In this document: piece after piece, positions 1 through 64,000 of the stretch | Layout: every line of letters begins with the position of its first letter | How positions within the stretch are numbered: position 1 is the first letter of the stretch | Assembly (NCBI GenBank): GCA_965237955.1 | Contig: OZ250169.1 | Location: 2,976,001 to 3,040,000 of the forward strand | Reading direction: 5' to 3' | Source: Candidatus Marinacidobacterales bacterium | GTDB lineage: Bacteria > Acidobacteriota > Vicinamibacteria > Marinacidobacterales > SMYC01 | Length of the DNA: 64,000 nt | The notes under the pieces: model-generated | Database searches by the model: none | What the model was told of the DNA's origin: nothing | Seen by the model: the letters and a program-made list of their open reading frames with translations, nothing else | Translations under genes and position numbers: made by a program

Positions 1-167
1 ACAAGGACTGGTATCGCGGGTCGATCAACTTAGCGCTCGATGATTTCGATGCCGACTACCTGGAACAAGCGTCGACGACGACCTGTCCGATGTGCGGGGT
101 CAAACATGACCTTGGAACGTTGTTTGCCCGTCGAGACGAAGATGGGAATACGATCTTCGAGATGTGA
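1..167 (+). CDS. 3' end of a hypothetical protein (partial, CxxC)
   Basis: Open frame from base 3, KDWYRGSINLALDDFDADYLEQASTTTCPMCGVKHDLGTLFARRDEDGNTIFEM, with TGA at 165-167. Confidence 0.5.
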   Translation, partial: KDWYRGSINLALDDFDADYLEQASTTTCPMCGVKHDLGTLFARRDEDGNTIFEM

Positions 168-300
168 CAGACAGAACATCCTCATGCGCGCGATCGTAGT
201 CCCTATTAACTCCTCTGTTAGAATAGTTTAGGGGAGACGGCCCGAGGGTAAGCGGAACTAAGGAAACGAGTGCAAAGGCGATCGTCGAGTAAATGGCCTC

Positions 301-360
301 GGCCGGCAGACCGGAGACTAATCAAGTTCGGTGCGCGCGGATGAATAAATAGAAGGCACA
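301..360 (-). repeat. R3 terminus (TGTGCCTTCTATTTATTCATCCGCGCGCACCGAACTTGAT), left end of an rve-integrase element; 7 copies
   Basis: Termini at 360(-), 2561(+), 11784(+), 15747(+), 27161(-), 34103(+) and 60946(-). Longer copies run into MISSFVRALVSAFKARRELALENVALRQQLAV, an integrase N-terminus. Confidence 0.85.
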
Positions 361-420
361 ACCCGCATTACTCAGTGGTCTGGGAAAGCCCCGGGCCGCG
401 GCTCCACCCCTACCCGGGGG

Positions 421-470
421 CGTCCACAAAACTCGGCCCTTTTGAAATAGACCACAAATCAGCAGTTTAG
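421..470 (+). repeat. R1 terminus, variant or damaged copy
   Basis: CGTCCACAAAACTCGGCCCTTTTGAAATAGACCACAAATCAGCAGTTTAG followed by the same inner module as at 7467 and 30820. Confidence 0.75.
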
Positions 471-676
471 ACGCCCTTGGAATCCGCGCAGAATCGAGGG
501 TATTTCGCGCCGCAGGGCTGACTTCCGACCCCTGGGCTGCGGGTGGCGAGCGACAGCCCACCGGTGGTGCGCACGGCTGGCTCAAATCGGCTGCGGGGCG
601 AGCTACGGCCAGTGAACTGCGCACCCGGAAGTCCCTCATTAGACTGGACTTTATCGAGCAGAAGAGCGAACGTTCG

Positions 677-1111
677 GTGATGCCGCAGGATACAGGGGTT
701 GGCCGGAACGTCGTTTTGGACGGTTTGGACTTCGCCAGCTTACAGCGGGTCTGGGAGCAGACCTTTGGGGCTGCTCCTCCAAGCTCGCTCTCGCGTGTTT
801 TCCTGCGCCGCGTTCTCTTGCACGAACGCCAGTGCCGGACCCATGGCGGGCTTTCGGCCGCAACCCGGCGCGCTCTGGCTGCCATGGCGAACGAGACACC
901 AAGCTCCGGCGCTCCCGCAGGGTCCGTTTCTGCCGGCACCCATCTCGTCCGCGAGTGGAATGGCCGGACCTACCAGGTCGAGGTACTCGACAACGGCTAT
1001 CGGTTCGATGGCAAAACCTATCCGTCCCTCACTACCATCGCAAAGCGAATCACCGGCACCCACTGGTCTGGACCACGCTTTTTCGGTCTGACGCCCAAGC
1101 GCAAGGCCTAA
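677..1111 (+). CDS. DUF2924 domain protein
   Basis: GTHLVREWNGRTYQVEV...YPSLTTIAKRITGTHWSGPRFFGL signature, directly upstream of a serine recombinase. Confidence 0.85.
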   Translation: MMPQDTGVGRNVVLDGLDFASLQRVWEQTFGAAPPSSLSRVFLRRVLLHERQCRTHGGLSAATRRALAAMANETPSSGAPAGSVSAGTHLVREWNGRTYQVEVLDNGYRFDGKTYPSLTTIAKRITGTHWSGPRFFGLTPKRKA

Positions 1112-1112
1112 C

Positions 1113-2097
1113 ATGAAGAAGATCCGCTGTGCCATCTATACGCGAAAGAGTGCGGAAGAGGGTCTCGAACAGGCGTTCAACTCCCTCGATGCGCAGCGAG
1201 AAGCCTGCGCCGCGTATGTCGCGAGCCAGAAAGCGGAGGGCTGGGTGCTGCTGCCAACCGTCTACGAGGACGCGGGGCTCTCGGGAGGAACCCTGGAGCG
1301 CCTGGGCCTGCAGCGCTTGCTCGCCGACATCGACGCAGGTCTCGTCGACCAGATCGTGGTCTACAAGGTCGACCGGCTGACCCGTTCCCTCTCCGACTTT
1401 GCAAAGCTCGTCGAGCGGCTCGAGGCGGCCGGCTCGGTTTTCGTCTCGGTGACTCAGTCCTTCAACACCGCGACCAGCATGGGACGACTGACGCTGCATA
1501 TGCTGCTGTCCTTCGCACAATTCGAACGCGAGGTCACGGCCGAGCGGATCCGCGATAAGGTCGCTGCCTCCAAGCGCAAGGGACTATGGATGGGCGGCCG
1601 CGTACCGCTCGGCTATGAGAAGGACGAGCGCACGCTGCGCATCAACGAGGCTGAGGCCAAAACGGTCCAGACGCTCTATGCGCTGTACCGGAAGCACGGA
1701 ACGCTCCGGCAGGTGAAGGCCGAGGCGGACCGTCTGAGGCTGCGCACCAAGCGACGCTTCGCCGCGGATGGAACCCGGACAGGCGGGTTGCCGTTCCGTC
1801 GCGGACACCTCCACTGCCTGCTGACCAATCCTCTCTACGCCGGCCGTATCCGGCACCAGAGGCGTGTCTACGAGGGCCAGCATCCATCGATCATTGCTCC
1901 GGAGCTCTGGGACGCGGTCCAGGCGCAGCTGCAGGCAGGGGCTGCCAAACCAAGGAGACGCACGACGAAGGGCCGCGCAGCCCCCTCCCCGCTGGCAGGC
2001 AAGCTCTTCGACGAGACCGGGGACCGGCTGACGCCGAGCCACACCAAAAAGAAAAACGGGCAACGGCTCCGCTACTACGTCTCCCGGCGCCTCATCC
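1113..2097 (+). pseudogene. Large serine recombinase truncated by an R1 terminus
   Basis: RCAIYTRKS catalytic N-terminus. Near-identical to 31518-33179 up to YVSRRLI, then R1 starts at 2098. Confidence 0.9.
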
Positions 2098-2151
2098 CGT
2101 CCTGTGCCAAAACTCGGCCCTTTTGAAATAGACCATAAATCAGCAGCTTAG
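2098..2151 (+). repeat. R1 terminus (54 bp: CGTCCTGTGCCAAAACTCGGCCCTTTTGAAATAGACCAYAAATCAGCAGCTTAG); 28 copies in window
   Basis: + starts: 2098, 5485, 7467, 17076, 17800, 19989, 22793, 26103, 26217, 30820, 34042, 47824, 50934, 55820, 60298, 60410, 60769, 61001. - ends: 5802, 11875, 12439, 18461, 26948, 28182, 37562, 48140, 59498, 61345. Some copies keep only the outer 20-30 bp. Confidence 0.95.
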
Positions 2152-2390
2152 TGTCTGTGTTTGCGACCGGGCCAAGGGCCGTAGGCTTTACAATCGTCTG
2201 GCCGAGGGTGTTATCTTCAGTTCCATGATGACGTACCACGTGCAATTCCTACTGCTCGTTCTGGCTGGGTCAACCGCCAGCAGCTAAAGGTTGGTGGTTC
2301 CTGGCGGTTCAGAAAAAGCGAGATCGACCAGTGGGCAGCAGGGAACGCGGCCTGGCCGGATGACACGGGAGAGCCGGTGGAGCGGAAGCA

Positions 2391-2560
2391 ATGACCATTC
2401 CAACGATATTTGAGACATGTCGGCCACGCGCGGATGTTCTCAAGGGAGCGATTACCGCGGCCGACTTTGCTGCGGACCTGGCCCAGGTCGTCATTGGCAC
2501 GGGCAATGCTGAATATCTTGATCCGGCCCGTTTCTTCGCCAACACCTATCCCACGAGGGG
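2391..2560 (+). pseudogene. N-terminal fragment of a DUF499-type ATPase, cut by R3
   Basis: MTIPTIFETCRPRADVLKG...DFAADLAQVV...EYLDPARFFANTYPTRG resembles DUF499 N-termini. R3 starts at 2561. Confidence 0.65.
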
Positions 2561-2612
2561 TGTGCCTTCTATTTATTCATCCGCGCGCATCGAACTTGAT
2601 TAGTCTCCGGTC

Positions 2613-3139
2613 GGTGCTTCCGTCATCAAGTGTTGGTGAGATGACGCTAAGACTTTACGGTGCATTAAGTTACAGAAAAAATAGCGCTCGTGACCTTCGC
2701 TGCGCGCTAAATGGAGCGTAAGCGCCTCTTTTGCAAAGGGATGCGTACACATCACCAACAGTAAACAGCGCAAGCACCCGGCGTAGCGTGGAAACAGCTC
2801 AGGAACACGATTCGATATTCGCTCTCGACTAGGTGGTCATCTGCATGGTGACGGCCCGCCCAAAGGGTAGCTCTGCTCAATGGTTGTCGCGGGTCCCGCC
2901 GTCCACGCCGCATCGACTGCTCGCTTGTAACGTTGCCAGTGGATCAAGTTTCGGCACAGGACGCCATCGCATGTAATAATGATGTCGGCGTGCACACGAA
3001 GATGTTGCTGAACGTCAGGCACCGCCTGGTCAGCCCAGTCTGCATCGCCGAAAGAACTGTGTCCCTTCGAAATCAGGCTCAAACTCTAGCACGTGAGCGG
3101 GTTACGCGGCGGCCACCAACACTTGATTTCAGAAGCACC
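2613..3139. mobile_element. MITE-like element with R4 terminal inverted repeats (GGTGCTTCCGYCATCAAGTGTTGG)
   Basis: GGTGCTTCCGTCATCAAGTGTTGG at 2613 and CCAACACTTGATTTCAGAAGCACC ending 3139. Further R4 copies near 5701, 15978, 35945, 47910, 51070, 53210 and 60520. Confidence 0.7.
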
Positions 3140-3166
3140 CGGGTCGAAGTGGAGCGGGTTTAGCTT

Positions 3167-3778
3167 GTGAAACTCCCAAGCCATTCTCTATTACTGCCCG
3201 GTCTTCTCGTCGCGCTCTCCCAGCCTGTCGCCGGACGCGAGAAGTTTCCCGGCCGTATCGGTGGCGAAGGCCGCATCGGCCAAGCGGCACCCCCCTTCGA
3301 GCTAAAAGCGTGGTTGAACGCGGATCCGCTCGAGCCGGCCGACTTGAAGGGAAATGTACTACTCGTCCGTTGGTGGACGGACACTTGTCCCTTTTGCTCC
3401 ACGACGGCGCCCGTGCTGCGAGAGCTCAACCGCAAGTACCGAGGTCGGGGCCTCCGGGTCATCGGCATCTTTCACCCCAAGCCGCCCGGCGATAGGAGCG
3501 TCGAACGGCTGCGGCGGGCGACCGAGCGCTTCGGCTTCACCTTCCCGGTGGCCCTCGACGCGGATTGGATAGCGCTCCACCGCTGGTGGCTCGACCACGA
3601 GGTACAGGCGTGGACCTCCGTTTCCTTCCTCGTCGACAAGCAGGGTGTCGTCCGCTACGTCCACCCCGGCGGCGAGTACCATCTGGGAGAAGCTGGACTC
3701 CACTGGCGGAACCACGAAAGCTGCCATCGGGAATACCGCGAGATAGAAGACACCATTCTCAAACTCCTCGACAACTAA
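3167..3778 (+). CDS. TlpA/AhpC-TSA family thioredoxin-fold protein, exported
   Basis: Signal peptide, WWTDTCPFC CxxC motif, SFLVDKQGVVRY. Confidence 0.8.
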   Translation: MKLPSHSLLLPGLLVALSQPVAGREKFPGRIGGEGRIGQAAPPFELKAWLNADPLEPADLKGNVLLVRWWTDTCPFCSTTAPVLRELNRKYRGRGLRVIGIFHPKPPGDRSVERLRRATERFGFTFPVALDADWIALHRWWLDHEVQAWTSVSFLVDKQGVVRYVHPGGEYHLGEAGLHWRNHESCHREYREIEDTILKLLDN

Positions 3779-3886
3779 TCCCCACGAGGAGCAACGCCGC
3801 CAGCGCGAAAAAGGACGAGGAATTTTACGGTAGAATTAGCGGGTTCGGGCGCTCAACGCCTCGATTCTGGCTCGGGAAAGGCACGG

Positions 3887-4756
3887 ATGATGAAAAAGAC
3901 CGTGTTTTTGGTTTCAGCAGCAACGTGGGTCGTGACTGGTCTCGCGGCCGCCCAGCCGGACTTCGACGCCGTGGAAATGACGGTGTATCCGGTCGTGGGC
4001 CAGGTGTCCTACATCGAAGGCGCCGGCGGGAACATCGGGCTCTTCGTCGGTGAGGACGGCGTGTTCTTGATCGATGATCAATATGCTCCGTTGACTGACA
4101 AGATTGTTGCCGCAGTGCGAACCGTTTCCGACAAACCGATTCGCTTTCTCGTCAACACTCACATGCATCCGGATCACACCGGCGGCAATGAGAATTTTGG
4201 AAAAATGGGAACGCTCATCTTCGGTCACGACAACGTCCGGGCGCAGATGGCCAAGGCCGGTTACGACCAAGATCCGCCGCTCGTTACTTACGGCGACGAC
4301 ATGTCGTTCCATATCAACGGCGAGACCGTGTACGTGTTCAAGACACCGGACGCGCACACGAACAACGATTCCTACATCGTGTTCAAGGACTCGAACGCCG
4401 TCCATACCGGCGATATCTACCGAACGACGAGCTACCCCTACATCGACACTGCCAACGGCGGCAGGTTTCTCGGTACGATCAAAGCGCTCGACCTTCTCGT
4501 CGAGGTTTCGAACGCCGACACCAAGATCATCCCGGGCCACGGTGCGACGTCCAACGTCAAAGAAGTAAGAGCGTGGCGCAACATGCTCTTGGTCATCCGG
4601 GATCGGGTTCAGTCGGCCATCGCCGACGGCAAGACGCTGGAACAGATACAAGCGGCAGGGCTGACGAAAGAATACGACGAGCGTTGGGATAGCGGCCAGC
4701 GTATCGGCGGCGCAGCTGCCATGCTCGAATCCGCGTACAAAGATTTCGCACCGTGA
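3887..4756 (+). CDS. MBL-fold metallo-hydrolase (cyclase-like), exported
   Basis: Signal peptide, NTHMHPDHTGGN, AHT, HTGD and IIPGHG motifs. Confidence 0.9.
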   Translation: MMKKTVFLVSAATWVVTGLAAAQPDFDAVEMTVYPVVGQVSYIEGAGGNIGLFVGEDGVFLIDDQYAPLTDKIVAAVRTVSDKPIRFLVNTHMHPDHTGGNENFGKMGTLIFGHDNVRAQMAKAGYDQDPPLVTYGDDMSFHINGETVYVFKTPDAHTNNDSYIVFKDSNAVHTGDIYRTTSYPYIDTANGGRFLGTIKALDLLVEVSNADTKIIPGHGATSNVKEVRAWRNMLLVIRDRVQSAIADGKTLEQIQAAGLTKEYDERWDSGQRIGGAAAMLESAYKDFAP

Positions 4757-5241
4757 GCTTGATAGCGGCTGTACTCATTGCTTCCGGTTTGGGTTTTGAC
4801 GCCCCAGCGGAGTGGGTGTCGAAGCTGTCGTCTTCTTCGATGCGCGTCGCCGTTTGGGAGCTCACCGGCGACGACGCTCCTGCCGAAGTCGTGATCTTCT
4901 ATTTCGGTGAGGGATCTGGAGGCGGTGTCGAAGCCAACCTCGCACGTTGGTTCGGCCAGTTCGAGCAACCGGACGGTTCGAGCACGCGCGACAGAGCGAC
5001 CATCACCGAGCGCACCGTGAACGGACTCGAGCTCACCGTCGCAGACATGCGCGGGACGTTCGTCGCTCCGGTAAGGCCCGGAGCGCCACAGCGCAACGAC
5101 CGTCCTGGATACCGGATGATCGGCGCCGTTGCCGAAGGAGGCACGGGCCCGTGGTACATCCGCGTGCTCGGCCCCGAAGCGACGATGGCGAAATGGGAAG
5201 CGAGCGTCGAGGATTTTCTCTCCTCGCTCCGCCTCGAATAG
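4753..5241 (+). CDS. Hypothetical exported protein
   Basis: GTGA overlap with the upstream stop; GGGVEANLARWFGQF conserved-looking motif. Confidence 0.75.
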   Translation: MSLIAAVLIASGLGFDAPAEWVSKLSSSSMRVAVWELTGDDAPAEVVIFYFGEGSGGGVEANLARWFGQFEQPDGSSTRDRATITERTVNGLELTVADMRGTFVAPVRPGAPQRNDRPGYRMIGAVAEGGTGPWYIRVLGPEATMAKWEASVEDFLSSLRLE

Positions 5242-5484
5242 ACGCTAAGGCGGAACGAGGCGCTCGAGCCCATTATCTTTGGGGGCAGTCAGCTAGTTTT
5301 TCGTCAACATCGCCTGGACATATCTGTGCTGTGATCCGCAAAAGAGAAGATCGCGTATTGACGGGCAGACAGCCATGGGAGTTGAGGTCCTGCGAACTCG
5401 TCTTCGCCTCGGTGGAGGTTCTGCACTCTGTCGCTGCCGGGCCACCGACGCAATAACGTGCTTGAGAAAGAACGCTTTGTTCCC

Positions 5485-5802
5485 CGTCCTGTGCCAAAAC
5501 TCGGCCCTTTTGAAATAGCCGATAAATCAGCAGCTTAGCGTCTGTGTTTTGCGACGGTGCCAAGGGCTGTGGGCTTTACAATCGTCTGGCTCGAGGGTGT
5601 TATCTTCGGATCCATCATGACGTACCATGTGCAAATCCTACTGTTGGTCAGGCAGCCGTTGTTCGATCGGGCAGCCCTTGCTGCTCACACAGACCTCATG
5701 GGTGCTTCCGCCATTAAGTGTTGGTAAAATGACGCTAAGACTTTGCGGTGCATTAAATTACAGCCATGGTCTTTCAAAAGGGCCGAGTTTTGGCACAGGA
5801 CG
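5485..5802. mobile_element. 318-bp MITE with R1 inverted termini
   Basis: 31-bp TIR CGTCCTGTGCCAAAACTCGGCCCTTTTGAAA at both ends. A second, inverted copy lies at 47824-48140. No TSD. Confidence 0.85.
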
Positions 5803-5923
5803 GGTATGAGTCGCATCGTGTGCTCACTGGAGAAGAAGCGGTGACCGGCGCCATCACTTTGCCATTGGGGGTTCACCAACGATTCGATGTTTGGTCGGCA
5901 AGTAAAACCTAGGGAGTGCAAGA

Positions 5924-7393
5924 ATGAAGACTGTCTTTCTTTCGGTTTTGTCTATCGTTGTGTCCACCGCGCTTGGAAGCACAACGCTCCTGACGGCAAC
6001 GCCCAGCACCGCCGGGGAACCGCTACTGGCCCAAGGCGAAGAACCACTCACCGACCGCTATCGAGAGGCCGCCGGCCGGATTCTCGGTGCCGCGCTTCAA
6101 GATGTGGAAGGCTGGGAGAAAGTCACGTACCTCACGACCGATATAGGCCACCGGCTGAGTGGCTCGTCTGCACTGGAAAGAGCCATCGAGTGGGCGCATG
6201 CCCGGATGAAAGCAGAGGAGCTTCAGAACGTGCGGCTCCAACCCGTCAAGGTCCCTCACTGGGTGCGGGGGAAAGAGTACGCGGAGGTCGTGTCGCCGGT
6301 CGGGAAACCGCTCGGGATACTGGGGCTCGGAGGAAGCGTGGGAACGCCGCCGGAGGGGATCACCGCCCCGATCGTGGTGGCGCGAAGCTTCGACGAGCTC
6401 GAAGCGCTCGGGCGGGAGAAGGTGGAAGGGAAGACGGTGCTCTATGCCCCACCCTGGATGGACTATTCGCGTAATGTAGCGTACCGCCGCGACGGCGCTT
6501 CGCGAGCGGCGAAACTGGGAGCGGTTGCAGCTCTCGTCCGCTCGGTGACCGATCGGAGCCTCTATACTCCCCACACCGGCGCCATGCGATACGCGGATGA
6601 CATCCCCCGGATTCCCGCCGCCGCGGTAACGGTCGAGGACATGTATTGGATGCAACGGATGACGAAAGCCGGGCACGAGGTCGAGGTCAAGCTCTATATG
6701 GAAGCCAAGAATCTACCGGAAGCAGATTCCGCCAATGTGATCGCGGAGATCGTGGGAAGCGAAGAGCCGGAAGAGATCGTTGTGATGGGCGGACACTTTG
6801 ACTCATGGGACGTGGGCCAAGGCGCCCACGACGACGGCGCGGCCTGCATTGCCGCCTGGCAGGCTCTCAAGATCTTGAGAGATCTCGGGTTGCGCCCGCG
6901 CCGAACGTTGCGGGTCGTGCTTTGGACGAACGAGGAGAATGGGCTCGCGGGTGGTCGAGCCTACCGCGAGTCGGTTGGAGACGACATCGGCAATCACGTC
7001 GCCGCCATCGAAATGGATGGCGGAGTCGAAAAACCCATCGGATTCGGCTTCGGCCTCGAAGGCGTCAACCGCGAGGACACGAGCAATCCGACCTACGAGG
7101 TCGCTCTCGAAAAGCTCCGACAGATCGGGCGTTTACTGGACGGTATCAACGCCGGCCAGATTCAGCGCGGAGGAGGGGGAGCGGACATCGGCCCTCTCAT
7201 GCAAGATGGCGTTCCCGGGCTGGCTGCTCGAAACGTGCACAACCTCTACCTGGACTTGCATCATACGCACGCTGACACGCTCGACAAGGTCGATCCTCAA
7301 GACTTCCGTCAGTCCATTGCCATACTGGCCGTCATGGGGTACGTGCTCGCCGACATGCCCGGCCGGCTGGTTCCCACGGGGACAAACAAGTAA
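5924..7393 (+). CDS. M28 family metallopeptidase (carboxypeptidase Q-like)
   Basis: Signal peptide; GGHFDSWDVGQGAHDDG, NEENG and HHTHADT motifs. Confidence 0.9.
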   Translation: MKTVFLSVLSIVVSTALGSTTLLTATPSTAGEPLLAQGEEPLTDRYREAAGRILGAALQDVEGWEKVTYLTTDIGHRLSGSSALERAIEWAHARMKAEELQNVRLQPVKVPHWVRGKEYAEVVSPVGKPLGILGLGGSVGTPPEGITAPIVVARSFDELEALGREKVEGKTVLYAPPWMDYSRNVAYRRDGASRAAKLGAVAALVRSVTDRSLYTPHTGAMRYADDIPRIPAAAVTVEDMYWMQRMTKAGHEVEVKLYMEAKNLPEADSANVIAEIVGSEEPEEIVVMGGHFDSWDVGQGAHDDGAACIAAWQALKILRDLGLRPRRTLRVVLWTNEENGLAGGRAYRESVGDDIGNHVAAIEMDGGVEKPIGFGFGLEGVNREDTSNPTYEVALEKLRQIGRLLDGINAGQIQRGGGGADIGPLMQDGVPGLAARNVHNLYLDLHHTHADTLDKVDPQDFRQSIAILAVMGYVLADMPGRLVPTGTNK

Positions 7394-7730
7394 AGCAGGT
7401 CTTCCCGTGTTGGACAGCCCAGCAATGGTTTGTTTGGGCAGGGGTCCTGAGTCCTCTCCTGAATCCCGTCCTGTGCCAAAACTCGGCCCTTTTGAAATAG
7501 ACCACAAATCAGCAGCTTAGACGCCCTTGGAATCCGCGCAGAATCGAGGGTATTTCGCGCCGCAGGGCTGGCTTCCGACCCCAGAGCTGCGGGTGGCGAG
7601 CGACAGGCCCACCGGGGGTGCGCACGGCTGGCTCAAATCGGCTGCGGGGCGAGCTACGGGCAGCGGACTGCGCACCCGGAAGTCCCTCATTAGACTGGAC
7701 TTTATCGAGCACAAGAGCGAACGTTCGGGG

Positions 7731-8162
7731 ATGCCGCAGGATACAGGGGTTGGCCGGAACGTCGTTTTGGACGGTTTGGACTTCGCCAGCTTACGGCGGG
7801 TCTGGGAGCAGACCTTTGGGGCTGCTCCTCCAAGCTCGCTCTCGCGTGTTTTCCTGCGCCGCGTTCTCTTGCACGAACGCCAGTGCCGGACCCATGGCGG
7901 GCTTTCGGCTACAACCCGGCGCGCTCTGGCTGCCATGGTGAACGAGACACCAAGCCCTGGTGCTCCCGCAGGGTCCGTTTCTGCCGGCACCCATCTCGTC
8001 CGCGAGTGGAATGGCCGGACCTACCAGGTCGAGGTAATCGACAACGGCTATCGGTTCGATGGCAAAACCTATCCGTCCCTCACTACCATCGCAAAGCGAA
8101 TCACCGGCACCCACTGGTCAGGACCACGCTTTTTCGGTCTGACGCCCAAGCGCAAGGCCTAA
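7731..8162 (+). CDS. DUF2924 domain protein (copy 2)
   Basis: Near-identical to 677-1111. The following recombinase is cut after MKKIRCAIYTRKS by IS5 at 8202. Confidence 0.8.
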   Translation: MPQDTGVGRNVVLDGLDFASLRRVWEQTFGAAPPSSLSRVFLRRVLLHERQCRTHGGLSATTRRALAAMVNETPSPGAPAGSVSAGTHLVREWNGRTYQVEVIDNGYRFDGKTYPSLTTIAKRITGTHWSGPRFFGLTPKRKA

Positions 8163-8201
8163 CATGAAGAAGATCCGCTGTGCCATCTATACGCGAAAGA
8201 G

Positions 8202-9288
8202 TGCCTTGGTGCACAACTCCGATAGAGGCCGAGAGCTCGCTTGGCCCCGACTCCCATCATCCGGTCATCTCGCTATCAGGCATCCCGAGCGCCGTCATCG
8301 TGTTGAGAATCTTGCACCCGATCCTTGCCTCGACTCTCTGTGCCGCCAACCCTCTCGCTCGCATCGCTGAGCCCACGATAGCCTTGTAGCGATGGAACGT
8401 TGTCTCGACTTTGCTCCGTTTGCTGTAGCCCGATTCTGTGTGCCACTTTCGTTTGCCGAGCCGAGCTTGTGCTGCAATGTTGCGATTACGCTGTCGGCTG
8501 CTCGCCGGCCCCGATGCGAGCTGGGCGCCCTTGCGCGGCGGTATCAGCACCCTCGGCGAGCGATGAGCGCTGTGATTCTCGATCGCCTCATAGACGCCGC
8601 TGGCGTCGTATGCGGTGTCAGCTCTGGCCGATGAGATGGGACTGTCGATCTGTCCGACAAGCGATGCAACCCGCGATGAATCGCGGGCTCTTTTGCTCGT
8701 CAGCTCGCCGGCGACGACTTCGCCACTCTGCTCGTCGACACACAGATGGAGCTTGCGATAGTCCCTGCTCTTTGGTGCTCTGCGCAGCTGGCCGGCGTGG
8801 ACAGCGAGACCGCTGCTGTCGATCAAGATGTGCAACGGCGTCTTCTGCTTGTCTTGGTAGAAGGGGACCTTACCCAGCTTCGCCTTGCGCCTCGAGATCG
8901 TGGTGTGATTGGGCACATCATTGTCTAGCTTCATCAGAGCGAACAACGATCGCAGCAATCCCTCGCTCTGCCTAGATGACAGATGAAACACCATGCCCAG
9001 GGTGACAGCCGTCTCGATGGCGTGGTTCGAGTACTTGCGTTGACGGCCCGGTTTCCTCCTCCTCGGCCGGGGCGCGTCCCAGTTCACAAGCTTGCCGGCG
9101 GTGAGCGAGATCCAGACGGTCAGGCTCCCGCGGTTGCGCAGACCCGCCTCATATTCACGCCAATTCCTCACGCGATAGGCCTTCTTCACATACTTCCGCT
9201 GAGTGCGTTTGAAAATGCTCATGGGGAACCTCGAATCCGTGAGTAAAGGACAATTGTGGACCGAGATCGCGAGTTGTGCACCAAGGCA
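8202..9288 (-). mobile_element. IS5 family (IS903-like) element A, copy 1
   Basis: 18-bp TIR TGCCTTGGTGCACAACTC; 1087 bp; no TSD. Confidence 0.9.
8257..9222 (-). CDS. IS5 family transposase
   Basis: YRVRNWREYEAGLRNRGSLTVW, IDSSGL, RKLHL, ADTAYD and GYSKRSKVET motifs. Confidence 0.9.
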   Translation of the reverse strand: MSIFKRTQRKYVKKAYRVRNWREYEAGLRNRGSLTVWISLTAGKLVNWDAPRPRRRKPGRQRKYSNHAIETAVTLGMVFHLSSRQSEGLLRSLFALMKLDNDVPNHTTISRRKAKLGKVPFYQDKQKTPLHILIDSSGLAVHAGQLRRAPKSRDYRKLHLCVDEQSGEVVAGELTSKRARDSSRVASLVGQIDSPISSARADTAYDASGVYEAIENHSAHRSPRVLIPPRKGAQLASGPASSRQRNRNIAAQARLGKRKWHTESGYSKRSKVETTFHRYKAIVGSAMRARGLAAQRVEARIGCKILNTMTALGMPDSEMTG

Positions 9289-9412
9289 CGCACTCGCTGG
9301 TATGATCCCCGAGGCGATAGGGGACATCCTTGCGCACGTCAGTGCGTTAACGTCGAACCTCGCTGTCATCTTCACGCTGAACCAAAACACTATGAGGGAA
9401 GGAGATATTTCA

Positions 9413-10960
9413 GTGTACAAATGGATCATTGGACTGATTCTCGCAGCCGTGCCGGTCCAGGCACAGCCGAACCGGAAAGCCCTGTGGTTGACCCATCCTG
9501 CCGAGGCACCAGAAGCAGCCCGCATGGTGAGCCATAAGTTATCTGCTGGTCAGCTAGTCCAGGCCAGAAGCCAGCGTGACGGCCAGATCTCAGGCCGGAC
9601 CCACGAACGGATGGACCAGCACCACCAGGGGGTGCGTGTCGTTGGAGGACAGTTAGTCTCTCATCAGGATTCCGGAAGCGTCCTTTCGGTAACTGGGAAC
9701 TTCTACGAGAACATACAGCTTGATACAACACCGTCGCTAACTGAATCCGAAGCACAGGACATTGCCCTCAGAGGTGAGGATGAGGGTGCATTTGTGGTCG
9801 GGAGTGCTGAGCTTGTCGTACTTCCCCTCGAGGAGCGGTTTCACCTCGCCTACTCATTCCACGTACGCAGCCCCGGCGGGCTCTTCGCCGTGTACGTTGA
9901 CGCACACTCCGGCGCCATCGTGCTGCGCTACGACGACACCCGCACCCAGAGCGTCATTGGATTGGGAATCGGCACCTGGGGCGACGAGAAGAAGATTAGC
10001 GTTGAGATGTCTGGCGGAGAGTATAGAGCCGTTGACGTGCTCCGGCCATTCAATATCAGAACCTACAATGTGAAATTCGACTTCCGCGCATGGGCCAGAT
10101 TAAGAGCCCAGGGCCATTTCTACATTGCCAAGGACAGCGACAACGAGTGGAGAGATGGAGCGGTCGTAGACGCACACACCTACTCAGGCTACACCTACGA
10201 CTACTATTTCAAGAGGCATGGCCGCTATGGCATCGATGACCTTGGCACCGCAGCAGTAAATTTCGTTCACTTCATCCATGCTGGACCACACCGCTACGCC
10301 GGCAGTGCCTTCTATTATTTCCCAGATAACTCGATGAATTTCGGGGATGGGGACGGAGTGAATACAACCTTCTACTCAAGCGCACTGGATATAGTCGCGC
10401 ACGAACTGACCCACGGAGTGGTCCATTTCACATCGAGTCTGATCTACCTCAATGAATCGGGAGCGCTGAACGAGGCTTTCTGCGACATCATAGGAACCTC
10501 CGCGGAGTTCTTCTTCCAGCCTCCAGGAAACGGGCGTAATATGGCGGATTGGGTGGAAGGAGAGGACATTTTCATCAACTTTGGGCCGTACTTCCGGTCT
10601 TTCTCGGATCCAAGCAGTGCAGGGAGTTACTACCCTGATCACTACAGCAAGCGTTATACAGGAACCCTTGACCGCGGCGGTGTTCACATAAACTCAAGCA
10701 TCGCCAACCACGCCTTCTACCTGATGGTCGAGGGCGGCACCAACCGAACTTCAGGTATAGCGGTGAACGGGCTCGGACGCAGCCAGATGGACAGGATTGA
10801 AAGCGTCTTCTACCGGGCCTTCACTCTGTATCTCGTGCCGAGCTCGAACTTCTCCGACGCCAGGCGAGCGACGCTATTGGCTGCCAGGGAACTCTACGGG
10901 CAGGGCAGCCCAGAGGAACGGGTAGTTACAGCGGGATGGAACGCCGTAGGCGTGCAATGA
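9413..10960 (+). CDS. M4 family (thermolysin-like) metallopeptidase with propeptide
   Basis: GTG start after GGAG; signal peptide; HELTH, GALNEA and GVHINSSI motifs. Confidence 0.92.
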   Translation: MYKWIIGLILAAVPVQAQPNRKALWLTHPAEAPEAARMVSHKLSAGQLVQARSQRDGQISGRTHERMDQHHQGVRVVGGQLVSHQDSGSVLSVTGNFYENIQLDTTPSLTESEAQDIALRGEDEGAFVVGSAELVVLPLEERFHLAYSFHVRSPGGLFAVYVDAHSGAIVLRYDDTRTQSVIGLGIGTWGDEKKISVEMSGGEYRAVDVLRPFNIRTYNVKFDFRAWARLRAQGHFYIAKDSDNEWRDGAVVDAHTYSGYTYDYYFKRHGRYGIDDLGTAAVNFVHFIHAGPHRYAGSAFYYFPDNSMNFGDGDGVNTTFYSSALDIVAHELTHGVVHFTSSLIYLNESGALNEAFCDIIGTSAEFFFQPPGNGRNMADWVEGEDIFINFGPYFRSFSDPSSAGSYYPDHYSKRYTGTLDRGGVHINSSIANHAFYLMVEGGTNRTSGIAVNGLGRSQMDRIESVFYRAFTLYLVPSSNFSDARRATLLAARELYGQGSPEERVVTAGWNAVGVQ

Positions 10961-11721
10961 AGACAATCATGAAAAGACTAAGTGTGTTGCTGTTTACGGT
11001 TGCACCGATGCTCCCACTTATCGCGGGTGCTCAGGAGGCCCCCGAGGAGAATAAAGCCAAGAAGTTCCAGTTCCTGTTCAATGTGTACTACCAGTCGATG
11101 GTCCGGGATTTCAGTGAATCCACGAGCTTCACGAAGGACCTTGAGCAAGGCACTACTACCCGGTCGTACTCGGGAGGAGACGGCTCTTCGTTCGAGATGG
11201 GCGGGGCGTTTTCGCTGACGCCGAAGTTAGCGATCGTGACAAGCGTTGAAATCTTGTCTTCAGTCCATGAAGGCACCTTGGAGATCTCCTCTCCCCATCC
11301 CCTGCTGTTCAACCGGCCCCGAGAGACAAGCATGCCAGCCGATGCCCTCGACTACTACGAGTTCACCGTGCACGCAAATGTTACGTATAGGATTCCTGTG
11401 TCCAAGATGGAAATTGAACTCTTTGCCGGGCCAAGCATGTTCTTTCCAGAAATCGAATTAATTGACCAGGCAACAACCGACTCACAGTACCCGTTCGATG
11501 AACTGACAATCACATCCTCGAGGAATGTCACCCTGGAGGAGAGAGCCATCGGATTCAATGTAGGAGGAGGTGTGACCTACTACTTGACTGAGTCGCTAGG
11601 ACTCTCCTTCGTGACGAGATACAGCCGGGCCAGCCTGGAGGCCATGCGGGAGGGCGGGCAGCCGATCTCATTGGAGCTTGGAGGTTTACGGGTTGGAGGC
11701 GGTTTCAGATTGAGGTTTTAA
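10957..11721 (+). CDS. Outer-membrane beta-barrel protein
   Basis: ATGA overlap with the M4 stop; signal peptide; amphipathic strands; C-terminal ...GFRLRF. Confidence 0.8.
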   Translation: MKTIMKRLSVLLFTVAPMLPLIAGAQEAPEENKAKKFQFLFNVYYQSMVRDFSESTSFTKDLEQGTTTRSYSGGDGSSFEMGGAFSLTPKLAIVTSVEILSSVHEGTLEISSPHPLLFNRPRETSMPADALDYYEFTVHANVTYRIPVSKMEIELFAGPSMFFPEIELIDQATTDSQYPFDELTITSSRNVTLEERAIGFNVGGGVTYYLTESLGLSFVTRYSRASLEAMREGGQPISLELGGLRVGGGFRLRF

Positions 11722-11999
11722 GAGGCAAGCCGTTAAACGGTAATAATCAGGGGTGCGGCAGCCGCCAGTGGTGGATCTGTCCCTGTGCCTTCTATTTATT
11801 CATCCGCGCGCACCGAACTTGCTAAGCTGCTGATTTATGGTCTATTTCGAAAGATCCGAGTTTTGGCACAGGACGCGGTCCTAATCGACACCCCCTCAGA
11901 AGACTAGCCCTAAATTTGCGATTTCTCCTTTTTTCTCAATCCCTTACAGGCTTCAGGACGGGTACTAACTAACACTTGATTGCGGAACCACGTCACCCT

Positions 12000-12221
12000 T
12001 CAGAACCATCGCTTCACGAGATTCGCGATAAGCGTCAAGACGACCGATGCAAGGACCATCGACGTGATAGGGATGAACACGCGCGTGTTTTCTCCATGGT
12101 AGCGAATATCGCCCGGAAGTCGGCCGAACCAAGAAAACCCGCCGTAGTAGACGGCGACACCGACGGCGGCGAGCAGCACGCCAGCGCCAATGATCAGAAG
12201 GCCGAGTGATCGTGGCTCCAT
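12000..12221 (-). CDS. DUF2905 family small membrane protein
   Basis: WFGRLPGDIRY...VFIPITSM motif between two TM helices. Confidence 0.85.
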   Translation of the reverse strand: MEPRSLGLLIIGAGVLLAAVGVAVYYGGFSWFGRLPGDIRYHGENTRVFIPITSMVLASVVLTLIANLVKRWF

Positions 12222-12273
12222 CGTCTACCCGAACTCGGAGAGTCTCTCTGTCAGCAAATCGTAGAATCCGTCC

Positions 12274-12367
12274 TGTGCTCCGCAATAAAGAAGATTGGCC
12301 AGAAGCAGCCGAACATAGCAGGTCTAGAACGCGCAATCAACGCTGGATCGATTTTTTGCGGAGCACA
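12274..12367. mobile_element. 94-bp MITE with R5 termini (TGTGCTCCGCAA)
   Basis: TGTGCTCCGCAA ... TTGCGGAGCACA. Solo R5 ends with the same inner sequence end at 16279 and 27223. Confidence 0.7.
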
Positions 12368-12601
12368 CCAGTCGCAAACACAGAAACTATGCTGCTGGTT
12401 TATGGTCTATTTCAAAAGGGCCGAGTTTTGGCACAGGACTGGATCTGGTGAAGCGCGACAAACTGAGTTTGGACCTCCTCTGACGCAGACCTACCCGCCA
12501 GGTCCGCCCGTTGCGGACGCATTCCGGGCCGACTTCGAAGCTGAGAAGGAAAGGCTTGCGCGAGAGCTCGGGCCCGCGCCGCCCACCTAGGGTGGCCGTC
12601 G

Positions 12602-13360
12602 CTACCGACGAATGATCTGCTGCTTCAGGAGCGCGTCGACGGCGACGACGAGATTCTCGAAAGGCTGCTCCGTACTCGGCGCGGGTTGCAGCCGTCCTTC
12701 GCGATCGATTAGGTAGTTGGCGGGGTATCGCGCCGTCGTCTGATAAATCTCGGGGACGTCCCCCTCGATCGTCAGAAGGGGGTAGCTCACCGACAGGACG
12801 TTTTCTTCGAAGTTGAGCTGCGTTTCGAGGTCCTCTGTGGAGAGGCCGAAGACCATGAATCCCTGTTTCTTGCGTTCCTGATAGAGCTTGTCGAGACCCG
12901 GCATTTCCTTGCGGCACGGCGGACACCAGGTCGCCCAAACGTTTACGAGCACGACCTTTCCTCCATGCTCGTCGAGACGATGAGTGTTGCCGTGGATGTC
13001 CGCCGTCGAGAAAGGCGGCGCCTCGACGTCACTGAGCGCCAGATTCCGCGCCTGCGTAGCGCGCTCGACGACGCCTCGAATCGGAAGGAACACGAGACCG
13101 AGCGACAAAATGCCGAGCATCAGGCCCACCTTGCTCACGGTTGAGAAGGCTCCTTTGCGGTGGTCGGCGAGCGCGAGGACGAGAGTGATGATGCTCGGCA
13201 AGGCCATCGCGATCGCGACTATGGAGAGACGGAAGACGAAGTCGGCGTCCCTGTCGGCGCTCGCGCGCGTCAGGCTCCGATAGACGAACAGGCCAAGACC
13301 CGCTGCCGCAAAGGGCGACGCGACGCCGGCCCATAGAGTCCGAAAGTACAGCTTCGACAT
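12602..13360 (-). CDS. Membrane-anchored TlpA family disulfide reductase
   Basis: Three N-terminal TM segments; VNVWATWCPPC; YLIDREG. Confidence 0.88.
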   Translation of the reverse strand: MSKLYFRTLWAGVASPFAAAGLGLFVYRSLTRASADRDADFVFRLSIVAIAMALPSIITLVLALADHRKGAFSTVSKVGLMLGILSLGLVFLPIRGVVERATQARNLALSDVEAPPFSTADIHGNTHRLDEHGGKVVLVNVWATWCPPCRKEMPGLDKLYQERKKQGFMVFGLSTEDLETQLNFEENVLSVSYPLLTIEGDVPEIYQTTARYPANYLIDREGRLQPAPSTEQPFENLVVAVDALLKQQIIRR

Positions 13361-13637
13361 AACGAAGCCATTCTAGCGTGAGACGGTTCGGTAGCGTGCT
13401 AGGGTATTGTCAGGTGCTATCAAGTTGAGACGGCGACTGACACAATGAGCCGATGAACAGCCAGCCATCCCGCTACCACATTAATAAGGGGCAATGCCGT
13501 TCGCCGAATGATGGAGGCCAAAAGCGAGCGTGGCAGTAGCCGCGGGTTGGCTTTACAGGCGTGGCCTACCTTAAAGCGTTGCGACGAGGGCGCGTTGCTA
13601 GCCGGTCTTGAGTTCGTTTGTATTTTTGGACACGACG

Positions 13638-14007
13638 GCGATGAGCCTTCGGTGCCAAGCCAGAAGGGTTTCCGGTGTGACGATACCGGCGACTTCTGCC
13701 AAGAGTTTCCGGCCAAGCGCCTTACCCTTTACCGCGAGCCGACGTCGCTCGTCGTCTGTGAGACGAAGCTTCCTCCCGCAGAGCCGAGCTTTGAGGATTT
13801 TGTTCTCCTCGAGCAAGTAGACGATAGCGGCCTGATGGTCACGCTGGAGCCAACCAGCGATGGCGACGACCAACAAGGTCAAGGGCTGGACCGGCGTGCT
13901 CATGACCGAGGATTCTAGCTCCCATTGGCCAATCAAACGTAGATACGTCTATTCCGAAACGTCCCGGCGGGCCGGTCTTGAGTTCGTTTGTGTTTTTGGA
14001 CACGACG
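13638..14007 (-). mobile_element. Left end (R2: CGTCGTGTCCAAAAAYACAAACGAACTC) plus N-terminal fragment of an rve integrase, cut by a second R2
   Basis: MSTPVQPLTLLVVAIAGWLQRDHQAAIVYLLEENKILK...PETLLAWHRRLIA. R2 termini at 13637(-), 14007(-), 15652(+), 18042(+), 18249(-), 20077(+), 20292(-), 22914/23818(-, intron-split), 28031(+) and 28159(-). Confidence 0.85.
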
Positions 14008-14021
14008 CCCTACCGCAGTCC

Positions 14022-14453
14022 TCAGACTTGGAAGCTACCATGCTGGGCGCGACCCCGAACTAACTTTCGAATGTGTCGCTTGTCGTAGTATCGTCCGATA
14101 CCGATACCAGGACAGTGCTCTCGCGCCGTGTTCCACTGTGAACGAGTAGCGATTGGCGAGTCTTTGCCCGGCGTGAAGGGGAAGTTCCGGCACTGCGTCG
14201 GCCGCACGTCGTAGATCCCACAGCCCTTCGTTCTCGGATCCAGGAATACGCAGGTGCCCGAAGCCTCCGATAGAACGCGATGGTCGCCACGTTCCTCAAT
14301 CGCCCACGCAACCCCAGCCGTCTGCAACCGACCCACATCGCGCTTGCTCAAAAAGACGCCCTCGACGTCACCCTTGCCGAACATTGACTGTGAGCAGCAG
14401 TGACCGCAGTCTGGTTGGCACTCGAATCTCAAACCTTTCTTAATCCATCTCAT
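14022..14453 (-). CDS. YkgJ family cysteine-cluster protein
   Basis: GLRFECQPDCGHCC...CVFLD...CGIYDVRPTQCRNFPF...CPGIG. Confidence 0.85.
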   Translation of the reverse strand: MRWIKKGLRFECQPDCGHCCSQSMFGKGDVEGVFLSKRDVGRLQTAGVAWAIEERGDHRVLSEASGTCVFLDPRTKGCGIYDVRPTQCRNFPFTPGKDSPIATRSQWNTAREHCPGIGIGRYYDKRHIRKLVRGRAQHGSFQV

Positions 14454-14540
14454 TCCATGTACCGCGCAGTCGCCGCTCGGAGCTCCCGACTCGGACCCCT
14501 CATTCGTCCTCTTGCGCTCCGACTGGCATGAACAGCATCC

Positions 14541-14640
14541 AAATAACGAACCGGGGAGTTGCGGCCGGGGGCCGGGCAAAAGAGACAGACTACAGCTAAT
14601 GCAGTGCGCCCGGCCGTCAGCTTCAATGGCGCGTTAGAAT
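14541..14640 (-). other. attC-like integron recombination site (right half degenerate)
   Basis: On - strand: TTCTAAC overlapping the stop, GCGCCATTGAAGCTGAC, GGCCGGGC/GCCCGGCC inverted arms, GGCCGCAACT. A matching GTTAGAA lies upstream of the gene at 14974-14968. Confidence 0.7.
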
Positions 14641-14945
14641 GCCCCCTGCCACATGCCGTCGTCATATGACTCCATCGTGGTTTTTAGCCGCTCATAGAGA
14701 TGGTCGAGTTCCTTTTGGAGCTTCTTGTCATCCGTGTGATTTGCTTCCGCCGCGATGTAGCCAATTATCTCATCCAGATCATCCAGAGTCAGCTTAACGA
14801 TGAGTTTCTTACCTTTGACCACCGCCATCCGTAGAGGGCCAGTGACCTCGGGCCCACCCATAGCATGCTCCAGTATGAGACTCCTTTGCCGTGGTGTAAT
14901 GGCGACTTCAATGGGTTGGCCGTATTCGATCTTCTGTCGGTTCAT
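14634..14945 (-). CDS. Hypothetical protein (integron cassette gene)
   Basis: 103-aa ORF bracketed by the GTTAGAA and TTCTAAC core sites. Confidence 0.75.
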   Translation of the reverse strand: MNRQKIEYGQPIEVAITPRQRSLILEHAMGGPEVTGPLRMAVVKGKKLIVKLTLDDLDEIIGYIAAEANHTDDKKLQKELDHLYERLKTTMESYDDGMWQGAF

Positions 14946-15060
14946 GATTTGCTGAGACTTCGGGTCGTTCTAACGTTCTACCGCCTAAGTATTGTATCTG
15001 GCGCACGGGGAACCAGAAAGAGGTAGGCAGGTAACTCGCGTTACAGTGATTCCCATGGCG

Positions 15061-15110
15061 TGAACCGCCCCGGGTTTTCCAGGAGACTGTTTTAGTTGAG
15101 TCTCGCCATC
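15061..15110 (+). mobile_element. IS3 family terminal remnant (TGAACCGCCCCGGG)
   Basis: The same end occurs at 25951 (followed by the 3' end of IS3 orfB) and at 30723. Confidence 0.7.
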
Positions 15111-15241
15111 TATGTCGAATCCTAGAGGCGTTCTCAAAACTCGCGGAGACCAGCCGACGCGGCACTGGCTCTGCGATAGGCGACCCCGAGCAGACCTCTC
15201 CTGCAGACCATCCGTTTCGTCCAGCTGGCGCGCCCGAACTC

Positions 15242-15651
15242 CTATGCGGCGTCGCGGTGGTAATAGCTGAGCAAGCCGCCCAATCGCTTACGACATCGCA
15301 CCTTCCCGTGAGGACTGCCGACGCATTCTTCCGCTTCGAGCAACGCGTTCCCAAGCCCTTGATGGTTGCGCTCTCCGTGATAATGATGGATGAACTCAGC
15401 GACGGCACGGCGCAGCGATTGCTCACTGAAGAAGATCATCCGCTCCAAGCACTCGCTCTTGATCGACAAAACAAACCTTTCGACATAAGCGTTCAGATTC
15501 GGCGAACGGTGCGGCAGCCGAATGACGTCCGTTCCGGCGTGCTCGAGCAAATCGCGAAACTCTGTGGTGAACTTCTTGTCGCGGTCCAGGATGAGGAATC
15601 GCTTGCCGCGCAGAAAGCCGTCGAATGGGTCGGTGAGATTCCGACCGGCCT
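15242..15651 (-). pseudogene. rve-type integrase, C-terminal fragment
   Basis: SPNLNAYVERFVLSIKSECL...[13 protein letters not shown]...RLGGLLSYYHRDAA; cut by R2 at 15652. Confidence 0.85.
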
Positions 15652-16279
15652 CGTCGTGTCCAAAAATACAAACGAACTCTAAGACCCACGCGTCGGGCCG
15701 TCGCCGAGTTCATCTATCATTATTGTGGAGAGCTCAACCATCAAGGTGTGCCTTCTATTTATTCATCCGCGCGCACCGAACTTGATTAGTCTCCGGTCTG
15801 CCGGGACCATGCCGGCATGATTTCGTCGTTTGTTCGCGCTCTCGTCTCTGCCTTCAAGGCTCGTCGCGAGCTGGCTCTCGAGAATGTCGCTCTTCGGCAG
15901 CAGCTCGCCGTCTTCCGCCGTTCGGTGAAACGGACGCGGCTCTCGAATGTCGACCGCGAGTTTTGGGTGCTGTTGCGGGTACTTCCGCCATTAAAGTGTT
16001 GGTGAGATGACGCTAAGACTTTACGCTGCATTAAATTACAGCCGAAATAGCGCTCGCGACCTTCGCCGCGCGCTAAATGGAGCGTAAGCGGCTTTTTTGC
16101 AAAGGGATACGTACACATCACCAACAGCAAATAGCGCAAGCACCAAACAGTCGCACGAGCGAGCCTCTCCACGTTACCTAAGACGCCGGTGGCGTCGTCG
16201 GGTCAACCGGCACGAAGCAGCCGAGCATGGCAGGTCTAAACCGCGCAATCAACGCCGGATCGACTTTTTGCGGAGCACA

Positions 16280-16480
16280 GCTCTTGTGGACGTACTTGTC
16301 GGGCACAAATAGCCGCCGGATCCGCAAAGCGCTGAAACCACTGCTCGGTGAGGAGCACCTATCGAAGAGCGCGGTGTCTCGCATGGTTAGTCGTCTGAAG
16401 GTGTGCTTCGAAGAATGGCAGAACCGTGATCTCAGCGAGGAGGTCTATGCGATCGTTTACCTGGACGGCTTTCACCTCAT
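16280..16480 (+). pseudogene. IS256 family transposase internal fragment
   Basis: TYLSGTNSRRIRKAL...VYLDGFHL, similar to 45779-46540. Confidence 0.75.
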
Positions 16481-16659
16481 CTGGGGGCATTCAAGCCACC
16501 TTGTGCTGACGGTGCAGACGTCGGCGCTCGTTCAGGGTTTGCTGCTTGATTTTGTGGCTCATACGCAGGATGTTCGTTCCGCGACCGTAATACACGTCGG
16601 TCGTCGTTAGGTTGTTCAAACTCTCGTGGTAGCGAATACGAAAGCGGAGAGGGGGAGTT

Positions 16660-17075
16660 ATGAAGACACGCTGGGCGACGGGTAGCGATGTCGGGCCTGA
16701 TGTGCTCGAGCGGCTGCATTGCAGCCTAACGGTTGACATGATAATGACCCGTCGCGCCCGCTTGCAGGTCTGCCGGCCCGACGAGACCGCGCGTGCAGTC
16801 ATGGCCAGGAACATACACAATTTCAGTTTTCTGCCCGTGGTGGACGAGACCGGGCGCATCCTGGGCCTCTATCAGGCGGAGCGATGGTTCGGCAAGGAAG
16901 CGCCGCAACAGCTGATCGGCGATGATTTCGAACCGTTCTCCGAAGAGTTCGTGATCCGTGCCGACGCGAGCATCGTTGACTTCGTGACGAGGGCTGATCA
17001 ACGCCCGACGCGGCTCGTCGTCTCGGGTGTTCGGGTCGCCGGTCTAGTCAGCCTGTCGGACCTACAACAGCTTCC
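16660..17075 (+). pseudogene. CBS-domain protein truncated by R1
   Basis: LTVDMIMT...FLPVVDETGRILG...VAGLVSLSDLQQLP, then R1 at 17076. Confidence 0.7.
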
Positions 17076-17135
17076 CGTCCTGTGCCAAAACTCGGCCCTC
17101 TTGAAATAGACCACAAATCAGCAGCTTAGACGCCC

Positions 17136-17687
17136 TTGGAATCCGCCGACCCTTGGGCTGCGTGGCGAGCTACGGGCCTGTTCTTGGCCGGTTGCGGCGA
17201 TGGCGGCAGCAACAGCCCAACGCAATCGACTCCGCCACCGCCTCCGCCGATACCATCTGCTGTAGTTCAGGCTACGGGCAGCGGCACCATCACGATTCAC
17301 CCCAGCATTGATAGAAGATTCTTCTTCGCATTTAAGTATCCGATACGGGTTCGCGAGACTGGAGGAGGCACGGCAACGTGGAATTTCTTCCGTGTCTCGT
17401 TCTTCAACAACGCCAGAGAAGTAGAACGCTATGAATTGACTGCTAACGATATTAGGTCGGCAGGATATAGCGATATCGCCGCACGCTCAGATCAAACAAT
17501 TGAAATCACTGCACGATCCAACGTGAGAGCAGGGGGGTTTGACGACATCCAGCTTCTGACAGAATTCGCCGACAAGAAGGACGGAACCGTTCAGCAAAGC
17601 AATATAAGTTTGGGCAGCTTTGATGGTGTGCGCGTTTCTCTCACGCCTGCATTGCTGCCGGATGGGTTTACAATCGAACAGAAGTAA
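17136..17687 (+). CDS. Putative lipoprotein whose native N-terminus is replaced by repeat-derived sequence
   Basis: LFLAGC lipobox and Pro-rich linker. Bases up to about 17177 derive from the R1 inner module. Confidence 0.55.
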   Translation: MESADPWAAWRATGLFLAGCGDGGSNSPTQSTPPPPPPIPSAVVQATGSGTITIHPSIDRRFFFAFKYPIRVRETGGGTATWNFFRVSFFNNAREVERYELTANDIRSAGYSDIAARSDQTIEITARSNVRAGGFDDIQLLTEFADKKDGTVQQSNISLGSFDGVRVSLTPALLPDGFTIEQK

Positions 17688-18041
17688 CCGAGTGTAGACC
17701 CTTGCCTGTTGCTGGTGGCTCCGTTTTATGGATTTCAAACTGAGACACTACCGGCTCGTTGGAGGAGGCAGCAAGAAATCTGGACTCCCCCGCCATCCCC
17801 GTCCTGTGCCAAAACTCGGCCCAGCCGGCATCGACGAAAGAACTGCGCCTCTCGAAATCAGGCTAAAACTCTAGCATGCGAACAGGTTACGCGGCGGAGA
17901 TTCCGTAGAGAACTCGTTTCAGCAGAAGATCATTCACCTCACCGCCGTGGCTCACCGCCTCGTAGCAGCGAAGCGGAATCTCTCCTCCCTCGATGCTCCG
18001 AACCCGTGGCACACGGATCGGTACCCGCTGGCCGCCAAGCC

Positions 18042-18249
18042 CGTCCTGTCCAAAAACACAAACGAACTCAAGACTGGCGCGCCGGGACGTTTCGGATCAG
18101 AGACGTCTGAGGCTTGGTTGGCCAATGGAAGCTAGAATCCTCGGTCATGAGGAGGCAGAGCCAGCCCTGAACCTTGTTGGTCGTCGCCATCGCTGGCTGG
18201 CTCCAGCGTGACCAACAGGCCGCTACCGTTTGTGTTTTTGGACACGACG
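18042..18249. mobile_element. 208-bp MITE with R2 termini (internally deleted integrase element)
   Basis: Inverted R2 ends enclosing the first codons of the integrase (LVVAIAGWLQRDQQAA). Similar R2-R2 units at 20077-20292 and 28031-28159. Confidence 0.75.
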
Positions 18250-18484
18250 GGTTCCAGCTTGTACCGCCGTGTGCTGGTGCCCGCCACGGTCCACGGAGTC
18301 CGGGAACTCGCCTGGGTCTACACGGTCGAGGCGACCCGGATCAAACGGTGCCGGATCGTATCCGGCTGCTGGCCGAAGTAACACGCTCACTGTCCAGTAG
18401 AAAACACAGACACTGCTGATTTGTGGCCTATTTCAAAAGGGCCTAGTTTTGGCACAGGACGGGTGAATCCTCAATCCTGAATCC

Positions 18485-19969
18485 TCAATCCTTCCCCCGC
18501 GGCAACAAAGTCCGCGGGTTCTCCACCACCCCCACCGGGCGGCAGTTCGGGCAGTTGTCCGGACCATCGCCCAGCTCCGCGCGGGCGTCGTCGAGATACC
18601 CCGACAACCGCGCCACCACGTCGGGGTTTCCCGCCGCGACGTCGGTCGTCTCCCCGATGTCCGCTTCCAGATCGTAGAGCACCCCGTCTTTCGCGTCGAG
18701 CTTCCATTGCCCCGAGCGGACGGCCCGCAACTCGTAGCCCGCGTAGTAGTAGAACGCCTCGTGCGGCGACTGCGCGCCTTCCTCCCCGAGCAACAACGCC
18801 GAGATGTCCTTCCCGTCAATGATCCGCTCAGCCGGAGCCTGGCTCCCCGCCAGTCCGGCGAGGGTCGGCATCAGGTCCATCGTCGTGGCCATCTCGTCGA
18901 CGACCGTGCCCGCCGACACGTGGCCCGGCCACCACGCCAGCGTCGGCTCCCGCATGCCGCCCTCCCAGGTGCTGCCCTTGCCGCCGCGCAGCGGCGTGTT
19001 CACGGAGCCTCGGGATGCGCCGTTGTCCGAGGTGAACAGCACCAGCGTGTCGCCGGCCAGCTCCAGCTCCCGCAACGTGTCGAGGATTCGGCCCACGCTC
19101 CAGTCCACCTCCTCGATCTGGGCCCGCGTGCGCCGCTCGACCTCGAAGTCAAAGGGCTCCCGGATCACGCTGTCCCAGTCGATCTGCTCACCTTCCTGAA
19201 ACCCCAGAAACTCCCTCCGAGCGCCGCGCGGATGGTGGATGAACGCATGAGGTAGATACACGAAGAACGGCCCGTCTTTGTTGCGGCGAATGAAATCCAC
19301 CGCCGCGTCGGTGAACTGCTGGCAAAGCAGCCCCTGGTCCTCCATGTCCGCTATCCGGCCCACCACCTCGCCGTCGCGCATCAGCGGGAGTGGCGGGAAG
19401 TTCCATTTGTCGCTATCGCTGCTGAATCGCGGGTGTTTCGGCCACATGTCGTTCGAGTACGGAATGCCGTAGTACTCGTCGAACCCCTGAGCGGTAGGCA
19501 GGAACTCGGGTTGATCCCCGAGGTGCCACTTCCCGAAGCCCCCGGTCGCGTAGCCCGCCTCCCGCAATACCTCCGCGATGGTCACCTCCGACGGATGCAG
19601 CCCCCACCGGTCCCCCGGAAACAGTGTGGCGAACTGCGATCCCCACGCCAGTCCCACCCGTTTCGGATAGGAGCCGGTCAAAAGCGCCGCCCGCGACGGC
19701 GTACACAACGGAGCCGCCGCGTAGAACGACGTCAGCTTCATCCCCTCGGCCGCCATCCGGTCCAGGTGCGGCGTTCGATTCACCGTCGAGCCGAACGGTC
19801 CGATATCCCCGTAGCCCATGTCGTCGATGAAGATCACCACGAAGTTGGGAGGCCGCTCCGGCGCCGGCGCCACCCCGCAAGCGCCCATCACTCCAACCAC
19901 CAGCAGCAGTCCCCCCAGCATCTTTCTGAATCGCACGATCCTGACTCCACTGTTGTTCGTGATGCTCAC
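18485..19969 (-). CDS. Sulfatase (formylglycine-dependent, arylsulfatase-like)
   Basis: PNFVVIFIDDMGYGD, CTPSRAALLTG, GKWHLG and FTSDNG motifs; GGAGG RBS. Confidence 0.95.
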   Translation of the reverse strand: MSITNNSGVRIVRFRKMLGGLLLVVGVMGACGVAPAPERPPNFVVIFIDDMGYGDIGPFGSTVNRTPHLDRMAAEGMKLTSFYAAAPLCTPSRAALLTGSYPKRVGLAWGSQFATLFPGDRWGLHPSEVTIAEVLREAGYATGGFGKWHLGDQPEFLPTAQGFDEYYGIPYSNDMWPKHPRFSSDSDKWNFPPLPLMRDGEVVGRIADMEDQGLLCQQFTDAAVDFIRRNKDGPFFVYLPHAFIHHPRGARREFLGFQEGEQIDWDSVIREPFDFEVERRTRAQIEEVDWSVGRILDTLRELELAGDTLVLFTSDNGASRGSVNTPLRGGKGSTWEGGMREPTLAWWPGHVSAGTVVDEMATTMDLMPTLAGLAGSQAPAERIIDGKDISALLLGEEGAQSPHEAFYYYAGYELRAVRSGQWKLDAKDGVLYDLEADIGETTDVAAGNPDVVARLSGYLDDARAELGDGPDNCPNCRPVGVVENPRTLLPRGKD

Positions 19970-20292
19970 GTGACCTCCAGCCAGAACCCGTCCTGTGCCA
20001 AAACCTCGGCCCTTTTGAAATAGACCATTAATCAGCAGCTTAGTGTCTGTACTACCTGCGAGAGGAGATTCGGTTGCGTCGTGTCCGAAAATGCGAACGG
20101 AGCCAGAAAGCTCGAATCCTAGAGGCGTTCTCGAAATTTGCAGAGACCAGCCGACGGGGCACTGGCTCTGCGATAGGCGCTCCCGAGCAGACCTCTCATT
20201 CTAGCTCCTATTGCCAACCGAGCCTAGACACGTCTCATCCGAAACGTCCCGGCGCGCCGATCTTGAGTTCGTTTGTGTTTTTGGACACGACG

Positions 20293-21130
20293 GGTGTGAG
20301 GAGCTCGTTGCCGAGACCTTGGTGGTTCCGTTCTGTGTGATAGTGCACTACGTATTCGGTTACCGCTGTGCGCAGGTGTCGCTCACTGAGAGGTACGAAG
20401 CGGTCGAGACACTCTCGACGTATGGAGAGAACGAATCTTTCCGCATATGCGTTCAGATTCGGACTATTAGCGGGAAGGCGAAGAGGCTTCACGCCTGAAT
20501 CTCTCAACAGCCCACGTACCGCCTCGGTGAATAGCGGGTCCCGGTCGTGGATGAGGTATCGCTTGCCAAGGAGGAAACCATCGCATGTCAGTGAGGTTTC
20601 TTGCCACCTGCTTCATCCACTCCCCGTTGGGGTCCGAACCGCCTCGATGGTCCGGTGGAACGACTCGCAAAACTTCGAGTCCCGGTCGTGAATGAGGTAT
20701 CGACTTGAGGACACAAAGCCGACATCTGCCATGGTTACGTTGCGAGCCACTTGAGTCATCCACTGTTCGTTCGGATGCGACGTGATGCCGGCGACGTGGA
20801 CTCGACGGGTAGCCAGGTGTATGAAGAACAGAACGTAGTACGTCACCAACCCGCCCTGAGTCCACACTTCCGTGGTAAAGAAATCTGTCGCCGCGAGGAC
20901 GTCCATGTGCGAGCGGATGAACTCCCTCCACGTCGTGTTCTTCCGACGCTCTGGTGCGAGCGGAATGCCGTGGCGTTTCAGAATGTTACCGACGGTTTGG
21001 TCGGCCACTTCATGCCCGAGGTTGGCTAGCGCTCCGGCAATCCGGTCGTAACCCCAGGACTTGTTCTCCTTGGCGAGACGCACCACTAGCTCTTCGATGT
21101 TCGGCGTCGACCCGCGGTCTCCCTGTATAC
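20293..21130 (-). pseudogene. Two fused rve-integrase fragments
   Basis: 20293-20637 nearly duplicates 46887-47232. 20640-21130 encodes LAKENKSWGYDRIAGAL...ATDFFT...LIHDRDSKF from a second family member. Confidence 0.8.
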
Positions 21131-21149
21131 GGACGGTTCTTGGAGCCAT

Positions 21150-21358
21150 CGGCTACCATCAGGTCCTGCACCCAATCCTAAATCTCCAGCCGCGCCCACT
21201 TCTCCAGCGACTCCCAAGCCACCCTTGACGAGCTCCGTCGTCTTGTGGTCTTTTCCTTCATGGCGGTGTCTCCTTCCGTAGGTCCCTTCAGGCCGTGTTC
21301 GACGACGCGGAAGGTTACTCCACCTTTACTCTATTTCCACATCTTCTGAGGGTAGCTC
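21150..21358 (-). mobile_element. Probable IS256-type left end with decayed N-terminus
   Basis: MKEKTTRRRSSSRVAWESLEKWARLEI*; layout resembles 46540-46636. Confidence 0.45.
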
Positions 21359-21359
21359 T

Positions 21360-22730
21360 ATGGACATCGTCCTTGCCTTTAGCGCGTTGTGCGTCTTGCT
21401 GGTGGTCGGCAAGATCCTGCGAGTTACGATCCGCCTGTTCCAGAAGCTTTACCTGCCGGCATCGGTGATCGGTGGTCTGCTTGGGCTGGCGCTCGTGCAG
21501 ACGATCGGTGGCTTCCTACCCGAAGCGACGACGGCGGGCTGGACTCGGCTGCCAGGATTCCTCATCAACATCGTCTTTGCGGCCCTCTTCCTGGGAGTCT
21601 TCATTCCACCGATCAGACGCATCTGGGGGATCGCCGGACCGCAGTTGGCGTACGGTCAAATCGTGGCCTGGGGCCAATACGTCGTCGGCCTTGGGGTGGC
21701 GGTCGTGCTTCTAACACCGGTTTTTGACATCCCGGGGGCCATCGGCACCATCATTCCGGTCGGCTTCGAGGGTGGGCACGGCACGGCCGCTGGTCTGGAG
21801 CCGGTCTTCGATGCCTATGCCTGGCCCGAGGGCAGGGACCTAGCCCTCACGTCGGCGACCTGCGGCGTCCTGTTTGCCATCATCGTCGGGATGGCTCTCG
21901 TCAACTGGGCGGCGCGCCGGGGCTACACCCAGCAACTGAAGCGCATTGAGGACATGCCCGAGAGCAGTATCGTAGGCGTCTACGACCCAGCCGAACGGCC
22001 GAGCGCCGGGAGCCAGACCGTGTCGGCGGCGTCAATCGACAGCCTCAGCTTCCATCTCGCCATCATCGGTCTCGGTGTCTTCATTGGCTATCTGATCCAC
22101 AGCGGCTTGGTGCGCGTTGAGCTCCTGGTGCGGTCTCCAAGCGCCGACGGTCGCGCCTTTTTCGACAGTTTCCCGCTCTTTCCGCTGTGCATGATCGGTG
22201 GTCTGGTGGTGCAGGTCTTTTTCGCCAACTTCACCAAGCGCAATCCGCTCGACCATCGTCTCATGCAGCGCCTCTCGGGCACCGCCATGGATTTCCTGGT
22301 GGTGGCTGCGATCTCGACCATCAATGTGGAGGTGGTGCTGGGGGGGCTCGTGCCCTTGGCGATCCTGGTTGCCGCCGGGGTGCTGTGGAACGTCTTCTGC
22401 GTGGTGTGGCTGGCGCGTCGCCTCTTGCCAGCGGATTCGTGGTTCGAGCGCTCGATCGCCGAAATGGGGCAATCGATGGGCGTCACCGCCACCGGCCTCT
22501 TGCTGTTGCGCGTCGTAGATCCCGAGGGCGACACGGACGCCACCTCGGCCTTCGGTTACAAGCAGCTCATGCACGAGCCGTTCATGGGCGGCGGGCTGTG
22601 GACCAGCGCCGCCATTCCGCTGGCGCTCGCCTACAATCCGGTGTTGGTTCTAGGCATCAGCGCCGGGGCGGTAGCGCTCTGGTTGCTGGTGTGGGCGCTG
22701 TTGTTTCGCGGTCGGCTCGGCCTCGAGTGA
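21360..22730 (+). CDS. gltS: Sodium:glutamate symporter family protein
   Basis: Polytopic membrane protein; LPASVIGG, GFEGGHGTAAG and GQSMGVTATGLLLLRVVDP motifs. Confidence 0.8.
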   Translation: MDIVLAFSALCVLLVVGKILRVTIRLFQKLYLPASVIGGLLGLALVQTIGGFLPEATTAGWTRLPGFLINIVFAALFLGVFIPPIRRIWGIAGPQLAYGQIVAWGQYVVGLGVAVVLLTPVFDIPGAIGTIIPVGFEGGHGTAAGLEPVFDAYAWPEGRDLALTSATCGVLFAIIVGMALVNWAARRGYTQQLKRIEDMPESSIVGVYDPAERPSAGSQTVSAASIDSLSFHLAIIGLGVFIGYLIHSGLVRVELLVRSPSADGRAFFDSFPLFPLCMIGGLVVQVFFANFTKRNPLDHRLMQRLSGTAMDFLVVAAISTINVEVVLGGLVPLAILVAAGVLWNVFCVVWLARRLLPADSWFERSIAEMGQSMGVTATGLLLLRVVDPEGDTDATSAFGYKQLMHEPFMGGGLWTSAAIPLALAYNPVLVLGISAGAVALWLLVWALLFRGRLGLE

Positions 22731-22914
22731 ATCGGCACCGGCGGGCGTGGGGTAGGTGCCTAGTGGAGCAATCCACAAGGAGCGCCGCCCCCCGTCTTGT
22801 GCCAAAACCTCGGCCCTTTTGAAATAGACCATAAATCAGCAGCTTAGTGTCTATGTTTGCGACCGGGCCAAGGCGACGCAAGGGTCTTGAGTTCGTTTGT
22901 ATTTTTGGACACGA

Positions 22915-23816
22915 GTGCGTCCAGCGAAGGCTGGCATGTTCAGTGGGAGAGAGTCCCACCGGGGAAAAAGTTAGCGCCCCGTAGCTTGAGTCACGTTCGT
23001 GGAGGAAACGAGACGGATGAAGCTGACTGACAAAGCCATCTTGAGGATGGTGAGCGAGTCACCGGGCCGTAACACAAGTGAACCCATAGGTGGCCCCGAC
23101 AAAAAAATAGACCCCAGAGGCCGAGTTTTCTCGTGTCGGACGAAGGCAACAGGGATGTGTCGCCAGACTATCTGATGAGGCACATCCCTCTGGCGGGGTG
23201 GTAGGGACAGCACGGTGACAAGGACATGCCAAGCAACTGGAGAAGCCGTCCTCGTCCCGTCGAGAAATCGACGGAGCAAGGTAGACCGCATAACCGGAGG
23301 CCCCGGGAAAACGGTTGAAGACGAGACGGTGGCGGCTGGGTCCGTAGTAGCGTTGAAACGGGGCAACGCCCGTGGAGCAAAGGGGCCCTGCTGCACACAA
23401 CTCCTTCGTCAACAAGCGAGGCAGGGGTGAGATGACAAAATCACCCATCACTCTGCAGGAGCTGAGATGAAGGATATACGTCAAGGCGAAGGCCGAGAAG
23501 TCTTGGCGCTTCTTGCGCCAAGGTTTCGGCTGGAAGCGATGGAGTAGGCGATGGATGTAGGCGACTGTCGGACTGTTCACAGATTACCGAGTTCGATATC
23601 TCGTAGATTCGCCGAAAGACGCCCCGGCTCGATAGGTCACATAACCCTTCGCGGGAAGTGTGCAGGAGCGCGTAGTGCGGGAAAGCCGCACGCTGCGTGC
23701 GATGTGGCGGGGGCTGGAAACGGACTTACGGTGCGGCTAGTGAGGCACTCCCACAGGAAACGGGGAGAAACAGATAGGCCGCGCCTACGGAGCACCGCGC
23801 CAGCCCTCGACCCTAC
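22915..23816 (+). mobile_element. Group II intron with internally deleted reverse transcriptase ORF
   Basis: 5' GTGCG. Domain V GAGCGCGTAGTGCGGGAAAGCCGCACGCTGCGTGC. 3' end CGACCCTAC. ORF remnant MTKSPITLQELR*RIYVKAKAEKSWRF joined to RQGFGWKRWS. Confidence 0.9.
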
Positions 23817-24214
23817 CGGGATTGCAAAACTGCATTGCAGTACTGATTCGATTGGCGATACCTTTATGCAAGGCGGGAACTGCTGACACTTAACTTGGGA
23901 CTGAAGAATTCATTGTGGCTATTGTTCGACAACGTCGACAAAGGCTAGCCGACCAACGGAATTCAGGGGGAGGATTTGGTCATCATCCGAGCGCTCCTTA
24001 AAGCGACGAGAAAGCTGGAGCGTCGGCTTCGCCGAGGTGACTTCGATTGTCGGACGCTGGTGTTCCTAAGACATGGTGCGAGGAGATCAATCGGGCACAG
24101 TCGGACGTGTCCTATGATTTCGTCTTTGTGGACGAAGAGAGCTTCAACAGATACAGCCCAAAATCATTTGCCGACCTTGCTACCAATTTCCGTCAGTACA
24201 AGGAGGGCTGAATC

Positions 24215-25717
24215 ATGACCGCGCCGGTCACCGCCTCAATGCTTTACGATTTGGTTTCTTGTCCGCATCGCGTGACCATGGACCTTTTCGCCGACCAGGC
24301 GCAACGCGATGAGTCAAACCCGTTTGTTCAATTGCTTTGGGAGAAGGGTAACATCTATGAGAAAGAGGTTATTGAGAGGCTGGAAATGCCCCTTACCGAT
24401 CTCTCAATATACGCAGGTGATGAAAAGGAACGGCTGACTTTTGAGGCTATGCATGGCGGCGAACCGCTAATCTACAGTGGACGTATGCAGGCCGAAGGCC
24501 TTCTTGGAGACCCGGACCTGCTGCGCCAAGAGGGTGACGGGTATGTCGCTGGAGATATCAAGTCAGGCGCAGGGGAGGAAGGCTCGGGTGACCTGTCGAA
24601 ACCCAAGAAGCACTACGCGGTGCAACTCGGGCTCTACACAGACATCCTGGAACGTAAGGGCCTTTCTGCCGGGAAACGTGGCTTTATCTGGGATATTGAT
24701 GGCCAAGAAATCATCTATGACTTTATAAAACCATACGGGAAACGGAATCCACGCACGCTCTGGGAGGATTATCAGGATTGCCTCGCCGAGGCCCAGGCGA
24801 TAGTCGGCAAGAGCACGGAGACGCTTGCCGCCTATAGCGGGGTTTGCAAGCTCTGTCATTGGTACAGCGCTTGTATCTCACGCCTAACCGATGCGAACGA
24901 TCTGACGCTGATTCCTGAGTTGGGCAGGTCGAAGCGTGACGTGATGATGGAACGTATCGCAACGATCCGGGACCTGGCCGAGGCTTACCCCGCAGAATTT
25001 GTCACGGGCAAGAAAACGATCTTCCCCGGCATAGGTCTCGCGACTCTAGAGAAGCTGCACGCCCGAGCGAAGCTGATTACGGCGGGGAAGAAGGCCAAGC
25101 CCTATCTCCGCGAACCGGTAACGCTGCCGGTCGCCGATCTGGAACTGTACTTCGACATCGAAGTCGATCCCATGCGCAACATCTGTTACCTGCACGGTTT
25201 TGTCGAACGGCGGGGCGGCGACAACGACACAGAACGGTTTATCACTTTCTTCGCCGAGCAAACAACCGCAGAGGCTGAGAAGCAGGCTTTTGCCGAGGCT
25301 TGGCGCTACATGCAGGAAAGCCAGCCCTGCGTGATCTACTACTACTCGAAGTACGAGCGAACCATCTATCGAAAGCTACGTGAGAAATATCCGGACGTCT
25401 GCAAGGAGGACGAACTGGAGGCGCTATTCGACCCGGTACGGGCCGTGGACCTCTATTCTAATGTGGTGCTGAAGGCCACAGAATGGCCAACACGAGACTT
25501 CTCAATCAAAACACTGGCGAACTATCTCGTCTTTGCGTGGCGCGACACACATCCCTCGGGGGCGGCTTCAATCGAATGGTTCCATAGGTGGGTAGAAACG
25601 GGTGACCCTACGATTCGCCAGCGCATTCTTGATTATAACGAAGACGATTGCCGTGCGACGCGCGTTCTGCGGGATGCTCTTGACAGCTTGATCGTGATGC
25701 CGGAGGGGCCCGGATGA
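24215..25717 (+). CDS. TM0106 family RecB-like nuclease (with RNase H-like domain)
   Basis: PDLL...GDIKS...YAVQLGLY, YFDIE and YNEDDCRAT motifs. Confidence 0.88.
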   Translation: MTAPVTASMLYDLVSCPHRVTMDLFADQAQRDESNPFVQLLWEKGNIYEKEVIERLEMPLTDLSIYAGDEKERLTFEAMHGGEPLIYSGRMQAEGLLGDPDLLRQEGDGYVAGDIKSGAGEEGSGDLSKPKKHYAVQLGLYTDILERKGLSAGKRGFIWDIDGQEIIYDFIKPYGKRNPRTLWEDYQDCLAEAQAIVGKSTETLAAYSGVCKLCHWYSACISRLTDANDLTLIPELGRSKRDVMMERIATIRDLAEAYPAEFVTGKKTIFPGIGLATLEKLHARAKLITAGKKAKPYLREPVTLPVADLELYFDIEVDPMRNICYLHGFVERRGGDNDTERFITFFAEQTTAEAEKQAFAEAWRYMQESQPCVIYYYSKYERTIYRKLREKYPDVCKEDELEALFDPVRAVDLYSNVVLKATEWPTRDFSIKTLANYLVFAWRDTHPSGAASIEWFHRWVETGDPTIRQRILDYNEDDCRATRVLRDALDSLIVMPEGPG

Positions 25718-25950
25718 ACAATACACAGCAAACGCATGACGCTCAACAAATACTCTCCAGCCTGAGGGACCATCTTGCGCGGCATGACAAGCCTATCGCT
25801 TTCTTCTTAGGTGCTGGCACATCTTGTGCGATCAGAGTGGCGGTGCCCGATGACAAGGATAAGACGCAGCCGCTCATACCTGCCGTTGCCGAATTGACCA
25901 AGATATGCCGGGAAAAGGCGCGTGGCTTAGGCAAAAAGTATGAAGAGACA
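25714..25950 (+). pseudogene. SIR2-like protein N-terminal fragment, cut by an IS3 end
   Basis: IAFFLGAGTS...PLIPAVAELT; ATGA-coupled to the nuclease; TGAACCGCCC starts at 25951. Confidence 0.7.
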
Positions 25951-26530
25951 TGAACCGCCCCGGGAATCCCGGAGACTGTTTCAGTTGAGTCTCGCCACCT
26001 CGAGCGAGCCTTGTTGCGAGCGATAGTAGTTCAGTTCGTGCTCGACCGGTGGGATGTTTCCGATCGGTTCCAAGAGTCGTTGCGTGTTGTACCAGTGCAC
26101 CCCGTCCTGTGCCAAAACTCGGCCCTTTGAAATAGACCACAAATCAGCAGCTTAGACGCCCTTGGAATCCGCGCGGAAGCGAGGGTATTTCACGCCGCAG
26201 GGCTGCCTTCCGACCCCGTCCTGTGCCAAAACTCGGCCCTTTTGAAATAGACCATAACTCAGCAGCTTAGCGTCTGTGTTTGCGACCGGCCCAAGGGCCG
26301 TGGGCTTTACAATCGTCTAGCCCGAGGGTGTTATCTTCAGATCCATGATGACGTACCCCGTACAATTCCTACTGCTCGTTCTGGCTGGGTCAGCCGCCAG
26401 CAGCAGGAAGTGATTGTCCAGACGGAGACCGGGCGAACCACCATGGACGCTTCGAGAGCAGGTCCGGCGAATCGCGGAAGCCTGTGGCGCTCCGATTAAC
26501 TAGCCGGTCCAATCGGGCTATAATCTCGAC

Positions 26531-26764
26531 ATGCCGATCTTCGAATACGCCTGCTTGGAATGCGACAAACGCTTCGAGTCGCTTGTCCTGAGTTCGAGCG
26601 AGGACGCGCCGCGCTGTCCTTCCTGCGAGAGCGGCAAGCTGGAAAAGCAGCCTTCAGTCTTTGCGGTCAGTAGTGGAAACGGGGCGGCGGCTGCAGCTGA
26701 GGCACCCGGGGCCTGTGGATCTTGCGGTGACCCTCAAGGCCCGGGTTCTTGCTCGCTGAACTGA
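26531..26764 (+). CDS. FmdB family zinc-ribbon protein
   Basis: MPIFEYACLECDKRFE...CPSCES motif. Confidence 0.88.
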   Translation: MPIFEYACLECDKRFESLVLSSSEDAPRCPSCESGKLEKQPSVFAVSSGNGAAAAAEAPGACGSCGDPQGPGSCSLN

Positions 26765-27408
26765 GCTTTTCCCGGAAGACGACGCAATACGCATCGAACT
26801 AGTCGGTGCCTGTGAGGTCAAAATACTCATGCGGCTTCCCGATGGTAGAAACGTAACAACCCGCCAAGCCGTTCACGGGAGCGCACCATAGAAACTAAGC
26901 TGCTGATTTATGGTCTATTTCAAAAGGGCCGAGTTTTGGCACAGGACGGGATGCCACGCTCCCGAGCGGAAACCTGGGTCCAGGCCCGGGCCGCACCTGG
27001 ACCAGAACGTGCTAGCCCGCTGCGCCGCGGTAGCCCCGGCCTCGATTCTAGGTCCTCTAGAGACGAGAGCGCGAACAAACGACGAAATCATGCCGGCATG
27101 GCCCCGGCAGACCGGAGACTAATCAAGTTCGGTGCGCGCGGATGAATAAATAGAAGGCACAAGCCAAGCGATGGCAAGTCCTAACCACGCAATCAACGCT
27201 GGATCGACTTTTTGCGGAGCACAGGTTACCCAGCTTCTTCAGAGTATCCTGCGCGGTGTTTCTCGCTTTGATTCGCTCTCCTTCCGCGCCGTCGCGTACG
27301 TCGCGTGTTGGGTTCCCGCGACAAGAGTCACCCGCACGGATCCCGTCACGACCACTCTTCGCGAGTGAAACGGAGTGCGCCGTCTCCGGATTCCAGTCGA
27401 GAACGCGG

Positions 27409-27927
27409 CTAGTTGGACTCGATCGGAGCGATCAGGACGTTGGTCCCCCACATCAGCTTGATCTCGCCGCTGTTGCCTGAGCCGGACAGCTCGATCGTGA
27501 GCTGTTCCGTCGCGTCTCCGTCCTTCTTCCACGTGAGCTGGGCTTCGCCCACGTCGCGGCTGGCGTCGTGGGACGTGCCCCACTGCCCGGTCTGGGAGTT
27601 GAACACTAGGTGCCACGTGTCTTCGCTCACTCGTTTCGTGAACAAGCTGTACGCGCCCTTCGCGATCGCAGTGCCGGAAACGGTGATGTCGGCCCCGGTC
27701 GTGAACGTGGTGGATTGATCCGCGCCTGTGCGCCAAACGGTACCCACGGGGGCTTGGCCGAGCATGTCGCGTCCCCGGAGACTCGGCCGACCGTAGTCCA
27801 CGGAAACCTCGCTTCCGCCTATGGTCGCTTTGGATGTGCCGCGGGGAGACTGAGCCCACGCCACGACGCCCACCGCAACAGCAGCGATCGCGACAAGAAC
27901 AACAAAACGAGTCACTTGGCTGTGCAT
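27409..27927 (-). CDS. DUF2911 domain protein, exported
   Basis: SPR...VDYGRPSLRGR...VWRTGAD...GAYSLFT...QTGQWG. Confidence 0.88.
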   Translation of the reverse strand: MHSQVTRFVVLVAIAAVAVGVVAWAQSPRGTSKATIGGSEVSVDYGRPSLRGRDMLGQAPVGTVWRTGADQSTTFTTGADITVSGTAIAKGAYSLFTKRVSEDTWHLVFNSQTGQWGTSHDASRDVGEAQLTWKKDGDATEQLTIELSGSGNSGEIKLMWGTNVLIAPIESN

Positions 27928-28182
27928 CGAAGAGAACCTCCTTTATGCCATGCGTAGACGCACGGCTGGCAACCCAGGCATGTTAGACCGGGGTGCGGTT
28001 CGGACCAAGCGCGGGGTGAAGTCTGGAGCGCGTCGTGTCCAAAAACACAAAGGCGTTGCCAAGCCCTTGATGGTTGCGCTCTCCACGATAATGATAGATG
28101 AACTCGGCGCCGGACCGGCGCGCGGGTCTTAGAGTTCGTTTGTGTTTTTGGACACGACGGGGCCGAGTTTTGGCACAGGACG

Positions 28183-28410
28183 AGGTCGAGATACTCGACA
28201 ACGGCTATCGGTTCGATGGCAAAACCTATCCGTCCCTCACCGCCATCACAAAGCGAATCACCGGCACCCACTGGTCAGGACCACGCTTTTTCGGTCTGAC
28301 GCCCAAGCGCAAGGCCTAACATGAAGAAAATCCGTTGCGCCATCTATACGCGAAAGAGCGCGGAAGAGGGGTCTCGAACAGGAGTTCAACTCCCTCGATG
28401 CGCAGCGAGA
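28183..28410 (+). pseudogene. DUF2924/recombinase junction fragment
   Basis: Matches about 976-1200 and begins exactly at the R1 end (28182). Confidence 0.8.
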
Positions 28411-28432
28411 GGACGGACGGGCGTCGCGCTTA

Positions 28433-29686
28433 TTATGACCAGGTTCTGATCGCCCGCTCCACGTCGCGCCCCGACGGACTCTGGAACACTCGCAGGTCGA
28501 ACTCCGGCACCACCGCCAGCAGATGGTCGAAGATGTCTGCCTGGATCGCCTCGTAGCGGCTCCAAACCTGATCGCGGCTGAAGACGTAGACCTCGATCGG
28601 GAGCCCGTGCTCGGTTGGCGCCAGCTGCCGGACTAGGAACGTCATGTCCTGGTGCACCATCGGGTGGTGGCGGAGGTACGCCACGACATAGGCGCGAAAC
28701 GTCCCGACGTTCGTCAAATGGCGGCCGTCGGCCAAGCTCACCGGTTCGACCCCGCGCGCCGCGTTCCAGTTTGCAATCTCCTCTCGCTTGGCCTTCATAT
28801 AGTCGGCGATGTACTGAATTTTCGAGAAGCGCGCCAGCATCTCCTCGTCACAGAAGCGAATGGAGCCGACGTCGATGTAGAGGGCTCGCTTGATGCGCCG
28901 GCCACCCGATTCCGCCATGCCGCGCCAGTTCTTGAACGATTCCCCAATCAGCGCGTAGGTGGGAATCGTGGTGATCGTCTTGTCCCAGTTCTGAACCTTC
29001 ACCGTCGTCAATCCCACATCGAGCACGTCGCCGTCGGCGCCGTGCTTCGGCATCTCGACCCAATCGCCCCGCGAGACCATTCGGTTCGCCGACAGCTGGA
29101 TGCCGGCGACGAAGCCAAGAATGGTGTCCTTGAAGACCAGCATCGTCACCGCGCTCATCGCGCCGAGGCCGCTCAACAGCAGTAGCGGCGAGCGGCCGAG
29201 GACGAGCGCCAGGACGCTGATAGCCGTTACGGCGTACACCACCAGCTTGAGCACCTGGGCGATGCTCCGCACCGGTAGCTCCCGCGGGAGCCGCGAACCC
29301 CGGACGATTTCGATCCCCACGTCCACAACGCTGTCGGCCGCCAGCGCCGCGATGACGATCATGTAGATGAGCGCCCCCTGCCGCACGACGGCTGTCAGCT
29401 GGTCGTATCCGGCGAGCACCGGAGTCGCGAAGTGGTAGATCACCAGCGCCGGCACAAGATGTGCCACCCGTTGTAACACGCGGTGCCGCATCACGACGTC
29501 GTCCCAACTCGAGGTCGTCCGTTGCGCGAGCCGCGCGATACCGCGAACCACGACACTCTTGGTGACGCGGTCGGCGATCAGGGCGACGAACAGGACGAGC
29601 AGGACGCCTCCAAGCCGCGTCAGCAGCGTGGCGCCCGCCTCGCTCATCCCCCACTTAAGCAGCCAGTCGTGCAGCGGGCTAAGCAC
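28433..29686 (-). CDS. MscS family mechanosensitive channel (YbdG/MscM-like)
   Basis: LVFKDTILGFVAGIQL, GDWVEMPKHGADG, VKVQNWDKTITTIP and FKNWRGM motifs. Confidence 0.92.
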   Translation of the reverse strand: MLSPLHDWLLKWGMSEAGATLLTRLGGVLLVLFVALIADRVTKSVVVRGIARLAQRTTSSWDDVVMRHRVLQRVAHLVPALVIYHFATPVLAGYDQLTAVVRQGALIYMIVIAALAADSVVDVGIEIVRGSRLPRELPVRSIAQVLKLVVYAVTAISVLALVLGRSPLLLLSGLGAMSAVTMLVFKDTILGFVAGIQLSANRMVSRGDWVEMPKHGADGDVLDVGLTTVKVQNWDKTITTIPTYALIGESFKNWRGMAESGGRRIKRALYIDVGSIRFCDEEMLARFSKIQYIADYMKAKREEIANWNAARGVEPVSLADGRHLTNVGTFRAYVVAYLRHHPMVHQDMTFLVRQLAPTEHGLPIEVYVFSRDQVWSRYEAIQADIFDHLLAVVPEFDLRVFQSPSGRDVERAIRTWS

Positions 29687-29975
29687 GCAACGTCTCCATC
29701 ATGCAATTTTACGCCACTATATCTCTTGGTTGGACCGCTCACTAGATGTCGTGGTCTTGTCGTACTCGGCTAGGAAGGTGTCTGGTCCAACCGCAACATT
29801 CCGACCATCAACGACACGGCTTCCTCTTCATGACCGCTCCTCTTCGCGGCCATTATCTCAGCTCCGATTCAACTCGGCTTTGTCCTAGTTTTCGGAGAGC
29901 ACGTCACCGAGTCTTCCTCTTATGCCCGCAACAGTCAATGACGCAAGCACCCATCGGACGTCCACGACGAGGGCT

Positions 29976-30722
29976 TCAAACGGACGTAAGATCCGACAAC
30001 GATATTTCCTGGAGGTCGCTATCAGGAGCGTAAGCCTTCTCCGCCGCCCGGCGAATAACCGCTTTGATGGCCTCCTCCAGAAATCGGCGGTCCTGATATG
30101 TCAGATCATTGTCCTTGCCGATTGCCTTTCTCGCTTGCTGACCGCCTCTTTCCGAAGAGAGATTGCCGATCTTGTTGAGCACCTTCAGCTTTATTCGATA
30201 CATTTTAGCTGCCTTCTTCTTGCCGCCAAGTATGGTCAGGCAGAAATAGGCCATGCTCGCCAAAGGCTCTCTGCCCTCGAGATAACCCTCGTAGCGGTCA
30301 TACATGGTCTGCACGTCGGGGATGAGCTTGAGTCCCGGTGATGGTGGCGAAGGATAAGGTTTTGAAACAGTGGCCATCACGCTTACCGTCGGTACCCCAG
30401 TCGTGATGCTCACGGATGTATCCAACACACCCGGTATCGGCTTCTTGTCCTCAATTTGCGCCTTTTTAAACCTTAACTTGAAATGGTTCGGCCCTTCCCG
30501 AAGGCCAGAGTCGAACTCCCACACGCGAATATAGTCTTCAATGGCTTTCCGTGCAGCGTCTTTAGTCGCGTAGTGTTTCTTGAATTCAAAGCGCACTTGC
30601 TCATTCGCGATCTCGACACGAAAACCTGTCTCTTCGTGAGCGATTGGCTTCGCCTTACTATAGTCAACCGACCGACCATGCTCGATTTGGTAGAGTAATG
30701 CGACTACATGAGGGTCGTTCAT
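29976..30722 (-). CDS. Hypothetical protein
   Basis: 248-aa lower-GC ORF; an IS3 end abuts the start codon. Confidence 0.7.
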   Translation of the reverse strand: MNDPHVVALLYQIEHGRSVDYSKAKPIAHEETGFRVEIANEQVRFEFKKHYATKDAARKAIEDYIRVWEFDSGLREGPNHFKLRFKKAQIEDKKPIPGVLDTSVSITTGVPTVSVMATVSKPYPSPPSPGLKLIPDVQTMYDRYEGYLEGREPLASMAYFCLTILGGKKKAAKMYRIKLKVLNKIGNLSSERGGQQARKAIGKDNDLTYQDRRFLEEAIKAVIRRAAEKAYAPDSDLQEISLSDLTSV

Positions 30723-31081
30723 TGAACCGCCCCGGGGATGCTACTGGCTGATCTTCTCTTTTTTGCGGGTCGCAGGTATTTCGAACGGTATTACGGCATC
30801 ACGCTTGCCGAGGCGACCCCGTCCTGTGCCAAAACTCGGCCCTTTTGAAATAGACCACAAATCAGCAGCTTAGACGCCCTTGGAATCCGCGCAGAATCGA
30901 GGGTATTTCGCGCCGCAGGGCTGGCTTCCGACCCCTGAGCTGCGGGTGGCGAGCGACAGGCCCACCGGGGGTGCGCACGGCTGGCTCAAATCGGCTGCGG
31001 GGCGAGCTACGGGGCAGTGAACTTCGCACCCGGAAGTCCCTCATTAGACTGGACTTTATCGAGCACAAGAGCGAACGTTCG

Positions 31082-31516
31082 GTGATGCCGCAGGATACAG
31101 GGGTTGGGCGGAACGTCGTTCTGGACGGTTTGGACTTCGCCAGCTTGCGGCGGGTCTGGGAGCAGACCTTTGGGGCTGCTCCTCCAAGCTCGCTCTCTCG
31201 CGTTTTCATGCGCCGCGTTCTTGCGTACGAACGCCAGTGCCGGACCCTTGGCTGGCATTCGGCCACAACCCGGCGCGCTCTGGCTGCCATGGCGAACGAG
31301 ACACCAAGCTCCGGCGCTCTCGCAGGGTCCGTTTCTGCCGGCACCCATCTCGTCCGCGAGTGGAATGGCCGGACCTACCAGGTCGAGGTAATCGACAACG
31401 GCTATCGGTTCGATGGCAAAACCTATCCGTCCCTCACTACCATCGCAAAGCGAATCACCGGCACCCACTGGTCAGGACCACGCTTTTTCGGTCTCACGCC
31501 CAAGCGCAAGGCCTAA
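31082..31516 (+). CDS. DUF2924 domain protein
   Basis: As 677-1111. Confidence 0.85.
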   Translation: MMPQDTGVGRNVVLDGLDFASLRRVWEQTFGAAPPSSLSRVFMRRVLAYERQCRTLGWHSATTRRALAAMANETPSSGALAGSVSAGTHLVREWNGRTYQVEVIDNGYRFDGKTYPSLTTIAKRITGTHWSGPRFFGLTPKRKA

Positions 31517-31517
31517 C

Positions 31518-33179
31518 ATGAAGAAGATCCGCTGTGCCATCTATACGCGAAAGAGTGCGGAAGAGGGTCTCGAACAGGAGTTCAACTCCCTCGATGCGCA
31601 GCGAGAAGCCTGCGCCGCGTATGTCGCGAGCCAGAAAGCGGAGGGCTGGGTGCTGCTGCCAACCGTCTACGAGGACGCGGGGCTCTCGGGAGGAACCCTG
31701 GAGCGCCCGGGCCTGCAGCGCTTGCTCGCCGACATCGACGCAGGTCTCGTCGACCAGATTGTGGTCTACAAGGTCGACCGGCTGACCCGTTCCCTCTCCG
31801 ACTTTGCAAAGCTCGTCGAGCGGCTCGAGGCGGCCGGCGCGGTTTTCGTCTCGGTGACTCAGTCCTTCAACACCGCGACCAGCATGGGACGACTGACGCT
31901 GCATATGCTGCTGTCCTTCGCACAATTCGAACGCGAGGTCACGGCCGAGCGGATCCGCGATAAGGTCGCTGCCTCCAAGCGCAAGGGACTATGGATGGGC
32001 GGCCGCGTACCGCTCGGCTATGAGAAGGACGGGCGCACGCTGCGCATCAACGAGGCTGAGGCCGAAACGGTCCGGACGCTCTATGCGCTGTACCGAAAGC
32101 ACGAAACGCTCCGGCAGGTGAAGGCCGAGGCGGACCGTCTGAGACTGCGTACCAAGCAACGCTTCACCGCGGATGGAACCCGAACGGGCGGGCTGCCGTT
32201 CCGTCGCGGACACCTCCACTGCCTGCTGACCAATCCTCTCTACGCCGGCCGCATCCGGCACCAGAGGCGTGTCTACGAGGGCCAGCATCCATCGATCATT
32301 GCTCCGGAGCTCTGGGACGCGGTCCAAACGCAGCTGCAGGCAGGGGCTGCCAAACCAAGGAGACGCACGACGAAGGGCCGTGCCGCCCGTTCCCCACTGG
32401 CAGGCAAGCTCTTCGACGAGACCGGGGACCGGCTGACGCCGAGCCACACCAAAAAGAAAAACGGGCAACGGCTCCGCTACTACGTCTCCCGGCGCCTCAT
32501 CCAGCACAGTGGCCAAAAGGACCTCTCCGGCTGGCGACTGCCCGCCCCGATGCTGGAACAGACCGCCGTGCATCTCATCCGACAGCATGTGGATGCCACG
32601 ACCTTCTCGGCCTCGTTGATCCACACTCCGACGATGCAAGAGCTCGCCTCGGTGCGTCGCTTTTTAGACGGGCTGTGTTCCGGTAGTAATGATGATAGTG
32701 CCTCGGCAGCCCCCCTGCTCCGTCTTATCCGGCGGGTCGACATCAGCCCCGGCTCTGTGTCCATCCTGCTCGACCGCAATGCGTTCGCTGCTTGCCTCTC
32801 TATGGGACCCGAACGCATTCGCGAGGATGCACTCCGCATCCTCGCACCGTTCCGCTTGCGTCGACGCAGCGTCGAGACCAAGCTCGTTCTGGGCAACCCC
32901 ACGAAATCCGTCGACCGCACACTCCTGCGCAATATCAGAAACGCCCGCTCCTGGCTCGGCCGAATCAAAGCAGGCAAAACCTATGAGCAGATTGCCACCG
33001 AAAACGCCATCCCAACGGACCGCGTGCGCAAGGCAATCCGTTATGCCTTCCTGGCTCCCGACATCGTCCGCGCCATTGTCGAAGGCCGCCAGCCCGTTGG
33101 GCTGACCTCGAGCTACCTCTTGCATCATCCGCTTCCCGACGATTGGGAGAAACAGCGAGTGCTCGTCAAAACGCTGTGA
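31518..33179 (+). CDS. Large serine recombinase (resolvase plus recombinase domains), intact copy
   Basis: RCAIYTRKS, VVYKVDRLTRS, FAQFEREVTAER and LTNPLYAG motifs; C-terminal AFLAPDIVRAIVEGRQP...LPDDWEKQ. Confidence 0.92.
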   Translation: MKKIRCAIYTRKSAEEGLEQEFNSLDAQREACAAYVASQKAEGWVLLPTVYEDAGLSGGTLERPGLQRLLADIDAGLVDQIVVYKVDRLTRSLSDFAKLVERLEAAGAVFVSVTQSFNTATSMGRLTLHMLLSFAQFEREVTAERIRDKVAASKRKGLWMGGRVPLGYEKDGRTLRINEAEAETVRTLYALYRKHETLRQVKAEADRLRLRTKQRFTADGTRTGGLPFRRGHLHCLLTNPLYAGRIRHQRRVYEGQHPSIIAPELWDAVQTQLQAGAAKPRRRTTKGRAARSPLAGKLFDETGDRLTPSHTKKKNGQRLRYYVSRRLIQHSGQKDLSGWRLPAPMLEQTAVHLIRQHVDATTFSASLIHTPTMQELASVRRFLDGLCSGSNDDSASAAPLLRLIRRVDISPGSVSILLDRNAFAACLSMGPERIREDALRILAPFRLRRRSVETKLVLGNPTKSVDRTLLRNIRNARSWLGRIKAGKTYEQIATENAIPTDRVRKAIRYAFLAPDIVRAIVEGRQPVGLTSSYLLHHPLPDDWEKQRVLVKTL

Positions 33180-34501
33180 GCCTGCCAGCGCCCACTTCGT
33201 GAATGGGCTCGGTTAGCAGCAAGCTGCTCTCCGACACTGGCCTCCACCAATCAGCCTCAAACTGGCCCAAATTCCCTGTCATGGTTTCCAGACTCGGATA
33301 GCTCCTTGTACTGGACCGTCTGCGGAGTCATCTTCGTTTCCTCCGTAAAACTCCGCTGGATGAATTCGAGGTTTGGCCAATTCGAATTCCGCTATTCGCC
33401 TTCTCCTCAGGCGCGATCTAGGCGTTAAGCGTCTTCTCATTATCTGCGCGATTAAGTAGAAAAACGGCCCGATAAGCCCCAAAATCGCACCAAATTGCAC
33501 GTTAATGGCCTGTTTAGCTCTGTTTCTGATCGTTTCCAGCCAAGAATCGGAAGCTCCACTCGAGCCTCCTGACTGCGATAGCCGGAAAGATGTTCCCGTC
33601 GACGAACATTCGCTGATGAGACGTAAAGCCTTTTGCGACAATGAGTAACGGTCGGAGCCGCCTCCGGAGGGTTTACGACACGGCCCTCTTTCAGGCGTCC
33701 AGGAGGTTGAGATTGCCGTATAGAAAATTTGATTAAAGCAAATTCGATTCCGGCTCGGAACGAGCACCCGTCGATGATGCGTGCGGGGACCAGCACGTGA
33801 CAGCGGCCGTTAAATCACTGTAGAAAAATAGGATAGAAGGAAATGGGCACCAAGGTTGAAACCCGAGAGCGCGTAAAACAGCCTTCTCGCCAAACCTGCG
33901 TACGCATCAAAAAACTCAAGAAATGCGCGAAACTCGAAACCTCCTGAATCTCCACTGACTTTTCTGTTTGAGGATTTCCGCCAAAAGCTGGACCACCTTT
34001 TGCCGAGACCGGATAGCTCCAACCTGCACCATCCGCCACCCCGTCCTGTGCCAAAACTCGGCCCTTTTGAAATAGACCATTAATCAGCAGCTTAGTGTCT
34101 GTTGTGCCTTCTATTTATTCATCCGCGCGTCCCGAACTTGATTGATCTTCGGTCTACCAGCACCATGCCGGCATGATTTCGTCGTTGGTTCCCGCTCTCA
34201 TCTCTGCCTTCAAGGTTCGTCGCGAGCTAGCTCTCGAGAATGTCACTCTTCGGGAGCAGCTCGCCGTCCTCCACCATTCCGTGAAACGGCCGCTGGTTTT
34301 GGTGCCGCGTAACCCGCTCGTGTGCTAGAGTTTGAGCCTGATTTCGAGAGACGCAGTTCTTTCGGCGATGCGGGCTGGGCTGACCACACGGTGCCTGACG
34401 TTCAGAGACACCTTCGTGTGCACGCCGACATCCTTAATTAATGGCGTTCGCCGACACAGGCAGACCAGCTGACACTAGCATTCAAACACGGCGTAGCAAC
34501 A

Positions 34502-34813
34502 TATCTGGACTCCTCTAGTCAAGCCCCTTTCTTAATAAATCTTCCATCGAAGCTGCGCATCCATCGCGTCGTGACGAGTGGGTCAGACTGCAAACGTATC
34601 TTCGGCCTCAGTGAGGAGCGTCTTGGGTGCTCCGGGCCATGATGGAAAATCCGCGCGCGAGGAGCCAATCACTTTGAACGACCTCTTAGGGCCAGTGTTG
34701 CTATCGGCTTGACCCCGCGCCGGTCCGACCGGTACGCCATCAGTTGGATGGGTATCGTCGCAGCCTCTCTTTTGGAAGGGAAAAAGGAAAACACGAAAGT
34801 GGAGCCTCTAAGT
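34502..34813 (-). ncRNA. Predicted bridge/seek RNA region
   Basis: Two stem-closed internal loops with segments matching the target (34694-34703, 34670-34674) and the donor junction (34639-34647, 34595-34601). Confidence 0.75.
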
Positions 34814-35845
34814 CTAAGCGGCCATCGGCGACTGGAATTCACTCTCGCGGGTGGAGACGGCCCAGACGATCCGGGCGAGTTTGTTGGCGACAGCAATCAC
34901 GGCCTTGTTGTGTCCCCGCGAGCGGTGGACCTTCCGAGCCCAGGCGCGGAGCTTGTCGGGCGGGCTCTTACTGACGTTCGCCGCGCGGAGCACGGCGCGC
35001 CCGCCCTGGGTGAGGAGCATACGGAGGTAGGAGTCGCCACGCTTGGTGATGCGTCCGAGGCGGCGAATGTCGCCACTGGAGTTTTCCTTGGGAACTAGGC
35101 CGAGGTAGCTCGAGAAGCGGCGCCCCGATGGGAAGCGGCGAAGATCGCCGACGAAGCCCACGATGGCGGTCGCGGTCAGAAGTCCGATGCCGGGAATGGC
35201 GAGAAGTCGTTGGACTTCAGGAAGCTGCTTGGTGAGCGCCTTGAGCTCGTGCTCGATGCCAGCGCACTTGTCCTTGAGTTCTCGAATCTCGGAGCAGGCA
35301 TCACGGAGATGCGAACGGAGCACGTCGGGCAAATCAGAATCAGCGTCTTCGACGAGTTCGAAGAGGGCGGGCACGACGAAGTGAGCGCCCTTTGGGATGA
35401 TGAATCCGAGTTCGCGCAGGATCCCGCGTACGGCATTGATGCGTGCGGTCCGTGTGGAGAGCCATCCTGAGCGCAGGCGATGGAGCGCGGCGAGGCTGTG
35501 CTGGTGCACGGACTTAATGGGCACGGGAAGAATCTCCTCGTTCCTGTAGGCCTCGAGCAACGCTTTGGCGTCGGCGCGGTCGTTCTTGCTCCCGCGTCGA
35601 TAGGGCCTCACGAGGTGAGGTGGGAGCAGGACGACGTCGTGTCCCAACCTTCGGAACGTCCTTGCCCAGAAGTGAGCAGAGCCGCAGGCTTCGAGAAGCA
35701 CGGTGGCAGCGCTCTGTTTGGCAAAAAACGACACCAACTTGGGTCGACTCACACGGAGTTGCTTGGACACCTTCCCCGCTTCTCCCGAGATGGCAATCTC
35801 GAAGACGTTCTTTGCAAGATCCACAGCGATCGTCGTATCTTTCAT
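34814..35845 (-). CDS. IS110 family DEDD recombinase/transposase
   Basis: AVDLAKNVF, LEACG, KNDRADA, IPGIG and ENSSG motifs; AGGAGG RBS. Confidence 0.95.
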   Translation of the reverse strand: MKDTTIAVDLAKNVFEIAISGEAGKVSKQLRVSRPKLVSFFAKQSAATVLLEACGSAHFWARTFRRLGHDVVLLPPHLVRPYRRGSKNDRADAKALLEAYRNEEILPVPIKSVHQHSLAALHRLRSGWLSTRTARINAVRGILRELGFIIPKGAHFVVPALFELVEDADSDLPDVLRSHLRDACSEIRELKDKCAGIEHELKALTKQLPEVQRLLAIPGIGLLTATAIVGFVGDLRRFPSGRRFSSYLGLVPKENSSGDIRRLGRITKRGDSYLRMLLTQGGRAVLRAANVSKSPPDKLRAWARKVHRSRGHNKAVIAVANKLARIVWAVSTRESEFQSPMAA

Positions 35846-35973
35846 TCGGACTCCTCCTTTTCGATGCGTATTCGACTGACTTTGGCACATCGATGCCGTC
35901 TATGTCAGCGGAGGAGTCCATTCCATCACTTGATGGCGGAAGCACTTGATGGCGGAAGCACCGAATAGAGTCC

Positions 35974-37455
35974 ATGCCGACGGCAAGAACCAGCGAGAGC
36001 CACCCACTGCGCATCACGGCGATGACCCTGGGCGACGGCCGGGGCCGGATCGGCTTCTCGCAGTGCCCCGGTAGGATCGATCGCTACGCAATATCCGGGC
36101 CCTGGAAGCGGGATCTCGACACCGACCTCGACGCGATTCAGCGCTGGGGAGCGACTGCGGTGGTCAGCCTGATCACCCACGAAGAGATCCCCGATCTGAA
36201 GGTGCACGATCTCCCGAGGGCGGTTCGAGACCGGCACATGGAGTGGTGGCATGCCCCGATTCCCGACGGAGAGGCACCGGAACAGGACTTCGAGCACGCC
36301 TGGAAGGCCACCGGCGAGTCCATCCGGAACCGGCTGCGGCTCGGCTTCGACGTGCTGCTCCACTGCCGGGGTGGTCTGGGACGCGCCGGGACCATCACAG
36401 CCCGCCTGCTGGTGGAGTTGGGCGTGCAACCGGACGATGCGATCCGCCGCGTGCGCGACGCCCGCGAATGGACCATCGAGAACGGCTCCCAGCTGGCTCA
36501 CGTGAGGCAGTGTTCGGCACAAGCACCATCGGTTCCATCCCGGACCGCGGACGACATCCACGACCGGGCGCTCGGGGCCTTCCTCGGTCTGGCGGTGGGC
36601 GACGCGGTCGGCACGACGCTCGAATTCTGCTCCCGCGATACGCAGCCGCGTCTAGAAGACATGGTCGGTGGCGGCCCGTTCGATCTGCCGGCCGGCGCTT
36701 GGACCGACGACACGGCCATGGCGCTGGCCCTGGCCGACAGCCTGGCGGAATCCAAGACGCTCGACTGCCGGGACCTGATGGACCGTTTCGTGAAGTGGTG
36801 GCGAGACGGAGACTACTCGTGGAGCGGAGACTGCTTCGACATTGGAAACACGACCTGCCAAGCGCTCACCCGGTACCTACGGACGGGTGACCCGGTCGCG
36901 GGTTCGACCGATCCCTTGAGCGCAGGCAACGGCTCGCTGATGCGGCTCGCCCCCGTTGCGCTCCGGTTCAGGCACGACCGGCCGCGCCTGCTCGCGGCAG
37001 CCGCCGACCAGTCCCGGACGACCCACGGAGGCGAGGAAGCAGTGGACGCCTGCCGGGCGTTCGGCGCACTCCTGGCAGACGCCATCGCCGGGTCACCGTT
37101 CTCGGACGTTCTGGCTCCGAGACGGTTCACGGGAGCGGCGGCAATCACTCAGGTCATAGCCGGCAGCTGGCGAGGACGGACACGGGATACGATCCGCTCC
37201 AGCGGGTACGTCGTTCACACGCTCGAAGCCGCCATCTGGTCAGTCGCCCGCACCGGAGACTTCCGCGGCGCGGTGCTGCTCGCGGCCAACCTGGCCGACG
37301 ACGCCGATACGGTAGCAGCAGTGACGGGGCAGCTCGCCGGCGCCCTCTACGGCCTGAACGCCATCCCCGACCACTGGCGGGAACGCGTTGCCTGGAAGGA
37401 TCGACTCCTGGCAGCGGCGCGGCGGTTGCTGTCGGAACCCCTTGCCGACCGGTAG
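35974..37455 (+). CDS. Protein phosphatase (CDKN3/DSP-like) fused to ADP-ribosylglycohydrolase
   Basis: HCRGGLGR P-loop; GDAVG, WTDDT, GNGSLMR and DADT motifs. Confidence 0.9.
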   Translation: MPTARTSESHPLRITAMTLGDGRGRIGFSQCPGRIDRYAISGPWKRDLDTDLDAIQRWGATAVVSLITHEEIPDLKVHDLPRAVRDRHMEWWHAPIPDGEAPEQDFEHAWKATGESIRNRLRLGFDVLLHCRGGLGRAGTITARLLVELGVQPDDAIRRVRDAREWTIENGSQLAHVRQCSAQAPSVPSRTADDIHDRALGAFLGLAVGDAVGTTLEFCSRDTQPRLEDMVGGGPFDLPAGAWTDDTAMALALADSLAESKTLDCRDLMDRFVKWWRDGDYSWSGDCFDIGNTTCQALTRYLRTGDPVAGSTDPLSAGNGSLMRLAPVALRFRHDRPRLLAAAADQSRTTHGGEEAVDACRAFGALLADAIAGSPFSDVLAPRRFTGAAAITQVIAGSWRGRTRDTIRSSGYVVHTLEAAIWSVARTGDFRGAVLLAANLADDADTVAAVTGQLAGALYGLNAIPDHWRERVAWKDRLLAAARRLLSEPLADR

Positions 37456-37562
37456 AAGTTGGGTGGGTAGCCGAAGCACGGCTCTTGACCCGGTCGCAAA
37501 CACAGACACTAAGCTGCTGATATTATGCTCTGTTTCAAAAGGCCGAGTTTTGGCACAGGACG

Positions 37563-38450
37563 GGCAGCTCCGCCAAGCTCGCTCTCGCGTATCTTCATGC
37601 GCCGCGTTCTCTTGCACGAACGCCAGTGCCGGACCCATGGCGGGCTTTCGGCCGCAACCCGGCGCTCTCTGGCCGCTATGGCGAACGAGACACCAGGCAA
37701 CGCCGCTCCCGCAGGGTCCGTTTCTACCGGCACCCATCTCGTCCGCGAGTGGAATGGCCGGACCTACCAGGTCGAGGTAGTCGACAACGGCTATCGGTTC
37801 GACGGCAAAACCTATCCGTCCCTCACCGCCATCACAAAAGCGAATCACCGGCACCCACTGGTCAGGACCACGCTTTTTCGGTCTGACGCCCAAGCGCAAG
37901 GCCTAACATGAAGAAAATCCGCTGTGCCATCTATACGCGAAAGAGCGCGGAAGAGGGTCTCGAGCAGGAGTTCAACTCCCTCGATGCGCAGCGAGAAGCC
38001 TGCGCCGCGTATGTCGCGAGCCACAAGGCGGAGGGCTGGGTGCTGCTGCGGACTGTCTACGAGGACGCGGGACTCTCGGGAGGAACCCTGGAGCGCCCGG
38101 GCCTGCAGCGCTTGCTCGCCGACATCGATGCCGGTCTCGTCGAGCAGATCGTGGTCTACAAGGTCGACCGGCTGACCCGTTCCCTCTCCGACTTTGCGAA
38201 GCTCGTCGAACGGCTCGAGGCGGCCGGCGCGGTTTTCGTCTCGGTGACTCAGTCCTTCAACACCGCGACCAGCATGGGACGACTGACGCTGCATATGCTG
38301 CTGTCCTTCGCACAATTCGAACGCGAGGTCACGGCCGAGCGGATCCGCGATAAGGTCGCTGCCTCCAAGCGCAAGGGACTATGGATGGGCGGCCGCGTAC
38401 CGCTCGGCTATGAGAAGGACGAGCGCACGCTGCGCATCAACGAGGCCTAA
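37563..38450 (+). pseudogene. DUF2924 (5'-truncated, frameshifted) plus truncated serine recombinase
   Basis: Starts at the R1 end (37562); the recombinase stops at RINEA. Confidence 0.85.
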
Positions 38451-38812
38451 CTCCGGATCCCGATTGAACCTCTGCTCGGGGGCCGATACAATCCCCTACA
38501 GGATTTCCTCGTTAGTGCCTGGCGACTCGACACGCTTCGCTTAGACCAGATGTTCGACGACGAAGTGCTGCGGGGGATACTGACATCAGTAAGACGATCA
38601 GTCTCGAAATCCTCCGACAGTTGTGTCCCGGCTCGACCTCATGAGTCTGATGGAAGAATCGTTTGTCACTTATTCGGAGGGCGGCGTCAAAACTTGTTTT
38701 CTTGGGATGGATTCTTGAGCGGGCACTGATTTCGAGTTAGGTGTCTGCCTCTACTGCATCTCCGAAATCATTGCGTTGTGAGGCCCTTCGAGATTCGAAA
38801 AAGGGGTTAAAG

Positions 38813-40855
38813 ATGTCTAGACGATCAATTACCGTTTCTTTCCTTATTTTTCTCCTGCTCGTTCCGGTCTCAAGCCTGCCGGTATTCGGCCAGGCCTCAT
38901 CGAACGACCAGGAGTTGAAACTTAAAAAATATGATGTGGAGCCCCTACCCCACGTCTCCCCAGTGTCGTCCCCGGCATTATCACCGGACGGCAGCAAGAT
39001 ACTATTCGCCAGATCCACCGTGAACATGGAGAAGAACGGATACGAGTCCCATGTCTGGATAGTCCCCTCTGCGGAGGGTGAAGCCAGACAGCTAACCTAC
39101 AGCGACGGCGCTGAATCGGCCCCCTTCTGGTCACCTGACGGGGAGACCATCTACTTTAACTCAAGCCGCGCCCTCGGTGGCATCAAGAAGGACAGGCTGT
39201 GGGCTCTGCCGGCAGCCGGCGGTGAAGCCAGACCTGTCTTGGAGGGATCCATACAAATCCCCGAGTTCAGTCCGGACGGGAAGAAGCTCCTGTACTCTAG
39301 TAGAGTCGAGGAGCCCTCAGAGACGCCGGAGGAGCATGTGGAGGATGTAATGTGGATAACCAAGCTCCGTTACAAGAGGGACGGGCAGGGCTACTACCCC
39401 TACACACGTACCCATGTATTCATCGCAGACCTGAAGACAGGTATGAAAGACCAGATAACCAGCGGTCGCTACGAGGTCTCCTCACCCAGCTGGGCCCCAG
39501 ACGGGAAGGGCATCGCCTACGTGGCTAACCCTGAGAACGGGGACTACTCCAGAGTCAGGGACATATACATTCACCCCCTGGGCGGTGAACCCCACAAGGT
39601 AACCAAGGGGGACTCTATGATCAGCTCAGTAGCATGGTCCCCCAACGGAGACCGGCTGCTATACACAGGGCGGAAGCCCGACGACCTCGTACATCCCCCC
39701 TACATGAACACGGATATCTGGGTCATGCCCAGCGGCGGCGGAGAAGCCAAGAACCTTACGAAGGATTTTGACAGGACTGTGGGCCGTAGCAGTGTGGACT
39801 GGATCAACCCAGACTATACCTACTTCAGGGCTCCCCATCATGGAACGTACCAGGTCTACAAGTTAGACATTAACACAGGGGCTGTTGAGCAGATCACCGA
39901 AGGCCAGATGAACCTTGGCGCGTTCAGCGTGAACTCGGACTACACAAAGTTCGCATACGTCGCCTCGGATGCCAGCTGGCCCAGCGAGATCTACATGTAC
40001 GACGGCTCAACGCAGACGCGGATAACAAACATGAACGAGGAACTCATGGAGAAGTGGGTCGTAAGCCTCCCAGAGGAGTTCTGGTTCACAGCCAGCGACG
40101 GCGTGAAGGTTCAAGGATGGATAGTGAAACCCCACAACTATGAGGCCGGCGGCAAGTACCCCATGATCCTTGAGATACATGGAGGCCCCCACGGAGCCTA
40201 CGGATTCAAGCTGGACACCGCGGAGCACGAGTTCCAGCTCCTAGCCAAGAACGGCTACGCAGTCATATACACCAACCCCAGAGACAGCATCGGCTACGGA
40301 GAAGAGTTCGCAGCGCTCGCTGAGGGCACATGGGGTGGCAGAGACTGGGATGACCTCATGGAGGCCGTTGACTACGTCCTGGAGAACTATGACTACATCG
40401 ACGCTGACAGGCTGGGAGTCGCAGGCGGCAGCTTCGGCGGATTCATGACCAACTGGACCATCGGCCACACCGACCGGTTCAAGGCCGCAGTCACCATGCG
40501 ATCCGTCAGCAACTGGTACAGCCAGGTCGGATACAGCGACATGAGCTGGGGCTATTCAGGGATAGGCAACTACCGAGAGCCATGGGAGATACCGGACAAG
40601 TACTTGAAGCATTCACCCATCACGTACGCTGATAAGATGACCACCCCCCTACTCATCATACACTCAGAGTTCGACTACAGATGCCCCCTCGCTGAGGGAG
40701 AGCAACTCTACTACGCACTCAAACGGCTCAAAAGGGACGTCGAGTACATCCGGTTCGCCAACAACAGCCACGGACTCAGCAGAGGCGGTAAACCAACCCA
40801 CAGGACAGCACGGCTACGGCATATCCTGCGTTGGTTCGACAAGTACCTCAAATAA
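38813..40855 (+). CDS. S9 family peptidase (acylaminoacyl/dipeptidyl peptidase-like) with beta-propeller
   Basis: Signal peptide; WSPDG repeats; IHGGP, GGSFGG, DYRCP and SHG motifs. Confidence 0.93.
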   Translation: MSRRSITVSFLIFLLLVPVSSLPVFGQASSNDQELKLKKYDVEPLPHVSPVSSPALSPDGSKILFARSTVNMEKNGYESHVWIVPSAEGEARQLTYSDGAESAPFWSPDGETIYFNSSRALGGIKKDRLWALPAAGGEARPVLEGSIQIPEFSPDGKKLLYSSRVEEPSETPEEHVEDVMWITKLRYKRDGQGYYPYTRTHVFIADLKTGMKDQITSGRYEVSSPSWAPDGKGIAYVANPENGDYSRVRDIYIHPLGGEPHKVTKGDSMISSVAWSPNGDRLLYTGRKPDDLVHPPYMNTDIWVMPSGGGEAKNLTKDFDRTVGRSSVDWINPDYTYFRAPHHGTYQVYKLDINTGAVEQITEGQMNLGAFSVNSDYTKFAYVASDASWPSEIYMYDGSTQTRITNMNEELMEKWVVSLPEEFWFTASDGVKVQGWIVKPHNYEAGGKYPMILEIHGGPHGAYGFKLDTAEHEFQLLAKNGYAVIYTNPRDSIGYGEEFAALAEGTWGGRDWDDLMEAVDYVLENYDYIDADRLGVAGGSFGGFMTNWTIGHTDRFKAAVTMRSVSNWYSQVGYSDMSWGYSGIGNYREPWEIPDKYLKHSPITYADKMTTPLLIIHSEFDYRCPLAEGEQLYYALKRLKRDVEYIRFANNSHGLSRGGKPTHRTARLRHILRWFDKYLK

Positions 40856-40976
40856 CCCTATTTTTTACATTAGAGAGGGAAGTACTTTTCCCAAGTATAC
40901 TCCAAAAAGGCAGGTCAGGTGCGTATTCCAGCCATCGTGAACGCCGAATCCAGAGCAAGCTGAACAGCGAATCCGG

Positions 40977-42076
40977 TGCCTTGGTGCACAACTCGCGATC
41001 TCGGTCCACAATTGTCCTTTACTCACGGATTCGAGGTTCCCCATGAGCATTTTCAAACGCACTCAGCGGAAGTATGTGAAGAAGGCCTATCGCGTGAGGA
41101 ATTGGCGTGAATATAAGGCGGGTCTATGCAACCGTGGGAGTCAACCGTGGGAGCCTGACCGTCTGGATCTCGCTCACCGTCGGCAAGCTTGTGAACTGGG
41201 ACGCGCCCCGGCCGAGGAGGAGGAAACCGGGCCGTCAACGCAAGTACTCGAACCACGCCATCGAGACGGCTGTCACCCTGGGCATGGTGTTTCATCTGTC
41301 ATCTAGGCAGAGCGAGGGATTGCTGCGATCGTTGTTCGCTCTGATGAAGCTAGACAATGATGTGCCCGATCACACCACGATTTCGAGGCGCAAGGCGAAG
41401 CTGGGTAAGGTCCCCTTCTACCAAGACAAGCAGAAGACGCCGTTGCACATCTTGATCGACAGCAGCGGTCTCGCTGCCCACGCCGGCCAGCTGCGCAGAG
41501 CACCAAAGAGCAGGGACTATCGCAAGCTCCATCTGTGTGTCGACGAGCAGAGTGGCGAAGTCGTCGCCGGCGAGCTGACGAGCAAAAGAGCCCGCGATTC
41601 ATCGCGGGTTGCATCGCTTGTCGGACAGATCGACAGTCCCATCTCATCGGCCAGAGCTGACACCGCATACGACGCCAGCGGCGTCTATGAGGCGATCGAG
41701 AATCACAGCGCTCATCGCTCGCCGAGGGTGCTGATACCGCCGCGCAAGGGCGCCCAGCTCGCATCGGGGCCGGCGAGCAGCCGACAGCGCAATCGCAACA
41801 TTGCAGCACAAGCTCGGCTCGGCAAACGAAAGTGGCACACAGAATCGGGCTACAGCAAACGGAGCAAAGTCGAGACAACGTTCCATCGCTACAAGGCTAT
41901 CGTGGGCTCAGCGATGCGAGCGAGAGGGTTGGCGGCACAGAGAGTCGAGGCAAGGATCGGGTGCAAGATTCTCAACACGATGACGGCGCTCGGGATGCCT
42001 GATAGCGAGATGATCGGATGATGGGAGTCGGGGCCAAGCGAGCTCTCGGCCTCTATCGGAGTTGTGCACCAAGGCA
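40977..42076 (+). mobile_element. IS5 family element A, copy 2 (frameshifted)
   Basis: Same TIRs; a 13-bp tandem duplication (CAACCGTGGGAG) near 41129-41153 breaks the frame. Confidence 0.9.
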
Positions 42077-42842
42077 TCGGCATGACGTCTCCGTTCGAGT
42101 CATGCCGCCCACGTTACTGCGTCCCAAGCGAGGAACGCGCGACCTCGAAGCTGTCGGTGATGACGCGCTTGCAACAGGTGTCGTCCGACGCGGAAGAGGT
42201 TTTGGACAAGTCCATGAACGGACAAGAATCGCTGGGCTTGACCCGGAGATTTGAACCGTCGCATTTGCCGTTCACGTTGCCGCGTCGGCTCGTGCGAGAC
42301 CTCGGCTCTATTGTTTTGGTACTGGTCGGTGCAGTGGACGACGGATGGCATGACCTCGCGGTGAGCGGCGCTGTAGCTTCTCAGCTTGTCGGTGACGAGC
42401 CGCCAGGGTGGCCGGCCCTGCCCCTTCAGCAGCTTACAAAAGAAGCGTTTAGCGGCTCGCCGATCGCGTCGAGGCTGGACGAGGATATCGATGACGTCGC
42501 CATCTTGGTCCACCGCACGCCAGAGATACTGCCGTTTGACCCTGGATGGTTACAAACACCTCGTCCAGGTGCCACGTATCGCCGAGGCGACCTTGCCGTC
42601 GCTTCAGCCCGCGAGCGTATTCTGGACCGAACTTGATGCACCAAAGTCGGATCGCTTCATACGAGACGGTGATCCCGCGCTGGGCAAGGAGGTCCTCTAC
42701 ATCTCGAAAGCTCAAACAAAAGCGATGGTAGAGCCAAACGGCGTGGCTGATGATCTCCGGTGGAAATCGATATCCGCGGTAGCTCGGCGACTTGCTGTTC
42801 ATTGGCTCATTCTGTCAGTTAGAGGCCCAACTTGACAGTACC
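42077..42842 (-). mobile_element. IS6 family element, frameshifted, right end lost
   Basis: YRGYRFPPEII...WHLDEVF and VTDKLRSY...NNRAEVSH in two frames; left end GGTACTGTCAAGTTG. Confidence 0.88.
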
Positions 42843-43069
42843 TACCGGTCTTGTCGGCCTTCCAGTTCGCGATTGCCTCCTCGTCAAACCAGACTGTCAA
42901 ATCGCCCCGGCGGCGCAGCCCTTCGTTGTATTCCGCCCAGTTGCGAACGTGGTACTTCTTCTGCTTCGCGTGCTTGTACTGGCAGCGCTTGGTATACTTC
43001 ATGCTCGAACATACCTCGGCCACCACCATAGGCGGATTTCGCTCTCAGCCAGAGCGGTGCAACAACGCC
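42843..43069 (-). mobile_element. IS5 family element B, left-end fragment
   Basis: GGCGTTGTTGCAC end plus transposase start, cut by the IS6 end. Confidence 0.85.
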
Positions 43070-43082
43070 GCCCGAAGCGGAG

Positions 43083-43370
43083 ATGATGGACATGATGTGG
43101 ATGATGATGGTGAGCGGGGCAGTCACGATGTTTGCGTTCTGCTACATCTTCACGATAGGTTATCAAGGCAAGGGCATCATGGAAGGCGTGCGCTTCGGTA
43201 CGATTGTCGCGTTTTTGATGGCGGGGCCAATGGCGGTCGATCCTTACGTCATCTATCCGGTCCCGGCCGACGTGGCAACAATTTGGCTCATCAGCGGCTT
43301 GGTTTCGTTTATCGTCGCCGGCGCGCTATTTGCGGCGATTTACAAGCCTGAGACCGCGAGTCAGCAATAA
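43083..43370 (+). CDS. Hypothetical membrane protein (probably 5'-truncated)
   Basis: Three hydrophobic segments; begins 13 bp from the IS end. Confidence 0.55.
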   Translation: MMDMMWMMMVSGAVTMFAFCYIFTIGYQGKGIMEGVRFGTIVAFLMAGPMAVDPYVIYPVPADVATIWLISGLVSFIVAGALFAAIYKPETASQQ

Positions 43371-43461
43371 GGGATTATCGGGTAGGCTTTGACCGAACCG
43401 AAAAGGCAGTCCGGTCACGGGCGCCCGCACACTTGACTCCTCAAACGAAAGGCGGCGGCAA

Positions 43462-44370
43462 ATGAACTCCCATACCTTCCTTACAATCTTCGGAGCGCTG
43501 GCGCTCAGCCTCGTCGCCTGTGCCCCGGCCGACGAAGCAACGCCACCTGCGGAACGTGCGGGCGCAAGCGGGCCGGAAAGCAGGCTTGGAGAAGGCCTCC
43601 TGTTTCACGCGTCCTTCGATCACGGTCCAGACGCGGACTTTGCTCGCGGTGACGACGTCCTCTACACGGCGCCGTCTTACGATGAGCTCGATCGGGCGAG
43701 ACCGGGCATCGGCAATCCGGACGTTACGATCGCGGCCGGTGCGGGTCGTTTCGGCGATGCGCTTCAGTTCGCCAGAAAGAACGTCCACGCTATCTTCTAT
43801 CGCGCCCCGGGAAATACGGCTTACACGACGTCCGAATGGTCCGGAACCATCTCGTTTTGGCTGAGCCTCGATCCCGCGGTCGATCTGGAGCCAGGCTTCT
43901 GCGATCCCATTCAGCTCACCGACTCGGCCTATAACGACGCCGCGATCTGGGTCGACTTCATCGGCGAGAACGCCCGCCAGTTTCGGCTCGGGATCTTCGG
44001 TGACTTGAGCGAGTGGAATCCGGACGAACTCTCTCCCAACGACAATCCGTTTTTCACGGATCGTCTGATCGCGGTCGACGAACCGCCGTTCGAGAGCGGC
44101 CAGTGGACCCACGTAGCCATCACCTTTTCGGGAATCAATACGGCGTCGGGCGGAACGGCAAACCTCTATCTGAACGGCTCTGCCCGGCCCAAGACCATGG
44201 AGGGGCTGAACGAGTCCTTCACTTGGGACGCGTCTCGCGGCGAGGTCCGCCTGGGCATCAACTACGTGGGGCTCTTCGACGAGCTCTCCGTCTTCGGCCG
44301 CTCCTTGAGCGCGGACGAGGTTGGTGAGCTCTATCGGCTGGAGGCGGGCGTTGCTTCACTCCACCCGTAG
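43462..44370 (+). CDS. LamG-like jellyroll lipoprotein
   Basis: LVAC lipobox; GTISFW, WTHVAITF, LYLNG and GLFDELSVFGRSLSADEV motifs. Confidence 0.85.
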   Translation: MNSHTFLTIFGALALSLVACAPADEATPPAERAGASGPESRLGEGLLFHASFDHGPDADFARGDDVLYTAPSYDELDRARPGIGNPDVTIAAGAGRFGDALQFARKNVHAIFYRAPGNTAYTTSEWSGTISFWLSLDPAVDLEPGFCDPIQLTDSAYNDAAIWVDFIGENARQFRLGIFGDLSEWNPDELSPNDNPFFTDRLIAVDEPPFESGQWTHVAITFSGINTASGGTANLYLNGSARPKTMEGLNESFTWDASRGEVRLGINYVGLFDELSVFGRSLSADEVGELYRLEAGVASLHP

Positions 44371-44691
44371 CTCAGTCGGCCGCAATCAAAGTAGTCTACA
44401 ACGCAGGCTTGCGTTCAATCTTGAAGGTGAAAGCATGCTCGCAAGGTTTTTTTTGTCCGGCGTTTTGATCGTAAGGCCGTCTTCAGTCATCGTCCATTCC
44501 AGTTCTTCATCAACACCAAGCATCTTTATGGATTCGATCTCTGATTCATGTAGTCTAAATGCTTCGCCAGGCTTTGCCTTCCATAAACTCGATCCGTGAC
44601 TCTTGGGCTGTCGATCTCGTCACGAGCGAAGGGATCCGGAATGCGTCCGTTGGCACTACGGCTATCGCGCATCGAGGAGGCAGCTCAATAG

Positions 44692-45778
44692 TGCCTTGGT
44701 GCACAACTCGCGATCTCGGTCCACAATTGTCCTGTACTCGCGGATTCGAGGTTTCCCATGAGCATTTTCAAACGCACTCAGCGGAAGTATGTGAAGAAGG
44801 CCTATCGCGTGAGGAATTGGCGTGAATATGAGGCGGGTCTACGCAACCGTGGGAGCCTGACCGTCTGGATCTCGCTCACCGCCGGCAAGCTTGTGAACTG
44901 GGACGCGCCCCGGCCGAGGAGGAGGAAACCGGGCCGTCAACGCAAGTACTCGAACCACGCCATCGAGACGGCTGTCACCCTGGGCATGGTGTTTCATCTG
45001 TCATCTAGGCAGAGCGAGGGATTGCTGCGATCGTTGTTCGCTCTGATGAAGCTAGACAATGATGTGCCCGATCACACCACGATTTCGAGGCACAAGGCGA
45101 AGCTGGGTAAGGTCCCCTTCTACCAAGACAAGCAGAAGACGCCGTTGCACATCTTGATCGACAGCAGCGGTCTCGCTGCCCACGCCGGCCAGCTGCGCAG
45201 AGCACCAAAGAGCAGGGACTATCGCAAGCTCCATCTGTGTGTCGACGAGCAGAGTGGCGAAGTCGTCGCCGGCGAGCTGACGAGCAAAAGAGCCCGCGAT
45301 TCATCGCGGGTTGCATCGCTTGTCGGACAGATCGACAGTCCCATCTCATCGGCCAGAGCTGACACCGCATACGACGCCAGCGGCGTCTATGAGGCGATCG
45401 AGAATCACAGCGCTCATCGCTCGCCGAGGGTGCTGATACCGCCGCGCAAGGGCGCCCAGCTCGCATAGGGGCCGGCGAGCAGCCGACAGCGCAATCGCAA
45501 CATTGCAGCACAAGCTCGGCTCGGCAAACGAAAGTGGCACACAGAATCGGGCTACAGCAAACGGAGCAAAGTCGAGACAACGTTCCATCGCTACAAGGCT
45601 ATCGTGGGCTCAGCGATGCGAGCGAGAGGGTTGGCGGCACAGAGAGTCGAGGCAAGGATCGGGTGCAAGATTCTCAACACCATGACGGCGCTCGGGATGC
45701 CTGATAGCGAGATGATCGGATGATGGGAGTCGGGGCCAAGCGAGCTCTCGGCCTCTATCGGAGTTGTGCACCAAGGCA
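44692..45778 (+). mobile_element. IS5 family element A, copy 3 (nonsense mutation)
   Basis: 1087 bp, same TIRs; TCG to TAG at 45466-45468. Confidence 0.9.
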
Positions 45779-46636
45779 GTACCCCGGCCACTTCTCGAGC
45801 GCTTTCGTCAGCCCCTTGTGGCCATCGCTAATCACTAGCTTGGGAGCCCGGAGTCCTTGAGCCTGGAGTCCCTCCAGCATGGAGCCCCAATGCGTCGAGG
45901 CTTCGCTCACCGCCAGACGCAATGACAACAGACGTTTCTGCCCGTCTGGCGTGACCCCGAGCGCGGCCAGTACGGGTACGCTGATCACACGCTTCGCCAT
46001 CCGCACTTTCAGGTGGAAGCCGTCCAGGTAAACGATCGCGTAGACCTCCTCGCTGAGAGCACGGTTCTGCCATTCCTCGAAGCGCTCCTTCAGCCGACTA
46101 ACCACGCGAGACACCGCGCTCTTCGATAGGTGCTCCTCACCGAGCAGTGGTTTCAGCGCTTTGCGGATCCGGCGGCTATTCGCGCCCGACAAGTACGTCC
46201 CCAAGATCGCCTCGTCGACCTCACGAGTCCGGCGCGCGTACCGGGGCAACAGCTCGCTCCTGAACTCTGTCGTTTCTCCCGTTTCCTCGTCTCGCACGCG
46301 GGCTCGTGGCACTCGGAGCTCGCGAGTTCCCACCGATGTCGTCACGCGACGGGTTTCGGCTCCGTTGCGATACCCACGGCGGTCTTCCGCACGCTCGTAG
46401 CTACGACACCCCAGCGCTTGGTCGACTTCTTCCTCGAGCACGACCTCGATCGCCTCCAGTACCCGCTTACGCAGCCGAAGTTGGACGAACTCCCGGTACT
46501 CGCTTACAGACTCCTTCGATATGGTGGTAGGCTTCTTCATGGCGTAATCCTCCTCCTCGCCTTTACAGGCGTGGTTTGGTTTTTCTTAACCGGAGGTTAC
46601 GCCATTCTTATTTCCACGGGAATCGGGACAGATCCC
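45779..46636 (-). mobile_element. IS256 family element, 3'-truncated
   Basis: GYRNG, LRVPRAR, YLDG and VISDGHKGL motifs (ORF starts at 46540); left end GGGATCTGTC; cut by IS5. Confidence 0.88.
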
Positions 46637-46798
46637 GACCGGGCCAAGGGCCGTGGGCTTTACAATCGTCTTGGGCGGGCGGGTCGTCACCATGCAGATG
46701 ACCACCTAGTCGAGAGCGAATATCGAAGCGTGTTCCTGAAGCGGTTTCCACGCTACGCCGGTCGAGCCCGCCGAGGGGCTACCGTCGCCGGCGACAAT

Positions 46799-47823
46799 CT
46801 ACGCGGCACGGCAGTAGTAGTTGAGAATGCCCCCAAGTCGCTCTCGCGACACGATGGGGCCAGCGTCATTCGCGCTTGCCGGCAGAGGTGTGAGGAGCTC
46901 GTTGCCGAGACCTTGGTGGTTCCGTTCTGTGTGATAGTGCACTACGTATTCGGTTACCGCTGTGCGCAGGTGTCGCTCACTGAGAGGTACGAAGCGGTCG
47001 AGACACTCTCGACGTATGGAGAGAACGAATCTTTCCGCATATGCGTTCAGATTCGGACTATTAGCGGGAAGGCGAAGGGGCTTCACGCCTGAATCTCTCA
47101 ACAGCCCACGTACCGCCTCGGTGAATAGCGGGTCCCGGTCGTGGATGAGGTATCGCTTGCCAAGGAGGAAACCATCCCACATGTCAGTGAGGTTTCTTGC
47201 CACCTGCTTCATCCACTCCCCGTTGGGGTCCGACGTTATCCCACCGATGCACACGCAGCGAGTGGCGATATCGATGACAAACAGGACATGGTAGCGGACG
47301 AGGCCGAACGGGTTCACAACCTCGACGGTGAACAGGTCTGTCGCAGCGATGGCGCCCCAATGAGCCTTGATGAAGGTGCTCCACGACATGCTCCTGCCCC
47401 GCTCCGGCGCAGGAGCGATACCGTGCTCGGCGAGGAGCCTCTTGATAGTGTTGCGTCCGAGTTCATGTCCTAGGTTCTTGAGTGCGCCTCGCAGGCGCGT
47501 ATATCCCCACGTCGGGTTCTCCCGCGCCACGCGCACAATGAGCTCACGGATGTCCTTCGCCGTCGGAGGTCGGCCTGGACTCCGGTTCTTGCTGCCATCG
47601 TACTTGGCTGCGATGAGGTGGCGGTACCAGCGCAGAAGCGTAGCGGGTGTGGCAACGGACGCAATCTGGGCCAGCGCCTCGCGGCCCAAAGCCTGGGCCT
47701 TGACGGCGAGCCTGCGCCGGTCGTCGTCAGAGAGCCTGAGACGCTTGCCCCGAAGCCCGGCTCGGAGCACACGGTTCTCCTCTTGCAGGTAGTCGATCAC
47801 ATCCTGCTGCTGGCGGTTGACCC
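46799..47823 (-). pseudogene. rve-type DDE integrase/transposase, nearly complete, N-terminus removed by an R1 MITE
   Basis: [34 protein letters not shown] and [13 protein letters not shown] motifs. Confidence 0.9.
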
Positions 47824-48140
47824 CGTCCTGTGCCAAAACTCGGCCCTTTTGAAAGACCATGGCTGTAATTTAATGCACTGTAAAGTCTTAGTGTCATTTT
47901 GCCAACACTTAATGGCGGAAGCACCCATGAGGTCTGTGTGAGCGGCAGGGCTGCCCGATCGAACAACGGCTGCCTGACCAACAGTAGGAATTGCACATGG
48001 TACGTCATGATGGATCCGAAGATAACACCCTCGGGCCAGACGATTGTAAAGGCCACGGCCCTTGGTACCATCGCAAAACACAGACGCTAAGCTGCTGATT
48101 TATCGGCTATTTCAAGAGGGCCGAGTTTTGGCACAGGACG
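47824..48140. mobile_element. R1 MITE, copy 2 (inverted relative to 5485-5802)
   Basis: Reverse complement of 5485-5802 with scattered substitutions. Confidence 0.85.
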
Positions 48141-48150
48141 GGGTCAGGCG

Positions 48151-48843
48151 TTAGCTTTGGAGGCGGTGGATGCGCTCCAAGTAGGTCGTCGAAACCTGAT
48201 CTTCGTCGAGCCCGAGACAACGGGCAAATTGCCTGGTGAAATTGCGCAAATAGACCGCGGCCGGGAGGCGATCGAGTCTCTCGTTCTCGATATATTCGAG
48301 CATGGAGCAGCCGATTTTCGTTTCTTTAGAGATGGTTGCCAACTCGAGTCCCATCGCCTGTCGCGCCGCCTTAAGAAACGCTCCAGTCGCTTCTGCGGAC
48401 GTCTCGAGTTGTAGCGGGCACTCGCGCACGGAACTCTCCGAGCCCGCCGCTTTCTCGGGCGTCTCGACATCGTCGGCGGAGACGTGCTCCCGCTCAGCGT
48501 GGGCCTCGGACGGAGCGACGTCGCCATTCGTGGACGTCGCCTCGACGTTGTCGGCGGTGGCGAACCTCGACCCTTGCTCCCGGCGCACGACCGGTTCCGG
48601 AACCCCGAGCCTCTTATCGTAGAGACGGCGGCTTTCTTCAGCAATGAGCATCTGATACGCCTCCGAGATCCGGTGGAACGTGCGACGGCGCTCGCGGTCC
48701 GACAGAATCAAGCTGGAAACGAGCGCTTCGTGAGAGTAGATGTCGCGGGCCGTCTCGAAGGCCGACTGGATCTCTTCGGAGCTCGCGTCGTACGAAACCT
48801 CGAGAACTTGATAATGGTCTTGCTCGCTGAGCCGTCTTAGCAT
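48151..48843 (-). CDS. J-domain-like plus helix-turn-helix (RodZ-type HTH) protein
   Basis: DHYQVLEVSYDASSEEI...AYQML; GAFLKAARQAMGL...IENERLDRLP. Confidence 0.75.
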   Translation of the reverse strand: MLRRLSEQDHYQVLEVSYDASSEEIQSAFETARDIYSHEALVSSLILSDRERRRTFHRISEAYQMLIAEESRRLYDKRLGVPEPVVRREQGSRFATADNVEATSTNGDVAPSEAHAEREHVSADDVETPEKAAGSESSVRECPLQLETSAEATGAFLKAARQAMGLELATISKETKIGCSMLEYIENERLDRLPAAVYLRNFTRQFARCLGLDEDQVSTTYLERIHRLQS

Positions 48844-49937
48844 CAACTTCGTCTCTCCGTGCGCGCTAAAGTGGGTGGCCCGAACATCAAAGCCTGTGCC
48901 ACACGCTCGAGGGAGCTTCCTGCTGCGGATTCGGGAAAGTCGAGCATGAAAGGTCTGCGTTTGCGGGTCGCCTTCCAAACGCTCTCGTCGAAGCGCACCG
49001 AGCCGATGGCGTCGATAGCGATTCCGAGATGGCGACGGCAGACGCTGGCCATCGACGCGCCGAGACCCTCGTCCTCGGGGTAGCGGACCTGATTGATCAG
49101 AAGCCGCGGCCGAAACGAGAAGGCTTGCTCCTTGAGATAGCGTCCGGTAGCACTGTCGCGACGCTCCACAGCGTCGAGAAGATCGATGGGCGTGCGGATG
49201 CCGTCGCGATTCTTTTGGTCCATCGCTTGCTCAACTACTTTGCGCACCGGGCTCGACTTCAAAGCGCGCCACAGATGACGGTAAAAACTCATTTTCAGGA
49301 AGCGGTAGGCGTTCTCGATCGAGCTCGGCTCGGGGATCGCGACGAGGAGCCCTTGCTCCGCAATGAGAAAGAAGTCGACGATGTTGAACGAGATCCCAGC
49401 ACCGATGTCGAGCAAGACGAAATCGGCGTCCACGGCAGCGATACAGGACAAGAGTCGGGTTTTCTGACCATATTTCAGATTCGACGCGGCGAGATGGTCG
49501 TGTGCGCCGCTGATGAGTCCGAGGTTCTTGACGCCAGTCTCGAGAATCACGTCGTCAATCGACTCGACGCGCCGACTGATGAAATCGCTCAGCGTGAGCG
49601 ACGGTGTGGACAAGCCCAAGCAAGTATGGAGATTCGCTCCGCCGAGGTCGGCATCGATAACCACCACTTTCTTGCCGTGCCGTGCAAGGGAGATCCCGAC
49701 GCTGCTCGTAATGATGCTCTTGCCAACGCCGCCTTTGCCGCCGCCAACCGCAATGATACGGCCTTTGCTAGGCTGCGCCTTCTTGCGCGCTGTCGCCGCA
49801 ACGACCGGATGCACCACTGGCGCAGGAGAGGATTCGGCAAAGGGCGCGACCGCGCTAGCGGCTTTGAGCTCTGGGTGCGCGCCCCACGAGCCAGTTGGGT
49901 CTGAAGCCGAGAGAGACTGTTTCGGATCCGAGTCCAC
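48843..49937 (-). CDS. MinD/FlhG-like P-loop ATPase
   Basis: GGGKGGVGKS, IDADLGGANL and LLDIGAG motifs. Confidence 0.88.
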   Translation of the reverse strand: MDSDPKQSLSASDPTGSWGAHPELKAASAVAPFAESSPAPVVHPVVAATARKKAQPSKGRIIAVGGGKGGVGKSIITSSVGISLARHGKKVVVIDADLGGANLHTCLGLSTPSLTLSDFISRRVESIDDVILETGVKNLGLISGAHDHLAASNLKYGQKTRLLSCIAAVDADFVLLDIGAGISFNIVDFFLIAEQGLLVAIPEPSSIENAYRFLKMSFYRHLWRALKSSPVRKVVEQAMDQKNRDGIRTPIDLLDAVERRDSATGRYLKEQAFSFRPRLLINQVRYPEDEGLGASMASVCRRHLGIAIDAIGSVRFDESVWKATRKRRPFMLDFPESAAGSSLERVAQALMFGPPTLARTERRS

Positions 49938-50049
49938 GGTACGTCCCCCTTTTTAATAAGTTGAACGATCTAAGGATACCGGCAGGACTACCAAACAAGA
50001 ATCTAAGACAGAAATTAAGGGTCCACAAGAATAAGTCGTTAGTAATAAG

Positions 50050-50721
50050 GGGTCTACGCGAATTCGTGTGGGTAAGTCCTGACGGAAAACAGTGTAACTC
50101 ATTGTGTGGAAAAGGTATCGAGTACTTCATCAGGTGCTGAAAAGTGGTCCATTTTTAAGATAGGCTAACCGAGTGAAAAATTCCCAGTCGATCCGCTCGC
50201 TGTTTGCGCTGCCAGGTTTCTTGGCTGGTGCCGGATTGAAGGGTGTATTCGATGACCGATACGCCCGCATCATCCAGCTCAAGAGGCGAAAAAAACAGCT
50301 GTGTGCTCTTACTGTGGGCAACGGTGCCGGGGGCGCTATGACAAGCAAGTGTGCCGGGTCCGCGACCTGTCGTTGGCAGGCTGGCGGATCTATCTGGAAT
50401 ACGAGCGTTGGCGCGTCAACTGTCCTGGGTGCGGCGGTTTGCAGGTAGAACACCTGGACTGGCTGGCGAACAACTCGCGCTACACCCAGCGTTTTGCGAC
50501 GCATGTGGGCAAGCTGTGCCGGGATATGCCGGACAAGGCGGCGGCCGAGATGGAACGTCTGCGCCTCCTAGTTGAAGGGGTCAACAACAAAATCCGTGTG
50601 CTGCAACGACGCGCCTACGGCTATCGCGACGAGGAATATCTCAAGCTGAAGATCGTGGCGGCATTCCTTCCGCCATTACCCAGAAATGCCGTCTTCAACC
50701 CACACGAATCCGCGTAGACCC
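50050..50721 (+). mobile_element. Internally deleted ISL3 family element with 8-bp TSD
   Basis: TIR GGGTCTACGCGRATTCGTGTGGG; TSD GTAATAAG on both sides; zinc-finger N-terminus joined to EGVNNKIRVLQRRAYGYRD. Confidence 0.9.
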
Positions 50722-51297
50722 GTAATAAGGATAGTAGCGAACGCGCCCGAACCGTGTCAAGTGGTCTAGCATTCGGCGTTCAAGTTCACGCTCCGAATCC
50801 TACGGTGCTGAACTTTCGCTCGGACCGATTCGGCACGGCGCAAAGTGCTGGTTGCTGAATGCTTACGACTGAACGCTGATCTACTGTACGCGCATCGGCG
50901 AGCCCAGCGACACGATAGCAGGGATTGGGACCCCGTCCTGTGCCAAAACTCGGCCCTCTTGAAATAGACCACAAATCAGCAGCTTAGACGCCCTTGGAAT
51001 CCGCCAACCCTTAGGCTGCGTGGCGAGCTACGGGCAGTGAACTTCGCACCCGGAAGTCCCTCATTAGACGGTGCTTCCGCAATCAAGTGTTGGTGGCTGC
51101 CGCGTAACTCGCTCGTGTGCTAGAGTTTGAGCCTGATTTCGAGAGACGCAGTTCTTTCGGCGATGCGGGCTGGGCTGACCACACGGTGCCTGACGTTCAG
51201 GGACACCTTCGTGCGCACGCCGACATCCTTAAATTAATGGCGTTCGCCGACACAGGCAGGCCAGCTGACACTAGCATTCAAACACGGGGCGTAGCAA

Positions 51298-51774
51298 CAT
51301 ATCTGGACTCCTCTAGTCAAGCCCCTTTCTTAATAAATCTTCCATCGAAGCTGCGCATCCATCGCGTCGTGACGAGTGGGTCAGACTGCAAACGTATCTT
51401 CGGCCTCAGTGAGGAGCGTCTTGGGTGCTCCGGGCCATGATGGAAAATCCGCGCGCGAGGAGCCAATCACTTTGAACGACCTCTCTTAGGGCTAGTGTTG
51501 CTATCGGCTTGACCCCGCGCCGGTCCGACCGGTACGCCATCAGTTGGATGGGTATCGTCGCAGCCTCTTTTGGAAGGGAAAAAGGAAAACACGAAAGTGG
51601 AGCCTCTAAGTCTAAGCGGCCATCGGCGACTGGAATTCACTCTCGCGGGTGGAGACGGCCCAGACGATCCGGGCGAGTTTGTTGGCGACAGCAATCACGG
51701 CCTTGTTGTGTCCCCGCGAGCGGTGGACCTTCCGAGCCCAGGCGCGGAGCTTGTCGGGCGGGCTCTTACTGACG
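51298..51774 (-). mobile_element. Partial tandem copy of the IS1111-type 3' end
   Basis: Duplicates the non-coding end and the last approximately 55 codons. Confidence 0.85.
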
Positions 51775-52084
51775 TATCTGGACTCCTCTAGTCAAGCCCC
51801 TTTCTTAATAAATCTTCCATCGAAGCTGCGCATCCATCGCGTCGTGACGAGTGGGTCAGACTGCAAACGTATCTTCGGCCTCAGTGAGGAGCGTCTTGGG
51901 TGCTCCGGGCCATGATGGAAAATCCGCGCGCGAGGAGCCAATCACTTTGAACGACCTCTTAGGGCCAGTGTTGCTATCGGCTTGACCCCGCGCCGGTCCG
52001 ACCGGTACGCCATCAGTTGGATGGGTATCGTCGCAGCCTCTTTTGGAAGGGAAAAAGGAAAACACGAAAGTGGAGCCTCTAAGT

Positions 52085-53116
52085 CTAAGCGGCCATCGGC
52101 GACTGGAATTCACTCTCGCGGGTGGAGACGGCCCAGACGATCCGGGCGAGTTTGTTGGCGACAGCAATCACGGCCTTGTTGTGTCCCCGCGAGCGGTGGA
52201 CCTTCCGAGCCCAGGCGCGGAGCTTGTCGGGCGGGCTCTTACTGACGTTCGCCGCGCGGAGCACGGCGCGCCCGCCCTGGGTGAGGAGCATACGGAGGTA
52301 GGAGTCGCCACGCTTGGTGATGCGTCCGAGGCGGCGAATGTCGCCACTGGAGTTTTCCTTGGGAACTAGGCCGAGGTAGCTCGAGAAGCGGCGCCCCGAT
52401 GGGAAGCGGCGAAGATCGCCGACGAAGCCCACGATGGCGGTCGCGGTCAGAAGTCCGATGCCGGGAATGGCGAGAAGTCGTTGGACTTCAGGAAGCTGCT
52501 TGGTGAGCGCCTTGAGCTCGTGCTCGATGCCAGCGCACTTGTCCTTGAGTTCTCGAATCTCGGAGCAGGCATCACGGAGATGCGAACGGAGCACGTCGGG
52601 CAAATCAGAATCAGCGTCTTCGACGAGTTCGAAGAGGGCGGGCACGACGAAGTGAGCGCCCTTTGGGATGATGAATCCGAGTTCGCGCAGGATCCCGCGT
52701 ACGGCATTGATGCGTGCGGTCCGTGTGGAGAGCCATCCTGAGCGCAGGCGATGGAGCGCGGCGAGGCTGTGCTGGTGCACGGACTTAATGGGCACGGGAA
52801 GAATCTCCTCGTTCCTGTAGGCCTCGAGCAACGCTTTGGCGTCGGCGCGGTCGTTCTTGCTCCCGCGTCGATAGGGCCTCACGAGGTGAGGTGGGAGCAG
52901 GACGACGTCGTGTCCCAACCTTCGGAACGTCCTTGCCCAGAAGTGAGCAGAGCCGCAGGCTTCGAGAAGCACGGTGGCAGCGCTCTGTTTGGCAAAAAAC
53001 GACACCAACTTGGGTCGACTCACACGGAGTTGCTTGGACACCTTCCCCGCTTCTCCCGAGATGGCAATCTCGAAGACGTTCTTTGCAAGATCCACAGCGA
53101 TCGTCGTATCTTTCAT
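52085..53116 (-). CDS. IS110 family recombinase, copy 2 (element 51775-53199)
   Basis: Protein identical to 34814-35845. Confidence 0.95.
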   Translation of the reverse strand: MKDTTIAVDLAKNVFEIAISGEAGKVSKQLRVSRPKLVSFFAKQSAATVLLEACGSAHFWARTFRRLGHDVVLLPPHLVRPYRRGSKNDRADAKALLEAYRNEEILPVPIKSVHQHSLAALHRLRSGWLSTRTARINAVRGILRELGFIIPKGAHFVVPALFELVEDADSDLPDVLRSHLRDACSEIRELKDKCAGIEHELKALTKQLPEVQRLLAIPGIGLLTATAIVGFVGDLRRFPSGRRFSSYLGLVPKENSSGDIRRLGRITKRGDSYLRMLLTQGGRAVLRAANVSKSPPDKLRAWARKVHRSRGHNKAVIAVANKLARIVWAVSTRESEFQSPMAA

Positions 53117-53405
53117 TCGGACTCCTCCTTTTCGATGCGTATTCGACTGACTTTGGCACATCGATGCCGTCTATGTCAGCGGAGGAGTCCATTCCATCAC
53201 TTGATGGCGGAAGCACCTCCCGGACTCGACGACGACCTCCTCGGCCATGGTACAGTATCGACGCTGGCGCCGCCTGGTGATCCCAGGCTGGACACATGGT
53301 TGGCGCTTTACGCTCGGACATTGTTCGCGGACGAGATCGCAGAGTGTGTGGCTTTCTGGACAGCATGCGAGACCTGCAACAGACTCTCTGGTAGCCGTGG
53401 CTGTT

Positions 53406-53629
53406 GTGGAGATCCACCCGGAGTCGATTCGCGGCCCTTGGATCGATGGATTCGTGCTAGATCGGCATGTAATCTCGAGCGCGCCTCTCGGGTACGTTGG
53501 CGAGCACATGCAGTTCGACACAACGCGTTCACCTCTTGGCGAACTCGTTTATCAGTTGAAATACAAGGACGGTAGGCCGGACGATATCGTCGAGACCGCC
53601 ACTGCCTTTGCGGAAGAGCATTGGAGGGG
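53406..53629 (+). pseudogene. ComF/phosphoribosyltransferase-like N-terminal fragment
   Basis: GPWIDGFVLDRH...TTRSPLGELVYQLKYK; cut by the MITE at 53630. Confidence 0.5.
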
Positions 53630-53743
53630 TGCCTTGGTGCATAAATACAGGTAAGTCATTGATTCCATCGACTCTGCTATTTTTGCACCAAAAACGTAAC
53701 CTGCTGATTCCTTTAGAGTTGTCCAGAGTTATGCACCAAGGCA
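53630..53743. mobile_element. 114-bp MITE with IS5-A-like TIRs
   Basis: TGCCTTGGTGCATAA ... TTATGCACCAAGGCA. Confidence 0.8.
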
Positions 53744-54168
53744 GGCTTCCGGCCTATCGCGGATGATGTCGATGACAAGAAGCTGCGAACGTGCAAATAA
53801 AACCCTGTGTTGCACGTTCGCATGTGGGAGGCTGGGTGTACGGCATTTTCACCCGCCTTCCCTCACAAGGGCGTCGTTGGGTCTTCGTCATACCCGCGAC
53901 GCTATCAAGGGGCGCGGCGTCTCCCTGTTTCTCCTTAGGCGCTGCGCTCCTACCCCCTCTTGAAAGGAGAGTCGAATGATGAAACGTGAGGAACGCGATC
54001 TACAGCAAGTCCTTGTAGGTGACGGTGTGGAATCGGCTGTGTTCGACAAGTCTCGAGCAATAGAACACAAGGTCGAACCGGGGACCGGGTTCGATCACAC
54101 TCCGGGCGAGTCCCTTTGGGAAACCGAGTTTCACAATTATGTGCGCCCGGCCGACGGCAACGTGTGGG

Positions 54169-55253
54169 GGCGTTGTTGCACGGCCCGGAGCAAATCGCTG
54201 ACCTCCCTGTGCCGGTTGCAGAGTCACCCGGCGCAGTACGTATCGGGCATCCCGAGCGCAGCCATCTTGTTGAGTATCTCGCACCCAATTCGGTGTTCAA
54301 CTCGTTGCCTCGCCAACGTTCGAGCCCGCATCTCCGGCCCGATGATCGCCTTGTAACGATAGACCGCGTTCTCCACCATGCTTCGCTTGGTGTAGCCTGA
54401 GAGCTTGTACCATTCACGTCGGCCGTGTCTTTCGATTGCACGAATATGGCGATCGCGCTCCTGCATGGCGGTGTTCGAATTCTGACTGAGCGTCGCGTTT
54501 CGTTGCGGCGGAATCACCACGCGCGTCCTTCGTCCAGGACTGTGCGCTTCGATGGCTTCGTAGACCGCTTCCTTGTCGAATGCACTGTCCGCCGCCACCG
54601 ACACTAGAGGTGCTTGAATCTGTGTTAGCAAAGCGGGGACTCGGGTTGCGTCGCGAGCGCGTGACGCCGTCAGTTCGGACGCAACAATGTTCCCTGTCTC
54701 GCGATCAACGGCGATGTGCAACTTGCGCCATGCGCGCAGCTTTGGCGGTTTGCGGGCGTTTCCAACATGAATCCTCAAGCCCGTGCTATCGATCATCAGG
54801 TGGATGGGTTGAGTGCTCGCGGCTTTCGGAATCCGCAGCTTCTTGCGGAGCAACCTCGAGCGCCGACACAACGTCGAGTAGTCCGGGATCTCGATACCGA
54901 GCCCAAGAAGCGAGGCGATCGAGTGCAAGAAGCCTTCGGTTTGTCGGTAGGCGAGCTTGTACACCATCCGGACAACCAGGCCCGTTTCAATCGCCATGTC
55001 TGAATAGACCCGTTGACCGCCAGGCTTACCGGTCTTGTCGGCCTTCCAGTTCGGGATTGCCTCCTCGTCAAACCAGACTGTCAAATCGCCCCGGCGGCGC
55101 AGCCCTTCGTTGTATTCCGCCCAGTTGCGAACGTGGTACTTCTTCTGCTTCGCGTGCTTGTACTGGCAGCGCTTGGGATACTTCATGCTCGAACATACCT
55201 CGGCCACCACCATAGGCGGATTTCGCTCTCAGCCAGAGCGGTGCAACAACGCC
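54169..55253 (-). mobile_element. IS5 family (IS903-like) element B, copy 1 (transposase 54224-55186)
   Basis: TIR GGCGTTGTTGCAC; 1085 bp; IDSTGL, WRKLHIA and GYTKRSMVE motifs. Confidence 0.92.
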
Positions 55254-55819
55254 CCTCCAGGGCGCGGTCCGTGGACGTCGATTCAAGACGACGAAGCCGG
55301 ATTCGAGCGGCGCTCGCCCGATGGACCTCGTGGAGCGCGACTTCAACGCCACACGCCCGAACGAGCTCTGGGTCTCGGACCTGACCTACATCGCTACGTG
55401 GCGCGGCTTCGTGTATGTCGCCTTCGTCATCGACGTCTTCGCTCGACTCATCGTCGGTTGGCGAGCGACGACATCGTTGACTGCAGGCATCGCTCTCGAT
55501 GCGTTGGAGCAGGCGCTGCACGAGCGCCGACTAGACCCAGAAGATACATTGGTGCATCACAGCGATCGCGGCGTGCAGTACGTCTCGACCCGTTACACCG
55601 AGCGGCTCGCCGAGGCGGGCATTGAGCCGTCCGTCGGCAGCCGAGGCGACTCCTACGATAACGCTTTGGCTGAATCCATCATCGGCCTCTACAAGACCGA
55701 GGTGATCCGTCGACGCGGGGCCCCTGGCGTGGTCTCGAGGATGTCGAGTTCGCCACCCTCGAGTGGGTGCATTGGTACAACACGCAACGACTCTTGGAGC
55801 CGATCGGAAATGTCGCCCC
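55254..55819 (+). pseudogene. IS3 family orfB fragment
   Basis: WVSDLTY, HHSDRGVQY and DNALAES motifs; cut by R1 at 55820. Confidence 0.88.
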
Positions 55820-55926
55820 CGTCCTGTGCCAAAACTCGGCCTTTTGAAACAGACCATAATATCAGCAGCTTAGTGTCTGTGTTTGCGACCGGGTCAAGAG
55901 CCGTGCTTCGGCTACCCACCCAACTT

Positions 55927-57116
55927 CTACCGGTCGGCAAGGGGTTCCGACAGCAACCGCCGCGCCGCTGCCAGGAGTCGATCCTTCCAGGCAACGCGTT
56001 CCCGCCAGTGGTCGGGGATGGCGTTCAGGCCGTAGAGGGCGCCGGCGAGCTGCCCCGTCACTGCTGCTACCGTATCGGCGTCGTCGGCCAGGTTGGCCGC
56101 GAGCAGCACCGCGCTGCGGAAGTCTCCGGTGCGGGCGACTGACCAAATGGCGGCTTCGAGCGTGTGAACGACGCACCCGCTGGAGCGGATCGTATCCCGT
56201 GTCCGTCCTCGCCAGCTGCCGGCTATGACCTGAGTGATTGCCGCCGCTCCCGTGAACCGTCTCGGAGCCAGAACGTCCGAGAACGGTGACCCGGCGATGG
56301 CGTCTGCCAGGAGTGCGCCGAACGCCCGGCAGGCGTCCACTGCTTCCTCGGCTCCGTGGGTCGTCCGGGACTGGTCGGCGGCTGCCGCGAGCAGGCGCGG
56401 CCGGTCGTGCCTGAACCGGAGCGCAACGGGGGCGAGCCGCATCAGCGAGCCGTTGCCTGCGCTCAAGGGATCGGTCGAACCCGCGACCGGGTCACCCGTC
56501 CGTAGGTACCGGGTGAGCGCTTGGCAGGTCGTGTTTCCGATGTCGAAGCAGTCTCCGCTCCACGAGTAGTCTCCGTCTCGCCACCACTTCACGAAACGGT
56601 CCATCAGGTCCCGGCAGTCGAGCGTCTTGGATTCCGCCAGGCTGTCGGCAAGGGCCAGCGCCATGGCCGTGTCGTCGGTCCAAGCACCGGCCGGCAGATC
56701 GAACGGGCCGCCACCGACCATGTCTTCTAGACGCGGCTGCGTATCGCGGGAGCAGAATTCGAGCGTCGTGCCGACCGCGTCGCCCACCGCCAGACCGAGG
56801 AAGGCCCCGAGCGCCCGGTCGTGGATGTCGTCCGCGGTCCGGGATGGAACCGATGGTGCTTGTGCCGAACACTGCCTCACGTGGGCCAGCTGGGAGTCGT
56901 TCTCGATGGTCCCTTCGTGGGCGTCGCGCACGCGGCGGATCGCATCGTCCGGTTGCACGCCCAACTCCACCAGCAGGCGGGCTGTGATGGTCCCGGCGCG
57001 TCCCAGACCACCCCGACAGTGGAGCAGCACGTCGAAGCCGAGCCGCAGTCGGTTCCTGATGGACTCGCCGGTGGCCTTCCAGGCGTGCTCGAAGTCCTGT
57101 TCCGGAGCCTCTCCGT
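55927..57116 (-). pseudogene. 5'-truncated phosphatase/ADP-ribosylglycohydrolase copy
   Basis: Matches 36266-37455. Confidence 0.85.
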
Positions 57117-58201
57117 GGCGTTGTTGCACCGCTCTGGCTGAGAGCGAAATCCGCCTATGGTGGTGGCCGAGGTATGTTCGAGCATGAAGTATCCCAAGCG
57201 CTGCCAGTACAAGCACGCGAAGCAGAAGAAGTACCACGTTCGCAACTGGGCGGAATACAACGAAGGGCTGCGCCGCCGGGGCGATTTGACAGTCTGGTTT
57301 GACGAGGAGGCAATCGCGAACTGGAAGGCCGACAAGACCGGTAAGCCTGGCGGTCAACGGGTCTATTCAGACATGGCGATTGAAACGGGCCTGGTTGTCC
57401 GGATGGTGTACAAGCTCGCCTACCGACAAACCGAAGGCTTCTTGCACTCGATCGCCTCGCTTCTCGGGCTCGGTATCGAGATCCCGGACTACTCGACGTT
57501 GTGTCGGCGCTCGAGGTTGCTCCGCAAGAAGCTGCGGATTCCGAAAGCCGCGAGCACTCAACCCATCCACCTGATGATCGATAGCACGGGCTTGAGGATT
57601 CATGTTGGAACCGCCCGCAAACCGCCAAAGCTGCGCGCATGGCGCAAGTTGCACATCGCCGTTGATCGCGAGACAGGGAACATTGTTGCGTCCAAACTGA
57701 CGGCGTCACGAGCTCGCGACGCAACCCGAGTCCTCTCTTTGCTAACACAGATTCAAGCACCTCTAGTGTCGGTGGCGGCGGACAGTGCATACGACAAGGA
57801 AGCGGTCTACGAAGCCATCGAAGCGCACAGTCCTGGACGAAGGACGCGCGTGGTGATTCCGCCGCAACGAAACGCGACGCTCAGTCAGAATTCGAACACC
57901 GCCATGCAGGAGCGCGATCGCCATATTCGTGCAATCGAAAGACACGGCCGACGTGAATGGTACAAGCTCTCAGGCTACACCAAGCGAAGCATGGTGGAGA
58001 ACGCGGTCTATCGTTACAAGGCGATCATCGGGCCGGAGATGCGGGCTCGAACGTTGGCGAGGCAACGAGTTGAACACCGAATTGGGTGCGAGATACTCAA
58101 CAAGATGGCTGCGCTCGGGATGCCCGATACGTACTGCGCCGGGTGACTCTGCAACCGGCACAGGGAGGTCAGCGATTTGCTCCGGGCCGTGCAACAACGC
58201 C
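57117..58201 (+). mobile_element. IS5 family element B, copy 2 (transposase 57184-58146)
   Basis: 1085 bp, same TIRs. Confidence 0.92.
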
Positions 58202-59391
58202 ACGGAGAGGCACCGGAACAGGACTTCGAGCACGCCTGGAAGGCCACCGGCGAGTCCATCAGGAACCGGCTGCGGCTCGGCTTCGACGTGCTGCTCCACT
58301 GCCGGGGTGGTCTGGGACGCGCCGGGACCATCACAGCCCGCCTGCTGGTGGAGTTGGGCGTGCAACCGGACGATGCGATCCGCCGCGTGCGCGACGCCCG
58401 CGAATGGACCATCGAGAACGGCTCCCAGCTGGCTCACGTGAGGCAGTGTTCGGCACAAGCACCATCGGTTCCATCCCGGACCGCGGACGACATCCACGAC
58501 CGGGCGCTCGGGGCCTTCCTCGGTCTGGCGGTGGGCGACGCGGTCGGCACGACGCTCGAATTCTGCTCCCGCGATACGCAGCCGCGTCTAGAAGACATGG
58601 TCGGTGGCGGCCCGTTCGATCTGCCGGCCGGCGCTTGGACCGACGACACGGCCATGGCGCTGGCCCTTGCCGACAGCCTGGCGGAATCCAAGACGCTCGA
58701 CTGCCGGGACCTGATGGACCGTTTCGTGAAGTGGTGGCGAGACGGAGACTACTCGTGGAGCGGAGACTGCTTCGACATCGGAAACACGACCTGCCAAGCG
58801 CTCACCCGGTACCTACGGACGGGTGACCCGGTCGCGGGTTCGGCCGATCCCTTGAGCGCAGGCAACGGCTCGCTGATGCGGCTCGCCCCCGTTGCGCTCC
58901 GGTTCAGGCACGACCGGCCGCGCCTGATCGCAGCAGCCGCCGACCAGTCCCGGACGACCCACGGAGCCGAGGAAGCAGTGGACGCCTGCCGGGCGTTCGG
59001 CGAGCTCCTAGCGGACGCCATCGCCGGGTCACCGTTCTCGGACGTTCTGGCTCCGAGACGGTTCACGGGAGCGGCGGCAATCACTCAGGTCATAGCCGGC
59101 AGCTGGCGAGGACGGACACGGGATACGATCCGCTCCAGCGGGTACGTCGTTCACACGCTCGAAGCCGCCATCTGGTCAGTCGCCCGCACCGGAGACTTCC
59201 GCGGCGCGGTGCTGCTCGCGGCCAACCTGGCCGACGACGCCGATACGGTAGCAGCAGTGACGGGGCAGCTCGCCGGCGCCCTCTACGGCCTGAACGCCAT
59301 CCCCGACCACTGGCGGGAACGCGTTGCCTGGAAGGATCGACTCCTGGCAGCGGCGCGGCGGTTGCTGTCGGAACCCCTTGCCGACCGGTAG
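58202..59391 (+). pseudogene. 5'-truncated phosphatase/ADP-ribosylglycohydrolase copy
   Basis: Matches 36266-37455; mirror image of 55927-57116. Confidence 0.85.
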
Positions 59392-59679
59392 AAGTTGGGT
59401 GGGTAGCCGAAGCACGGCTCTTGACCCGGTCGCAAACACAGACACTAAGCTGCTGATATTATGCTCTGTTTCAAAAGGCCGAGTTTTGGCACAGGACGGG
59501 GTAGGCGTCGATACTTACAACTCTGTAAATTTCAAGACAAAGTCTCACAATTTTAATATGCCTCTTCCGGTCATTCATTCTGTTTTGCTCAATAGGTCAA
59601 CGCAGTACAGCAAAAAATCTAGCAAAGCATTTGGCGCGATGTTCGATGAGATCAAGAAGCGCACACAAGCACTACAGAC

Positions 59680-59799
59680 GGTACTGTCAAGTTGAGGTCT
59701 CGAGCTCGGACCGGGCCGCTAGATAATGGGGCTCGAGTGCACCGCGTTGCCAACATCTTGGGGTCGGATCGGCCCTCAATGCCTCAACTTGACAGTACC
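59680..59799. mobile_element. 120-bp MITE with IS6-type TIRs
   Basis: Perfect 18-bp TIR GGTACTGTCAAGTTGAGG, sharing its outer 15 bp with the IS6 end at 42842. Confidence 0.85.
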
Positions 59800-60172
59800 G
59801 ATTGAACAGCTACTTTACGAGTTCGACACCCTTTCGAAGTGGAGTCGGCCCGTCACCGACGAAGAGCTTGCCCACGCGCAGGATAGCCTCGTCCGTGGTT
59901 TCGCCCAGCGTTTCGAGACGATGTCTCAAGTAGCCGGCGAGATAGCCGAGCTCGAGGGGTACGGTCTTTCCACCGACGAGCTCGGTCGCTACCCCGAGCG
60001 CATCGAGTCCATCACCAAGGATCAGCTCGAAGCTGCGGCCGCAAAATACCTGAACACGGACGAGGCCATTCTTTTGGTGGTGGGCGACGGCGAGAAAGTC
60101 GCGGACGGGTTGAGCGCGCTGGAATTCGGAAGCATGAAGCGGCTCGACGTAGAAGGAGAGTTGCTGGATTAG
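59800..60172 (+). pseudogene. M16 peptidase C-terminal fragment
   Basis: PVTDEELAHAQDSLVRGFAQRFET...IESITKDQLEAAAAKYL...LVVGD. Confidence 0.7.
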
Positions 60173-61442
60173 ATTCGCCCGTCTGGTGCAGAAGATAGGT
60201 TGGAAAGTCAGCTCCACCCTTGCCCTCTTGCCGGTCCCGGACTTAGAGTGTCGCGATGAGCTGGCGGCCATACCTCTACGCCGAGACTCAGCGTCCCCGT
60301 CCTGTGCCAAAACTCGGCCCTCTTGAAATAGACCACAAATCAGCAGCTTAGTGTCTGTGTTTGCGACCGGACCAAGGGCCGTAGGCTTTACAATCGTCTG
60401 GCCCGAGGGCGTCCTGTGCCAAAACTCGGCCCAGCCGGCATCGACGAAAGAACTGCGCTTCTCGAAATCAGGCTCAAACTCTAGCAGGCGAACGGGTTAC
60501 ACGGCAGGCGCCAACATTTGACTGCGGAAGCACCCGAGTTCCATTCTTCGCCGCTGTACGCTACTAGGTGGAGGACCGCGATATGCGTCTCCATCGCGCG
60601 CAATCGACCGAGAGAACGACGGCATAGCCTGTGAGAGGTAAGATAAGATGCGACACTTCCCCATTCCCGTATGGATCGCTGTGCTCGCCACGGGCTCGTG
60701 GCACAACCCCGCCACGGCCCAGACGTCGTGGCGGGGCTTGGTGGTTGCCCCCGAATCCCGTTGCTCCCCGTCCTGTGCCAAAACTCGGCCCTCTTGAAAT
60801 AGATCATAAATCAGTAGCTTAGTGTCTGTGTTTGCGGAGGTGCCAAGGGCTGAGCGCGAACAAACGACGAAATCATGCAGGTATGGTCCCGGCAGACCGG
60901 AGACCGATCAAGTTCGGGGCGCGCGGATGAATAAATAGAAGGCACAACCAGTCGACTTGCTTCCGCATCCCTCTTTGTCGCCCCTTGTTGGGCCCGACCC
61001 CGTCCTGTGCCAAAACTCGGCCCTTTTGAAACAGACCGCAAATCAACAGCTTAGAGGCCCTTGGAATCCGCGCAGAATCCAGGGTATTTCGCGCCGCAGG
61101 GCTGGCTTCCGACCCCTGGGCTGCGGGTGGCGGGCGACAGGCCCACCGGGGGTGCGCACGGCCGGCTCAAATCGGCTGCGGGGCGAGCTTGCAGGCAACG
61201 AACTACGCACCCGGAAGGAATACGTATCCGACCGCGATGCCGGATTCAAGCAGCCCTTGGAAAGGTGCAAACTGCTGACCCGCTGGGCGTTCGAGTATTT
61301 TGACCAGACGGAATGTCGTGGCTGTCCGAGTTTTGGCACAGGACGGGGAATAGGCGAGATCCCGCATGCCACCACATGCGGTTCGTTGTGACGAACTGGC
61401 CCGGTGACCAATTCACCGTCGCCGCATCTTTGGAGGTGATCA

Positions 61443-62996
61443 GTGCGTATTCTACCCGCTTTGTTTCTGTTTTTTACTTTCCATTCGGTTCTGAGCGCTC
61501 AACCGTTCCGTGAGTCCAGGACCTTGTGGGCTAGCGACCCCGCGGAAGTGCCAGCGCTCGCCAGTGAGATCGACCGGATGCTGGACACCGATCAGCTTCA
61601 GTTCAAGCGTTCGCAGACGGACGGCACTTTCCCCGGCCGGACCCACGAACGAATGAACCAGTACCATCAAGGCGTCCGGGTTTTTGGCGGACAACTCGTG
61701 TGGCAGAAGCAGTCCGGGTTGGTGCTGTCGGCAACCGGCAACATCTACGAGGCTGTCGATGTCGGCGTGACCCCAACTCTCACGGTTGCCGAGGCGGAAG
61801 CGCGTGTGCTCGCACTTGAGGGACCGGAAGCGTTCATCGGCGGCGAGACCGAACTGGTGATCCTGCCACTTACCGATAGATATGCGCTCGCGTACTACGT
61901 TCGGACACGCAGTCCAGGTGCACTCCAGGTGTCGTTTATCGACGCCCATTCGGGCGAGCGACTTCTCACGTGGAACGATCTACATACTCAACATGAGGGC
62001 GTTGGCCTCGGGATCGGCACATGGGGAGACAGGAAGAAGATGACCTCTCAGGAGGCCGTCGGCACGTTCAGAGCCGTCGATACCATCCGGCCGTTCGGCA
62101 TCAAGACCTATGACGTGAACTTCAATGCCTATGCTTGGAATAATTACATGGCTGACACCGACGCATTTCTAGCGACCGACCGCGACAATGAGTGGACGGA
62201 TGGAGCCGTCGTGGATGCCCATGTGTATTCCGGGTACACATACGACTACTACTTCAAACGCTACAACCGGTACGGCATTGACGACCTAGGGCTCGTCGCT
62301 ACCAACTACGTTCACTTCTTACCGCAAAGCGCGGGGTTCAACAATGCCTTTTACGACTCATACGACAACTCAATGAACTATGGCGATGGGGACGGCATAG
62401 AGTCCACCTTCAACTCAGCAGCTCTTGATATTGTCGCGCACGAGATCACTCATGGAGTGACGAATCACTCCTCAGATCTGATCTACCGCAACGAGTCCGG
62501 GGCGCTCAACGAGGCGATATCCGACATCATGGGAGTGGCCACGGAATTCTTCTTTCAGCCTGTCGGGGACGGGAGACTGCAAGCTGACTGGGTAATGGAC
62601 GAGGACACTTTTATTAACTTTGGAGAGTATATCCGGTCTTTCTCCGACCCATTAAGCGCAAGGTACCCGAAACCGGATCACTACAGAATCCGGTACCTCG
62701 GAGACCTGGACCGTGGGGGTGTACATATCAACTCCAGCATTGTGAACCACGCTTTCTACTTGATGGTCATGGGCGGCACCAATCGGGTGTCCGGCATCAG
62801 CGTCAACGGCATCGGGTTCGAGCAAATGGACCGGATGGAACAGATCTTCTACAGGGCCTTCATGTACTACTTGGTCCCGAGCTCCAACTTCTCCGATGCT
62901 CGTGAAGCCACGATTCGCGCCGCAAGGGAACTCTACGGCGCCGGCGTCGAAGAACAGACCGTCCGTGCCGGATGGAATGCGGTAGGTGTCCAGTGA
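61443..62996 (+). CDS. M4 family (thermolysin-like) metallopeptidase, paralog 2
   Basis: Signal peptide; NNAFY, HEITH, GALNEA and GVHINSSI motifs. Confidence 0.92.
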   Translation: MRILPALFLFFTFHSVLSAQPFRESRTLWASDPAEVPALASEIDRMLDTDQLQFKRSQTDGTFPGRTHERMNQYHQGVRVFGGQLVWQKQSGLVLSATGNIYEAVDVGVTPTLTVAEAEARVLALEGPEAFIGGETELVILPLTDRYALAYYVRTRSPGALQVSFIDAHSGERLLTWNDLHTQHEGVGLGIGTWGDRKKMTSQEAVGTFRAVDTIRPFGIKTYDVNFNAYAWNNYMADTDAFLATDRDNEWTDGAVVDAHVYSGYTYDYYFKRYNRYGIDDLGLVATNYVHFLPQSAGFNNAFYDSYDNSMNYGDGDGIESTFNSAALDIVAHEITHGVTNHSSDLIYRNESGALNEAISDIMGVATEFFFQPVGDGRLQADWVMDEDTFINFGEYIRSFSDPLSARYPKPDHYRIRYLGDLDRGGVHINSSIVNHAFYLMVMGGTNRVSGISVNGIGFEQMDRMEQIFYRAFMYYLVPSSNFSDAREATIRAARELYGAGVEEQTVRAGWNAVGVQ

Positions 62997-63745
62997 GAAA
63001 AACATGCCTTGCTTTAGCGATAGTGCTTGCGCTCCCGGCGCTTCTTCATGCTCAGGAAGCCGAAGAACCAGAGAAGAAAGAGAAACGGGCTCAGTTCATC
63101 ATCCACGCGAACTACCTTCCGACGCTCCCGAACCTTGACGAGACCACTAGCTTCACGAGGTTCCTTGAGCAAGGTTCAACCAGCCGAGTGTACTCTGGAG
63201 GCAGCGGTACAGCTATCGAGGTTGGCGGAATGTACGCGCTGGCGTCGAGGTTTTCGTTCGGATTTAGCTTCGAACTCCTTCCAGCCTTGCAGGACGGGAC
63301 TCTGGACGTCTCGGAGCCGCACCCGCTGTTGTTCAACCAACACCTAAAGGCCAGCCAGACGCTCGATGAACTAGACTACTCAGAGTTCACGGTTCACACC
63401 GCTTTCGCGTACCGTATTGCGTCCGAGAGGATAGAGGTCGAGTTGTTCGCCGGTCCGAGTGTCTTCACAACGGAAATAGAATTGATCGACAAGGTTGTCC
63501 CGAAATCGGAGTACCCGTTCGACGAGATATCTCTAACTGGCGTTAGTAGCGTGACCCTGAACAACACCGCCATCGGCTTCAACGCTGGTGCTGGCTTGGC
63601 GTACTATTTCACGGAAACGTGGGGCGCGTCCTTCCTGGTACGCTTCAGTCAGGCTGACATTGAGGTCCAACGCGAGGGCGGGGAGCCTCTCGGTTTCAAA
63701 GCCGGCGGGTTACGGTTTGGAGGAGGAATCAGGATCAGGTTTTGA
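62993..63745 (+). CDS. Outer-membrane beta-barrel protein, paralog 2
   Basis: GTGA overlap; homologous to 10957-11721; C-terminal GIRIRF. Confidence 0.8.
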   Translation: MRKTCLALAIVLALPALLHAQEAEEPEKKEKRAQFIIHANYLPTLPNLDETTSFTRFLEQGSTSRVYSGGSGTAIEVGGMYALASRFSFGFSFELLPALQDGTLDVSEPHPLLFNQHLKASQTLDELDYSEFTVHTAFAYRIASERIEVELFAGPSVFTTEIELIDKVVPKSEYPFDEISLTGVSSVTLNNTAIGFNAGAGLAYYFTETWGASFLVRFSQADIEVQREGGEPLGFKAGGLRFGGGIRIRF

Positions 63746-63802
63746 AGCTGCTTCCCGGAGCTTCCCTTTTATACTTGAGGATGGGAGGCTGTGGAGAAAC
63801 CG

Positions 63803-63982
63803 ATGAGCGCAGAATTGATCGCAATCCTAGCGGTTGGCGTGACGATCGGAGGTCTACTCTTTAGCAATAACCGGAAACTTCGCCGTGACATTGCTGATCT
63901 CCGTGAGCGGATGGCTCGCCTTGAGGGGCTATTTGAGGGATTCATCACGGGAACTGGGAAGAAGGGCAGCGAGGTAGCTTGA
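63803..63982 (+). CDS. Small TM plus coiled-coil protein
   Basis: GGAG RBS; MSAELIAILAVGV...DIADLRERMARLEG. Confidence 0.65.
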   Translation: MSAELIAILAVGVTIGGLLFSNNRKLRRDIADLRERMARLEGLFEGFITGTGKKGSEVA

Positions 63983-64000
63983 TGGTGTAGGAAGCCGTGG

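Follow-up and report, generated by a model that had tools for sequence, protein, structure and literature searches.

The repeated termini R1, R2, R3 and R5 found in the window (the whole 64-kb stretch of DNA that was analysed) are the ends of one clade of rve-type DDE insertion sequences (ISs), and the window is part of a larger island system. We consider it possible, with a probability of about 0.45, that this large, undescribed DDE IS clade never inserts but acts as a half-site crossover recombinase, building an integron-like megabase library of whole genes and defence operons that are cut from ordinary chromosomal loci and traded in nearly identical form across genera and families. No description of such a system was found in the literature searched.

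The repeats are the ends of intact insertion sequences

R1 was found to be the 102-bp terminal inverted repeat (TIR, 4 mismatches) of an intact 1,428-bp IS, of which the genome has 22 full copies. Its single ORF encodes a 355-aa rve_3 DDE transposase with an HTH and an rve core, a catalytic triad of D177-D243-E278 and a fold resembling those of retroviral integrases, IstA and TnsB. The best NCBIfam match of the transposase was NF033577 (IS481), at 102 bits versus a cut-off of 224; NF033516 (IS3) gave 84 bits versus a cut-off of 160, and no IS6 model was among the NCBIfam matches. Sibling ISs carry R2 and R5 as their ends, and no autonomous element was found for R3. R1 and R2 start with CGT, R3 and R5 with TGT. 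No circle junctions with abutted ends were seen among the R1 pairs. An initial annotation, made from the letters of the window, had proposed stand-alone, non-autonomous ends mobilised in trans by an rve-type DDE integrase. The enzyme is indeed of this type, but the termini are instead ends or end stumps of intact autonomous ISs, and with 22 intact R1 copies in the same genome no integrase needs to be reconstructed.

The ends cluster in islands

A genome-wide motif search placed 876 of 898 R1/R2/R3/R5 tips inside islands, as the initial annotation had anticipated; the islands total 1.81 Mb, or 22% of the genome, and high-copy repeats make up 41% of their DNA. The R1 motif matched 513 times, whereas each of five shuffled R1 motifs matched 0 times. 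These tips lie on both strands (269 plus, 244 minus) and are spread over many islands. Genome-wide, tip pairs 1-25 kb apart faced outward in 174 cases and inward in 85, and pairs less than 450 bp apart were back-to-back in 135 cases versus 41, which bears out the proposal that cargo lies outside the tips. The back-to-back linkers mix different end families in 72 of 135 cases, and only 75 of the 898 tips lie at most 135 bp inside another end, about 2.5 times a rough expectation of 30.

In the window the motifs matched 29 R1, 9 R2, 7 R3 and 3 R5 tips; a variant R2 at 20077 and a hybrid R5 end at 12269/12274 bring the numbers to the 29/10/7/4 counted originally. The features are as follows.

R1 tips: 2098+, 2963-, 5485+, 5802-, 7467+, 11875-, 12440-, 17076+, 17800+, 18461-, 19989+, 22793+, 26103+, 26217+, 26948-, 28182-, 30820+, 34042+, 37562-, 47824+, 48140-, 50934+, 55820+, 59498-, 60298+, 60410+, 60769+, 61001+, 61345-
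R2 tips: 13637-, 14007-, 15652+, 18042+, 18249-, 20077+ (variant), 20292-, 22915-, 28031+, 28159-
R3 tips: 360-, 2561+, 11784+, 15747+, 27161-, 34103+, 60946-
R5 tips: 12367-, 16279-, 27223- and the hybrid end at 12269/12274
2098..2199 (+): R1 tip of the IS left-end type (TIR 102 bp), truncating a serine recombinase gene
2964..5484 (+): cargo, AhpC/TSA redoxin (3167-3778), metallo-beta-lactamase-fold protein (3887-4756) and an unnamed ORF; 98-99% copies with other boundaries in G013, G015 and G021
5485..5802: back-to-back R1/R1 linker of 318 bp, made up of an IS left end, an ISL3-type end and an R1 stump; present again at 47824-48140
5803..7466 (+): cargo, M28 peptidase (PF04389, 5924-7393); terminus-free homologous loci in G013 and G009 (94-96%) and at G000:40159 (91%)
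8202..9289 (-): IS5-family element (DDE_Tnp_1_5) that helps to build the island in an ordinary way; also present at 40976-42076 and 44691-45778
9290..11783 (+): cargo, thermolysin-type M4 peptidase and downstream ORF, with IS5 on one side and an R3 tip on the other; a paralog lies at 61443-63745
11784..11875: hybrid linker R3(+)/R1(-), 92 bp
11876..12268 (-): cargo, DUF2905 (12003-12221)
12269..12440: hybrid linker, 5-bp R1 tip remnant with R5 end, R5(-) at 12367, R1(-) at 12440
12441..13600 (-): cargo, AhpC/TSA protein (12602-13360); 98% copy in G021
14008..14600 (-): cargo, CxxCxxCC protein (14022-14579), outside R2 tip 14007-
18462..19988 (-): cargo, sulfatase (18485-19969; PF00884, 1-300/301), separated from the tips by 23 and 19 bp; a copy without termini lies at G000:4127563-4129084 (97.2%)
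20293..21149 (-): pieces of rve-family transposase genes fused together
21205..22792 (+): cargo, sodium/glutamate symporter (21360-22730); 99% copies with nested boundaries in G008, G015, G018 and G021
23820..25809 (+): cargo, RNase_H_2 / PD-(D/E)XK protein (24215-25717); 99.6-99.7% copies in G008
27224..28030 (-): cargo, DUF2911 (27409-27927), from R5 to R2; 98% copies in G013 and G018
28413..30819 (-): cargo, MscS-type channel (28433-29686) and one ORF; G013, G015 and G018 have 96-98% copies, there adjoining R1 or R2 tips
30820..33179 (+): R1-ended unit of DUF2924 and a large serine recombinase (full-length, 31518-33179); broken copies at 427-2097, 7467-8201 and 37563-38450
34499..35945 (-): IS110-family element, present again at 51772-53216
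35946..37561 (+): cargo, phosphatase / ADP-ribosylglycohydrolase (35974-37455); inverted partial copies flank an IS5-type element at 57117-58201
38741..40855 (+): cargo, S9 prolyl oligopeptidase
43070..44690 (+): cargo, LamG-like protein with IS5-type elements on both sides; 97% copy in G013
46636..47823 (-): R1 IS copy (98.9%), first codons removed by R1 tip 47824, transposase not intact
48141..50933 (-): cargo, MinD/ParA-like ATPase and DnaJ-HTH protein, with an ISL3 fragment inside; at 99.2% in G008, at one locus (L143) without a tip at either end and at another (L142) with the right tip only
59499..60297 (+): cargo, unnamed ORF (59726-60172); over the right 500 bp the block matches DNA without termini at G000:2121981-2122480 (99.8%)
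60298..61345: pile of nested ends, R1 60298+, 60410+ and 60769+, R3 60946-, R1 61001+ and 61345-

The M28 peptidase, sulfatase, DUF2911 and DUF2905 blocks were named correctly in the initial annotation, and its block at 48141-50933 holds the two genes given above. Its statement that mobile genes are mostly broken is true of the rve and serine-recombinase copies, but the IS5-type ORFs (304-329 aa) are full length, as are two ORFs of IS110 elements and the recombinase at 31518-33179. The termini do border blocks, but several blocks have IS5, IS110 or ISL3 in place of an R terminus on one side.

Cargo consists of whole genes shared between genomes

The cargo consists mostly of whole genes and operons (defence, restriction-modification, peptidases) in blocks of up to 9 kb, and in 84 of 101 pure cargos every gene called by our own dicodon caller is whole. 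Copies from different genera, and from two families, are about 98-100% identical and have different neighbours, with boundaries nested between genomes. The cargo is not syntenic in the genomes compared, as the initial annotation expected. The predicted stop of homology at the terminus was observed for the sulfatase, for which identity to the terminus-free copy ends 3 and 1 bp from the tips. The same two junction positions occur in G013 (99.3%). The junction of the sulfatase with its right R1 tip was seen on contigs of three studies; among the sulfatase contigs, two have the G013-type left junction and one has the terminus-free form.

Tip flanks look coding in 13.5-15.7% of cases, versus 46.7% of random island windows. 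The ends of other ISs in the islands respect gene boundaries as well (coding-looking flanks: IS5a 21%, IS5b 30%, ISL3 12%, IS6 22%). The sparing of genes therefore reflects selection and not a capture step that reads genes.

Each end joins a polar half-site without target duplication

The most unusual feature is the polar, duplication-free joining of each end. The left and right ends of R1 share one polar half-site, A-Y-S-B^N-S-Y, where ^ is the joint. At the 513 R1 tips, C or G occupies -2 in about 99%, A occupies -1 in 1% and G occupies -4 in 3%, and A-Y-S-B is likewise seen at 96 left ends, 67 right ends and 61 ends of recombinase units. In 158 empty alleles, which are paralogs or other strains rather than true parents, the site reads A.68 Y.85 S1.0 C.75 ^ N S.95 Y.89; the unjoined target thus continues as N-S-Y past the joint. 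Symmetry of these alleles scored at best only 0.26 across duplication lengths of -6 to 12, and no mirror half-site was found out to -40 at R1 junctions. As a positive control, IS5-type ends have a symmetric motif (-8 C.65, -2 G.67). This joining had been overlooked in the initial annotation.

Target duplications were absent: 94 R1 pairs show 0-3 bp only, and no direct repeats longer than 5 bp occur in 136 pairs at lengths tested to 44 bp. A contiguous empty site was found for 0 of 63 testable paired elements, a set that leaves out 16 intact-length copies in the compared loci as not testable. In 24 of 132 cases, 11 of them at -1, the filled flank and the empty allele differ no more than 6 bp away from the joint, against a background of 0.7% per base, as expected of carry-over from a crossover. 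In other lineages, relatives have both ends at 15 of 24 distant loci; these 15 elements show C or G at -2 in 30 of 30 flanks, no A at -1, no G at -4 and direct repeats of at most 2 bp. Signs of tip-for-tip exchange between families are weak, the end family switching at the same base in 6 of 100 shared junctions. In the five of these that were inspected, flank 24-mers occur 3-68 times, and independent matches to repeats could explain several of the switches.

Within the islands, copies of four ordinary IS families still carry 4-8 bp duplications (3/4, 3/3, 5/6 and 5/6), and in the genome 3-4 bp repeats persist at an IS3-type element and at a 304-aa IS with TGT ends. Two families of the IS5 type have no paired duplications either, and one of the two lacks them in the core as well; these families show contiguous empty sites in 0 of 8 and 0 of 13 cases, with one end definition 1 bp off there. 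Those two signs alone are therefore not specific to R1.

A proposed one-ended crossover and its alternatives

Judged from the junction statistics, the transposase likely acts on a single end at a time and joins it to a new flank, which would be a crossover and not an insertion. The 3'-OH of one end would attack a half-site, and replication or a short branch migration would then resolve the single-strand junction, in line with a proposal for the targeted route of IS26 (PMC7885326). A reciprocal product is predicted, in which the displaced half of the target would be linked to the old flank. An attack within adjacent DNA would delete everything up to the attacked site, two attacks on naive DNA would capture the intervening stretch, and one-end crossovers would in this way trim, swap and capture neighbouring genes. 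They would be tolerated only in dispensable DNA, which may be why there are islands, and selection would keep the junctions that spare useful genes. Blocks would pass between cells as DNA, probably by transformation, and would recombine via near-identical IS bodies or tips. IS5, IS6, ISL3 and IS110 elements would co-build the islands by ordinary routes.

An account that requires no new chemistry, which we regard as unlikely though worth serious attention, is that ordinary two-ended replicative transposition of the IS26/IS6 copy-in type, intramolecular deletion or inversion and homologous recombination scramble the flanks while selection keeps the genes. The islands would then be IS26-like pseudo-compound arrays at very large scale. 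Intramolecular replicative transposition removes flanking repeats according to PMC7986276, IS5-type and IS6-type elements here also lack paired duplications, other IS ends spare genes as well, and the islands are rich in high-copy repeats. A concerted attack predicts, however, both target halves and a symmetric motif, as at the IS5-type ends, whereas R1 junctions have one polarity at both ends, as do the distant single elements, and other ISs in the same islands retain their duplications. That polarity is accounted for if both ends, acting in one complex, attack separate half-sites whose distance varies, each event replacing or duplicating a stretch of target, an arrangement that seems quite improbable to us. 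Long variable repeats are known from IS1549 and IS1634, and here two intact copies sit in place of 706 and 1,152 bp of a single repeated element, four R1-R1 micro-cargos measure 24-29 bp and opposite-strand overlaps lean short. Yet these overlaps span 15-246 bp with no peak and hence no fixed length, and a long direct repeat flanks 0 of 201 paired ends within 60 kb.

Very improbable is an assembly or binning artefact, in which one contig would have been pieced together from repeat-rich DNA of several members of the community. The genome is metagenome-assembled and listed with 6.2% contamination, near-identical blocks occur in other genera, and the long-range order rests on the assembly, none of the compared contigs spanning the whole stretch. 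The junctions nevertheless follow a strong sequence motif and avoid coding sequence, the assembly of another genome is represented in 33 of 100 shared-junction groups, the right sulfatase junction recurs across studies as described above, and nine genomes carry 80-447 exact tips each.

Relation to known mobile systems

The R1 system works like IS26 arrays, but its properties place it outside IS26, integrons and TIMEs. With IS481 and IS3 it shares the HTH and rve core, the D(35)E spacing and 5'-YGT ends, and transposition of IS3 members begins with a single-strand transfer. IS481 elements make a short target duplication, and IS3 elements have an OrfA/OrfB frameshift and a 3-4 bp duplication, whereas the R1 IS has a single 355-aa ORF, makes no duplication and scores below both family cut-offs. 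Relatives may be on file in ISfinder.

Integrons use the tyrosine recombinase IntI, an attI entry site and attC cassettes in one orientation. The likeness lies in a reshuffled library of single genes or small operons with little flank, common to several taxa, and, as we infer, in a single-strand exchange resolved by replication. In contrast, the R1 system uses a DDE enzyme and IS TIRs rather than attC hairpins, ordinary chromosomal loci can be the source of its cargo, and no IntI was found among the 53 window ORFs scanned against Pfam. There is no attI-like single entry site, common orientation or polarity, as the even R1 strand counts illustrate, and blocks reach 9 kb and contain whole operons.

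Capture of adjacent genes by one end, as proposed for R1, is also known from ISEcp1 and IS91/ISCR. ISEcp1 is an IS1380-type element with one-ended mobilisation and a 5-bp duplication; IS91/ISCR elements share with R1 a polar target and the lack of a duplication, but have an HUH enzyme, no inverted repeats and rolling-circle capture, whereas the R1 element has a DDE fold and long TIRs. TIME-COMPs and MITEs likewise place short non-autonomous ends around unrelated genes, with the transposase in trans. A TIME-COMP, however, moves as a unit and makes 5-bp duplications (PMC4133298), whereas the linkers here are often hybrid and lack duplications, and their two flanks never come from one site. IS1202 elements are also DDE ISs; their subgroups make repeats of 5-6, 15-17 or 27-28 bp, some members having none, according to a preprint (bioRxiv 10.1101/2022.12.17.520857), and none was found here at lengths up to 44 bp.

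The closest resemblance in operation is to IS26/IS6, with which the R1 system shares a DDE IS, arrays of alternating element and cargo, frequently missing flanking duplications and genes common to several taxa. A strand transfer by a single end, passing through a Holliday-type intermediate, has been put forward for IS26, which according to these sources takes place only between two identical IS ends, an 8-bp duplication being made at naive sites (PMC7885326, PMC7986276). R1 junctions are one-sided also at naive sites and occur in both orientations, and most ends are stumps. The R1 element, at 1,428 bp with 102-bp TIRs and an rve_3 protein, differs from IS26/IS6 elements (about 800 bp, short inverted repeats), and its arrays, unlike those of IS26, reach 22% of a chromosome.

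Terminal repeats and their parent elements

The initial annotation had read the window as an integron-like gene-capture array built from solo, non-autonomous transposon termini (tips) and moved by an rve-type DDE integrase. A repeat finder and motif scans recovered its termini in the window, namely 29 R1, 9 R2, 7 R3 and 3 R5 tips and, beyond these motif counts, one R2 variant at window position 20077 and one R5 hybrid at 12269. The rve-type enzyme was confirmed but the solo ends were not, since R1 forms the terminal inverted repeat, 102 bp long with 4 mismatches, of an intact 1,428-bp insertion sequence (IS) that encodes one ORF of 355 aa and is present in 22 full-length copies of 92-100% identity. 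One intact copy occupies G000:448590-450017 on the minus strand. The transposase carries HTH and rve_3 domains; across 54 relatives, D177 and D243 are invariant and E278 is nearly so. Its structure is predicted with confidence (pLDDT 93.9) and the fold matches retroviral integrases, IstA, Mos1 and TnsB; a phmmer search against solved structures gave no significant match. A sibling rve gene (360 aa) is found 104 bp downstream of R2, and a 1,449-bp element bounded by R5 carries an rve gene of 357 aa; a parent element of R3 was looked for in this analysis and not found. The rve gene of the window (46799-47860) is a copy truncated at its start by another R1 tip. At E values up to 1e-30, the family comprises 2,101 protein clusters. 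The element name 'AjRs' was not confirmed by a literature search and was dropped.

Tips cluster in islands

In a motif scan of G000, the single-contig 8.13-Mb genome that holds the window (G000:2976001-3040000), we counted 513 R1, 186 R2, 117 R3 and 82 R5 tips, and five shuffled control motifs gave 0 matches across G000. The mapping, proposed in the initial annotation as a check, showed that tips do cluster: 876 of 898 lie in islands, which total 1,809,854 bp or 22% of G000, with the layout taken from the assembled order. High-copy repeats make up 41% of island DNA and unique sequence 35%, and the cumulative GC skew is largely flat across the islands. A typical array unit runs from one cargo (the DNA outside the tips) through a short back-to-back linker to the next cargo; there are 135 linkers shorter than 450 bp, and 72 of them combine different end families. 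Many R1 tips are kept as stumps, with less than 60 bp left in 141 of 504.

A further rve-type element (G000:299774-300823; 349 aa, TGT end) has 18 copies, 17 of them in islands. It also lacks duplications and was kept out of the R1-R5 counts. The R1 sequence itself resembles a TGT-type end preceded by a 5-bp tip. Outward from R1 (window 5802, all R1 tips), TTG opens reading frames into the cargo, and a hexamer resembles a -35 box in sequence.

Ends join a polar half-site

Target duplications at 94 R1 pairs measured just 0-3 bp, no direct repeat longer than 5 bp was found among 136 pairs at lengths up to 44 bp, and long duplications were seen at 0 of 201 paired ends. We examined 165 paired elements, three of them G000 copies counted twice; among the 63 with both flanks found elsewhere, none had a contiguous empty site. 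Two intact copies substitute for 706 and 1,152 bp of a repeat. A fixed long duplication of the IS1202 type (20-29 bp) was hinted at first and was ruled out by de-duplicated data.

Every kind of R1 end is preceded by A at -4, Y at -3, C or G at -2 (about 99%) and a base other than A at -1, and 158 empty alleles, that is, matching loci without the joined end, run on as N, S, Y past the joint (A-Y-S-B^N-S-Y). This continuation rules out blunt insertion into a palindrome. The motif showed no symmetry at any duplication length from -6 to 12 and no mirror image out to -40. When filled and empty flanks were compared, the last 6 bases differed in 24 of 132 comparisons; 11 of the 24 change at -1, in 10 cases towards C, suggesting that bases were carried over from the earlier flank. 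At window 12269, and at loci L151, L157 and L111, newer ends are joined 3-6 bp inside older R1 or R2 tips, with short remnants left.

The same polarity is found in distant relatives. Among 24 loci at 54-86% identity (record titles include Myxococcota, Gammaproteobacteria, Deltaproteobacteria, Bryobacterales and Gemmatimonadota), both ends were located in 15; all 30 of their flanks fit the motif, and no repeat exceeds 2 bp. An ORF across the joined flanks was restored in 0 of 12 distant elements, a count that says little because no more than 4 of 24 flanks were coding. Two Streptomyces plasmid loci with relatives at 36-37%, annotated just as 'integrase core domain-containing protein', have similar flanks. 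No dense end array was present around them in 41 and 17 kb, so arrays are not a trait of every family member. These relatives (L140:19830-21480; L141) have TGC-type ends, one end following the same ACCC flank, and one Streptomyces plasmid holds 16 matching places.

Controls and alternative mechanisms

Four ordinary IS families, which sit mostly in the core, keep 4-8 bp duplications within islands (3/4, 3/3, 5/6 and 5/6). Confined to islands are the rve IS (45/46), the serine recombinase gene (44/44) and one IS5-type element (49/49). Two IS5-type families likewise lack paired duplications and contiguous empty sites, and genes are spared at other IS ends in islands to a similar degree (12-30% coding-like); missing duplications and gene sparing were therefore downgraded as signs specific to the rve IS. 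The IS5-type flanks do carry a symmetric motif (-8 C, -2 G). The polarity test is thereby validated, and polarity remains as the sign that sets the rve IS apart. The end family changes at the identical base in 6 of 100 shared junctions, which is weak evidence because several flanks are repeats.

The IS5-type (DDE_Tnp_1_5) elements at window 8202-9289 and 57117-58201 have a symmetric 9-bp-type motif and almost no paired duplications; one such family, with 48 full copies, lacks them in the core as well, and the second is the island-confined one, a pattern that suggests replicative rearrangement. At window 55820-59498, an IS5-type element lies between an inverted duplication (~1.3 kb) of an ADP-ribosylglycohydrolase gene, and outward R1-type ends close the structure.

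Our best reading, to which we give a probability of about 0.6, is that one IS end would be strand-transferred to a target half-site and the product resolved as a crossover. Such an event would account for the polarity, the missing duplications and the non-contiguous flanks, and would likewise explain the nested trimming, the stumps, the hybrid linkers and why the ends are confined to dispensable DNA. What we infer comprises the chemistry, the resolution step, tip targeting and the transfer route. Ordinary replicative transposition followed by scrambling would fit the two IS5-type families that also lack paired duplications. However, concerted two-strand attack predicts both target halves as junctions, and just one half is observed, so we regard this explanation as unlikely. 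An uncoupled attack by two ends seems more doubtful still; a fixed overlap between opposite junctions was not found. Contigs from four studies cover all 30 bins of window 11700-30900. An assembly artefact is highly improbable: the sulfatase runs into its right tip on contigs of sequencing runs X3, X7 and X9, the left sulfatase junction of the type seen in genome G013 recurs in X3 and X7, and the tip-free form is in X1, which has the largest share and, as the possible source sample, was not taken as independent.

Relation to known systems

A DDE transposase is expected to strike the two target strands in a concerted way, leaving a duplication of fixed length. To our knowledge the single-end route of IS26 is the known exception, and it drives resistance-gene arrays. 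The islands work like IS26 arrays, and we class them with IS-built gene arrays, in a new variant form. Integrons have a similar output, and the R1 IS falls outside them as it does outside the IS6/IS26 family, IS3 and IS91/ISCR; ISEcp1 and IS1549/IS1634 served as further comparisons. The transposase scores under both the IS481 and IS3 cut-offs. The R1 IS also falls outside the IS1202 family (10.1101/2022.12.17.520857) and TIME-COMP (PMC4133298). Single-end transfer has been proposed between identical IS26 ends (PMC7885326), and the loss of flanking repeats has been explained for IS26 (PMC7986276).

In the open-access literature we found no description of the rve family or the islands. We see a fair chance that the system represents a new mode of DDE recombination. 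If one-sided joining at naive DNA is the normal mode of a widespread family, the IS26 exception would become a general route serving gene capture, trimming and cassette formation, and an intact element is at hand for assay.

Cargo genes and their boundaries

The cargo genes named in the initial annotation were borne out by Pfam. By our own dicodon gene model, low-copy flanks are coding-like over the 122 bp outside tips in 13.5% (n=377) to 15.7% (n=492) of cases, compared with 46.7% of random low-copy island windows and 65.7% of core motif sites; farther out the share climbs, to roughly 50% at 450 bp. Of 121 empty alleles, 36 fall within genes, where 70-80% would be expected. Among 101 pure tip-to-tip cargos, 84 hold whole called genes only, 5 have a gene crossing a tip and 12 are gene-free, with a median gap of 118 bp from gene to cargo edge. 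Since other IS ends spare genes too, we attribute the sparing to selection.

A sample of 72 cargo proteins from 20 hand-picked island stretches, which favours large, clean cargos rather than giving a census, included restriction-modification of types I, III, ISP and MmeI, a LexA-like/DnaE2 operon, TonB receptors, peptidases and transporters; PADLOC on 36 proteins added a type II pair, Septu, IetAS, PDC-S29 and PDC-S65. At G000:7889836-7895808 (L138), the complete four-gene LexA-like/DnaE2 mutagenesis-type operon forms a single cargo, with gaps of 30 and 52 bp to the tips. Defence cargo at L121, L135, L120, L123, L130 and L131 comprises Septu PtuAB, IetAS, PDC-S29, PDC-S65 and several restriction-modification operons. 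Two further cargos, L135:403-7305 (four genes, the last encoding a 1,025-aa AAA_23 protein) and L134:5489-7975 (ThiF), had no PADLOC match at 1e-30 and, judged by sequence, may be undescribed defence systems.

A unit of DUF2924 and a 553-aa large serine recombinase, opened by 61 R1 tips, is seen at window 30820-33179 and G000:608119-611598 (L004) and recurs in four other genera at 95-98%; passenger and resolvase are its candidate roles.

Donors and sharing between genomes

A tip-free version of the sulfatase cargo sits in the core of G000 itself (97.2%), and its match to the cargo breaks off within 3 and 1 bp of the tips; the initial annotation had proposed a test of whether donor homology stops at the terminus. 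Donor and captured sulfatase side by side in G000 bear on how cassette-like units originate from ordinary genes. For the M28 gene, tip-free loci occur in genomes G009 and G013 (94-96%), and a MinD-DnaJ block in G008 has one copy without tips and another with one tip. In the five genomes searched, stretches of 1-3.4 kb from the window reappear at 98-100%, in G008, G013, G015 and G018, which belong to other genera, and in G021, from another family. Their neighbours differ there, and their boundaries are nested.

Of the 55 genomes of the order, 11 carry the exact R1 tip (6 genera, 2 families), nine of them in 80-447 copies; it is absent from G009, a congener of G013, and from all 300 other genomes of the phylum. 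Transposase matches at 96-99% come from records titled Candidatus Marinacidobacterales (Acidobacteriota, Vicinamibacteria). The phenomenon is real, large and lineage-wide. A gene pool common to several families can make up one fifth of a chromosome, which matters to binning and pangenome studies. G000 has ComEC, and searches there for the conjugation markers PF19044 and PF02534 found neither. Two RNA runs labelled sponge metagenome had a small share, from which we claim no habitat. A tip-free block around an M28 gene (G000:36000-48300, L118, L119) is 91-96% identical between G000, G009 and G013, so cross-genus transfer also takes place outside the end-rich islands.

Follow-up and report, generated by a model that had tools for sequence, protein, structure and literature searches.

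Two habits of bacterial group II introns, each already published, bear on the locus described here: homing to the inverted repeats of insertion sequences (IS), which is known from rhizobia, and trans-mobility of introns that carry no ORF. The first is represented by RmInt2 of Sinorhizobium meliloti GR4, which is described as homing to the inverted repeats of ISRm17 (PMC4615759; PMC5894124). The intron studied here resembles RmInt2, as described, in being an En-minus group IIB intron that uses IS inverted repeats as homing sites and tolerates relaxed pairing. However, RmInt2 is given as an RmInt1-related intron with its own protein, whereas the present intron is class F/g2-like and ORF-less, lies 2 nt from an IS481-like tip, and is one of a larger group of relatives that have been retargeted to many IS ends of this kind. 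The second habit is represented by the TeI3 introns of Thermosynechococcus elongatus, which are ORF-less and reported to be mobilised by driver proteins (PMC2882425). The likeness to TeI3 extends to a single shared deletion in DIVb that leaves remnants of the ORF at its N- and C-terminal ends, to good pairing of EBS with IBS and to sites in IS elements or other introns. In contrast to TeI3, whose drivers are reported from the same genome, none was found in the carriers of our intron, and its copies are 98-99% identical in two host families. A third known intron, B.th.I3, is placed in group g2, which was earlier called class F or left unclassified (PMC3552965). It shares with this family an RT-X protein of about 435 aa, a FADD motif and an intron length of about 2 kb, and its protein and the intact sister L114 have 48% identity. 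It differs in that its locus is listed as transposase and in that the 5' exon given for it lacks the G-A-T-run tip motif described below. A literature search found no description of this intron lineage or of homing to IS481 tips; earlier surveys could contain one.

The intron lies in a 64-kb stretch of DNA, here called the window, from a genome of 8.13 Mb with 60% GC (Table 1). A preliminary description of this DNA had given its boundaries and two EBS/IBS complementarities, and we reproduced all of them exactly. The intron starts with GTGCG and ends with CCCTAC, between the exons ...TTTTTGGACACGA and CG..., and it has the GUGYG 5' end, AY 3' end and six-domain fold of group II, together with the AGC triad in DV and the bulged A in DVI. 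EBS1, EBS2 and EBS3 each pair with the exons, as in subgroup IIB. Rfam model RF02003 (domain I) scored 120 bits over 22941-23077, and RF00029 (DV/DVI) scored 28.2 bits against a cut-off of 40, with the long DVI inserted within the match. In the consensus fold (RNAalifold, 21 related introns), 55 of the 135 predicted pairs of DI-DIII show two-sided changes. As had been described, both ends and domain V are intact and the RT ORF is nearly gone, through a deletion of ~1.1 kb. RNA contigs from four runs span parts of the intron with no joint across 22914/23817, and such contigs cannot reveal splicing or level. Part of the window is present in 13 RNA runs, some of them labelled sponge metagenome, and a promoter scan gave 0 sites.

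Table 1. Features of the intron and its target in the window.
Feature	Position	Strand	Basis
Host element: hybrid R1-R2 MITE, about 124 bp including the split-off CG; 5' exon	22793..22914	+	comparison with empty MITEs
IBS2 region (IS inverted-repeat T-run)	22900..22907	+	complementarity; T-run at -13 to -10 in 13-17/20 non-DV targets
IBS1, ACACGA	22909..22914	+	complementarity; G at 22908 may give a seventh pair
Intron of group IIB (class F/g2-like), 902 nt, without an ORF	22915..23816	+	boundaries, Rfam, consensus fold
EBS2 linker, single-stranded A-run	23100..23109	+	unpaired in consensus fold
Id3 hairpin; loop 23129-23137 with EBS1 UCGUGU at 23131-23136	23125..23141	+	consensus fold
EBS3 (G), pairs with exon +1 C	23201..23201	+	comparison of 41 loci
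RT/maturase remnant: N-terminal 27 codons joined to C-terminal tail, two internal stops	23432..23635	+	translation
Deletion junction hairpin; its arms flank the 1.1-kb ORF loop in full-length relatives	23502..23522	+	comparison with full-length relatives
Domain V, AGC triad	23666..23699	+	nearly identical to full-length L040 and L122
Domain VI, long; bulged A at 23810 (-7)	23706..23816	+	sequence/fold inspection
Terminal CG of R2, cut off from the remaining repeat; 3' exon	23817..23818	+	tip placed from 223 R2 ends

The target of the intron is the multicopy terminus R2. We identify it here, as the preliminary description had not: R2 is the inverted repeat at the termini of an abundant insertion sequence, IS481-like (rve_3), and of its MITEs. 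Genome-wide we counted 513 R1 and 223 R2 ends (736 together), with tips CGT...ACG. An rve_3 transposase is enclosed where R1-R1 pairs span about 1,428 bp and where R2-R2 pairs span about 1,350 bp, and the shorter pairs are MITEs. The element is like the IS481 family in having one rve_3/HTH transposase ORF and unlike it in its tips, which are not the TGT...ACA of IS481. NCBIfam model NF033577 (IS481) is the best match of the transposase, at 99 bits, and because this score lies under the cut-off of 224 we call the element IS481-like only. The R2 arm of the host element recurs in two empty R1-R2 MITEs, 123 and 137 bp long, at C1:408292 and C1:326457. A complete IS of 1315 bp (L122) contains a degenerate ORF-bearing intron, 88% identical to ours, at the same GA^CG and with the same EBS1, and a metagenome scan for the EBS1 hairpin found one locus, identical in sequence to L122. 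A reading of R1 and R2 as att sites of a large serine recombinase element, with CG as the crossover core, was rejected, since the empty alleles are mostly without CG and the paired ends enclose transposases.

Several features of the surrounding DNA were seen alongside. The gene of the large serine recombinase (Resolvase + Recombinase) is preceded by a small ORF; it occurs at window 30820-34040 and 1113-2126 and in about 33 copies genome-wide, and its element usually opens with an R1 end. A DSP-phosphatase + ADP-ribosylglycohydrolase gene has two copies (window 35974-37455 and 55927-59391), the second interrupted by an IS5-type element. The R1 and R2 ends are restricted to a few IS-dense zones, at about 2.75-3.75 Mb and, spanning the contig ends, at about 7.75-1.25 Mb. 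Hardly any element has kept both of its original flanks, a sign of rampant deletion and rearrangement driven by IS.

Two stretches of domain I match the end of the inverted repeat: TCGTGTC (23131-23137) is complementary to 22908-22914 and AAAAATA (23103-23109) to 22900-22906. The functional EBS1 is best read as the 6 nt UCGUGU rather than as 7 nt, and the register of EBS2 is ambiguous inside its run of seven A, where CAAAAA/TTTTTG pairs 6/6 as well. In the alignment fold of domain I the EBS1 motif falls within the Id3 loop and the run of A within the EBS2 linker, bearing out their assignment as EBS elements; a single-sequence MFE fold wrongly puts EBS1 in a stem, and only the alignment of 21 introns resolves it. 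The C at 23130 in the Id3 loop is near-invariant and is a putative delta. Perfect pairing with both regions occurred in 0 of 20,000 random genomic 14-mers. Across 24 loci with targets other than domain V (non-DV loci), EBS1-IBS1 pairing averaged 5.6/6, compared with a permutation mean of 4.23 and a maximum of 4.69; the automatic target labels used in this comparison misfiled at least L010, L071, L075 and L094, and those in the tree discussed below were assigned by eye. The EBS3:+1 pair is G:C as a rule among 41 loci and A:T, a compensatory change, in L065, L071 and L123, with L099 and L122 as exceptions. EBS1 and EBS3 clearly covary with the exon across the clade. Within the lineage, one copy (C1:2041985) with EBS1 UCCUGU sits at a GACAGGA end, a perfect compensatory change; the other two UCCUGU copies are at GACACGA, and covariation at this level is thus 1/3.

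All three full copies in this genome lie at R2 GA^CG, and they occupy 3 of the approximately 142 R2 ends that match perfectly. Intron matches were found in 15 of the 61 genomes searched. Full-length copies, 98-99% identical, are present in two genomes of the same family (G012, G015) and in two of another (G021, G033), and fragments that cross the deletion junction are present in G008 and G018. We collected 32 intron 5' ends from eight genomes, 23 of which (seven genomes) are at least 95% identical, and 22 of these 23 near-identical ends, in seven genomes other than this one, lie at R2-type ends. The insertion position in IS inverted repeats is fixed, as in homing of the RmInt2 type, and the proposed specialisation on R2 holds apart from one case of the kind named in advance as contrary to it: L163/L010, a full copy with the same EBS1, lies at a unique site outside any IS with 3/6 EBS1 pairs and reads as an ectopic insertion. 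Twelve distinct 3' flanks carry the deletion junction, the 5' exons of the copies fall in several R2 subtypes, and the upstream elements differ from copy to copy. One junction at many sites with good EBS/IBS pairing is the pattern of a trans-mobilised ORF-less intron, and because of the 12 flanks the deleted form probably moved after it had lost the ORF. Since the window copy and C1:2041985 have a common 2,286-nt downstream block, at least one of these two is a recombinant or duplicate and not a separate homing event. This block (window 23817-26102 and C1 downstream of 2041086, minus strand) contains a nuclease gene, PD-(D/E)XK + RNase H-like, at 24215-25717, and the two intron copies before it differ only in their first 305 nt. 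The insertions showed no bias towards either replication strand, with 7 co-directional cases among 18 unique sites (p = 0.48). At C1:6210729-6212203 (minus strand) lies a sister intron of 73% identity that is IS-split, truncated ahead of the ORF and at a non-R2 site; L174 is similar.

The deletion removed about 1,110 nt compared with the full-length L040 and sits at the base of a conserved stem. In the closest full-length relatives the two arms that it joins can pair over 9-10 nt, and the arms flanking the ORF loop are complementary over at least 7 nt in 28 of the 47 loci tested. Because the junction joins two complementary arms, we suggest that the ORF was lost in a jump from one side to the other of the stem closing its loop. 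The junction was absent from 300 other genomes drawn across the phylum, a sample in which the known carriers were not seen. At least two further independent ORF-less derivatives have a junction near intron 580/721-726 (L013/L048 in G013; C1:886182-886404); these and L038 (G012), which carries this other deletion, have different EBS1 sequences, and L013 is 766 nt long.

The wider family was examined in 79 loci with related RTs, taken from the best 80 of 475. These loci have mainly two target types, the DV of other group II introns versus an IS-end motif, which consists of G-A-T-run-N6 followed by CA or CG. In the 600 nt upstream, 11/30 of the DV-target loci have an RT and 0/30 an rve_3 transposase, whereas at the non-DV loci a transposase is found within this distance in 8/20 and an RT in 0/20. 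The remaining 12/20 non-DV targets have no nearby transposase, and a partner inverted repeat was found at 3/22 non-DV loci. The DV-targeting loci include L056, L057, L076, L079-L088, L101-L111, L123 and L131, and DV-inserted full-length relatives come from Burkholderiaceae, Bradyrhizobium, Undibacterium, Sporomusa and others. Some introns stand head to tail: the 3' flank of L099 is another GTGTG start, and the 5' flank of L071 is an intron 3' end. The proteins of the full-length relatives have a FADD motif and RVT_1 + GIIM only, without an En domain, as expected of the RT-X proteins of class F/g2 (criteria given by Toro and Martinez-Abarca 2013, PMC3552965); the FADD motif is not unique to g2 and is present in L002 too. 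Among three named references B.th.I3 is nearest, at 45% compared with 33% for g3 and 32% for g1; this comparison covered a single g2 reference, the branches are long, and L056, whose row held the wrong ORF, was left out. In the quick RT tree, which used 38 of 75 rows and has long-branched outgroups, the DV-targeters form one clade (SH-aLRT 99) within an unresolved grade of IS-end targeters, and B.th.I3 (g2) falls outside both. We tentatively suggest that the DV-targeting clade arose among IS-end targeters.

The preliminary description had proposed a trans-mobilised retroelement and a search for a full-length RT donor, and no such donor was found in this genome or in nine kin. The assembly is 98% complete, and the best match to the cognate RT within it has 34% identity and is of another class. 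Its own RTs, three intact and one split, are at most 34% identical to the cognate type apart from short pieces; they are group II RTs of other types, at C1:373303-374700, 559455-560840, 3588621-3590075 and 1030007-1030628. In the nine kin no intact cognate RT was found either, and the close RTs there are fragmentary or frameshifted. The intact, related driver protein in the same genome that characterises TeI3 was not found here. A kin genome, G009, encodes an intact 436-aa sister protein, in an intron that shares 85% identity with ours over its 5' part and has another IS end as its target. The proposal of trans-mobilisation is thus supported by the 12 distinct flanks that carry the junction and is weakened by the lack of an intact cognate RT in the carriers.

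The structure, the pairing, the identity of the target, the outward insertion 2 nt from the tip, and the recurrence of one junction across many sites and two host families are direct observations. We consider it likely that this is a non-autonomous IIB intron that retrohomes to IS481-like inverted-repeat ends with an RT/maturase borrowed from a full-length sister. EBS1, EBS2 and EBS3 would direct it to the last bases of the inverted repeat, and the 902-nt intron, once a jump across the stem had removed its ORF, would have retained splicing and reverse splicing. The helper would be a sister class F/g2 protein, now or formerly in the population and missing from this assembly, and the copies here are likely stranded for want of it. 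Besides the missing RT, this reading has against it that UCCUGU fits its exon in only 1/3 copies, that one copy in 23 is ectopic, that a downstream block is shared by two copies, that only 3 of some 142 perfectly matching R2 ends hold a full intron, and that 12/20 non-DV targets have no transposase nearby. Insertion parts the terminal CG from the R2 repeat by 902 nt, and the R2 end that is hit would no longer be able to transpose. Continued cutting of hit ends at their former position should yield R2 ends that are tipped with GT and have new flanks; the GT-tipped R2 ends still have intron sequence in 3/3 cases here and in 17/17 in five kin (20/20, small numbers), which indirectly favours inactivation. 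The intron likely disables the R2 end at the DNA level, as had been proposed.

An alternative that we think unlikely is a fossil passenger: a few homing events would date from a time when an RT was available, and all later spread would be due to rearranged DNA and to horizontally transferred IS-rich segments. The 12 distinct flanks, the several R2 subtypes among the 5' exons, the full ectopic copy outside any IS and the intact ribozyme domains all argue against this, even though the carriers have no cognate RT, two copies share their 2,286-nt downstream block, a 73-nt remnant is repeated eight times with identical flanks, and fragments are the majority of copies. For the present state of this one genome, such a history is compatible with the borrowed-helper reading that we prefer.

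The fragments are themselves informative. Intron 3' ends outnumber 5' ends by 40:5 here and by 100:22 in five kin, counts that include a few sister introns. The 3' ends here have 27 distinct flanks, 24 of which begin with CG and then match the R2 outer-flank pattern [G/C]GNTCG, and for this reason the 3' remnants mark former R2 tips. Most bacterial intron copies are reported to be truncated (PMC4028801), and loss of the 3' end is described as the general route of decay (PMC5894124); the remnants here keep the 3' part, the opposite of that route. We read them as the product of trimming from the side of the dead IS, in which neighbouring live IS ends would remove the disabled host end together with the 5' part of the intron and leave a short 3' remnant and CG. 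A stalling, poorly matched RT could instead have aborted retrohoming in or near DV/DVI and left 5'-truncated insertions, which would account for the excess of 3' ends and for the finding that 18 of the 22 same-lineage remnants are at most 114 nt long and start 3' of DV. We regard this as improbable, because none of the 24 distinct truncated remnants is joined to its own CG-less R2 exon, 7/24 adjoin the intact tip of a multicopy element in a strict test (control 3/150) and about 8 more do so by eye, and long remnants are also found in the kin genomes.

Least probable is composite transposition, in which the split end would stay usable and the IS or MITE would move with the intron inside, cut after the displaced CG so that the 3' flanks are IS targets: the post-CG flanks do match the IS target pattern, but homing into existing ends predicts the same, the repeat lies 902 nt from its CG, the upstream elements vary between copies, and the ectopic copy and the clade-wide EBS covariation are left unexplained.

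A broader reading goes beyond retrohoming with a borrowed protein, and we offer it as a possibility that is less likely than not. The family may be a broad and apparently undescribed class F/g2 lineage specialised on IS481-like tips, from which the DV-invading clade is derived, and its gene-less offshoot may cross host families with no RT of its own and kill IS ends. On the same tentative footing, EBS1 may have been re-tuned for each IS subfamily while the A-rich EBS2 reads the conserved T-run, and every short 3' remnant, about 24 here, may be a disabled and purged IS end.

The locus points to a system with three layers of parasites: an IS, an intron family aimed at the tip of that IS, and a gene-less intron that likely depends on the protein of the family. 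Whereas an intron in a transposase gene can be spliced out again, insertion 2 nt from the tip is beyond repair by splicing, and the excess of 3' remnants would give a countable record of such hits. They would therefore act as a DNA-level brake on an IS group that riddles these genomes, with 736 R1 and R2 ends in this one.

What the first reader, a model, noticed from the sequence alone, without database searches (positions are those of the whole stretch)
34490..35962. IS1111-type bridge/seek RNA visibly programmed against a MITE terminal repeat
Seen: the junctions give target TAGCAA-CA-CTTG (inside TIR R4) and donor TTCCAT-CA-TATCT. The predicted RNA (- strand) reads AGCCGAU-AGCAACACU-hairpin-AAGUG-AUUGGCU, a closed loop with a 9-10 nt left-target match (34694-34703) and a 5-nt reverse-complement right-target match (34670-34674). 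A second loop has UUCCAUCAU (9/9 to donor, 34639-34647) and AGAUACG (6/7, 34595-34601). Established: IS110 bridge RNAs use this two-loop design, and IS4321/IS5075 target Tn21-family IRs. Inference: this is a CA-core recombinase that homes to the ends of a resident MITE. Both copies share the same context and encode identical intact proteins.
Basis: partly seen in the sequence, partly recalled or inferred. Interest (0 to 1): 0.8.

Follow-up and report, generated by a model that had tools for sequence, protein, structure and literature searches.

The report
RNA-guided IS homing on IS1-like ends
A small jumping gene carries a predicted guide RNA that spells the right-hand end of another jumping gene (an IS1-like element and its miniature copies) and has filled nearly every perfect such end in this bacterium; it likely descends from elements that aim at integron attC sites, and it is a clear new example of a known habit, not a new mechanism.

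Summary
Observation confirmed: all four guide matches sit at the stated coordinates. All 18 on-target RNA-side junctions in the genome read TAGCAA|CA|TATCT, and 24 of 25 start-side junctions continue CACTTGA. The exception is a 93%-identical paralogue whose guides changed together with its target. Across 40 relatives' guide sets the guides track their own targets (0 of 2000 shuffles reached the score).

Corrections: the target is the right inverted repeat of an IS1-like transposon, at its stop codon, which its 244-bp MITE shares. The element falls in the clade with the attC-targeting ISPa25 (46%), not near IS5075 (34%), so the guide was likely retargeted from attC. CA is the donor's dinucleotide; most relatives have CG on the target side.

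No perfect free right end remains here (0 of 26), while other genomes keep 15-76 empty sites. Tandem duplications start exactly at either junction (6 of 25, 5 of 26; random 5 of 20,000), like the half-match by-products of 2026 preprints. RNA and circle were not observed. The scan already noted this habit on IS66 and IS256 ends. Verdict: new member of a known kind.

The parts
34502..35928 (-). IS1111-type insertion sequence, copy 1 (1427 bp; about 1425 bp in most genomic copies)
   Evidence: junction census; lengths
34814..35845 (-). DEDD recombinase gene, 343 aa from the likely ATG (ORF open from 35890); D9, E52, D89, D92 and S256 conserved
   Evidence: Pfam PF01548+PF02371; NF033542 309 bits vs cut-off 140; alignment
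34586..34741 (-). predicted bridge/seek RNA core downstream of the gene (ends approximate; not observed as RNA)
   Evidence: 25-sequence alignment and consensus fold
34663..34709 (-). target-binding loop with closing stem and inner hairpin
34694..34704 (-). left target guide; reads TAGCAACACT like the + strand of the target
34670..34674 (-). right target guide AAGTG, reverse complement of CACTT
34639..34647 (-). left donor guide TTCCATCAT
34595..34601 (-). right donor guide AGATACG (pairs fully with CG|TATCT, 6 of 7 with CA|TATCT)
34506..34515 (.). sub-terminal inverted repeat at the RNA-side (right) end
35911..35920 (.). sub-terminal inverted repeat at the gene-start (left) end
34517..34522 (-). 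TTGACT, candidate -35 box of a promoter that would form at the circle junction (inferred, untested)
   Evidence: the linear region has no sigma-70-like site
34303..34501 (+). host MITE of the IS1-like family, left end lost; ends in the left target TAGCAA and the target's CA
   Evidence: 97% to the intact 244-bp MITE at G000 C1:704979-705222
35929..35944 (+). 16-bp tandem duplication of the outer flank that starts at the junction core
35945..35962 (+). outer 18 bp of the IS1-like right inverted repeat, cut off from the MITE by the insertion
51070..51299 (+). host MITE of copy 2, with intact left end
51300..51774 (-). 475-bp tandem duplicate of the RNA end of copy 2 (second guide RNA plus 3' gene fragment), joined at a CG
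51775..53199 (-). IS copy 2, identical protein
53200..53217 (+). outer part of the inverted repeat of copy 2's MITE

Best explanation
This is an IS1111-group insertion sequence whose DEDD recombinase likely uses an RNA from the non-coding right end to base-pair with TAGCAA-CA-CTT, the sequence in which nearly all its copies sit, at the right inverted repeat of an IS1-like transposon and its MITEs. Shown: anatomy, site fidelity, guide-target covariation, and placement in the clade of attC-targeting elements. Inferred: the guide was retargeted from an integron attC site (the same-genome paralogue still sits in an attC-like site); the element copies out as a circle and inserts by exchange of the RNA-sense strand just 3' of the core, so the target's dinucleotide stays at the RNA-side junction and the donor's CA at the other. 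One-sided (half-match) transfers from either junction to a nearby C-starting dinucleotide likely made the tandem duplications.
For: Site fidelity: 18 of 25 RNA-side ends read TAGCAA|CA|TATCT, 6 are self-junctions and 1 is the paralogue; 24 of 25 start-side ends continue CACTTGA. Guide-level choice: none of the 100 free left-end or sister-family ends, which share CAACACTT in 82 cases, reads TAG, and they stay free. Natural reprogramming: the paralogue (C1:5245810-5247237, 93% aa) has guides ATAACAATCG and CAGCG and sits in ATAACAAT|CA|CTG. Covariation over 40 guide sets: left guide 6.05 of 7 vs 4.46 shuffled, right guide 2.48 of 3 vs 1.22, 0 of 2000 shuffles as high. The consensus fold leaves the guides unpaired; covariation score 0.106 vs 0.086, 0 of 500. 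Target identity: TAG is the stop codon of a 355-aa IS1-like ORF. Independent insertion: IS bodies are identical in 9 of 13 compared copies while their MITEs differ by 0.5-27%. Clade: ISPa25 46%, IS5075 34%; 50-row branch with SH-aLRT 100 holds this element and ISPa25/21/62 but not IS5075; 13 of 42 rows pass a strict attC-like test vs 0.95 expected, the paralogue among them. By-products. Mechanism by analogy to PMC11187229, PMC13626964, 10.1101/2025.10.25.684509 and 10.64898/2026.08.31.748434.
Against: No RNA, RNA ends or circle junction were seen: TTCCATCATATCT is absent from the genome, and no circle joint was listed in contigs of 8 runs (contigs drop rare forms). Single-sequence folds are weak. 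The covariation test lets the left guide pick the best of five registers and kin are not independent. The tree is a quick tree, midpoint-rooted, with an open fork at the base of this lineage, so the direction attC-to-IS1 end rests on the spread of attC-like sites in the clade, not on a formal test. 29 of 42 rows fail the strict attC test (3 of them are this element). One perfect 11-mer in a diverged repeat (C1:6860157) and two others stay empty. Three or four copies share outer flanks and are segmental duplicates, not new insertions.
Confidence: 0.88

Rival explanations
1. The IS reached most sites as a passenger: one insertion into a MITE, after which the IS1-like transposase (or larger duplications) moved the MITE+IS composite.
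For: The outer 18 bp of the repeat survive the insertion. Composites of 1666-1674 bp occur at five or more sites with different flanks. Copies at C1:2972717, 3010501, 7872668 and 2860498 share the outer flank.
Against: Host MITEs differ by up to 27% while IS bodies are identical. The IS sits in both MITE ends and full IS1-like copies. Perfect free sites are gone here but plentiful elsewhere.
Confidence: 0.07
2. Targeting is by protein-DNA or structure recognition of the repeat, and the RNA matches are incidental or only relics.
For: The RNA was not observed; some attC-targeting relatives match only 4-5 of 7 left-guide positions.
Against: Guides and targets change together in the paralogue and across 40 sets. 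Left ends of the same transposon share the outer repeat but are not used in this genome. seekRNA dependence is shown for four IS1111 elements (PMC11187229).
Confidence: 0.03
3. For the tandem duplications only: they are long-read assembly artefacts at a repeated sequence, not recombinase products.
For: One related assembly shows mosaic stretches near these ends (L028, L030, L036). Only contigs, not raw reads, could be laid.
Against: Units start exactly at the core in one polarity (6 of 25, 5 of 26) but not at other repeat ends (0 of 66, 2 of 345, 2 of 345, 0 of 266, 0 of 266) or random places (5 of 20,000). All 17 distinct break points begin with C. An Illumina contig from another study joins 35036 to 34502 (run X18, one contig, depth 5).
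Confidence: 0.12
4. For the altered free ends only: they are escape variants selected in the IS1-like element, not simply what was left after saturation.
For: All 6 free right ends of IS1-like coding copies differ within the guide-paired 11-mer; a C-to-T form recurs in 4 and a 3-bp deletion in 2, one of them the intact copy.
Against: Saturation alone leaves only mismatched sites free. The C-to-T form also occurs in 8 of 100 left or sister ends that are not targeted. Relatives keep 15-76 perfect empty sites.
Confidence: 0.3

Closest known systems
ISPa25 and the IS1111-attC group (ISKpn4, ISPst6, ISPa21, ISPa62)
   Same: Best named match, 46% aa. Same branch. Same RNA layout, with an ATAAC-starting left guide in ISPa25. 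Insertion just after a stop codon, opposite to the upstream gene. ISPa25 is described as targeting the ISKpn4 attC site in PMC11187229 (passage).
   Different: This lineage's guide reads TAGCAACAC/AAGTG and its site is a transposon end with no attC-like hairpin; only its paralogue keeps an attC-like site.
IS4321 / IS5075 (IS1111 group), targeting Tn21-family terminal repeats
   Same: Same habit: insertion at one base inside another element's terminal inverted repeat (Partridge and Hall 2003, seen as a title only).
   Different: 34% aa and outside this branch; the host is an IS1-like element, not Tn3-family, so the habit likely arose separately.
ISEc11 / ISXne4 natural reprogramming pair (PMC11187229)
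   Same: Close relatives with conserved RNA stems, changed guides and changed target.
   Different: Here the pair is 93% identical and in one chromosome, and the switch is between target classes (attC-like site vs IS end).
IS621 bridge RNA system (PMC11208160, PMC13626964)
   Same: Target loop then donor loop, four guides, two-base core.
   Different: RNA at the right end; 10-bp sub-terminal repeats; target-side core varies across the clade; left-guide register is flexible (core at guide positions 8-9 here, 9-10 in the paralogue).
Half-match recombination and tandem expansion of IS110 loci (10.64898/2026.08.14.744561; 10.64898/2026.08.31.748434; ISPpu9/ssr9, PMC12288879)
   Same: Tandem units anchored at one junction half, with an unmatched partner site.
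   Different: The passages read say tandem units keep almost only left-donor matches; here units start at the right donor or at the right target (flank DNA outside the element). Naming conventions for IS1111 ends may explain part of this.

Membership tests
IS110 family | DEDD (RuvC-like) plus Transposase_20 domains with catalytic D/E/D/D and serine | tested here: met
IS1111 group | sub-terminal inverted repeats with 7-bp left and 3-bp right extensions (PMC11187229 intro) | tested here: met
   10-bp perfect repeat (the paper gives usually 11-13); ends TGATGGA and ATA match the clade pattern
IS1111 group | long non-coding region downstream of the gene | tested here: met
   312 bp from stop to right end
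IS1111 group | GL-P----S(t)G motif and 330-350 aa length | tested here: met
   GLVPKENSSG, 343 aa
IS1111 group | RNA matches both target strands, top-strand complement first | tested here: met
   left guide pairs with the IS top strand and precedes the right guide
IS1111 group | circular intermediate with junction promoter | tested here: inconclusive
   junction absent from genome and not listed in contigs of 8 runs
IS1111 group | RNA co-purifies with the recombinase and is required for movement | not testable with these tools
   needs bench work
IS1111-attC group | recombinase groups with ISPa25/ISPa21/ISPa62 | tested here: met
   (quick tree, SH-aLRT 100)
IS1111-attC group | inserts in an attC site | tested here: not met
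   this element fails the attC-like test, its paralogue passes; so it is filed as a retargeted offshoot, not a member
IS4321/IS5075 type | targets the Tn21-family terminal repeat | tested here: not met
   target belongs to an IS1-like element
IS1 family (for the host element) | transposase scores above the family cut-off | tested here: not met
   NF033558 78.8 bits vs 100; PF03400 21.2 vs 24.1; IS1 is the best NCBIfam hit; hence 'IS1-like'
IS1 family (for the host element) | 8-9 bp target duplication (recalled, from no call) | tested here: not met
   no duplication over 3 bp at any end pair listed

The most novel reading that the evidence does not exclude
An attC-homing IS1111 lineage switched prey to the right end of an IS1-like transposon by a few guide changes, and sister genomes show the stages of the chase. 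Where empty sites remain, insertion is clean. The junction asymmetry would be a natural record of top-strand-only exchange in the IS1111 group.
Probability: 0.35. Interest if true: 0.55.

Novelty: new member of a known kind. Interest (0 to 1): 0.36.

Why it matters
It adds a well-readable, recently active IS1111 system (14 identical full-length ORFs in one chromosome) with a built-in control: a 93%-identical paralogue with other guides and another target class. It links two known habits, attC homing and transposon-end homing, as likely ancestor and descendant within one clade. Its by-products fit the half-match and one-strand models now argued from IS621 and CazIS110, and extend them to an IS1111 element and to target-side flank DNA. 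None of this is a new mechanism.

Tried and rejected
Circle junction: not in the genome, not listed in contigs of 8 public runs; no evidence either way. Expression: the RNA-labelled runs X17 and X18 are contigs and cannot show strand, ends or level. Rfam: 0 matches at E up to 1 in 34300-36100. Promoter scan of the linear element: 0 sites. Single-sequence folding: not significant. Reciprocal deletion products (target-left joined to internal IS sequence): looked for among 12 truncated hits and not found; those breaks come from other elements. The idea that the repeat is itself an attC half-site: rejected, it has a sharp outer boundary and bounds a transposase ORF. The idea that the tandem duplications are undescribed: rejected. 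The careful tree did not finish; only the quick tree is used. Viral contigs gave only distant relatives (30-46%). In one search two of my 24 typed pairs (columns 18/98, 19/97) were out of register and lower the score. Rows dropped: 2 with a mis-called left end and 4 without an anchor, of 57 with both ends; duplicates then collapsed to 46 rows and 40 guide sets. In one search, 6 of the 26 'right-end-like' rows look misclassified, which leaves 0 of 20. Tetu and Holmes 2008 and Partridge and Hall 2003 are not held. No structure or complex prediction was run.
Full report
What is there. The finding covers a 1427-bp insertion sequence on the minus strand (34502-35928). It encodes an IS110-family DEDD recombinase (PF01548 and PF02371; NF033542 at 309 bits against a cut-off of 140). 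The likely start is the ATG at 35845, giving 343 aa like most homologues. D9, E52, D89, D92 and S256 are invariant or nearly so in 44 homologues. Ten-bp sub-terminal inverted repeats lie at 34506-34515 and 35911-35920, and a 312-bp non-coding stretch follows the gene. These are the IS1111-group marks given in PMC11187229 (I read parts 1-3 of 9 and passages).

The observation. In 5000 shuffles of the non-coding end, 81 matched the target over 9 nt or more, 19 the donor, none both. Folding the single sequence is unconvincing (z -1.88; z -0.31). The consensus fold of 25 relatives leaves both target guides open between a closing stem and a hairpin, and closes the donor hairpin with an invariant helix. 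On a structure I named from it, 89.9% of cells pair and the covariation score is 0.106 against 0.086 in shuffles (0 of 500) and at most 0.068 in slid controls (two of my pairs were out of register). Rfam has no match.

Site fidelity. The 8.13-Mb chromosome holds 14 full-length ORFs identical to this one. Of 25 RNA-side ends, 18 read TAGCAA|CA|TATCT, 6 are joined to internal IS sequence and 1 belongs to a paralogue. Of 25 start-side ends, 24 continue CACTTGA. The paralogue (C1:5245810-5247237, 93% aa) has left guide ATAACAATCG and right guide CAGCG and sits in GATAACAAT|CA|CTGG: a natural reprogramming inside one genome. Relatives came from genome, metagenome and viral collections. Of 57 loci with both ends and at least 45% identity, 6 were dropped (2 mis-called ends, 4 without anchor) and duplicates collapsed to 46 rows and 40 guide sets. 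Left guides matched their own targets at 6.05 of 7 positions against 4.46 shuffled (best of five registers; 3.68 against 2.80 in a fixed register), right guides at 2.48 of 3 against 1.22; no shuffle of 2000 reached either value. Kin are not independent, so this overstates significance.

What the target is. The repeat GGTGCTTCCGCCATCAAGTGTTG bounds a 1197-bp element (C1:3086457-3087653) with a 355-aa ORF, MITEs of about 166 bp, and a 244-bp MITE. The ORF's best NCBIfam hit is IS1 (E 5e-22, but 78.8 bits against a cut-off of 100), and no target duplication over 3 bp was found, so I call it IS1-like. TAG in the target is this ORF's stop codon: the IS lands 18 bp inside the right repeat, facing the other way. 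The window's copies are in the 244-bp MITE. In related assemblies, 14 loci carry IS1-like coding sequence running up to the junction, 2 of them full length. The choice follows the guide, not the repeat as a whole: 100 free left or sister-family ends read mostly CACCAA, TACCAA or CGCCAA and 82 keep CAACACTT, while 0 of 26 free right-end-like rows carry the perfect 11-mer (6 rows look misclassified). Only three exact 11-mers remain in the genome. IS bodies are identical in 9 of 13 compared copies while host MITEs differ by 0.5-27%, which points to recent, independent insertions; three or four copies are segmental duplicates.

Saturation differs between genomes. Empty TAGCAACACTTGATG sites number 76, 51, 20, 15 and 0 in G433, G418, G415, G408 and G412, with 30, 7, 2, 4 and 3 filled junctions. 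G413, which had no match to the RNA end, has 39; G409 has 1 and G401, G402 and G416 have none. G000 has 0 empty and 18 filled. All 5 G433 loci read are on target, while the 4 G412 loci show self-junctions or imperfect sites. Among named assemblies (Ca. Marinacidobacterales, Acidobacteriota; up to 98% aa), one gave 29 perfect, 1 other and 1 self junction, another 1 perfect, 7 other and 8 self. With so few genomes the link between saturation and by-products is a hint only. All 6 free right ends of IS1-like coding copies in G000 differ in the guide-paired stretch, but leftovers would look the same as selected escapes.

Ancestry. The best named match among 5000 plasmid records is ISPa25 (46%), then ISPa62 and ISPa21 (42-43%); IS5075 is at 34%. 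PMC11187229 describes ISPa25 as targeting the attC site used by ISKpn4. ISPa25's non-coding end has the same layout and an ATAAC-starting guide. In a quick tree of 65 proteins the element lies in a 50-row branch (SH-aLRT 100) with ISPa25/21/62; IS5075 is outside (midpoint root, careful search unfinished). Most left targets in the branch contain TAAC or CAAC, and 13 of 42 testable rows pass a strict attC-like test against 0.95 expected (maximum 4 in 300 shuffles), including the paralogue but not this element (the attC core consensus is recalled). The simplest reading is a switch from attC to the IS1-like end, by changes such as TAAC to TAGC and CAGCG to AAGTG.

The core. In 46 rows the dinucleotide at the RNA-side junction is CG 27, CA 6, GG 5, CC 4 and four singletons, while the start-side junction ends in CA in 40. 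Copies of one multi-copy relative differ at the RNA side and not at the other. So the target keeps its dinucleotide on one side and the donor brings CA on the other, with no duplication, as in the 7-bp/3-bp end rule of PMC11187229. This is what exchange of one strand 3' of the core would leave (inference), in line with top-strand models in 10.1101/2025.10.25.684509 (parts 1-3 of 5 read) and PMC13626964 (abstract and Discussion). The left guide's register is loose: core at positions 8-9 here, 9-10 in the paralogue, best register 8 to 12 across the clade.

By-products. Tandem duplications start exactly after the core and run in one direction: 6 of 25 RNA-side ends (four loci; units 292-475 bp holding an extra guide RNA) and 5 of 26 start-side ends (flank units of 16, 48-62 and 79 bp). 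Controls: 0 of 66 free repeats at the same base, 2 of 345 and 2 of 345 ends of another element, 0 of 266 twice, 5 of 20,000 random places; opposite polarity 1 of 25 and 0 of 26. All 17 distinct break points begin with C. An Illumina contig from a separate study joins 35036 to 34502 (run X18, one contig, depth 5). Against: one related assembly has mosaic stretches there, and raw reads were not available. Such one-sided events are described as half-match recombination and tandem expansion (10.64898/2026.08.14.744561, part 1 of 7 and passages; 10.64898/2026.08.31.748434, part 1 of 6 and passages); modular circles are known for ISPpu9 (PMC12288879, passages). Those passages report mainly left-donor-anchored units and the second paper does not mention IS1111; units anchored at the right target, outside the element, did not appear in what I read. 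Supplements of these preprints are closed, and I did not open Siddiquee's Supplementary Fig. 7 on ISPa25.

What was not shown. No RNA, no circle, no activity. The circle junction is absent from the genome and from the joints listed for 8 runs.

Novelty. Right-end bridge RNAs are predicted in 93% of IS1111 elements (PMC11208160, passages). Homing on another element's terminal repeat is known from IS4321/IS5075 (title only; text not held), and this scan has noted it on IS66 and IS256 ends (unchecked notes). One five-term search for an IS1-family target found no paper, which is weak evidence of absence. Verdict: a new member of a known kind, with a useful paralogue control and a likely attC-to-IS-end switch. 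Interest 0.36.

Noticed in passing
G000 C1:3086457-3087653, 6421873-6423073, 1093134-1094224; MITEs such as C1:704979-705222, 956555-956720; window 2613-3139: An IS1-like family (zinc finger, HTH, DDE-like; below the IS1 cut-off) with 166-bp and 244-bp MITEs; no target duplication over 3 bp at any listed end pair.
   Followed up: partly
window, e.g. 34040-34100, 47822-48141, 50932-50992; 345 exact ends genome-wide: A second abundant repeat family with ends CCCGTCCTGTGCCAAAA; 16 of 60 end pairs are about 1.4 kb long and 56 of 60 show no duplication. 6 of 114 IS1-like ends abut this repeat at one fixed offset, hinting at a nested chain of elements aiming at each other's ends.
   Followed up: partly
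G000 C1:2861922-2862390 (L079): Seven extra tandem units of 48-62 bp, each starting at the junction core and ending at a CA or CC, truncating the 5' part of the neighbouring phosphatase/ADP-ribosylglycohydrolase gene.
   Followed up: partly
G000 C1:3346204-3347146 (L236): Integron-integrase-like gene in two frames (E 8.7e-68, below the family cut-off); no attC array checked beyond 1.5 kb.
   Followed up: partly
L032, L035, L241-L266: The 94% relatives carry right donor guide AGATATG, which pairs fully with CA|TATCT, whereas this element keeps AGATACG (pairs with CG); here 2 of 4 distinct self-junctions use CG, there 0 of 6.
   Followed up: partly
run X2 over window 34648-34716; run X17 at 35927: X2 has a second contig over the target loop with two other letters (depth 200 vs 503), not resolved; X17 has a near-identical left end followed by an attC-like flank, so more retargeted variants may exist.
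   Followed up: no
L167-L169, L182-L191, L113, L114: Two separate branches of the clade use a TAGCAG-type left guide with TGGT on the right; that target class was not identified.
   Followed up: no
window 768-2126, 7819-8213, 31173-33179, 37562-38136; 35974-37455 and 55927-57357: The window is a mobile-element-dense island with repeated large serine recombinase genes, IS5-like DDE elements, two thermolysin-type peptidases and two copies of a phosphatase/ADP-ribosylglycohydrolase fusion.
   Followed up: no

Follow-up and report, generated by a model that had tools for sequence, protein, structure and literature searches.

A CGT-ended DDE insertion sequence of Candidatus Marinacidobacterales with one-sided targets and junctions that may form one end at a time

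The window analyzed here is a stretch of 64,000 nucleotides from a Candidatus Marinacidobacterales genome. It carries the remnant of an insertion sequence that we call the R1 element, after the repeat at its ends. Further R1 ends, R1 MITEs and parts of sister elements (R2, R3, R5) lie elsewhere in the window. The features are the following.

46637..47823, minus strand: R1 element remnant, nucleotides 175-1361 of the 1,428-bp element, 99.2% identical to an intact genomic copy
46799..47821, minus strand: DDE transposase, codons 17-356 and stop in an open frame, with D178, D244, E279 and R at E+7 (356-aa numbering)
46637..46671, plus strand: right terminal inverted repeat without its tip, inner positions 68-102
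45779..46636, minus strand: IS256-family remnant adjoining the cut right R1 repeat
44692-45778: IS5-family element (IS903-like) cutting the IS256 remnant
47824..48140, no strand: 317-bp R1-R1 MITE, with 15 full copies genome-wide
5485..5802, no strand: second copy of the R1 MITE, 95.9% identical to 47824-48140
2098..2284, plus strand: R1 left end into the first transposase codons, matching element nucleotides 1-192
26217..26414, plus strand: R1 left end and first codons, matching element nucleotides 1-202
60298..60412, plus strand: R1 left end matching element nucleotides 1-115, cut by another R1 end at 60410
13638..14007, minus strand: left end with R2 (CGT) and the adjoining 5' part of a sister element, 95.9% identical to nucleotides 1-370 of the intact 1,349-bp R2 element
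18042..18249, no strand: 208-bp R2-R2 MITE
15747..15977, plus strand: left end with R3 (TGT) and the 5' part of a distantly related sister transposase, whose ATG is at 15817
16148..16279, minus strand: R5 (TGT) end of another sister element, matching the end of a 1,449-bp R5-R5 element

The right tip of the window copy was lost to IS256. On the other side, the 317-bp R1 MITE takes the place of its left end and its first 16 codons. The MITE also gives the copy an in-frame ATG at 47860 (frame 46799-47860, minus strand), from which a shortened transposase could be made. The initial annotation saw no intact integrase in the window. This stands insofar as the copy is without its own ends; however, the frame is open for 340 codons and all the catalytic residues are kept. 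We also considered the R1 at 47824 as the copy's own end and rejected it; it belongs to the MITE. At three loci (47823/47824 in the window, and C1 399444 and 3602740), an R1 end is attached at an identical position within the 5' end of the transposase gene.

The module at 46637-46671 was expected to be the one that follows R1 at 2098, 26217 and 60298. It is present and adjoins the IS256 end at 46636, but it is of the right-end type, whereas those three are of the left-end type. The match to the element extends beyond the start codon at 2098 and 26217, and ends after 115 nt at 60298.

Several genes are repeated in the window, and several of these repeated genes sit near R1 ends. A phosphatase and an ADP-ribosylglycohydrolase gene occur three times (35974-37455, 55927-57357 and 58177-59391). 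Genes for a thermolysin-type peptidase (9203-10960, 61443-62996), a serine recombinase (1113-2126, 31413-33179) and an IS110 transposase (34814-35890, 52085-53161) occur twice each.

R1 forms both ends of a 1,428-bp insertion sequence with a single DDE gene. It had been proposed as the right end. It does terminate the element coding for this rve transposase, but on both sides. The inverted repeats are about 102 bp long, and the two element ends match across that length. A tblastn search of the genome with the window protein gave 240 pieces, about 20 of them near full length at 96-100% identity. Among the top 20 near-full matches, an inward-facing R1 lies about 176 nt ahead of query residue 1 in 18 and a downstream R1 follows in 17. 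The genome has 21 full-length copies, and 17 keep an open frame of at least 350 codons.

The R1 18-mer occurs 437 times exactly and 511 times with at most two mismatches in the 8.13-Mb genome. A reversed control pattern had no match across 41 genomes, so the abundance of R1 is far above chance. Among the 511 ends, 99 continue as left ends and 63 as right ends; the remaining 349 cease to match the element within 150 nt. Most of them (494/511) are inside dense regions of the genome.

The intact transposase consists of 356 amino acids in one continuous frame, with helix-turn-helix and rve domains. Its catalytic residues are D178, D244, E279 and R286 (E+7), with D-D(35)-E spacing. By sequence, no significant match was found among solved structures. 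The predicted model (pLDDT 74.9, pTM 0.52), used for the fold class only, suggests a long N-terminal helix and a fold like those of TnsB, IstA and retroviral integrases. A promoter scan of one intact copy gave no sites. Contigs from RNA runs cover the element; contig cover alone is no sign of transcription. In viral contigs, three loci carry homologues with ends not placed.

R1, R2, R3 and R5 had been read as one family of ends belonging to this integrase. They do belong to one superfamily; nevertheless, each of R2, R3 and R5 terminates a sister element that codes for a transposase of its own. The R2 element (1,349 bp, CGT ends) encodes a protein 55-58% identical to that of R1. The others have TGT ends: R5 (1,449 bp, 33% identity), R3 (27-29%) and a further element, F30 (1,346 bp, 31%). 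The ends R1, R2 and R5 are located where they had been described and align with an A-run at positions 11/12-15, and R3 is without the A-run. The R2 end at 14007 and the R3 end at 15747 were correctly placed ahead of transposase genes. The former begins a 370-nt piece from the 5' end of its element, and the latter is followed by the ATG at 15817 that opens the sister-transposase fragment. On the other hand, the end at 18042, taken for an R1/R2 hybrid, is an ordinary R2 variant and not necessarily a hybrid, with the C at position 5 found in 17% of 175 R2 ends.

Ends of F30 and R3 join repeatedly after nucleotide 21 inside the R1 repeat (C1 705872, 802910, 412961 and 7854382). This position is a hot spot for sister elements. 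One F30 copy (C1 691958-693303) lies within another F30, between 572-bp direct repeats. A further subgroup, with about 50% identity and a different inner repeat, has ends and a transposase fragment in the window at 61310, 26811 and 20637-21151, and is mostly CGT-tipped across the genome.

We found a homologue of the R1 transposase in 18 of 41 genomes. The exact R1 20-mer is present in 10 genomes, the same 10 that carry the transposase at 97-100% identity; this is the co-occurrence that the initial annotation proposed as a check. The 20-mer is absent from the 8 genomes with distant homologues only and from the 23 without a homologue. Near-identical copies are found in Candidatus Marinacidobacterales records, and the 97-99% identical protein is present across two families, which suggests a recent horizontal spread. 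The wider family has 2,159 representatives (E ≤1e-30) in a library clustered at 50%. Plasmid proteins of Streptomyces and Bradyrhizobium annotated as "integrase core domain-containing protein" are of the same superfamily (30-41% identity).

The 5'-CGT terminus had been noted as a departure from the usual TG..CA, and it is real. The first base is C in 99% of the 511 R1 ends, and CGT is found in 99% of the R1 and R2 ends. Empty alleles were compared with R1 ends at 180 junctions. In 93 of them the alleles diverge exactly at the C, in 61 they match 1-8 bases further, and in 26 they diverge 1-3 bases earlier; the base at the tip position of the empty allele is C in 71/180. These alleles rule out that the C comes from the target and that the true end is GT or an inner TGT. 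The 3' terminus would then be CG and not CA.

The same tip is found beside more distant homologues. With profile position 1 masked, 93 of 99 ends begin with CGT beside homologues below 90% identity (44-64%, one at 89%). They come from Acidobacteriota, Myxococcota, Planctomycetota, Gemmatimonadota and Pseudomonadota. We made a quick tree with 64 of 76 rows and without the ISfinder set; the other 12 rows were partial, duplicate or weak. All 29 CGT-labelled rows fall on one side of a branch (SH-aLRT 97), with 14 rows unlabelled. In the same tree, a long branch (SH-aLRT 100) divides all 52 family rows from the 11 IS481-like rows and one IS3 row. The CGT tip very probably holds throughout this clade.

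We examined whether the element duplicates its target. In 119 inward-facing pairs of the same family, overlaps of 0, 1, 2 and 3 bp numbered 85, 18, 9 and 7, equal to shuffles. Duplications of 1-30 bp at the same copy, also with 0-3 bp of slack or split between copies, were never above chance. Neither did 470 R1 flanks show an excess of partners at any length from 4 to 13, nor did 181 R1 ends with a known empty allele have a partner end at a consistent offset. Outside this set, none of 42 homologous elements reaches a 3-bp duplication; 21 of the 42 are from outside the near relatives and 4 from the window's own genome, and the right end of one (L036) is probably mis-called. The Streptomyces plasmid copies have none either (0/6).

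Clean empty sites are also missing. None was found among 97 testable R1 pairs within 130 bp, nor for 16 R1 insertion sequences, 12 MITEs, 15 R2 and 8 F30 elements. Long direct repeats up to 200 kb flank only 1 of 119 pairs, the 572-bp F30 case, and 59 related elements have no direct repeats up to 8 kb with both sides. Gene continuity across the elements was also examined. With coding matches on both sides of 53 of 175 elements, there was no clean split, and the 7 shared subjects were self matches, the 572-bp case or paralogues. A Pfam search on 72 junction frames found a Peptidase M50 (L105) and a recombinase (L101) cut at the junction, with no continuation in the locus. The junction frame of L083 is weaker, with one homologue aligned into the element side.

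Controls from the same genome give two different messages. Two TGT elements keep duplications of 5 bp (5/6) and 4 bp (11/14), 16/20 together (Fisher P 1e-17); the control sets 481a, 481d and 481e were left out of this comparison. Of the TGT control copies inside the same scrambled dense regions, 6/7 keep their duplications, so the assembly is not scrambled at repeats. In contrast, the IS903-like elements IS5a and IS5b have no matching 9-bp duplications at the same copy (0/80 and 0/51), also in quiet regions. A 9-bp partner elsewhere in the genome was found for 14/234 IS5a flanks and 4/151 IS5b flanks. IS5a, IS5b and IS110 are likewise without matching flanks and clean empty sites. The other flank lies within 5 kb of the empty allele about as often for R1 (13/97) as for IS5a (3/38) and IS5b (6/46). 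These three controls rule out the missing duplications alone as proof of a special mechanism, and the single-end argument therefore rests on target symmetry and on other genomes. A lack of target duplication across the family is probable.

The target of R1 reads roughly S-G-A-C-C-C, junction, N-G-T. At 164 targets, A is at 67% in position -4 and C at 60, 88 and 75% in positions -3 to -1; beyond the junction, G is at 66% in +2 and T at 62% in +3. The motif is alike at left and right R1 ends, and the same upstream bias is found beside homologues. A two-ended reaction with a fixed stagger should give a symmetric logo even where partners have been lost. In such a logo the C at -2 would be mirrored by a column rich in G, and G stays at or below 48% in every upstream column, so there is no mirror symmetry. 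The best mirror correlation was 0.27 for R1 (n=164). The controls reached 0.87 for IS5a (n=61) and 0.69 for IS5b (n=63), both at 9 bp, and 0.59 for IS3 (n=20) at 3 bp. A mirror site at spacings from -280 to +280 was found in at most 11 of 163 R1 targets (background 3.1; own site 123), and for IS5a at 9 bp in 31/61. A rare conventional reaction of both ends would explain no more than about 7% of the testable R1 junctions at any single spacing. The targets of R2, R3, R5 and F30 show no symmetry axis, in small sets (37, 30, 17 and 15).

Changes at the flanks were seen in six Streptomyces plasmid copies of a TGT-ended sister, which are 99-100% identical to each other and about 35% identical to the window protein; this evidence concerns the sister and not R1 itself. 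Compared with NBC_00826 and NBC_00257, NBC_01369 misses 24,936 bp exactly at the left tip. Likewise, NBC_01243 misses 6,405 bp exactly at the right tip compared with NBC_00053. NBC_00826 and NBC_00257 have a common left flank and different right flanks. We infer that these differences are deletions, and with it the direction of change. The right flank of NBC_00057 begins at the first base past the element in many other plasmids that are without the left flank; from these alignments, this copy appears to be at a plasmid fusion point. No record joins both flanks among the best 30-40 matches listed of 44, 18, 289 and 209. Another plasmid sister, in Streptomyces sp. NBC_00841 (L024:8961-10130), is a single copy with putative junctions whose best-scoring ends are TGT on the left and CGT on the right.

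Neighboring R1 ends share orientation in 49/68 cases (P 0.0004). In a first region (C1 7.6-8.13 Mb plus 0-1.2 Mb) the R1 transposase is on the minus strand in 43/52, compared with 22/39 for IS5a and 23/45 for IS5b. In the second region (C1 2.0-3.9 Mb) the bias is absent for R1 (18/31). R2 is on the minus strand in 13/17 in the first region and on the plus strand in 14/17 in the second, which fits the replichores, as read from skew, in 27/34. IS5 elements and long ORFs are evenly split between strands, and F30 has no excess of the same orientation (5 vs 12).

Back-to-back R1-R1 spacers of 24, 25, 27 and 28 bp, with the next at 105, make up 4 of 11 cases (C1 326432, 7838746 and 7854559; L043:2581). 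The 25-bp junction is also in contigs of run X1. In the genome and loci these are the shortest spacers, and none is a clear left-right pair of full elements. There was no short-spacer junction among the joints listed for four runs, whose contigs drop rare forms.

From these junction statistics, we lean towards a transposase that transfers each end on its own to a C-rich, one-sided target. In this reading, the enzyme would nick at the CG-3' tip of one end, and the freed 3'-OH would attack one phosphate of the target. The resulting branch might then be completed through replication by the host or through processing of the junction, and come out as a deletion, tandem duplication or fusion of replicons. 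After two events of this kind the element would stand between unrelated DNAs, with its flanks swapped one after the other, and tandem duplications would raise the copy number. The MITEs and orphan ends would likely be used in trans. If single-end joining holds, R1 would be a genome-rearranging agent rather than an ordinary inserter. The same-orientation clustering of R1 fits this model; the second region and F30 do not. Against it also stands that only one duplication-element-duplication structure was seen in 119 pairs.

Other mechanisms were weighed against the same data. The element could combine a rare insertion of a copied-out circle, as in IS3 and IS481, with frequent single-end attacks that replace nearly all junctions. 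The transposase is closest to the IS481 and IS3 profiles, and an element 97-99% identical over several genera needs some entry route. IS3-family elements are described as having asymmetric first-strand transfer and off-target attack, and such attack alone should not delete the donor (10.1101/2023.06.07.543989). We consider this combination unlikely, given that no short-spacer R1-R1 junction was seen in the genome and loci or in the listed contig joints of the four runs, and no duplication is left in the 42 and 6 copies elsewhere. Rather unlikely too is a two-ended replicative copy-in, like that of IS6/IS26 or IS903, with its fixed duplication erased by repeated intramolecular events. It draws on the loss of nearly all paired duplications in IS5a and IS5b, and on the same-orientation clustering of R1. 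Moreover, intramolecular copy-in by IS6 is known to delete flanks and separate the repeats, although it yields 8-bp repeats (PMC7986276). However, this process should leave a mirror-symmetric logo, which IS5a and IS5b have and R1 has not. The flanks show no partner excess at lengths 4-13, and 0/21 elements of unrelated genomes keep a repeat.

It is also improbable that a single event involves both ends acting at two different sites a variable distance apart, such as the arms of a replication fork or existing breaks, with a deletion or duplication arising as the element inserts. That would predict a one-sided motif without fixed spacing, and the 572-bp repeat around one F30 copy and the R2 orientation along the replichores agree with it. 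An IS481 copy between 60-kb duplicates without target duplication, reported as an exception (PMC11708052), also speaks for it. Nevertheless, in the Streptomyces copies one junction is kept and the other is changed, and this calls for events in sequence. The strong sequence preference at the junction speaks against plain ligation into random breaks, and the R1 orientation departs from the skew in the second region. Very improbable, finally, are a blunt insertion with a 0-bp duplication at a palindromic target and an assembly in which flanks are wrongly joined at repeats. The assembly is repeat-rich, and both flanks often read as mirror images through their shared C-rich bias. But the empty alleles do not run on into mirror sequence (G at +1 in only 11%) and none is clean. 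Other multi-copy elements keep their duplications in the same regions, and independent plasmid records give the same pattern. Joining of one end at a time thus remains the reading that we prefer for R1. Its extension is more doubtful: the whole family, with CGT and TGT subgroups in many phyla, may have given up concerted two-end integration and spread by deletion, tandem duplication and replicon fusion only, one clade cleaving at CG-3' instead of CA-3'.

Compared with IS481 (NF033577), the R1 element has the same plan of one open frame with helix-turn-helix and rve DDE domains in about 1.2-1.4 kb, a single gene (356 codons) between terminal inverted repeats (102 bp). This profile is the best-scoring one for the 340-aa window protein, at 100.4 bits, far below its cut-off of 224. 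The 5'-TGT termini of IS481 are found only in the sisters R3, R5 and F30, and not in R1 and R2 (CGT). R1 is also without the IS481 duplication, which is of 2-15 bp and mostly 6 (PMC10045372). Its predicted long N-terminal helix is another difference from IS481. A long branch separates the family from IS481 proteins above the cut-off, with only 11 IS481-like rows in the quick tree.

With IS3 (NF033516), the R1 transposase shares D-D(35)-E and the K/R at E+7. The score is 83.9 bits against a cut-off of 160, and one continuous frame replaces the orfA/orfB split with frameshift. The CGT tips, the absence of a duplication and the target without mirror symmetry (the IS3 control peaks at 3 bp) also differ. 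The single-end first step of IS3 is nonetheless the likely chemical model for R1. The proposed mechanism is similar to the asymmetric start of IS3-type copy-out, only directed at distant DNA (10.1101/2023.06.07.543989). The ends of IS3, IS481 and most IS1202 begin with TGT, and IS1202 has TGT or TA/GT tips, Q at E+7 and 5-28-bp repeats (10.1101/2022.12.17.520857). IS1202 has a related DDE domain in a single gene; the R1 group differs in its R/K at E+7, its CGT tips and its lack of duplication.

Like IS6/IS26 and IS903, R1 copies are found at deletion and fusion points without matching flanks. Those elements have fixed 8- or 9-bp duplications and a symmetric target, and R1 has neither a mirror axis nor an 8-bp partner excess. 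The Streptomyces and Bradyrhizobium elements are of the same superfamily and without duplication, but differ in their tips (mostly TGT, where resolved), and are annotated as a domain and not as an IS. So, the R1 group works like a relative of IS3 and IS481 and behaves like an adjacent-deletion element, and by these tests it is a member of neither. It is probably an unnamed IS group, set apart by profile scores and ends in a comparison that had ISfinder outside it. We found no description of a CGT-ended IS of this kind in the literature searched, which had most subscription journals, supplements and ISfinder outside it.

Integrase-type DDE enzymes are treated, almost without exception, as joining two ends concertedly with a fixed stagger and as using a terminal CA-3'. 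If the single-end reading is true, this family would lend itself naturally to testing how strand transfer is controlled by the pairing of ends and by the terminal dinucleotide. IS junctions free of duplication, raised as an open question in PMC11708052, would then have an explanation as well. Such genes are annotated only as "integrase core domain" and fall below the cut-offs of both the IS481 and the IS3 profile. Since sister elements are present in cultured Streptomyces and Bradyrhizobium, the question can be tested directly. In the genomes studied here, joining of one end at a time would, if true, explain their scrambled islands.
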